This document shows positions 1-36,148 of a DNA stretch of 36,148 nt, one piece after another. The stretch spans positions 52,846 through 88,993 of the forward strand of contig PS015290.1 of assembly GCA_048213135.1 (NCBI GenBank), in the 5' to 3' direction. The translations under genes were made by a program, and so were the position numbers. This DNA is from Reclinomonas americana ATCC 50394 (lineage: Eukaryota). The number at the start of each line of letters is the position of its first letter. Position 1 is the first letter of the stretch. The notes beneath the pieces were generated by a model, which was not told the origin of the DNA, searched no databases, and was given only the letters and a program-made list of their open reading frames with translations.

Positions 1-551
1 AACTGGAGGGGCTTACTGGATGGGTGGCCGCGATTGCCGTCACCCCCGATGGTCAGCACATTGTGAGTGGCAGCAGTGACTATACAGTGCGTCTGTGGTC
101 GCTGGCGAGTGGCGAGGAGGTGCGACGAATGGAGGGGCATACTGGCACAGTGTACTCGGTCGCGGTGACTGCCAATGGCCAGCACGTGGTCAGCGGGAGC
201 TGGGACCAGACGGTAAGAGTGTGGTCGCTAGCAAGTGGAGAAGAAGTGCGACGACTGCAGGGGCACGCTCACTGGGTGCACTCTGTCGCCGTCACTCCCT
301 GCGGTCAGCACATCGTGAGCGGCAGTGCGGACGGAACAGTGCGAGTGTGGTCCACGCCGTGCGGCCTCGCTCGGCAGGAGCTTTCCGCTGCTTGCGCGGC
401 CATGCGGGCGGTGCAGGAGATGCAGCGTGAGGGAGAGGAGGAGGTGCCGGATTCACGGTGCTTGCCGGAGATGGTGCTGCGCTGCTTCATTGTCGAGGAG
501 GCGGCGGTTGTCGTTCATCGGCGTGGAGTGGATCCAGAGTCGCGTTTGTGA
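1..551 (+). CDS. WD40-repeat protein, tandem paralogue 1 (5' truncated by the window edge)
   Basis: Three GH...V.SVAVT..GQH(I/V)VSGS.D.TVR(V/L)WS WD40-type repeats, then a C-terminal tail CGLAR...SRCLPEMVLRCFIVEEAAVV.HRRG.DPES. Stop TGA at 549-551. No introns. Confidence 0.9.
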   Translation, partial: LEGLTGWVAAIAVTPDGQHIVSGSSDYTVRLWSLASGEEVRRMEGHTGTVYSVAVTANGQHVVSGSWDQTVRVWSLASGEEVRRLQGHAHWVHSVAVTPCGQHIVSGSADGTVRVWSTPCGLARQELSAACAAMRAVQEMQREGEEEVPDSRCLPEMVLRCFIVEEAAVVVHRRGVDPESRL

Positions 552-976
552 ACAGAGAGAGAGGGGGGGAGGGAAGAAGAGAGAGAAAGGGAGAAGGGAG
601 AGAGAGGTATGAAAGCTTCACGATCACGGATCCGGACCCGGCTTTGCTTTGTTTGACTGCTGGCTATGGCCGTTTCCCGAGATTCGACGTGTCGTGTACG
701 ATCGCAGAGAACGCTATGCGGCTGTGCAAATGCGTCAAGTCCACTGTTCAACCACTCTATATAGATATCGATCGCAGTTCTCGACTTGTAGTGCGAACAC
801 ACTCAGACAAGAAAGCTTGTTGCTGCTGCCCTCAACACTGGTGCTTGTGTTGATGTTTGGTTGGTCATCAAGACACAGCTATACTTGTTGTCGAAGTCGA
901 GAAATGTCCCCAAAAACAAGGACACAATACAAACACACGCACGCACCACTCACCATCGTCTTTGTGCGCATCCACC

Positions 977-2007
977 ATGTCCTCAGTTCCTTGCATTTAT
1001 GCGCGCATGTTCCTGGGGGGTCACACTCAGCATGTGACCTGTATGGCTGTCACTCCCGACGCGCAGCACATTGTGAGCGGAGGGAGGGACAACACCGTGC
1101 GTGTGTGGTCACTGGCAAGTGGAGAAGCAGTACGGCAGTTGGAGGGGCACACTCAGTGTGTGTACTGTGTGGCCATCACTCCCGATAACCAGCGCATTGT
1201 GAGTGGCGGGATGGACAAGACTCTGCGCGTGTGGTCACTGTCGAGTGGAGAAGAANNNNNNNNNNNNNNNNNNNNNNNNNNNNNNNNNNNNNNNNNNNNN
1301 NNNNNNNNNNNNNNNNNNNNNNNNNNNNNNNNNNNNNNNNNNNNNNNNNNNNNNNNNNNNNNNNNNNNNNNNNNNNNNNNNNNNNNNNNNNNNNNNNNNN
1401 NNNNNNNNNNNNNNNNNNNNNNNNNNNNNNNNNNNNNNNNNNNNNNNNNNNNNNNNNNNNNNNNNNNNNNNNNNNNNNNNNNNNNNNNNNNNNNNNNNNN
1501 NNNNNNNNNNNNNNNNNNNNNNNNNNNNNNNNNNNNNNNNNNNNNNNNNNNNNNNNNNNNNNNNNNNNNNNNNNNNNNNNNNNNNNNNNNNNNNNNNNNN
1601 TCGTGAGTGCAAGCGAGGACTGCACTGTGCGTGTGTGGTCACTGGCGAGTGGAGCAGAATTACGAAGGCTGGTCGGTCACCGTGCACGGGTGCGTTCGGC
1701 AGCGGTCTCTCCCGATGGTCGGCATTTCGTGAGCGGGTGCGAGGACAAGTTGGTGCGAGTGTGGACGACACCGTGCGGCCTCGCTCGCGAGGAAGTCGAC
1801 TGTGCACGCGCCACCATGCGAGCGGTGCAGGAGATGCAGCGAGAGAACACAGAGGACGACGAGGAGTTGGATTCGCGGTGCTTGCCAGAGATGGTCCTAC
1901 GTTGCTTCATTGTCGAGGAGGCAGCAGTCGTGCTGCATCGACGTGGACTGGACCCCGAGTCGCTTTTACCAATTGCAGTTCGGCAAAGACCACGTACACT
2001 TCTATAA
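977..2007 (+). CDS. WD40-repeat protein, tandem paralogue 2 (N gap at 1256-1600)
   Basis: ATG at 977 in a ccaccATG context. WD40 repeats lie on both sides of the gap. The C-terminal tail is nearly identical to paralogue 1. The frame offset across the gap is attributable to the estimated gap size. Confidence 0.85.
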
Positions 2008-2210
2008 CCTCTCCGTTCCTCGCACTGCATTCTATCTTTGTTGGGCGCCCAAGAAGATCTAGAGAAGTGTTAAAATGCTTTTACCGATTGCAGTTCGGCA
2101 AAGACCACATACACTGTATGACAAGGGTTGGTCTCGACGATGAAAGGTCCTCTCCGTTCTTCGCACTGCTTTCTATCCTTGTTGGGCGCCCAAGAAGAGA
2201 GAAGTGTAAA
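1962..2210. repeat. Imperfect direct tandem duplication (copies at 1962-2075 and 2077-2210)
   Basis: Both copies contain gcttttacc(a/g)attgcagttcggcaaagaccac(g/a)tacac ... ttgttgggcgcccaagaaga ... agagaagtgt(t)aaaa. Copy 2 has an internal insertion. Confidence 0.85.
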
Positions 2211-2294
2211 ACGCAGTCGAAGTGAAGGTCCTCTTGTCCCTTACCAGTCTTCATTCACATTCGCGTGCGCCCAGAGCGTTTACTCACAGCACTC

Positions 2295-3180
2295 ATGGGT
2301 CGGTGCGTTCTATGCACGCTCACTCATTCATACAAGAGTGGCTTGAGTGAGATAGAGTGTGTGTTGACATGGCCATGTGACACTGGACTCTTACTCTTGT
2401 CTCTCTCTGTGTCTCACACAGCAAGTACACCAACAAGACCAAGCAGGGCAAGATGCTCAATCCCACTGATGCGTTTCGGTGAGTGGCAATGTGTGTGTGA
2501 GAGATAAAGAGAGACAAGTGAGTGAGAGATATGTGCGCCTGAAGACGACTTAGGTGACGACTTAGGCGCCAGAGTGAGTGTGTGTGTGAGAGGAGAGAGA
2601 GAGAGAGAAAGAGAGAGAGTGAGTGAGTGAAGGAGTGAGTGAGTGAGTGAGTGAGTGAGTGAGTGTGTGAGAGTGTGTGTGTGTGTGTGTGTGTGAGTGA
2701 GTGAATGTGAGAGAGAGAGAGAGAGAGAGAGAGTGATTTTGTGCATTGTGACTCAGTGCTTTCCTCACTTCTTNNNNNNNNNNNNNNNNNNNNAGAGAGA
2801 GAGAGAGAGGGACAACTTGACATGATGTGATTGTGAGGAGAGGAGTGAAGAGGAAGCAGGGTTCTGTGGAATGCAGAAGAGAAGAGAGTTGGGTGGCAGG
2901 AACGCGTGGCAAGGAACAGGTGTGCACACTGGAGTCCATTACACTGCATCTCTGTCTCTGTCTCTCTCTTGGCACACGCTCTCAATGGTGTGTGGCCATC
3001 AGCCTTGCACGTTCCGTTGCCAGAGCACGTAAGGCTGGGACTGCAGTTGCAGCTCACATTGGTGTAGACGCCAGTGCACAGACGTCTTGCACGTTCCGTG
3101 GCCAGTGCATGTGGCAGTGGGACTGCAGCTGCAGTTGGCATTAGTGTAGTCGCCAGTGCATCTCTCTTCCTCTTTGTCTA

Positions 3181-3211
<31 letters not shown>

Positions 3212-3513
3212 GCATGTGTGTCTGTCTGCCACTCAGAGGGAGAGAGAGAAGAAGCAGAACGACAAAGAGAAAGAAACGGTGACCGCGAAATAGAAAGAGA
3301 AGGCATGAAAACGAGAGTTGATGCACTCAAGAGGAAGTGTTGCGCATGCGCGTGTGTGTGTGTTTGCATTCCCCACTTCTTCTCTCTATGTCAGCAAACA
3401 GATACCATGTATACATACACGGCTGCCTTTCTTTCTCCTTCTTTCTCTGGTTCTCTTTTGCCTCTTCCTTGTTTCTCCCTCTCGGCCTCGCTGGTTCTCA
3501 TTCTATCTGTCTG

Positions 3514-3548
<35 letters not shown>

Positions 3549-5256
3549 CACTCTCTCTTGCCTTCTCTGTCTGCCTCCCTCTGTGTCACCCTCCACATTT
3601 CCCAAGGTGCTTGCAACGATTGCTTTTCATCTGTTATGAACAGATAGCTGCATTGACTTTCTCATTGTCGCCTTCCCTCCTTCCCTTTCTGCGTTGTGTC
3701 CTCATCTCTTTCCCATTCCTTCCTCTCCCCCCTCGCAGAACGCGACGGTACCCTCGACAAGAAAAACGTACAGAAACTCAAAATCGTCCGCCAGCAAGTG
3801 CAGCAGCTCACCGAAGAAGGCGTGGTGCAACCGTTGCGTCCCGCCCCCCCCCCCCCCATCTCCTTCTATTCCTCCACCCTGTATCCTACTCACCCCACTC
3901 AACACAGTGGCGCAGCCGGTCGCGCACCTTCAGTGGCTGGTCCTCGTCCGGCCACTGCTGGTGCACCGCAACCGCCACTGGGTGCGCAGCAACCCCCGAT
4001 GCCTGCCGGCCCTCCACCTATTCCCCCACACTTGTATCCGCGACCCACCGATTCCGTGTATTACCACCCGGTCTCCAATCCATTTGGTATGCCACCGGCG
4101 GGCATGCCGCAGCGGTACCACCCTCCGTCGGCCACGGTAATGCAGATTGCCGCAGCACAAATGCTTCAGCAGCAGCAGCAACAGCAGCAAATGATGATGG
4201 GTGAAGGGTTCCAGCCTCCACTACCGCCGGGCCCGCCACCCACACGAGTTGCGTCGCGGGTCTTCTCGCTTGTCTTCTGCCTCCGTTGCACTCATCGATC
4301 CTGCGCAGATGGATGGCGCTGGCGGTGACGACGACGACGACGATGACGAAGACGTGGAGGATCACGGCATCGGTGGTGATGATGATGATGATGACGACGA
4401 CGACAGCGAAGGCGACGACGAGGAGGATGGCGACGGCGGAGATGATGGCATGGGCGGTGGTGGTGCACCAGACAGTGATGGCGACGGCGGTAGTGACGAT
4501 GACGACGACGAGTTGGACTTGTCGGCGATTCCGATTCCCGATGAGTTCCTGGAGGGCACGGTGTGTCTATCCTTCCCTATCTTTCCTCAAGCTTTCACCT
4601 TGCTCACTCGTGGGTTTTCTCTCCTTCACAACAGTCTGCGGCTCGGCCACCACCACCACCACCACCACAGCCGCCTCGTCCGTACATGCCAGCTGGTGTA
4701 CCACAACCGCCACTGCCGCCAGGCGCATCGCCGATGATGATGATGATGGCACACCCCCACGCGCATCCACCTCACCATCACCTCCAGCACCAGCCGCCGT
4801 TGCCGCCAGGCCCACCACCAGCCGGTCTTCTGCGCCCTCCCATGCCTGCTGGAGGTGGACCACCACCACCTCCCCAGCAACAGCAGCCAGGGATGATGAT
4901 GCGACAGCCTCCGCTTCCTCCCGGACCCATTCCACCGCACCTGCAGCCGGCTGGTATGCCGTACGGCATGCCGCCAGGGCCCATGATGATGATGGGAGCT
5001 CGTCCTCCGCCGGCTCAGCCACCGCTTCCTCCCATGCCACCACCAGCGCACTTGATTGAGGAGCAGCGCAGAAAGGAGGCGCTGGAGGCCGGACGTGTGG
5101 TCACCAAGACGCAGGTCGTGGCCGCGCCGACCATGAACGAGTTCACCGCCAAGCTCAAGCAGCAGCAGGGCAAGTTGCTGGCCGGCACGCAGATTATTCC
5201 GTCGACGGCGTCGGCGGCGGGGTCCACGAAGGCGGCGTCGTTGCCGTCCGCGGCAG
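2295..5256 (+). CDS. WBP11: WW domain-binding protein 11 (WBP11/SIPP1/plant ELF5-like) splicing factor, multi-exon and incomplete
   Basis: Exons 2295-2302 and 2422-2478 give MGRKYTNKTKQGKMLNPTDAFR, the WBP11 N-terminal GK.(M/L)NPTD..R motif. Exon 3739-4247 has GTLDKK and DSVYYHPVSNPFGMPP, which resembles the ELF5 DSVYYHPTLNPTGAPP motif as I recall it. Exon 4309-4560 is acidic and exon 4635-5256 is Pro-rich. One internal exon and the 3' end were not found and probably lie in the gaps. Confidence 0.85.
2990..3160 (-). pseudogene. Fragment of two EGF/tenascin-like Cys-rich repeats, antisense inside a WBP11 intron
   Basis: CTGDYTNANCSCSPTATCTGHGTCK and CTGVYTNVSCNCSPSLTCSGNGTCKADG lie in different frames and are flanked by (GA)n tracts. 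Confidence 0.55.
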
Positions 5257-5958
5257 GTAAGCGGGATGAGGGGAAGGGAAAGGGGAAGAGAGAACAACTT
5301 GGGGAGTTAGGGAAAGCTTGGAGAGAATGTGCTTGACTGTTGTGCTCAAATTTCATCATGTTCTCAAGTTTTTCTTCCTCATGCTTCTTCCGTTCGTCAT
5401 CGCAGACATGGTTTTTTCTTTCTTCATCGCCCTCCCTGTCCGTTTTGCTTCTTCCTCTCTTTCTTCTCCTTCTTTTTCCTGTCTTCTTCTTCTTCGTTCT
5501 CTCCTCCTCTTCTGTCATTTTACCTTTTCCTTATCTCTTTCTTTCTTTGCCTTCTCCTCCCCTCTTCTTCTTTCTTCTTTCTTTCATCTTTTTTGTTCTT
5601 CATCTCCTCGCTGTCCTTCTTCTTCTCTTTCTCTCTAACACTTGTTCTGCCTTCGTCTGTCGTTAATTGCCTTCCCTCATCCGTTCTCTCGGACTTCTCT
5701 TGTGTCTCGCTTGTGTCCCTCCGTTGTTCTCTCTCCTTTCGCCCCCATTCTGTCTTCCCCCTTGTCTTCCCCCTTGTCTTCCCCTCATGCTCTTCCTNNN
5801 NNNNNNNNNNNNNNNNNAGGTAAAAATGAAGAATGAGGAGAGATATTTATGATATCTTGCCTGATTGGTCATGATTGTGACGGTCGGCGAAGTGCACATC
5901 ACCAATTGTCGGACACTGACTTTCGAGGCACGCGACGAGAGAAGACCACCTCCAGTGA

Positions 5959-8900
5959 ATGACAGAGTTGCGTGCGCGCACACACACTCTCCTTCTCCCT
6001 CCTTCTCCCTCTCCACTCACTCTTCTCTCTCTATACACAGAGCACGGGACACTCTTGTCACGCTCCTCGGCAGTGACTCATCGCGCTCACTTCCGCGAAT
6101 CTCCGAGCTGCTGCACGCGAACCCTGCACTGCTCACTGCCACTCTCCACAAGGGCCGCCACCAGACGCTGCTGCACCTGCTCGCACGCCACGCACGCGTC
6201 GATGTGTGGACGCACGTGGTCCGCCCAATGCTCCTCGCGCACTCGCTCGCTCGCCAGCTCTGTGCGCCACCGATGTGCACGGACTGACTCCGATGCATGT
6301 GGCGGCACGATACGGGCGCGCGGACGATGCCGGCGTGGTGGCAATGCTGCAGGAGATGGTGGACATGTGTCCGGAGGTACTGCGTGTTCGGGGTCCGACT
6401 GCGGCCGAGTATGCGCGCGTTCGCGGCAATCGGCGCATGGGAGCTGTGCTGGAGGCGATGGTGCCGCAGCAGGACGAGGGCGATGGGCAGGAGTCGCCGC
6501 CAGAATTCAAGGTCGAATTGATGGAGACGGCGAGCCGAAGGGGAGGTGAGTGGTGGGAGAAGGTGGCTGCATGAAGGCGTGCGAGGCCCTCACCTCCTTC
6601 AGCAGTTGCGGCCAGTCGGTATTCGCGGCACAGTCCTGAGTGGAAGGCGGCGAACACGGTGCAGGGGCGAGTGGCGCAACTGGAGCGCGAGGTGGCGGAG
6701 CTGCGGGCGGAACGAGGTGCGAAGAGAGATTGAGGGGAGGGTGGAGGCAACGGGTGACTGACCGCGTGCTGCAGATACGCTGCTGGACGATCGTCTGCGG
6801 GAGCTCAAGGTGGCGACCGACACGACCATGAGGCTGACGGAGAGTCAGCGGGAGGTGGAGACACTGAAGGTGTGTGGACTGCACAACAACTCCAGCTGTT
6901 TGTTATTTTCTCACCTCTTGTGCAGAAATCGATGGAGCGGCTGGAACGCCAGAACCAGCGACTGCAAGACAAGCTGAGAAAGTGTGCCAGTGAGACAGGT
7001 AAACACGTACTGCGCGGGTGCGGCACGACTAAATTCGGCACGTGACTTACCGCGAGTGCACACAGTGAACCGTGATGCCTTGCTGCACACGCTGTGGCGC
7101 GAGGTGCAGTTCTACGAACAAGAAATGGCTCCACTACTGGCCCCCGATGGTGAGCACGCCACTGCTGCAGCAGGCTATATACAGAAGACTCACTCGGCAA
7201 GCAGAGAGCGACGAGGAAACTCGCCGAGTGTGTCAATTGCTGCAAGAGCAAATTCGCGAGGCACTTGGACGCGCTCCGGAAGAGCCGTTCGTGCCAACAA
7301 CCGTGCCGTTGCCAGATGCACTCGAAGAGAAGGACGACGACGAGAAGGAGCAGGAGGAGAAGGAGAACGAGGAGCCAGCAGTGGAGCGCGTGGACCACCT
7401 GCTGAAAGAGTGCCGACAGCTGGGACCGGCTGCGCGAAAACGCATGAAGCAGGCCGTGGAGAGGAAGAACAAGAAGGAGGAGGAGGGGGAGGGGGAGCAG
7501 GTGGAGGGGCGAGCGGCGGAGGCCATGCGGATGATGCGCAACGAGGCCAGGGTGGTCGCCGAGAGAGTTGCGTCGAGGAAAAGGGAAAAGGGGGAAAGGG
7601 GGAATGGAATGGGAGAAGGAGAAGGGGGGAGAAGGGGGCACAGAGAACCGGGGTATGGAAAGGGGACGGGAAAAGCCGACGGTTGAAACGAAGAAGGAAG
7701 CGAAGGGGAAGGTGCAGAAGGAAAGGGAAGACACGGAAAAGCAACAGGGAGAAAACGAAGAGGCAACGGAAGAGAAATGGGGCAAGGAAATGGGGACAGA
7801 AAAGGGGGCAGGAATGGAAAGTGAAAAGAGATCAAGGAAGGAGGCATGGAGAAAGGAGGGGACGGGAAACGAACAAGGAAGAGAAGAGGACGGGAAAATG
7901 AGGAAGGAATAGAATGGGGGAGGGATAGATGAAACGGTCAGGGAGGGGGCATCACTGACAACAGCCTCTCACTCTCCTCGTCGCTCTACCATTCATTCCC
8001 CACCACACAGCTCACCGCCCAGCGTCGTGCCCTCCTGCAAGTTACGCAAGCCGACAGTGAGCTGGCCACGCAGCTGAGCGCCGCCGATCAGGCCCACGAG
8101 GCGGNNNNNNNNNNNNNNNNNNNNNNNNNNNNNNNNNNNNNNNNNNNNNNNNNNNNNNNNNNNNNNNNNNNNNNNNNNNNNNNNNNNNNNNNNNNNNNNN
8201 NNNNNNNNNNNNNNNNNNNNNNNNNNNNNNNNNNNNNNNNNNNNNNNNNNNNNNNNNNNNNNNNNNNNNNNNNNNNNNNNNNNNNNNNNNNNNNNNNNNN
8301 NNNNNNNNNNNNNNNNNNNNNNNNNNNNNNNNNNNNNNNNNNNNNNNNNNNNNNNNNNNNNNNNNNNNNNNNNNNNNNNNNNNNNNNNNNNNNNNNNNNN
8401 NNNNNNNNNNNNNNNNNNNNNNNNNNNNNNNNNNNNNNNNNNNNNNNNNNNNNNNNNNNNNNNNNNNNNNNNNNNNNNNNNNNNNNNNNNNNNNNNNNNN
8501 NNNNNNNNNNNNNNNNNNNNNNNNNNNNNNNNNNNNNNNNNNNNNNNNNNNNNNNNNNNNNNNNNNNNNNNNNNNNNNNNNNNNNNNNNNNNNNNNNNNN
8601 NNNNNNNNNNNNNNNNNNNNNNNNNNNNNNNNNNNNNNNNNNNNNNNNNNNNNNNNNNNNNNNNNNNNNNNNNNNNNNNNNNNNNNNNNNNNNNNNNNNN
8701 NNNNNNNNNNNNNNNNNNNNNNNNNNNNNNNNNNNNNNNNNNNNNNNNNNNNNNNNNNNNNNNNNNNNNNNNNNNNNNNNNNNNNNNNNNNNNNNNNNNN
8801 NNNNNNNNNNNNNNNNNNNNNNNNNNNNNNNNNNNNNNNNNNNNNNNNNNNNNNNNNNNNNNNNNNNNNNNNNNNNNNNNNNNNNNNNNNNNNNNNNNNN

Positions 8901-11900
8901 NNNNNNNNNNNNNNNNNNNNNNNNNNNNNNNNNNNNCCAGCAACACGGCGGAGCGCGACCCGCCACAGCTGGCCGCTGTGCAGGCGACGCTGCGATTTGC
9001 CGCCGCCGCAGAGCACGCCAGGCTGACGATGGAGCCTGAGCGGTTGCTGGCGTGTGGCGACAGCGGCGAGTGGGAGGCACTGAGTGACGCTTGTCGGTAT
9101 GAGGTGGATGTGAGTCGCCGGCGCGCCAGAGACCTGGAGGAGCAGTGTCGGAGGGCGCGCCAGTTGGTTCGGCAGTTGGTGGAGGATGCCAGGGCGGAGA
9201 GGGAGGATCTCGTGAGGAGGTTGAGGAGGAATGCAGGTGCNNNNNNNNNNNNNNNNNNNNNNNNNNNNNNNNNNNNNNNNNNNNNNNNNNNNNNNNNNNN
9301 NNNNNNNNNNNNNNNNNNNNNNNNNNNNNNNNNNNNNNNNNNNNNNNNNNNNNNNNNNNNNNNNNNNNNNNNNNNNNNNNNNNNNNNNNNNNNNNNNNNN
9401 NNNNNNNNNNNNNNNNNNNNNNNNNNNNNNNNNNNNNNNNNNNNNNNNNNNNNNNNNNNNNNNNNNNNNNNNNNNNNNNNNNNNNNNNNNNNNNNNNNNN
9501 NNNNNNNNNNNNNNNNNNNNNNNNNNNNNNNNNNNNNNNNNNNNNNNNNNNNNNNNNNNNNNNNNNNNNNNNNNNNNNNNNNNNNNNNNNNNNNNNNNNN
9601 NNNNNNNNNNNNNNNNNNNNNNNNNNNNNNNNNNNNNNNNNNNNNNNNNNNNNNNNNNNNNNNNNNNNNNNNNNNNNNNNNNNNNNNNNNNNNNNNNNNN
9701 NNNNNNNNNNNNNNNNNNNNNNNNNNNNNNNNNNNNNNNNNNNNNNNNNNNNNNNNNNNNNNNNNNNNNNNNNNNNNNNNNNNNNNNNNNNNNNNNNNNN
9801 NNNNNNNNNNNNNNNNNNNNNNNNNNNNNNNNNNNNNNNNNNNNNNNNNNNNNNNNNNNNNNNNNNNNNNNNNNNNNNNNNNNNNNNNNNNNNNNNNNNN
9901 NNNNNNNNNNNNNNNNNNNNNNNNNNNNNNNNNNNNNNNNNNNNNNNNNNNNNNNNNNNNNNNNNNNNNNNGGGGGCAAGGGAAAGGGAAAGAGGAGGGG
10001 GAGTTGGAGAAAAGAAGGAGGGTGAGGGAGAGAAAAGCAAGAGAGAAAAGTGCTTGACAAGAAATGACATGGAGACAAGAAAACATGCAAGAGAAATTGC
10101 GGAAAAGGAGAAAAAGCGAGAGAGGAAGAAAGAAAGAACAAAGATTGTGACTGGAATGCCAGAGAGAAAACAGGGATTGCAGGTAGCACGGCAGGAAAGG
10201 GAGAAGCAAGGATACAGATACGACAGAACGAGGAAGTGCATCAAGACAACTGTCGCTTGTTTGTTGGTGAATGAAATGTTGTTGAAGTAAGATTAGTTGG
10301 TGACAGGAACAGATGAAGAAAAGTGAGACACAGAAAGAACAGATGTGGAGACAACAAGAAGAGGAAGGTGAAGATGACATAATGCAGAGAGGGGAAACGA
10401 AGAGGATGATGGGAGAGAACGAGACGCAAACGCGCGACAACGAATACCTGCGAGGAGACCAAGATGATCGTGAGGAGAGAGAGAGAGAGAGAGAGAGGCA
10501 CGACCAGACAACACTGAGAAGAGAAGTCCTGACACCCTCTTCCCCTCCCATCACCGCAGCGGTGCACGAGCTCCTCCAACAAGAGTCGTGGAACCTCCGC
10601 CTCGCGCGACGACAGTACGGACAAGCCGCCACGCAGCTCCGCACACGCGCCGACAAGATCGAGCGCGTGGTGCTGCCGGCCGCCGAGTGGTTCCGCGAGA
10701 CCACGGCACGCCTGCNNNNNNNNNNNNNNNNNNNNNNNNNNNNNNNNNNNNNNNNNNNNNNNNNNNNNNNNNNNNNNNNNNNNNNNNNNNNNNNNNNNNN
10801 NNNNNNNNNNNNNNNNNNNNNNNNNNNNNNNNNNNNNNNNNNNNNNNNNNNNNNNNNNNNNNNNNNNNNNNNNNNNNNNNNNNNNNNNNNNNNNNNNNNN
10901 NNNNNNNNNNNNNNNNNNNNNNNNNNNNNNNNNNNNNNNNNNNNNNNNNNNNNNNNNNNNNNNNNNNNNNNNNNNNNNNNNNNNNNNNNNNNNNNNNNNN
11001 NNNNNNNNNNNNNNNNNNNNNNNNNNNNNNNNNNNNNNNNNNNNNNNNNNNNNNNNNNNNNNNNNNNNNNNNNNNNNNNNNNNNNNNNNNNNNNNNNNNN
11101 NNNNNNNNNNNNNNNNNNNNNNNNNNNNNNACCGCGAGAGCCAGCACGTCGCCACGCAGTGGTGGCACGACAACATGCACGAGGGGCAGCGTGTGCGCGA
11201 GGCCGTGCAGGTGGCGTGGGAGCGTGCGCTGCGCGAGATATCGACGCGCACCCGCCGCTACCTGGTGTTCCGTCGGCGTGCCGCCATGCTCGAGGTCGAG
11301 TGCGAGGAGTTGCAGCTGGCCGGCCTGCAGGCGGATCGGCGCATGCGCGTGCAAGAGCTGGAGACGGTGCGACAGCAAATGTACGAGGCGGCGAGCGACG
11401 TGCGGGAATGGGATCGGCTGCTGGTGGAGCTCGGGGCGTGTCTCGGCAAGGATGAGGAGACGGCGCGGGGGGAGGGCATGGCCGTGCGCAGTCACATTGT
11501 GCAGGTGCAGTTCTGCAGTGCGGCGGGGAGGCCACCGGCGGAGGTCATGGGGGATTGTAAGTGGCAANNNNNNNNNNNNNNNNNNNNNNNNNNNNNNNNN
11601 NNNNNNNNNNNNNNNNNNNNNNNNNNNNNNNNNNNNNNNNNNNNNNNNNNNNNNNNNNNNNNNNNNNNNNNNNNNNNNNNNNNNNNNNNNNNNNNNNNNN
11701 NNNNNNNNNNNNNNNNNNNNNNNNNNNNNNNNNNNNNNNNNNNNNNNNNNNNNNNNNNNNNNNNNNNNNNNNNNNNNNNNNNNNNNNNNNNNNNNNNNNN
11801 NNNNNNNNNNNNNNNNNNNNNNNNNNNNNNNNNNNNNNNNNNNNNNNNNNNNNNNNNNNNNNNNNNNNNCGGGGATGAAAGGGGGATGAAAGGGGAAGGG

Positions 11901-11916
11901 GTAAAAGGGGAAGGAA

Positions 11917-11968
<52 letters not shown>

Positions 11969-13067
11969 GCGAGCAAATGGCGAGAGAGGAGGCGGAGCTG
12001 AGATACAAGTAGAGAAGACAAGTGCATGGAAGAAGAAGACGTTCTCCCTCGCATCGCTGGTACGTCTTTCCGTTGCTTCGCAGCGAGATAGATACGGGAA
12101 GGGGAAGAGAGACAAACCGAGGAAAAAATAAGAGAGACTGGGAGAGAAACAGTTGCCATCAGCTGGCGGGACTGAGAAACAGGGAAAGAAGACAAGAGAG
12201 TGCAAGTGAAGTAGGGTTCCGTCCTTGTACTTCGTGAATCTTCTCTGCCTGCCAGCTGCTATTCTGTTCTATTGCAGCGAGACAGACGACGGAACAGAAT
12301 GAAGCAAGAGGAAAGAAACAGATGAGAGGGAAAGAGAGACTGAGAGAGAGAGAGAGGAGAATGTTACAGAGTGCGACTGGTGAAACGGAGAGTGAAGACC
12401 TGTGGCTTTGAGGAGAGAAGAGAAGAGAGCGCGATTGTACATAAGAGAAGCAGGATAGTATTTTTGCCACACCATCCCTTCCACTCCCGCTCACCTTCTC
12501 TTCCACCCCCTCCCCCTCCCAGTGGGCCTCCCCGTCCAATTCGTGGAGAGCCGCCCGAGCACCGTATTCTCGACGCAGAGCACCAGCCCGGCGGCCCTAG
12601 AGTCCCCCGCCAACAGCTGCTGCTTCGCCACGGCAGCGGCCGCCGACTGCATGCTCCCCCTGGTGACGCCACGCACGGCGGCCACACACAAGTCAGCGCA
12701 CGCCGCCATGGTGGCCTGGCTCGGTGTGCAGCTGGCCCCGCACGCGCCGTCGACAGTGCGCCTCACGCGGGAGTGCGAGCTGGTGGTGCAGTTCGACACC
12801 AGTCCCACGGTCGACGACGACGACGATGACGAGCGAGGAGAAGACGTGGAGCAACGCGTGACCATGTCGGCACGATTGTGGTCCTCCACGCTGCGCATGC
12901 TGCTCGACAATGGCGACTTTGCGGTCGCCACCGACCACAGCGGCGAGGAGCACGTGGTCAGCGTCACTGCGCGTGTGCCGTCTGCACGCGCGCTCGTCGA
13001 GTGGATCAACAGCGGGCGGCTGGAGAATGCACTCACGCAAGTGCGACGCGCCAATGGCTGGTGGTGA
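5959..13067 (+). CDS. Ankyrin-repeat + long coiled-coil protein, multi-exon, spanning several gaps
   Basis: ATG at 5959 (8-nt first exon, MTE|ARDTL...). Ankyrin motifs QTLLHLLARH and GLTPMHVAARYG are in exon 6041-6545. Phase-consistent GT-AG exons follow to 7566, then 8011-8104, 8937-9236, 10560-10715, 11131-11556 and the last exon 12523-13067. There is an apparent frameshift near 6243-6254. Joining across the gaps is inferred. Confidence 0.65.
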
Positions 13068-13115
13068 AAGAGGAGGAGGAGCGAAGGGGAGAGTAAAGTA
13101 GCGAACAAAATGTGG

Positions 13116-13336
13116 TCAGTCTTCAATGTTGATTTCGAAGCGCTCGTACATGGCCGCCGTGGTGACGCCCTCCAGTTCGGCGAGCTTTCCCAGGAGTGCT
13201 TGACCGGTGTCCTGGGCAGGGGGGAGAAGGAGGGAGGAACGGCGGAAGGGGGGATTAGAAGGAGAAGAGTGGGAGGGAGGGAGGGAGGACGGCACAAGCA
13301 GGAGCATGAAGATGGAAAGGCGAAAGAGGAGTGACG

Positions 13337-13397
<61 letters not shown>

Positions 13398-13903
13398 ATG
13401 AGAGAGAGAGAATGAGGGAGAGAGATGAGAGAGAGAGTAGAAGTAAGGGTGTGTGCGTGTGTTTGCGCGTGCGTGTTTGCGCGTGCGTGTGTGTGCGCGT
13501 TCGTGCACGTATGTATGTGAGTGCGTGTGTGTGCGCGTGTGTGCGTGCGGGTGGTGTGTGAGATGATTTTGAATGATGCCAAAAGTCTGTACGCGCGTAC
13601 GGAAACGCAGCGTCAGTTAACGCAAGTGCGTACACGCAGGATAACAGAGGAGCGAAGAGTGGTGACAAGGAGTGAGTGTCATGTCCACCACACACACACA
13701 CACGCCGTAGCGCAGCGTGTGCACATCATGCACAGTGTGTCTTCCCGATCGCCCATACCTGTTGGTGCGGCGAAGCCATCCTTCAGTCCGTGCAGAACAG
13801 TGACCGTGTGACAGGCAGCGTGTACAGAGCAGGGTATGCACGAGAGGGCGAAGAGAAACACCACCACCAACATCAACACGGAGGACCGAGCCAGAGGCGC
13901 CAT
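13116..13903 (-). CDS. Possible small secreted protein (exon structure unresolved)
   Basis: Signal-peptide-like start MAPLARSSVLMLVVVFLFALSCIPCSVHA at 13903. A plausible last exon cccag|DTGQALLGKLAELEGVTTAAMYERFEINIED* ends at 13116. The middle exons could not be joined with canonical sites. Confidence 0.35.
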
Positions 13904-13982
13904 CGGCCTACTCGCGATCGTCGACGTCTGGGAGAGGGTGCAGAGAGCGCCAACACCCCCATAATGCTCTGACATGAAGACA

Positions 13983-14019
<37 letters not shown>

Positions 14020-14127
14020 TTTGGAAAACTGTGAGGAAACACAAAACGCGCGCGAAAATGAACAAATTAAAAAACTCGATGGACTCGATGCGCATAATAC
14101 ACGACAAAATATAAACGCAGCCGCTAC

Positions 14128-14633
14128 TCCAAACAGCAACACAGCGGCATTATGATCACCATCCGGCCTGAGTGCCAGAAACCAAGACAGTTCGCAAACA
14201 GAACAAACAAAGTTTTGCTATCGCTAGCTGCGATGCATCAACAACATGTTCAACAACAACAAAAAATAACAACAACAACAACAACTTTACTATTCCAAAC
14301 AGCAACGCAGCTGCATGATGATCGCCATCTTGAGTGAGCACCAGAAACTCAGACATCACGGGAACACTGAGAGAAAGTCGAGATGGCTAATGCTGGCGTT
14401 TCTGCAAGAGAAACCACGGCTCGTGACAAGCATGGATTTGACGCCGAATTCCAATATATTACTTTCCTAATCCAAACAGCAACACAGCTGCATGATGATC
14501 ACCATCTTGAGTGAGCACCAGAAACTCAGACATCACGGAAACCCCCGAGAAAAAATCGAGATGGCTAATGCTGCTGGCGTCTCTGCAGGAGAAACCACGG
14601 CTCGTGACAAGGATGGATTTGACGCCGAATTCC
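14128..14633. repeat. 177-bp-period tandem duplication (14294-14453 and 14471-14633) plus a partial diverged copy (14128-14189)
   Basis: Near-identical tccaaacagcaac.cagctgcatgatgatc.ccatcttgagtgagcaccagaaactcagacatcacgg...ggatttgacgccgaattcca in the two full copies. Confidence 0.9.
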
Positions 14634-14981
14634 ACATAATAATAGAAACTTCACAACAACAATTCATTCACCAACAAACAAGCAACAGCTGTCTTGATNN
14701 NNNNNNNNNNNNNNNNNNNNNNNNNNNNNNNNNNNNNNNNNNNNNNNNNNNNNNNNNNNNNNNNNNNNNNNNNNNNNNNNNNNNNNNNNNNNNNNNNNNN
14801 NNNNNNNNNNNNNNNNNNNNNNNNNNNNNNNNNNNNNNNNNNNNNNNNNNNNNNNNNNNNNNNNNNNNNNNNNNNNNNNNNNNNNNNNNNNNNNNNNNNN
14901 NNNNNNNNNNNNNNNNNNNNNNNNNNNNNNNNNNNNNNNNNNNNNNNNNNNNNNNNNNNNNNNNNNNNNNNNNNNNNNNNN

Positions 14982-15012
<31 letters not shown>

Positions 15013-15966
15013 AGTGGAGAACATGAGTGAACAGATGGAAGAGCAGGAAGAGAACGAGAATTAAGAGTGGTGTGGGAGAGTGTGAGAGGAAGGAATGCGA
15101 CACATGAGTGACGTGAAAGAGGAGGAGGAGGAGGAGGACAAGAAGAAAGATCCTTGCATTGTCATCATCACATCATCAATCACACCTTCATCTCATTGTA
15201 CTTGTGTAGACGATCAATGTGCGCATCCACTCGGTGCTTGACATCAGCACTGTGAGGAGAGAGCAGAGAGAAGACAACACAAGTCACTTTTGACTTGAGA
15301 CTTTCTTTTCACAAAGCAACAGTCTGTGCGCGCAACAGTTGTGCCTCTGCTTGTCTGCACTCTTGATTGGAGAGGCGGATGGCCTCCATGAGTGAGGCGC
15401 AGTCGGTCATCGCTCTCTCGCGTGAGAAAAAAGCAGGGGTTTGTGAGGACAAACACGAACGTGACGTCATGGATTGAAACTTCAGCGGAATGCAATCACA
15501 GAGGCAGCACCGACTGTGCATGATGGTGTACGCGGTCTGGAAGCGGGCGAGCAGGGAGACGGGGGCGTAGCGATTTCCGATCGAATTACATAGATCCCGA
15601 TTTTGCAATTGAGGACTTCGATACATAGGTGCACGCGTATCCGTGCTGTGCGGTACCTGCTGTGCATCGTCTCCATTGCCGGCACGAATACAAAGTGCTC
15701 TACTAATAGGAGCATTAATATTGTGCAGCTCGCCTGCTTCATGGTGCCTATCCACGGCAACTGCGAAGACAAAACCGAACATGACGAAAAAATGACAGCT
15801 CCAACTCGCTTCCCTTTGCCACTGCTGCCTCTCTTATGCATCCCTCCACACAATGCACTCACCAACCTACGCAAGCCACGCCTTCACACACACACACACT
15901 CACACATTGCATTTGTCCTCCCACTTACCTCACCTTCCTTTTCGTTGTGTTGACAGAGACAAAGGC

Positions 15967-16346
15967 ATGTTCTTCTTGTCGCGCGCTTTCGTTGGCATCT
16001 CCATGGCCGCGGCCGCTGTGCCGGTCCTCGCTCTGCACGCTGATGCTCCGGCGTCGGCTGAGCAGACTTTCATTGGTGAGTGAGTGACACACACACACAT
16101 GACGAGACATGTCGCGCAAGAGAAAGAGAGAGAGCGATGAGGGTGAAGGAAGGAGAAGAAGAGTGCGTACTGTGTGCGTTTGTATGTGTGCGCATGAGTG
16201 AGTGAAAGTGAGTGAAAGTGAGTGAGTCGTGTGAATGCATGTGTGTTTGTGTCAGTGTCTGTGTGCGTGTGTGTGTGTGCGTGTGTGATTCTGTGTTTGC
16301 ATGCATGCGCATGCATCACTTGTAGGTCTGACTGTGACAACTTGTG

Positions 16347-16377
<31 letters not shown>

Positions 16378-17774
16378 AGTGAGAGATGAGTCGCTTGCAA
16401 CTCTGACTGCATTCTCTGTGCGTTCTTGTTTGCAGCTGTCAAGCCCGACGGTGTGAACCGTCAGCTTGTGGGCGAGATCATCAAGCGTTTCGAGGCCAAG
16501 GGTTACCGCCTGGCTGGTATATATACCCCACATGACACCCACCATGCTCTGTCATGGTGGCCGCCTTGTCTGACTTGCTGTGGCTTGGCGTAGGCTTGAA
16601 GCTTCTGCAGCCGTCGCAGCAGCTGACTGGAGAGCACTACATTGAGCATGCGGCGCGTCCGTTCTACCCTGGCTTGGTGCAGTACCTGGCGTCGGGACCG
16701 GTGGTGGCCATGGTGTGGGGTGCGTGCGTGAGGGAGGAGAGGGGAAAGGGGCAGAGATTGATGAGAAGGAACATGGGCAGGGAATGGCAGCTTGCAACGC
16801 CAAGCGAGAGAGAACAGGCAACTGTGGATGGATCAGGGAACGGGAGCTGGAAACGTCATGCAACTGCGTGCAGTGCACCACAGGGAAAGAACAGTGGTGG
16901 CTTGGAAACGAGACAGACGGACAGATCAGGGGATGAGAACTTGCTTGGGCGCAAAGAGAACAGGCGGTGCACTGAAGCGAGAGGGAGGAATGGAGAGAGA
17001 GAGAGGGAGGGAGGGAGAGAGGGAGAGGGAGAGGGAGAGAGAGAAGAGAAGAGAGAAGAGAAGAGAGAGAGAGAGCTCGATGAGAAGGAACAATCATGCT
17101 GATAAGGGGACTGGAACTAGAAACGCCATGCAACAGCGCTTCTGAAGGGAAGTAGGGAGAGAACAGCGCAGACTGGGGAACGAGACAGATGAATGGGTCT
17201 AGGAGAACACACAGTGGCGGGGAATTCAAACCGCATGTCGTATGGAGAACACGCAGTGCACCAAAGAGAAAGTACGCCAGTGCAAGAGAAAGAACGGCAC
17301 ATGCACCTGCAACCGTGCGGAGATAGGACATGGGAATGGCGCAGTGCTGACAGGGATTGTGAGCTTGTGGTTTTGAGACTGGCACCATTTTGTTGGGCCG
17401 TCGATGCAGACTGGCAGTGAGAGTATGTGGGGCAGAGACTCGCGTCGCCTCTTCTAAATCACGTTCTCGGTCTTCCCACAGAGGGCAAGGGGGTGGTGGC
17501 CTACAGCCGCAAGATGATTGGCCAGACCAACCCGCTGACCAGCGAGCCCGGCACGATCCGTGGCGACTTTGGTGAGTGGTTCTTCCCACTTTACTTCCCT
17601 CTTGGGTTTCTCTTGCCGCTCACCTCTTGTCTCGTCGCAGCCATTGATTTCAGCCGCAACGTCATCCACGGCTCGGACTCTGTGGAGAGCGCCCGCCGCG
17701 AGATCGCCCTGTGGTTCAAGCCGGAGGAGATTGTCTCGTACCCGCTGTCGCTCAAGCAGTGGCTGTACGAGTAA
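15967..17774 (+). CDS. NDK: Nucleoside diphosphate kinase (group I) with an N-terminal, probably mitochondrial, targeting extension
   Basis: Exons 15967-16075, 16436-16516, 16594-16719, 17482-17571 and 17641-17774 give [42 protein letters not shown] and the catalytic-His motif NVIHGSDS. Confidence 0.95.
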
Positions 17775-18501
17775 GCAGCAGGCTTCTGCTGCCGCTGTCG
17801 GTGAGCACAGAGAGAGTAACCGCATATGCCGCGAGGCAATCCTCTCTTGCTCCCGACAATCACTCGCCCAATGAACAACATGCTCCCAACGAAAATGTGG
17901 ATTGTGTATTGCGATCATCGAAATCGTCGCCCGCTCACTCTCCCGGAGGCGGGGACTTGAAACGGGCGGGCGACTCGGGCGTGATGCTCCGCATCGTGTC
18001 CCGCAGGCCGTAGCGAGCGGCGCTGTGGTTGGGGAAAGGAGTGAGACGGGAGTGGTAAAGGAAGTGTGGCAGACAAGCGCGTCGAATGGAAGGTTAAAAT
18101 GAGCGAGAGTCGAAAGAGAGAGAGAGAGAGAGAGCAGAGCGCATAGGAGAGAGAAGAAGCGATCACTCAAGCGGAAGGAAAGCCAAGCTGAATAATGAGC
18201 AAGACTCTAAAGCGTGAGAAAGAGAGCAGAACGAAACCACGTGCACAATACGAAGAAACTGAATGCCAAGGTGATCGACGAGTAAGAATTAAGAGTGAGA
18301 AAGAGAGCAGAACAACTTGTGCTCGGCAAAGCGATAGAATGGCAGATTGAACACTGCGCAAGCTCACAGTAAAAGAGACAGCCAGCGAGAGAGAGAACTC
18401 AATAAAACGATGCGAACACATCAAGCGGGCAAACTCCTAAAGAAGAGAAGAGAACGCAAAGCAGAACAATGAGTGCAAGACAAAGCAATAGTGCGGCAGG
18501 T

Positions 18502-19632
18502 TTAACGATGAACGGGCTCCCATAGCAAGTGAGTGCGAGCGCACGTGATAACAACAAGGCAGAATGCCAGGCAGCGGGAAACAGAATGCAAGACAACAAA
18601 GACAGACAACCAGAGACAAGACGGACGAGTGTTCAGCAACCTCCCCTTTCCACCACGCAACTCCAAGCTATCCGTCAACAAGCACGCAGGAATGACGTAA
18701 TCCCCATCGCCCAATCGATCCCCTCCACTCGACGACGGCGACTCGGGCAATGACGACGACGACGACGCGCCACCAGCCGCACCCTCCTCCGCAGCCGCCG
18801 AGCTCTTCTTCCTCAAAAACGACGGCACGAGCTTCTTGAAGGAGAACGTGGCCTTCTTCTCCTCCTCCGCCTCCACCAGCTGCTCGACGTGCGCCACCGA
18901 GTCGCGCACCTTGTGCACAAATGTCTCCAGTGTGTCCACCTGCGCGTACGAGGACTCCACAAAGGGCAGGGTGGCGGCGAGGTGTGGCAGGTGCTCGTTG
19001 AGGAGCTCGTCGTTGACTTGCTCGGTGGCGGTGATCTCGTTGAGGTGGTTGGCCACGCGGGTGAGCAGCAGTTCGATGCGGGAGATGGCGGCCTGGGAGA
19101 TGAGGGAGAGGGGAGGGAGAAGGGAAGAGAAGGGCGAGGGGAAGGGAGGGTGATGAGGGAAGAGAAGGGAGGGAAGGAAGAAGGGAGTGAGTGAGTGAGA
19201 GTGAGTGAGGGAGGGAGGGAGGGAGTGAGTGAGTGAGTGAGTGAATGAGTGAGTGAGTGAGTGAGTGAGTGAGTGAGTGAGTGAGTGAGTGAGTGAGTGA
19301 GTGAGTGAGTGAGTGAGAGAGAGAGTGAGTGAGTGAGGGAGTGAGTGAGTGAGTGAGTGAGTGAGTGAGTGAGTGAATGAGTGAGTGAGTGATTGAGTGA
19401 GTGAGTGAGTGAGTGAGTGAGTGAGTGAGTGAGTGAGTGAGTGAGTGAGTGAGTGAGTGAGTGAGCGAGTGAGCGAGTGAGAGAGAGAGTGAGAGAACGT
19501 GTGTGTGATTGTGTGTGAGTGAGCTCACACAACTGCTGCCTCTGCTGTGCGCGCTGCATGCAGGACGAAGGCGGCAAGCTCTTGTGCACCACGCTCAAGA
19601 GCGCCTGCTGGCAAGGGCTCCGGTTGCTGCAT
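18502..19632 (-). CDS. BLOC1S4: BLOC-1 subunit 4 (cappuccino)-like coiled-coil protein
   Basis: Exon 1 is about 19531-19632 and exon 2 starts at 19092. SYAQVDTLETFVHKVRDSVAHVEQLVEAEE...FKKLVPSFL resembles the cappuccino (F/Y)..ID.LE.FV..V...V...EE.V..AE pattern. The true 3' end is uncertain. Confidence 0.6.
19185..19495. repeat. Long (GAGT)n/(ACTC)n microsatellite in intron 1 of the BLOC1S4-like gene
   Basis: About 300 nt of nearly pure gagt tetramers. Confidence 0.95.
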
Positions 19633-19949
19633 TACTTCGTCGATGAGGATGAGTCCTGTGTGACCAGCGACGTTTGTGTGTTGTCTTCTTGTTGCGGGTA
19701 CACTCGTGGAGCGATTGTTTTGGAGGCAGGAGAGGTGCAGCGTAAGAGAAGGAAGGTCGAACTGAGACTGTTGCTTGCGAAGTGTTTACTTCGCGATCCC
19801 AAGGTCTTCTTCCGCAAACGAAAACAGTTTCATCGTAACTGGCTTGTCGAAGTGGAGAACGTAAACCTTATCGGGGGAATGCCCTTCGCCAGCAGTGACC
19901 ACTAGAAGGCATGTGATGAGCGCAGACAGCTGGGCTGAGAACTGCTTAC

Positions 19950-20670
19950 CTCATCAGCATAATCATGGCCGTGCCAACAGCTTGCTCGCCGACACCACAG
20001 GACCCTATGTGCAGACAATGTGAGATCACGAAGGGAAGAGCAGTGGGGCAGAGGCCAGCGAGTTGGCGGCCACGATCCACCACAACCACCACCACCACCA
20101 CTACTACGACAGCTTGCATGCTGTCGCCAGTCAGCTGACTCTCGGGCACACGCAGTCGACATGGTGGTGGAGTGAGATAAAGAGCAGTACAAGTGGGGTA
20201 GAGGCAAGCAAGTAAGAAACGATCTCTCGAGCTCCCACACCACCAGCCGCCGCCATCACCACAACAACCACAGCTTGCACGCGACCGCCGACAAGGTTGA
20301 CTCTGGTGCAGAGGTTGCCGACATGGAAGTTGTGTAAGGTGAGTCTAACTCATGATCACACAATCACAATACCATCACCACTTCCGCGCCGACAGCTTGC
20401 ACACCAACGCCAGCTGACAGATGCGAGCGCGTTGCTGTCACGGGTGACGAGTGAGATTGTGTAAGGTGAGCGCTGCGATGAAAACGCTCACCGCTTCTCT
20501 CACCGCCACCACCACTTCCAAGCCGACAGCTTGCACGCCTGTCACCTGACACTGGCGTGCATCTACAGGCTGCTGACACGGTGGTGTAGTGAGATTGCGA
20601 AAGTTGTTGACACACGCACGCTGGCCATCTCCCACCACCACCACCACCACCACCACCATTGCCTCGTCAC
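19950..20670. repeat. Degenerate tandem array of about five 120-160-bp units
   Basis: Anchor acagcttgc at 19977, 20109, 20270, 20392 and 20526. Most are preceded by (cca)n runs and followed by a gtgag(at) motif. Confidence 0.65.
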
Positions 20671-20842
20671 CGGCATGCACACTAGTCAGCACATTACTAC
20701 TCACACACACACTCTTGCGTCAAGTACCGCCCAGAGACGTCTCTCACTGCTGCGTGTTTCCTTCACTTCTCCTGCCTCGTCTGCGTCTCTTTCTCTTGAA
20801 CGTGTGGGGCAGGGGGGCGACACCACTCTACCAGTGTCAGCA

Positions 20843-21349
20843 CTACCAGCCGCCACGCGACTTGGGGTCTCCCGGCAGCCAGCCAGTGGGTGGTGGCTTG
20901 CTAAAGTCACCGTACGCATCCAGAAACTCGTCCGCAGGCATCCACTGCAGCGGAGACAGGAGCGACTGCAAGCGAGCATTCAGTTGCGCCTCGGTGCACG
21001 GTACACGCGTCTGCATCGAGTGATGATCCGAGTGCTCATGAATCAGCACCAACTCGGGCGGAATGGGCAAGTGCTGCGGAAGAATGTACACGCGCGGGTT
21101 CCCCTCGAAACGCGACAGAATGTCGACAAAATTGGGGCCCCACGGCCGCAACGACATGCCATTCGGCCGCACAAAAAAGTCGCCAACACTCGGGTGGATG
21201 AGCCCGTCCGCAGAGTCCATCACAAAGTCAAAGTTGCGGCTGTTCTTGGCTCGCTGGCGCGCAAACTCGCGCAAACTGACGGTGCCCGTGTTCTGGATGC
21301 GGTACAGCGTGAGGGGCAACTTGTCCACGAAGCGCACAAGTCGTGTCAT
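20843..21349 (-). CDS. Tse2-like ADP-ribosyltransferase toxin-domain protein (168 aa, intronless CDS)
   Basis: LPLTLYRIQN...V.LRE, DGLIHP, RPNGMSLRP, VY.LP....IP.ELVLIHEHSDHHSMQ and LNARL match my recollection of the eukaryotic ADPRTs_Tse2 family. A probable 57-nt GT-AG 5' UTR intron lies at 21361-21417. Confidence 0.7.
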   Translation of the reverse strand: MTRLVRFVDKLPLTLYRIQNTGTVSLREFARQRAKNSRNFDFVMDSADGLIHPSVGDFFVRPNGMSLRPWGPNFVDILSRFEGNPRVYILPQHLPIPPELVLIHEHSDHHSMQTRVPCTEAQLNARLQSLLSPLQWMPADEFLDAYGDFSKPPPTGWLPGDPKSRGGW

Positions 21350-21817
21350 CCCTTCCACGTCTGCGCAAGAGTGAGAAGTGGAGTGAAGACGAAGAAGGAG
21401 AAGCAATGAGCTCTCACCGCCAGCAGAAACGCAAGAAACGGAGGTGGGACAGACGTTCCAATGCCACAGCGTCGTTTTCGCTCGTCAGCCTCTCGACTGT
21501 TAACCTCGGCATCTCCTTGCCACTGAGCCTTGGAACTGCAGCAGGCTTCATTTCTCATTCATTGAGCGAGCTGAAATCCCTCCACAGCAGCACCGTCTTC
21601 CTCTCGGTGCATGCATATGCATGGGAAGCCCTCTGCACCACCCTCCTGATCTCCGCTGAGCATGCAGCAGCGAGATAGCTGATGTTGACCCTGTTTGGAC
21701 CATCTCTCTTGTTCTCACTGAAGCAGTGAGACCAATGCCATGCCATCCCTCTCTTGTAAGGAGAATGCAAAGTATCCACCTGTTCCTCTCTTTCTCTCTC
21801 TCTTCCTCGCTGTATCT

Positions 21818-21850
<33 letters not shown>

Positions 21851-22504
21851 NNNNNNNNNNNNNNNNNNNNNNNNNNNNNNNNNNNNNNNNNNNNNNNNNN
21901 NNNNNNNNNNNNNNNNNNNNNNNNNNNNNNNNNNNNNNNNNNNNNNNNNNNNNNNNNNNNNNNNNNNNNNNNNNNNNNNNNNNNNNNNNNNNNNNNNNNN
22001 NNNNNNNNNNNNNNNNNNNNNNNNNNNNNNNNNNNNNNNNNNNNNNNNNNNNNNNNNNNNNNNNNNNNNNNNNNNNNNNNNNNNNNNNNNNNNNNNNNNN
22101 NNNNNNNNNNNNNNNNNNNNNNNNNNNNNNNNNNNNNNNNNNNNNNNNNNNNNNNNNNNNNNNNNNNNNNNNNNNNNNNNNNNNNNNNNNNNNNNNNNNN
22201 NNNNNNNNNNNNNNNNNNNNNNNNNNNNNNNNNNNNNNNNNNNNNNNNNNNNNNNNNNNNNNNNNNNNNNNNNNNNNNNNNNNNNNNNNNNNNNNNNNNN
22301 NNNNNNNNNNNNNNNNNNNNNNNNNNNNNNNNNNNNNNNNNNNNNNNNNNNNNNNNNNNNNNNNNNNNNNNNNNNNNNNNNNNNNNNNNNNNNNNNNNNN
22401 NNNNNNNNNNNNNNNNNNNNNNNNNNNNNNNNNNNNNNNNNNNNNNNNNNNNNNNNNNNNNNNNNNNNNNNNNNNNNNNNNNNNNNNNNNNNNNNNNNNN
22501 NNNN

Positions 22505-25500
22505 AGCAACGGAGAGGTAATCGTTGACGATCACATCACGAAAATGCCGCCGCACTGTACTCAACCGCGGTATGCAGGGACGAGAGAATGCTGGTGCTGG
22601 CGAGGTGTACACGGTGTTTGACGACAAGAGTGTGTACCTGAAGCCGTCGCCGTGGACTCTGTCGCCCTCGATGACGCCGCGCATCGCCAATGATCAGGAG
22701 GTACGTCACGGTGCCTGTGCTATTTTCCTTCCCCGCCTTTTCTCACTTGCTTCTGTCCCACACAGCGCCAAGTGGTGCGGTTGCGTGAGAGCCGGTACAT
22801 TGACCCCATGCTGCGATCCATGTCGTCGTTGCTGGATGTGGCCGACTTGCAGGTACCTTGTTTGTGTGTGTGTCTGTTATCCTGCGGAGCATAACACCGT
22901 GAAACCCGCAACGCAGACGGTGACCAAGAAGCTGAGTGACTTGATGGAGTCGCACCACACGCGAGCATTTGTGCGTCGCCGCGGACGCGGTGCGGAGGTT
23001 GTTTCGCAACTGGCCGAGCAGAAGGGCCGTGACTTTGGCGAGCAGTATGCAGGTATGTTGAGAACACCAAGTTGACAGTCTCCAGATGGTATTATCTCAC
23101 GGCTGGCCGCACAGCTCAAACCGAGGACGCTGCGCTCACCAAGCCGCGTGTCTTGTCCATGTATTACATGCGTTACATTCGCACACGCGAGTGCAAACGC
23201 CGACTGTTGTCGCTGCTCAACTACTTCCGGAGTGTGGAGAAACGACTCTTGCGCGACAGCCAGTCAACCATGTCACAGAAGAAGTTGCGCAGCCACTGTC
23301 GCCGCGTACTTGGATGCCACGCGTTGTATTTAACCTGCGCTACGTTGCACCCACGCAGGGGCGCATCATCTTCCACAGCGGGATTCGAGCAAGACCTCGG
23401 TGCGTACACATCGGGCTTACGATTCCGCCCCTTCACTCCTTCGCTCACTCACTGTCTACCCTCCTCAGTCGGCATCATGCAAGACGAACAGGGTGCGAGT
23501 GGCAAGAATGCACAGTCACGACTGCGATCCAACGACACCAGCTGCGACATGTACACGACAAATGCGGACGACAGCAGCATCCAAATCAGCGACAACAACG
23601 ACGTGTTTATCATGTACGAGGCGGCGCTGGAGGACATGTCCAGGCTGGAAGACGAGCTGCTGAATGTTGGCAGCCTGTACATCAAGGCCCGCTCGGACGC
23701 ACTCGAGCGTGACGACGAGTTGAAGGCCGATTGCATCGAGGTGCGCCTGCTGCGAGTCCATTACTTTTCTCCGCTTCGCGTGCTCACTCTCTTCACTCTG
23801 TTCACACACACAAGATGGATCGCATGCGGGTGCTGGAGGACATTTACCACTTTGAGTTTGACTTTTCTGAGGCGAAGCGACGCCTGCTGGATTCGTACCT
23901 GGAGGCGTACGAGCATGTGGAGAGCCTGGCTGACCAGAGCAGCCTGGCACAAATCGTGAGCACGTCGTGGTGTATTGGGTGATGTGTGTGTGTTGCGAAT
24001 GGTGTTGCCTCACTCATTGTGTCGCGGTGTAGATTCTCGACATTGTTGCCCTGCGTCCGCGGTACGACCTGCAATCCGAGTACTTCCACACCAGCTACCA
24101 GACGCACATTACTGCGCTGGAGTTCCATCACAAGTTGCGGCGCAGAGGAATGAGCGTGGCACCATTTCGCGCAACAGTACTCATCCGTGGTGACTCGTAG
24201 GCTGTTGCGCGCTATCATTGCGCAGCAAATTGCAGAGGAGAATCGCCTGGCCGTCGCCATTAACCAGCAGCTGACAAAGCAGGCTGATGAGCGGTGCGCA
24301 AGCGTCTCGCTCTATCACATTGATTGTTCCTTGGCTCATTGAATTTTGCTCGCAGTGACCGCAAGTCGGAGCGCATGTGCCGCCCACGTCTCAAGGGGCA
24401 ATCGCTCCCGTTCACGCTGCTCCCCGACACCACTAGAGTTGGCCTGTTCGACTTTTACCAGACGCTGGGTGTCGTTGCGTCGTGGAACGACAAAATGAGG
24501 AGATCCGTGTGTGGTGTACATGCACTCACCAACTCGCGCTGCAGGTGCAACACTTGCCGGCGATCCTGAACACGGTCTCCGCCGAGATTGTCACTGACTT
24601 CCAGTTGGAGCGCCCTCTGGCCATCTCCACCGTGCAAGCCGTGTTGTTTGAGTGCGCGTTGGCCGAGTGGCGCTACGTGACGCAGGAGGAGCACACGCAC
24701 AAGCGCACAAGCATGCCCAAGGACAGCGTGCCGCTGGTGAGTCTCAGCCGCCCGCCAAACGAGTGCATAGATGCCAACTTCTCACAAATGTGCATTCAGA
24801 GGCTGGCAGCATCGCCATTCCTGCGCGACGGCATGAGCATGGAATCACTGGCAAAGCATGGCGCCTCACAGGTTTGGCCAGTGGAGATGCCGTCGTTTTG
24901 TGTTGCTCGTGACGATACTCACGCAACCGAGCCGTGCACACACAGATGGAAATCGTATTTGCGCGCAAGCTGCAGTCCGTCGACACGTCCTCGGGCTTCC
25001 CAGTCAGCGATGGTGGCTTCTCGCTCAAGGTGCGTGTCTGTTGCGCCATGTTGGTGCGTGCTCTTGGCTCACTGTTCGTATATGTCTCCAGAATCCACCG
25101 CGCGCCGCTGCATTCCAGGCCTACAGCAATGTGCTTGAGCTGCTGCTCTTGCAGTACAACACACTCGACTCTCTCCTCGAATCCGGTACGTGTTTGCGCA
25201 CAGTCTCTTGCCACGTGCTTGTCTGACTGTGTGCTGTCTACAGAGATCCTCATGAACACGTACAAGGCGCAAGCGTTGCCGGCCGGTCGTGCGCTCATGT
25301 CGTTACACTTGCCGCCGATTCCGTTTGGCGCACCGCTGGGTCACGAGTCCGTCGAAGAGGTGATGTGTGGCGGCCGTCATCGTCCTGTTATTGTTGTTGT
25401 GACGCTGGAATCTGACGTGACTGTACGCGACGCAGGTGGAAGAGCCGGTCTCCGCGGAGCTGGCCGATTTTGTACACGAGCCGTTGTGCATGTTGCACGT

Positions 25501-28500
25501 GCAGGAGTTCGACCCGGAGATGCTCGGCACGGATTTGGGCTCGCTGGACGATCTTGTGCATGCGGTGCAAGCGGGACCCAGCGCTTTCCGTCGAGTGTGT
25601 CGCCTCGAAATCGCCAACAAGAACCTCATTCTCAGTGCCGTCCGCTTCAACTTTTTGTCGCTGGACATGTTTGTGTGCCAGTACCGCAACGCCGAGATCG
25701 TCAGTCGACCTGTCCCGCGACCTGAGGGTGCGATGGCTGTGTGTGTACGCCGCCCTTCACATGACAAATTCGCAAACTCACCTTTTTTTTTCGTCGTCAG
25801 GTCCTGTCATTGACGACATGTCGGTATTGCAAGTCACCGAAACCGAACTCGAGGACGCCATTGCTCGGCTGCAGAACAACTTTTTCAGCCTGACTGTGCT
25901 CCGCCTCAACGCACGCCGGCAAGTACACAATGAATTCCGCCGCCGGTCCCAGCAGATCAAGTCGTCGGCGTTGACACCAGACGACGCCAGCGCTGGCCTG
26001 TACGATCTCAAGGTGCGAATATGTATATGTGTGTGTGCGCGCCTGTGTTGCTCCGTGCAACGATTTCTCATCACATGGACCACTGCAGGTTGAGCTGCTC
26101 GATCTGTACATTCGGACTCTGCTGGAGGAGTGCGCGCCGATGTTCCTCAAGATGCAGTCGGCCATGGTTGCCGATCGCATGCGTCTGCTGTTGAGGAACA
26201 GCCCGTCAAGCATCGCCAACTTCCGGGTCAGCCGCAATCGACTGGGTGCGCGCGCACGCAGTCTGTACGACGCTGGCGGTCCGTGTTTTCCTCACCGCGT
26301 TTTTTTGTGTTTGCTTGTTCCGCAGGCGACCCGCCACCTGAGGATCACACCGGTGCCTCGATGCTGACCATCGATGGTCTCGTGGCCAATGTGTGGCTGC
26401 TGCCGTCGCGCATCGATGTCGTGGAAATGTTCAAGTTGCGCCGTGTTTTTTATGTCTGTCACAGACGCCTCCGTGTACTCATGCGTGTGTTTGGCGTGCA
26501 GTGAACATGGACCAGACATCCAGCGCGCTGAGCTGAAGCACGTGGTGGAGATTCAACAGAGCCTGCACAACATTGTGCTGCTGCTGGTGGTGACCAATAA
26601 GCTGCAGGTGTGTAGACACACATGCATGCCGCCACATGTCGCTGTCGTCACTCACCATCCGTGTTTGCGTAACAGGCGTCGGCAACGGACAGCTTCTTGC
26701 ACTCGAGTGCAGCAGATGGCGTGGCGCACAGCCTGCAGAAATTGCGCAACGAACTCGGTGCGACATGACTCTCCACTAATTATTTGACAGAGTGTTGTGG
26801 CTTGGACTCATTCATTCTGTTCCGCCTCGCAGAGCACGTGCAAGAGCCGCTGAGTCCACTCTGTGTGACGGCCTTCCTGCGCGCCAAGTACCGCTTCATG
26901 TACCTCAAGTTTGTGCTGACGCTGCGCAGCTTGCTGGATGTGATGTTGACCAAGGTACTGCGTGGCAAGGGCAGTTGGTTGTACACAGGTTTCGGCTTCT
27001 CACTCGCTGGTGCTCTGCAGGGCAATGTGGCGGCCGCCAAGCAAGTTCAGAGCCTCCTGCAAGAACTCATCTCGCCAACAGTTCCTCGGCGCGTTATCCC
27101 CTATCACGTGCCAGAACTTAAGGTCTGTGTGCTCTCCTGCCGCCTTGAGTGTGATGCGTGCACACTGGTGCTGAAACGTGCGCACACGTGTGGCAGACCA
27201 TGCACGAGCTCGAACCCAAGTTTATTGTCGACTTCCGCCTGCTGGACACGTATGCGGTGCCGTTCTTTGGCGCCCGTGTCGACACTCCGCTCCGCCTGCT
27301 GATTGGCTGCCTGCCGCACTTGGCCGAGAGCGACCGTAACTACTTTTCGGCGGAGGAGATGGCTGTTGCGTCGTCACTTGAGTACTTGTCTTACCGCCAC
27401 ATTCGCTCATGCGTGTTGAACGGCACAGCTGGACTCGCTGCTGGAGACATTCCTCTCCGAGGAGAAGATCTATGCCATCAGCCAGTCGGAGCAGGCCGTG
27501 GATCGGCTGACGCAGTTCCTCTCGGTCTCCATCACCATGGGCCAGCTGCGTGCACAGTACATGAGCCGCATGGCCGCCGTCATGCCTCCCTCGGTTTGTC
27601 TCCCGCGTCTTTGCTTTCGTTCCTTGTTATGCGTGCTGACGCGAGAATCGAACTGGTGTCGCAGGACGACAGCAATCGTCTTGTGCAACTGCACCAGGCC
27701 TACAAGTCGAGCATACTACCACGCTCTCGCGCGCTGTTTGAGAAATTCCGTGGCCAGAAGAGTGACGACTTTTATACGAGTTGCGTTGCGAATGACGTGC
27801 CACCAATCGCATCACCCTGTTGCGCTGACAACGAAAACGCAGCGCACGAGTGCCTGCAGAAAATCATCTTGCGCAAGACGCTGACCGAGTGGGTGAGTGC
27901 GGGAACGCCCGTGCATGCGCTCGAATGCACAAGAGTTGCTCAAAACAATGTGGGGTGCAGGTGCTTCGTCTCGGACAAGTGATTATTCTACAGCAGGAGC
28001 TCAACAAGCTGATGATTGTGGACTCGTCGGACGAAATTCGTTCCATGTACTCGGTGCTCTCGTCGGAAATCGACCGCGCGGCCAAGGCGACGCCCGTGGA
28101 CGATAGTGCGTGTGCATGTGCATGTCTTATAACAGCCTTTCTCGGCGTGCTGACCATGTCTGATCGATCGCAGCTGTCAGTGAGGACGGCACGCCCAGCG
28201 TGCAAGGCGCATCGCGAACTGGACCGCAATCCACCGGGGTGTGTAGCACTCATGTGCACACAGACACACTGCCGCCGCCTCGCTCCACTCACGTGCAAAT
28301 ACTCTCCCCTTCAGGGTCGTGCCACGCCGCCGACGTCGGCCGAGGAAGATGCAGCGGCGGCGAAACTGACGATCGTACGCCAGTTCCTTGTGCAGCTAAC
28401 AGTTTCGTTGTTGTGTCGCGTGTGGCAAGGGGGGGAAAGGCACTGAATGATTGCGCAGGGCAATCTGTCACGAGTCAATCTGCCGAGTGGCGAAAGCTTC

Positions 28501-28842
28501 CACGTTTCCGAGCGACACCTGCGCTCATGTGTATCCTTTTTTGCCAACCTTCCTTGTTGTTGATTGCTCGCCAGTTGGTAATTTGTCTGGTTCTCCTTGA
28601 CTTTACGCGTGCGCTTGCTCGACAGATTCGACAACTGGCCAGTCGTCTGTCGGTGTGGGAGACGGCGCAGGTACATACCTCTTCTTCTCTGTGGCGGAAC
28701 GTGCTCTTCCTAATGTCTTCACACGCAGACTGCCGAAAAGGATGTCACTCTGCAGCGGGCACTCGACAACATGAATGCCGACTTGCATCGGTTGGAGAAG
28801 AAGTTGGCTGTGGTCACTCTCCATCAGGCTGAAGACGAGGAG
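22505..28842 (+). CDS. CCDC162: Large CCDC162/DUF4549-like protein, at least 33 introns, both ends in gaps
   Basis: Phase-consistent chain of exons separated by 47-95-nt introns. The motifs LLSLLNYFRSVEKRL, FIMYEAALEDM..LEDELL.VGS.YI, DR..VLEDIY..E..F.EAKRRLLDSYLEAYEHV and LAQII.DIVA.RPRYDL...YF match CCDC162 as I recall it. Confidence 0.7.
28531..28625 (+). other. U12-type (minor spliceosome) GT-AG intron in the CCDC162-like gene
   Basis: Donor GTATCCTTTT at 28531, branch TCCTTGAC at 28594-28601 and acceptor CAG ending at 28625. Removal joins SERHLRSC|IRQLASRL in frame. Confidence 0.75.
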
Positions 28843-28947
28843 GTGAGGAGCGGCTTTGCGTGTCGCGAGCATGGAGTGGCACTCACCACCAGNNNNNNNN
28901 NNNNNNNNNNNNNNNNNNNNNNNNNNNNNNNNNNNNNNNNNNNNNNN

Positions 28948-30183
28948 TGCTCCTCTCCACCCTCCTCCTGTTCCTCCTGCTCCTCCTGCTGCTCTTGCTC
29001 CACCGCAGCAGCCGCCGCCGCCTTCACAGCGGCAGCCGAGGGCGACCGAATCTGCTCCGACACGGCCGGGTCACTGAGCTGCGTCAACGACTGCTCCACG
29101 TGCAGCAACTCAGCATCCCACTTTTGCCGCGTGGCATCCAGCGCACGAGCGTGCTGCATCTTCAGCTCGGTCCACTCGCGTTCACGGTCCCCCAACACCG
29201 CCTGCATTCACATGAGCCGCGAAAGAGACAAGACAAGAGAAAGAGAAAGAAATGACCTCGCGCTTCCGCTGCTCCAAGTCGCCACTCGTGTGCCTGCTCT
29301 GCTCTCGCTGCCGCTCCCAATCGGCGGCCTTTTGCAGAATACCCTTGGACAAGTCATGCAGCGCACTGACGCTGACCTCCACCTGCGTGATCCACTGCGA
29401 CGCGCTCTCTGCGTGCGCCTCCACTGCCGCTCGCAAATCGCCCACGGCATCACTCAGCAGCGGAAGTCGCGCAAAGTACTCGTCATCGCGACGAAGCTGC
29501 ACGTGAAGGAGTCAGAAACAGAGAGAGCAAGAGAGGCAGGGGAGAGGCAGGGGAGAGAGAGAGACCTCGTGCTCTCGCAGGATCTGCTTTGCCTCGAAAT
29601 CGGCGTGGTCTGAGAAGTTGAGTGCAAATGCCAGCAGGTGCCCCGCGTCTGTAACAGGAGAGAGGAGAGAGAGAGTGAGTGAGTGTGAGAGAGTGAAGGG
29701 AGGGAAGGGAGGGAAGGGAGGGAAGGGAGGGAAGGGAGGGAAGGGAATGAGTGAGTGAGTGAGTGAGTGAGTGAGTGAGTGAGTGAGTGAGTGAGTGAGT
29801 GAGTGAGTGAGAGAGAGTGAGTGAGCGAGTGAGTGAGTGAGAGAGTGTGTGAGTGAGTGAGTGAAAGAGAGAGAGAGGGAGAGAGTGACTGAGTGACTGA
29901 GTGAGTGAGTGAGGGTGAGTGAGAGAGAGAGAGGGAGGGAGGGAAGAGTGAGTGTGTGTGAGTGAGTGAATGAGTGAGTGTGTGTGCGTGTTGTCTATGA
30001 GAGAGAGAGTGTGTGTGTGTGTGTGTTTGTGAGTGAGAGAGTACGTTTGGCCGAGTCCTGCAATGACACACTCAGTGTCTCCAGAGGCACATACTCCACG
30101 ACATTGCCCGACGGCACTGCAGGCGATGACGCAGAGGAGGACGAGGAGGAAGCAGAGCTACTCAATGGCACAGCGGGCAACAT
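28948..30183 (-). CDS. BLOC1S5: BLOC-1 subunit 5 (muted)-like coiled-coil protein (3' end in a gap)
   Basis: Exons 30045-30183, 29566-29648, 29257-29496 and 29201 to the gap. HAGHLLAFALNFSDHADFEAKQILREHELRR aligns without gaps to the muted motif DLGEIHSRLLDHRPVIQGETRYFVKEFEEKR (recalled from memory). Intron 1 is a GAGT/GA-rich expansion. Confidence 0.55.
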
Positions 30184-30239
30184 CACACAAACAAAAGAGA
30201 CAAACACGCGCGCGAGTGTCTGTCTCTCATCTCACTCAC

Positions 30240-31155
30240 ATGCGCGTCTGCGTGCTCGTTGTTGCTCTTCTTGTGTGCGCTGTGTGCGTCACCGACGCAC
30301 TGCGCATCATGTCATACAACATCCGCTCCGGCTCCGACATCAACAACGCCTACAACATTACGCGCACAGGCGAGCAGGTGCGCCACTTAGGTGCCTCTCT
30401 GGTCGGCCTGCAAGAGGTCGACCAGTTGACCGCGCGACACGCAGGCGACGATCAACCGGCGATCTTGTCGCGTGTGTCGGGCCTTGCGCATGTGGCGTAC
30501 GGGCGAATGCGCGACTTTGAGGGCGGCGGATATGGCGTTGCGGTGTTGTCGGCGTTTCCGATTCTCGAACAACGTGTGTTTCATTACGCCCCGCCTGGCG
30601 GCAAACCAACTACGGTAAGCCATACATGACCAGCTAGCGTTTACATAACACGACAAAAGACGACTGATTTGTGTGCAGCCGGCGCAGTGTGCGGTGCCGG
30701 TGAGCAATGATTTCTGTCAGGGTGTTGTGGCGGTGCGCGTGCAGCCGGATGAGTTTGGTGGGCGTGACTTGTGGTTTGCGACGACGCATTTGGGGCTGGG
30801 CGGTGGCCAGTTCAATGAGACGGTGCAGTTGGTGGAGATGGTGCGCTCGTTGAGTGCCGACGGGAGTGTGCCGGTGGTGGTCACGGGCGATTTCAATAGT
30901 GTGCCCTCGGATGCCGACATTGCGGAGGTGATGAGCCGGGAGATGATTGATGTGTGGACGCAGTGTGGTGATGGCTCGGCGGGCTACACCTTCAACTCGG
31001 CCGTGCCGTCGGAGCGCATCGATTTCCACTTTATGGCGCGGAGCGGAAAAATGCGTGGTGATCCTGCTCGAGGTCTCGTGTGCTCCGGCGCCAAGGTGCC
31101 TGTCACGGAGGTCTCTGATCATCGGCCGGTGATTGCCGAGTACACGCTGCAATGA
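30240..31155 (+). CDS. Secreted endonuclease/exonuclease/phosphatase (EEP) family metal-dependent hydrolase, bacterial YbhP/ElsH-like
   Basis: Signal peptide followed by IMSYNI, GLQEVD, YGVAVLS.FPI, TTHLG, GDFN, RIDF and SDHRPV motifs. Exons 30240-30614 and 30679-31155. Confidence 0.9.
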
Positions 31156-31224
31156 ACAACGCTTTTGTATTCCACTGAAGAAGGGGAGAGGAAAGAGAGC
31201 AAAAAAAAATTGAGGGTCAATTGC

Positions 31225-34200
31225 TCAAGCCGTGGCGTTCTCCGTCAGTTGCGTGTCACTCTCATGCAACAGGTGCAGCCGCAGCATGCGCACGCCGCGA
31301 CCCGGCACCGTCAGCGTGATGCTGTCGTTGAAGGAGCCGAGATCGACGCGCGCCCACAAATCGCGCACCAGATATGTGTGACCGCCAGACGGCACCAGCA
31401 CATTGTAGTTTAGCGTGAGGCTCACGGGACTCGAGTTCTGCGAGTCAGAGTGGCAGGGGCATGAGACGGGGGTTAAAGAGGAGAGATTCTTTTGGGAAAG
31501 GGGTCACCTTGTTGAACAAGACCACGGCGTGCTGACCGTCGACCAATTGCTGTGCTCGGAGTGCGAGAGTGAGACACGGGGGGGAAAGGCGGAGGGTGGA
31601 GAGCACGGTGCACCTTGGACCAGATCTGCGTCGAGCCGTTGTCCACACGAATGTCACCGGCAACGCCGAGCTTGTCTTGGTTGATGGCAATCACCTGTTG
31701 AGAAACACCGAGAGAGGGGAAGGAGGGGTAAGAGAGAAGGAAGAGAGGGGGAAAGTGAGGGAAAGAGGGGAAGAGCAAAGGGGGAAGGAAAGAAAGAAGG
31801 GAAGGAAGGAGAAGGAGGGGTAAGAGAGGGGGAAAGGGGGAAGGAGGGGGAAGGAGGGGGAAGGAGGAGAAGAAGGTGGAGGAGAAGGGAGAGAGGGGGA
31901 AAGAGGGGGAAAGAGGGGGAAAGAGGGGGAGAGAAGGGAAGAGCAAAGTGTGAGAAACACATGAGAGAAAAAGAGCGCTACGACAGTACCTCGGGATTGG
32001 TGAGCACGAGGGTCGTGTTGCTGCGCGGATCCATGTTGACAACATCGTTGCCCTGCAAGCGTGCGACTGTAAATCAGCAGAGGAAAACATGAGCTGCTAA
32101 AGGAAGAGCAGGGGCGACGCAACGGCCAACAGCGGGGCATTCATCAGTGACCACAGCGACATGTGCGCCTGGGCAGCTGCAGGTGAAAGAGTGTGTCAGA
32201 GGAGACTTGCAGAGTAGTGCGATGGTACTCTTACTCGCCGGTCATGTTGCGATCGCCAAAGTCGCCGTTGCCAACCTGCACAGGATGTGAGTATGAAGCG
32301 TGCAGGAGAATAGCAACGAGAAGGCTCACCTCCAACATGTCGGGGTCGTTCCAGCCACCAGGGCCTGTCGCAGGGATGGAGAAGGGTGAGGGAAGGAGAG
32401 GAAGAGGGGGAAGAGAGGGGGAAGAGAGGGGGAAGGGAAGGGGGTGGAGAGGGGAAGAGAGGGGAAGAGAAGGGAAGAGAGGGGTAAGAGAGGGGGGTGA
32501 GGAGGGGGAAGAAAAGTGGAGGAGAGGGGGAAGNNNNNNNNNNNNNNNNNNNNNNNNNNNNNNNNNNNNNNNNNNNNNNNNNNNNNNNNNNNNNNNNNNN
32601 NNNNNNNNNNNNNNNNNNNNNNNNNNNNNNNNNNNNNNNNNNNNNNNNNNNNNNNNNNNNNNNNNNNNNNNNNNNNNNNNNNNNNNNNNNNNNNNNNNNN
32701 NNNNNNNNNNNNNNNNNNNNNNNNNNNNNNNNNNNNNNNNNNNNNNNNNNNNNNNNNNNNNNNNNNNNNNNNNNNNNNNNNNNNNNNNNNNNNNNNNNNN
32801 NNNNNNNNNNNNNNNNNNNNNNNNNNNNNNNNNNNNNNNNNNNNNNNNNNNNNNNNNNNNNNNNNNNNNNNNNNNNNNNNNNNNNNNNNNNNNNNNNNNN
32901 NNNNNNNNNNNNNNNNNNNNNNNNNNNNNNNNNNNNNNNNNNNNNNNNNNNNNNNNNNNNNNNNNNNNNNNNNNNNNNNNNNNNNNNNNNNNNNNNNNNN
33001 NNNNNNNNNNNNNNNNNNNNNNNNNNNNNNNNNNNNNNNNNNNNNNNNNNNNNNNNNNNNNNNNNNNNNNNNNNNNNNNNNNNNNNNNNNNNNNNNNNNN
33101 NNNNNNNNNNNNNNNNNNNNNNNNNNNNNNNNNNNNNNNNNNNNNNNNNNNNNNNAGGGGGAAGAGAGGGGGAAGAGAGGGGGAAAGAGGGAAGGGAGGT
33201 TCGAGATCAGAACAAGATAGAGGAAGGGGAAAGGAGAGCGAGAAGAGACTGAAGTAAGGAGGGGGAAGGGGAGAGAGAGAGAGAGAGGAAGGGGAGGGGA
33301 GGATGGAGAGTGACAGCACACACACAATACATATTGGCGAGCTCACCAGCGTACTTGCTGAGTCCACGCATGGAGTCGACAATCTGCAAATACATGACTT
33401 ACGTACTCCACACAACGAGAGAAAGTTAGCAGCGAAAGAGTCCCGCACCTGCACCATGCGGTCCCAGCTGTGAACGAGGCGTGAGTCATTACGCACACGC
33501 TTGTAAACTGGCACGCAAAACACGAACGCACCTGGCGTTGATGTCGCCAGTCGTGCGCCACGAGTTGCCTGTCGGAAAACCTTGAGCACCGAGACGCACA
33601 AAAGTGAACGGATGGCACAATCAACTCACCAACAGGCATCGCCCACGACCTGGTGGCAACGGAGAGAATGAATAAGCAAAAAGACGAGTAACAGGAAACT
33701 GTGGTTTTACGTCTCACCATGGCTGGTCGACACCTGTGCATCGTACAAGCAGTCAGACAGAAGGCTTCACAGTGACTTTCATCGCACATTCCACTCACCC
33801 CACTCGCACATCGAGAAGAAAATCGGACGACCACTGGCCAGCAGCGCGTCACGAATCTACGCGTGGCACAATGTTACACACACACGCACACATGTGCAAA
33901 CACACCACCGACAGTCGACACACCTTGGGATAGCGGTCACGCGGAGTCATGCCGTCCGTGTAGCACCCTGCCACAGCCACAACAAGGTCAGCAAAACGGC
34001 TTCTCCGCTCACCTGCGCTCTCCACAAGCGCAACGCAACAGTCGACCTTCAGGTAATCGACACCCTGCACGACAACAGGTGAGCGACGAGTGCAAAGCAG
34101 GCAACACCACGCACGCACAACACACCATGCCCGCAAACGTGTTGGCGTCCTTGGTCTCGTAGCCGTAGATGCCCGGTCGGCCCTGGCACGTCTTGTAGCC

Positions 34201-35573
34201 CTGGCGTTATGCAAGCGCGTTGAGAATCACCGTGCACTTTCTCTGTCTCTCTCGCTTGTCTCAGCGCACCGCATCCGTGTAGATGCCAAACTTGAGACCC
34301 TTGCTGTGCACGTAGTCGGCTGCAACCATACAGACACACACACACACACACACAAGCAGTGAGTTGCATGCAGCAAACAACGCGTCCACTTGCCGCAACA
34401 CACCAAGCGCCTTGACGCCCGACGGGAACTTCTTCGGATCCGCAATCTGCAACACAGAGAGAGATAGAGAGCAAAGGAGAAGGAAAGGGGGCAAAGGAGA
34501 GGAGAAGTGGTGAGTGTAGTTGAGAAAGGAGCAGAGACGCAGGCAGAGAGACGGAAAGAGGAGGAGAAGTGGAAAGTGCAATTGAGAAGGAGACAGGCAG
34601 AGACAGGCAGAGAGAGAGAGGGAAAGAGAGAGCAAAGGAGAAGGAAAGGGGGCAAAGGAGAGACGGAAGGAGGAGAAGTGGAGAGTGCAATTGAGAAGGA
34701 CACAGACAGACAGGCGAGAAAGAGAGAGAGGTCACGCTCACAGCTTACATACCAACGTGCCACTCGAATCGCGGCCGATAAACACACTGTCACGCAGCTG
34801 CTCAGCAGAGGGCACACTATATCATCGCGCACACATGCACATATGCAGCTCACCAGTCGTCGAGGTTAACATACTGAGACAAGCAACATGAGCACACAAT
34901 GAGAGAGACACACACAAGAGAGAGAGAGACAACTCACCTCATAGCCCTGCGCTCACAAAGAGACTCGCCAGTGTGAGTGACACAGAGACACAATATGTGC
35001 ATCACAGACAAGCATATACACACCGCAGCCTTGAGCCCTGCATGCATGCAAGAGAGAGTGAGAGAGTGACAGAAAGACACTCACATGCACTCACACGCAC
35101 TCACCCTTGCTGACAAAGGCATCGGCGACTGTGTGCGCACACGTGTGAGTGTGAGAGAGAGTAAGAGAAAATGCAAGACTTGTCTCTCACCTCCGCGCAC
35201 AACACTCTCATCAATGTCGCACCCGTACTTGTTCCTGCACACACACACCCATAGTCACAAAGAGAGAGAGTGTGTGTGCGTGTGAGAGAGAGAGAGACTT
35301 ACACACCAGCTGCGGAGAATTACACAGTGTAAGCACATGAGCAGAGGCAGCGAGTGACAAGACGAGAGCAAGACACACCTGTTCCAGCCCATCTGCGGAG
35401 TCTGCACAGAGACAGAGAGAGACAGAGAAGGGGGTCAGTGCGTCTTTTTAAGTGAGACATGTCAAGCGTGTTTTGTGTGTTACCAGTCCAAGCCCATTGT
35501 TCAGCGCATACACCGGGCACAGAAGCGCAAGTGCCACCAGCAAGCAGACAAGCAGACGAGCACCGCTCAACAT
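31225..35573 (-). CDS. Alpha-galactosidase (GH27, melibiase-type), secreted/lysosomal; 27 exons, 1209-nt CDS (402 aa)
   Basis: Signal peptide followed by LNNGLGLTPQMGWNSWN, YVNLDDC, ADYVHSKGLKFGIY, GVDYLKVDWC (nucleophile Asp), FSMCEWG, NSWRTTGDI (acid/base Asp), GPGGWNDPDMLEVGN, APLLAGND and VIAINQD. All 26 modelled introns are phase-consistent. Confidence 0.95.
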
Positions 35574-35605
35574 TCTGCAATGAATAAACCCAGATTGATG
35601 AAAGT

Positions 35606-36087
35606 TCACTTGTTGTCTTCGTGTTCCTCCTCCTCGTCCAACAGGCTCTTCTTCATCTCTACGCGACTCGACTGCCGATCAAGCGCATGAGCATCACTAC
35701 ACGAGGCTTCACCATCTGCAATTGCAACAGTGGAGGCACGTGCACTGCTGCCATTGTTGACTGGATCCGGAGAAACGTCGGAAAACGGCTTCGAGTCTAC
35801 AGCTGGTGGTGGTGGCGGAGGTGGAGGTGGAGGAGGTACGACATGTGGATCCTTGCGGCGTGCGGCCAGGTAGAGCACCCAGCAGCCGAAGAGGAAGTGG
35901 ATGGTGGCGGGGACGAGGAGCGAGTAGGTGTCGATGTGGATGATGAGGAGCATGGAGAGGGCACCGGCGCCGAAAAACGTCATGAGGAAGGGCACAAAGA
36001 CGGAGAGGCGCCAGACGAGACGCCGGTCGCGTTGCACGACCCAGAGACCGGAGATGGTGCCAATGTCGTTCGAGATGCCCGTCATGT
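35606..36087 (-). CDS. Last exon of a multi-pass membrane protein, DUF1275/YoaK-like (5' part outside the window)
   Basis: Acceptor gcgcag|, then (H)MTGISNDIG (resembles the YoaK TH(M/V)TG..TD.G motif), hydrophobic helices (FLMTFFGAGALSMLL, LLVPATIHFLFG), a Pro-rich linker and an acidic tail. Confidence 0.6.
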
Positions 36088-36148
36088 CTGCGCACGCATA
36101 ATGAGATACAGCACAACAAGTTGCACGCAAAGGGAAGGAGCAGGCGCG

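Follow-up and report, generated by a model that had tools for sequence, protein, structure and literature searches.

Shifted (+1) register 5′ splice sites were reportedly described in human genes by Roca and Krainer in 2009. The sites analyzed here, which begin with GTTGCG, resemble such human sites in that U follows the GU at +3, the remainder fits the consensus when read one base further downstream, and cleavage is at the GU. However, human shifted sites pair well with the shifted canonical U1, whereas the GTTGCG sites do not, and the core is GCG here but AAG in the human sites. PMC4856993 also gives a human precedent for register-shifted recognition, in which U1 may bind off the cut and the site is fixed by U6, and it puts all noncanonical registers together at 1.5-2.1% of human sites. 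In contrast, a single motif makes up 11/69 donors in our window, a 36,148-nucleotide stretch of DNA from Reclinomonas americana ATCC 50394. Among the registers listed in that source, the bulge +2/+3 and asymmetric-loop registers share with our sites an additional U that separates GU from the conserved G. Unlike in the bulge +2/+3 registers, the exon side of the GTTGCG sites is itself out of register, as none of them carries G at -1.

Two other systems are also close. In Mamiellophyceae the donor consensus is AG/GTGCGT (the slash marking the cut), according to PMC3879977 and PMC2483917. Similarly, GTGCG, with 14 of the 69 curated donors, is a main donor type in the window, and it is mirrored by the GTTGCG class. 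The Mamiellophyceae genomes are described there as intron-poor, whereas the window holds more than two introns per kb, and the GTTGCG class is not mentioned for Mamiellophyceae in the passages cited from the two papers. For Entamoeba, 10.1101/2022.06.08.495308 reports co-evolution of the U1 5′ end with atypical donors, and so offers a precedent for the altered U1 5′ end that we predict here. As presented there, Entamoeba combines one U1 and one nearly universal atypical site with an intron-poor genome; our window instead shows two donor classes in intron-rich genes.

The original prediction listed 11 introns that start with GTTGCG. All 11 hexamers were found at their coordinates and on their strands, and the flanks also agreed: the base at -1 is A in seven, C in two and T in two, T occupies +7 in 8/11, and GTTGCGTCG is read at five sites. 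These 11 had been set against about 82 donors; the 11 stand, but our curated total is 69, so that within the window GTTGCG accounts for about one donor in six, the usual start being GTG(A/C/T)G. Independent position frequencies predict 0.096 GTTGCG donors among the curated set (Poisson p ~1e-19). In the four transcripts, moreover, 11 of the 21 sense-strand GTTGCG hexamers are used as donors, compared with 60 of 892 GT dinucleotides. Chance is thus excluded, and we conclude that GTTGCG marks a real second donor class with the consensus A/GTTGCGTCG.

The class differs from the other 58 donors on both sides of the cut, although consensus resemblance partly guided the choice of the 69 donors, which makes the main-class figures less than fully independent. 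G at -1 is found in 55/58 main-class donors and in 0/11 of the class (Fisher p 2e-10), and +5G, carried by 51/58 of the former, is likewise missing from the latter. The GCG core is invariant in all 11, while the main-class GTGNG donors vary at +4 (A 16, C 14, T 10). The class motif spans -1 to +9. Two GTTTG donors (24872 and 27594) keep both -1 G and +5G and behave like the main class.

The base composition at -1 of the class resembles that at -2 of the main class (A 27, T 14, C 10, G 7). Consistent with this, the class flanks (-3 to -1 and +7 to +9) fit the window's main-class profile 41.9 nats better when slid by one base, and the fit of the full site is -146 nats in the +1 register versus -266 in register. 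We read the class as the main signal AG/GTGCGT shifted one base relative to the cut: its positions -1 to +7 align with main-class -2 to +6, one G-to-T difference excepted. This shifted reading is supported at the level of sequence pattern.

Shifted or bulged U1 pairing had been proposed for these sites. The one-base offset holds in the sequence pattern; stable pairing with canonical U1 does not. The canonical U1 5′ end makes no stable duplex with the 11 sites, whatever the register: the 11-mer AUACUUACCUG gives a mean of -0.95 kcal/mol on them versus -7.21 on the other 58 donors, and the best duplex lies in the +1 register at only 2/11 sites. Nor is the pattern that of a generic shift, from which GTTGAG and GTTGTG donors would be expected too, yet all 11 have C (p ~1e-5), and +8 C (7/11) and +9 G (10/11) are conserved, unlike in the main-class GTGCG donors, which are without such an extension. 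Because canonical U1 fails to pair, GCG is invariant and +8/+9 are conserved, an snRNA with an altered 5′ end, or a variant snRNA, would be needed, which had been the second option of the original prediction; the core and its extension suggest a U1-type 5′ end that is non-canonical or belongs to a variant. We therefore predict that the host U1 5′ end differs from AUACUUACCUG or that a variant copy exists. An Rfam search of the window returned 0 matches, so no snRNA gene lies within it.

We hypothesize that recognition takes place in two steps. First, U1, or a copy of it with a 5′ end that matches GCGU, would pair one base out of register; second, later assembly steps (U6, U5, Prp8) would place the cut at the first GU. 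We estimate the probability of this shifted-register recognition by a U1-type RNA at about 0.5. The shifted reading yields a clear prediction on the U1 5′ end. Should the class hold throughout the genome, a second donor model will be required for gene finding and donor scoring in this lineage, as a single weight matrix rates GTTGCG sites near-impossible (0.1 expected, 11 seen). The class would then also be the first case found of register-shifted donors as a major class and not a rarity, a literature text search for the hexamer and for shifted registers having returned no report of such a class, and it would offer a natural system for how the cut gets fixed when the first helix is out of register.

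A broader version, which we advance tentatively, is that the major spliceosome here uses two parallel intron-start codes, the second being A/GUUGCGUCG, read at about one intron in six by a second U1-type RNA or by one U1 with a non-canonical 5′ end working in two registers. If this were true, an RNA helix would sit one base off the bond that is cut, and the genome would provide natural, genome-scale evidence that U1 marks a region in which later steps choose the first GU.

It is unlikely, in our judgment, that the class has a variant snRNA to itself (a second U1 copy, for instance), with a 5′ end complementary to GUUGCGUCG, which works in its own normal register, parallel to the main U1. The length of the motif, its invariant GCG, the +8/+9 extension absent from main-class GTGCG donors and the failure of canonical U1 to pair would all fit such an RNA. 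Against it, Rfam had no match in the window, and the flanks look like those of the main class moved over by one base, a likeness that this reading explains only if the variant is the main U1 with one change; in that case it and the shifted-register reading nearly merge. Recognition that dispenses with U1 pairing, through a protein binding UUGCGUCG or through only the later U6 and U5 contacts, would equally account for the lack of a canonical U1 duplex, but we consider it improbable, since the whole main-class pattern is offset by one base, exon side included, as expected of a shifted RNA helix and not of a protein site. More doubtful still is the same U1 in its usual register with one U (+2 or +3) bulged. 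Removing one U from GU(U)GCGU does leave exactly the main GUGCGU, and PMC4856993 lists a +2/+3 bulge register for human sites. However, a bulge would keep the exon side in register, with AG before the cut, which the -1 counts contradict, and allowing bulges still leaves canonical U1 without a stable duplex.

We regard it as very improbable that gene modelling itself created the class, with the real donors elsewhere or the segments not being introns at all. Several in-frame GT or GC alternatives exist for each intron, and a donor-blind gene finder recovered 21/30 acceptors but only 15/30 donors, which means that the open reading frame (ORF) alone does not fix the donors. Moreover, two sites (7567 and 5967) are weakly fixed, and three of the 11 introns are 3n long and stop-free. 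What opposes an artefact is that GH27 homology fixes two junctions to the base, that five introns are required for frame, and that introns of the usual length repeatedly start with this hexamer and have no main-type in-frame donor close by. Restricting a gene finder to GT[AG]NG donors yielded noisy models, and the output of a self-training gene finder (191 introns, both strands) was dropped.

The two junctions fixed by homology lie in a GH27 alpha-galactosidase gene on the minus strand and align gap-free to a profile that we built from 80 bacterial GH27 loci. The intron at 32053..32123 (71 nt, gcc/GTTGCGTCG) places APLLA/GND on the profile's APLiaGnD without a gap; its retention introduces stops and lowers the profile score from 427 to 313 bits, and the Pfam Melibiase_2 match stops exactly on the final exon residue at this intron. 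The intron at 33968..34039 (72 nt, act/GTTGCGTTG) splits a codon T/GG, which restores W, the consensus residue of the profile (YLKYDwC). Both motifs are as the original prediction had read them. For the latter intron, the GTTGCG model scores 427.2 bits, a downstream GTGAGC donor 411.5 and retention 409.2. A homologous-protein search with one GH27 piece and a PDB search with the 47-aa read-through piece each returned none. We rejected a sequencing error, in which a true AGGTGCGT was misread as AGTTGCGT, since, reasoning from the profile alignment, it would shift the cut and break the GH27 frame. We also rejected a GC-AG reading, GTT/GCG, with the exon extended by three bases: judged from the gapless fit of the GT-donor model, it would add a residue absent from the profile at both GH27 junctions.

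The large plus-strand gene becomes one ORF of 1342 codons after removal of 32 introns. A further donor runs into a gap, which brings the GTTGCG share to 6/33 donors, as had been counted. Four of the six introns are required for frame. Retention leads to a stop at codon 380 for 24134..24200 (67 nt, caa/GTTGCGGCG; branch-type CTCAT 17 nt from the 3′ end), at codon 460 for 24474..24544 (71 nt, gtc/GTTGCGTCG), at codon 894 for 26435..26501 (67 nt, caa/GTTGCGCCG) and at codon 1166 for 27365..27428 (64 nt, gct/GTTGCGTCG). The intron at 24474 was also recovered by a gene finder knowing only GT (or penalised GC) for donors, and the acceptor of the intron at 26435 was recovered without any donor model. 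In-frame rivals of the donor at 27365 are GC at 27362 and 27368 and farther sites, and the nearest other GT would make a 151-nt intron. The remaining two introns are 3n and stop-free. At 23284..23358 (75 nt, gaa/GTTGCGCAG), the intron has an ordinary length and acceptor, a search for the CTNAY branch motif found none, and no main-type in-frame donor lies at the usual distance; the ORF alone cannot rule out its retention. At 27780..27842 (63 nt, cga/GTTGCGTTG), the start is a tandem GTTGC GTTGCG; the second GTTGCG, at 27785, was rejected as donor, since splicing there disrupts the frame and leads to a stop at codon 1173. A GC-AG reading is in frame at 6/6 sites of this gene. A homologous-protein search with one exon returned none, a HMMER search with a 97-aa exon gave no match at E 0.001 or better, and an Atlas search gave no match of 0.9 or more, so "CCDC162-like" stays a putative label.

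Three further introns of the class lie on the plus strand. The one at 4248..4308 (61 nt, cga/GTTGCGTCG), in a WBP11/NpwBP-like gene with an NpwBP Pfam match upstream of it, is required for the ORF: with the intron removed the frame stays open for 435-460 codons, and with it kept the first stop falls at codon 170. Any other in-frame GT donor for its acceptor would leave an intron of 49 or 37 nt. In an ankyrin/coiled-coil gene, the intron at 7567..8010 (444 nt, aga/GTTGCGTCG) meets a stop when read through, and 6258-8104 forms one 365-codon ORF after removal of six introns; an in-frame alternative donor, agg/GTGGTC, lies 15 nt upstream. The first intron of this gene, at 5967..6040 (74 nt, aga/GTTGCGTGC), was read by eye and placed by the start codon, and its phase fits an ankyrin-like frame past 6040. 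Its dependence on an ATG 9 nt upstream of the donor makes it the weakest of the 11.

Two sites may extend the class. An intron at 18023..18661 on the minus strand likely, but not certainly, begins with a 12th GTTGCG donor (gga/GTTGCGTGG) that the original prediction had not listed; its phase fits a stop-ended last exon in a 205-codon ORF, and an alternative in-frame donor, cac/GTGCGC at 18544, competes with it. A possible 13th donor (acc/GTTGCGTCC) would open a plus-strand intron at 3833..3907 (75 nt) with a branch-type CTCAC and a CAG acceptor; this case is ambiguous, as the ORF is open with or without its removal.

Taken as introns, the members of the class are ordinary-looking GT-AG spliceosomal introns with a separate start signal. 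All 11 begin with GT and end with AG, and their removal restores homology in two cases (GH27 profile) and the frame in five (ORF). The short ones measure 61-75 nt (main-class median 67 nt), and nine of these ten carry a CTNAY branch motif 14-21 nt from the 3′ end, a range similar to that of the main class. The introns at 23284, 27780 and 34039 (75, 63 and 72 nt) are indeed 3n and stop-free, as had been noted, so that retention leaves the frame intact for 3/11; open 3n introns number 3/8 in the class versus 5/39 among the others, an excess that is not significant (p 0.12). An introner-like gain wave, the weaker option of the original prediction, in which the introns would be decayed copies of one inserted element and GTTGCGTCG its conserved end, is scarcely credible: 9 nt of the 5′ end are common to the class introns, but nothing is shared past base +9, the all-against-all similarity of their cores (bases 10 to -7) is 7.93 (n 45 pairs) versus 7.48 in the others (n 903 pairs; p 0.26), the class introns match ordinary ones in length, GC content and branch motif, and there is no excess fold (z 0.00 vs 0.11). 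A U12-type identity was rejected as well, since the RTATCCTT donor and the TCCTTRAY branch site occur in 0/11 class introns. Both of these U12-type motifs are present in an intron outside the GTTGCG class, at 28531-28625.

We found the GTTGCG hexamer at all 11 donors named in the original prediction (plus strand 4248, 5967, 7567, 23284, 24134, 24474, 26435, 27365 and 27780; minus strand 32123 and 34039), with the flanks claimed for it: position -1 is A in seven, C in two and T in two, position +7 is T in eight, and five sites carry the full GTTGCGTCG. All splice-site results are based on sequence, reading frames and homology. We curated 69 donors: 32 from a large plus-strand gene, 25 from a minus-strand GH27 alpha-galactosidase gene and 12 from elsewhere. 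Excluded were the U12-like donor 28531, the ambiguous donor 6990, the candidates 3833, 18661 and 19533, two kinase-gene donors and predictions made only by the gene finder. Besides the 11 GTTGCG donors, the set holds 58 others (GTGAG 16, GTGCG 14, GTGTG 10, others 18), whose figures are not fully independent, as donors were picked partly by consensus and usual intron length. G occupies +4 in 11/11 GTTGCG donors and 0/58 of these main-class donors, +5 in 0/11 and 51/58, and -1 in 0/11 and 55/58 (Fisher p 2e-10). Independent position frequencies would yield 0.096 GTTGCG donors among the window's curated donors, far below the 11 observed (Poisson p about 1e-19). Across the four transcripts, donors account for 11 of 21 sense-strand GTTGCG motifs, 13 of 40 GTGCG, 13 of 23 GTGAG and 60 of 892 GT. 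We put the probability that a second donor class is real within the window at roughly 85%.

The junctions were checked at base level in the GH27 gene (31228-35104, minus strand), using a profile of genes translated from 80 bacterial GH27 loci. The model with both GTTGCG donors scored 427.2 bits with no gap across either junction: intron 34039 splits the codon T/GG (the slash marks the cut) to give W, the profile consensus residue, and at 32123 APLLA/GND aligns to the profile's APLiaGnD. This gapless alignment confirms the proposal that GH27 motifs fix both junctions. Using a downstream GTGAGC donor gave 411.5 bits and a nine-residue insert, retaining 34039 gave 409.2 bits, and retaining 32123 introduced stops and brought the score down to 312.8 bits. 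A GC donor three bases on (GTT/GCG) would be in frame at 6/6 large-gene sites; at both GH27 junctions it would add an extra residue where the GT-donor model is gapless. The full model aligns over profile positions 37-395 at 546 bits, so about 20 ordinary GH27 donors are homology-checked too, and Pfam runs on single exons were consistent wherever a match was reported. The GH27 frame also requires a GC-AG intron at 32177-32238 (minus strand; ccg/GCGAGTAAG); a GT donor 4 nt downstream of 32238 broke the homology. Despite carrying more than 20 introns, the gene is near-gapless against a profile drawn from bacterial genes only.

The large gene (22572-28842), labelled CCDC162-like in the original prediction, was rebuilt by eye and verified by translation. 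Removing 32 introns leaves a single stop-free ORF of 1342 codons, and a 33rd donor leads into an assembly gap; six introns belong to the GTTGCG class, and both counts agree with those first reported. A stop appears if intron 24134, 24474, 26435 or 27365 is kept. Introns 23284 and 27780 are, as previously stated, 3n long and leave the frame open when kept. The gene's introns span 58-95 nt, and most carry a CTCAC/CTGAC/CTCAT-type motif 12-31 nt upstream of the AG; the GTTGCG introns are the same as the rest in length and motif. A tandem GTTGC GTTGCG opens two class introns, at 27780-27790 (plus strand) and 34029-34039 (minus strand), both 3n long and stop-free, with the frame kept by the first GT only.

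Elsewhere on the plus strand, the frame of the WBP11-like gene requires removal of intron 4248, for which the only other in-frame GT donors give 49- and 37-nt introns. Taking six introns (7567-8010 included) out of the ankyrin/coiled-coil gene at 6258-8104 produces a single 365-codon ORF; donor 7567 has an in-frame rival, agg/GTGGTC, 15 nt upstream, and donor 5967 rests on an ATG 9 nt ahead of it. No GT-AG intron was found to mend a frame break at 6217-6257, which separates the first two ankyrin-type stretches; an assembly error and an unusual intron are both possible explanations.

The original prediction described the class as the main signal, AG/GTGCGT, shifted by one base against the cut. 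As a pattern, this description is well supported by the sequence. At -1 the class has a base composition like that of main-class -2 (A 27, T 14, C 10, G 7), its +7 resembles main-class +6 (T in 32/58), and with the flanks alone (-3 to -1 and +7 to +9) the register one base downstream fits the main-class profile better by 41.9 nats. A bulged U, with the exon side unmoved, would place AG before the cut, which was not observed. The GTTTG donors 24872 and 27594 retain G at -1 and +5 and thus behave as main-class variants. As pairing with canonical U1, the shifted reading was not supported: whatever the register, the U1 5' end printed in PMC4856993 formed no stable duplex with the 11 sites (mean -0.95 kcal/mol; the other 58 donors averaged -7.21).

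The core GCG is present in 11/11 class sites, whereas +4 of main-class GTGNG donors varies (A 16, C 14, T 10; p about 1e-5), and the class has C at +8 in 7/11 and G at +9 in 10/11, an extension that main-class GTGCG donors lack. Together with the missing canonical duplex, these features point to an RNA 5' end matching GCGU(CG). Such an RNA would read the class either as the organism's own, non-canonical U1 or as a variant copy, in the latter case a second U1 complementary to GUUGCGUCG; the window contains no snRNA genes. The class could be recognised by shifted pairing with an altered U1, by a variant U1, or with no U1 pairing at all. A U1 5' end altered to match an atypical donor is reported in 10.1101/2022.06.08.495308. 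For human sites, PMC4856993 describes registers that are shifted, bulged or looped, all together 1.5-2.1% of sites, and PMC3879977 and PMC2483917 give AG/GTGCGT as the Mamiellophyceae donor consensus. The class fits neither AG//GUNNN nor NN//GURAG, the donor classes described in PMC11732430. Among the literature matches listed for GTTGCG(T) or GUUGCG(U), none concerned a splice donor by title or abstract.

As to structure-dependent introns, no excess fold was seen in the class. An introner-like family of inserted elements, the weaker alternative first offered, is not supported: similarity of intron cores was 7.93 within the class and 7.48 among the window's other introns (p 0.26), and class introns are ordinary in length and GC content. 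U12-type identity was rejected for the class. A separate intron of the large gene (28531-28625, plus strand) looks U12-type, with donor tgt/GTATCCTTT and TCCTTGAC 24 nt before the 3' AG; removing it closes the last gap in the 1342-codon model, and it suggests that the organism retains a minor spliceosome. Sequencing error (G-to-T in AGGTGCGT) was rejected, as it would displace the cut and disrupt the frame of the GH27 gene.

The class likely reaches at least one further gene, the fifth, through a candidate donor at 18661 (gga/GTTGCGTGG; intron 18023-18661, minus strand). Its phase fits a last exon ending in a stop and yields an ORF of 205 codons, although GTGCGC at 18544 offers another in-frame donor. 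A possible GTTGTG donor at 19533 (gca/GTTGTGTGA; 19093-19533, minus strand) would begin that gene's first intron. It corresponds to the GTGTGT donor type shifted by one base, with A at -1, and the putative intron is an (ACTC)n microsatellite almost throughout. In the WBP11-like gene, 3833-3907 (plus strand; acc/GTTGCGTCC; 75 nt; CTCAC motif and CAG acceptor present) leaves the ORF open whether kept or removed; it may be a 13th class member or coding sequence, and we regard membership as possible.

Pfam searches of the window's 150 longest open frames identified WD40, WBP11/NpwBP-like, Swi5, nucleoside diphosphate kinase, endonuclease/exonuclease/phosphatase and GH27 alpha-galactosidase genes, and a Tse2-type ADP-ribosyltransferase frame. 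The window, 36,148 bases from a eukaryotic nuclear genome, contains 11 runs of N totalling 4,279 bases. CT-rich low-complexity repeats fill the few long introns (31695-31989, 32365-33346 and 34447-34752, minus strand; 5257-5797, plus strand), and assembly gaps lie within them. Tse2 is a bacterial effector family. The Tse2 toxin match was strong (E 3.8e-23; open frame 20846-21484, minus strand), and the frame is apparently intronless, surrounded by intron-rich eukaryotic genes.
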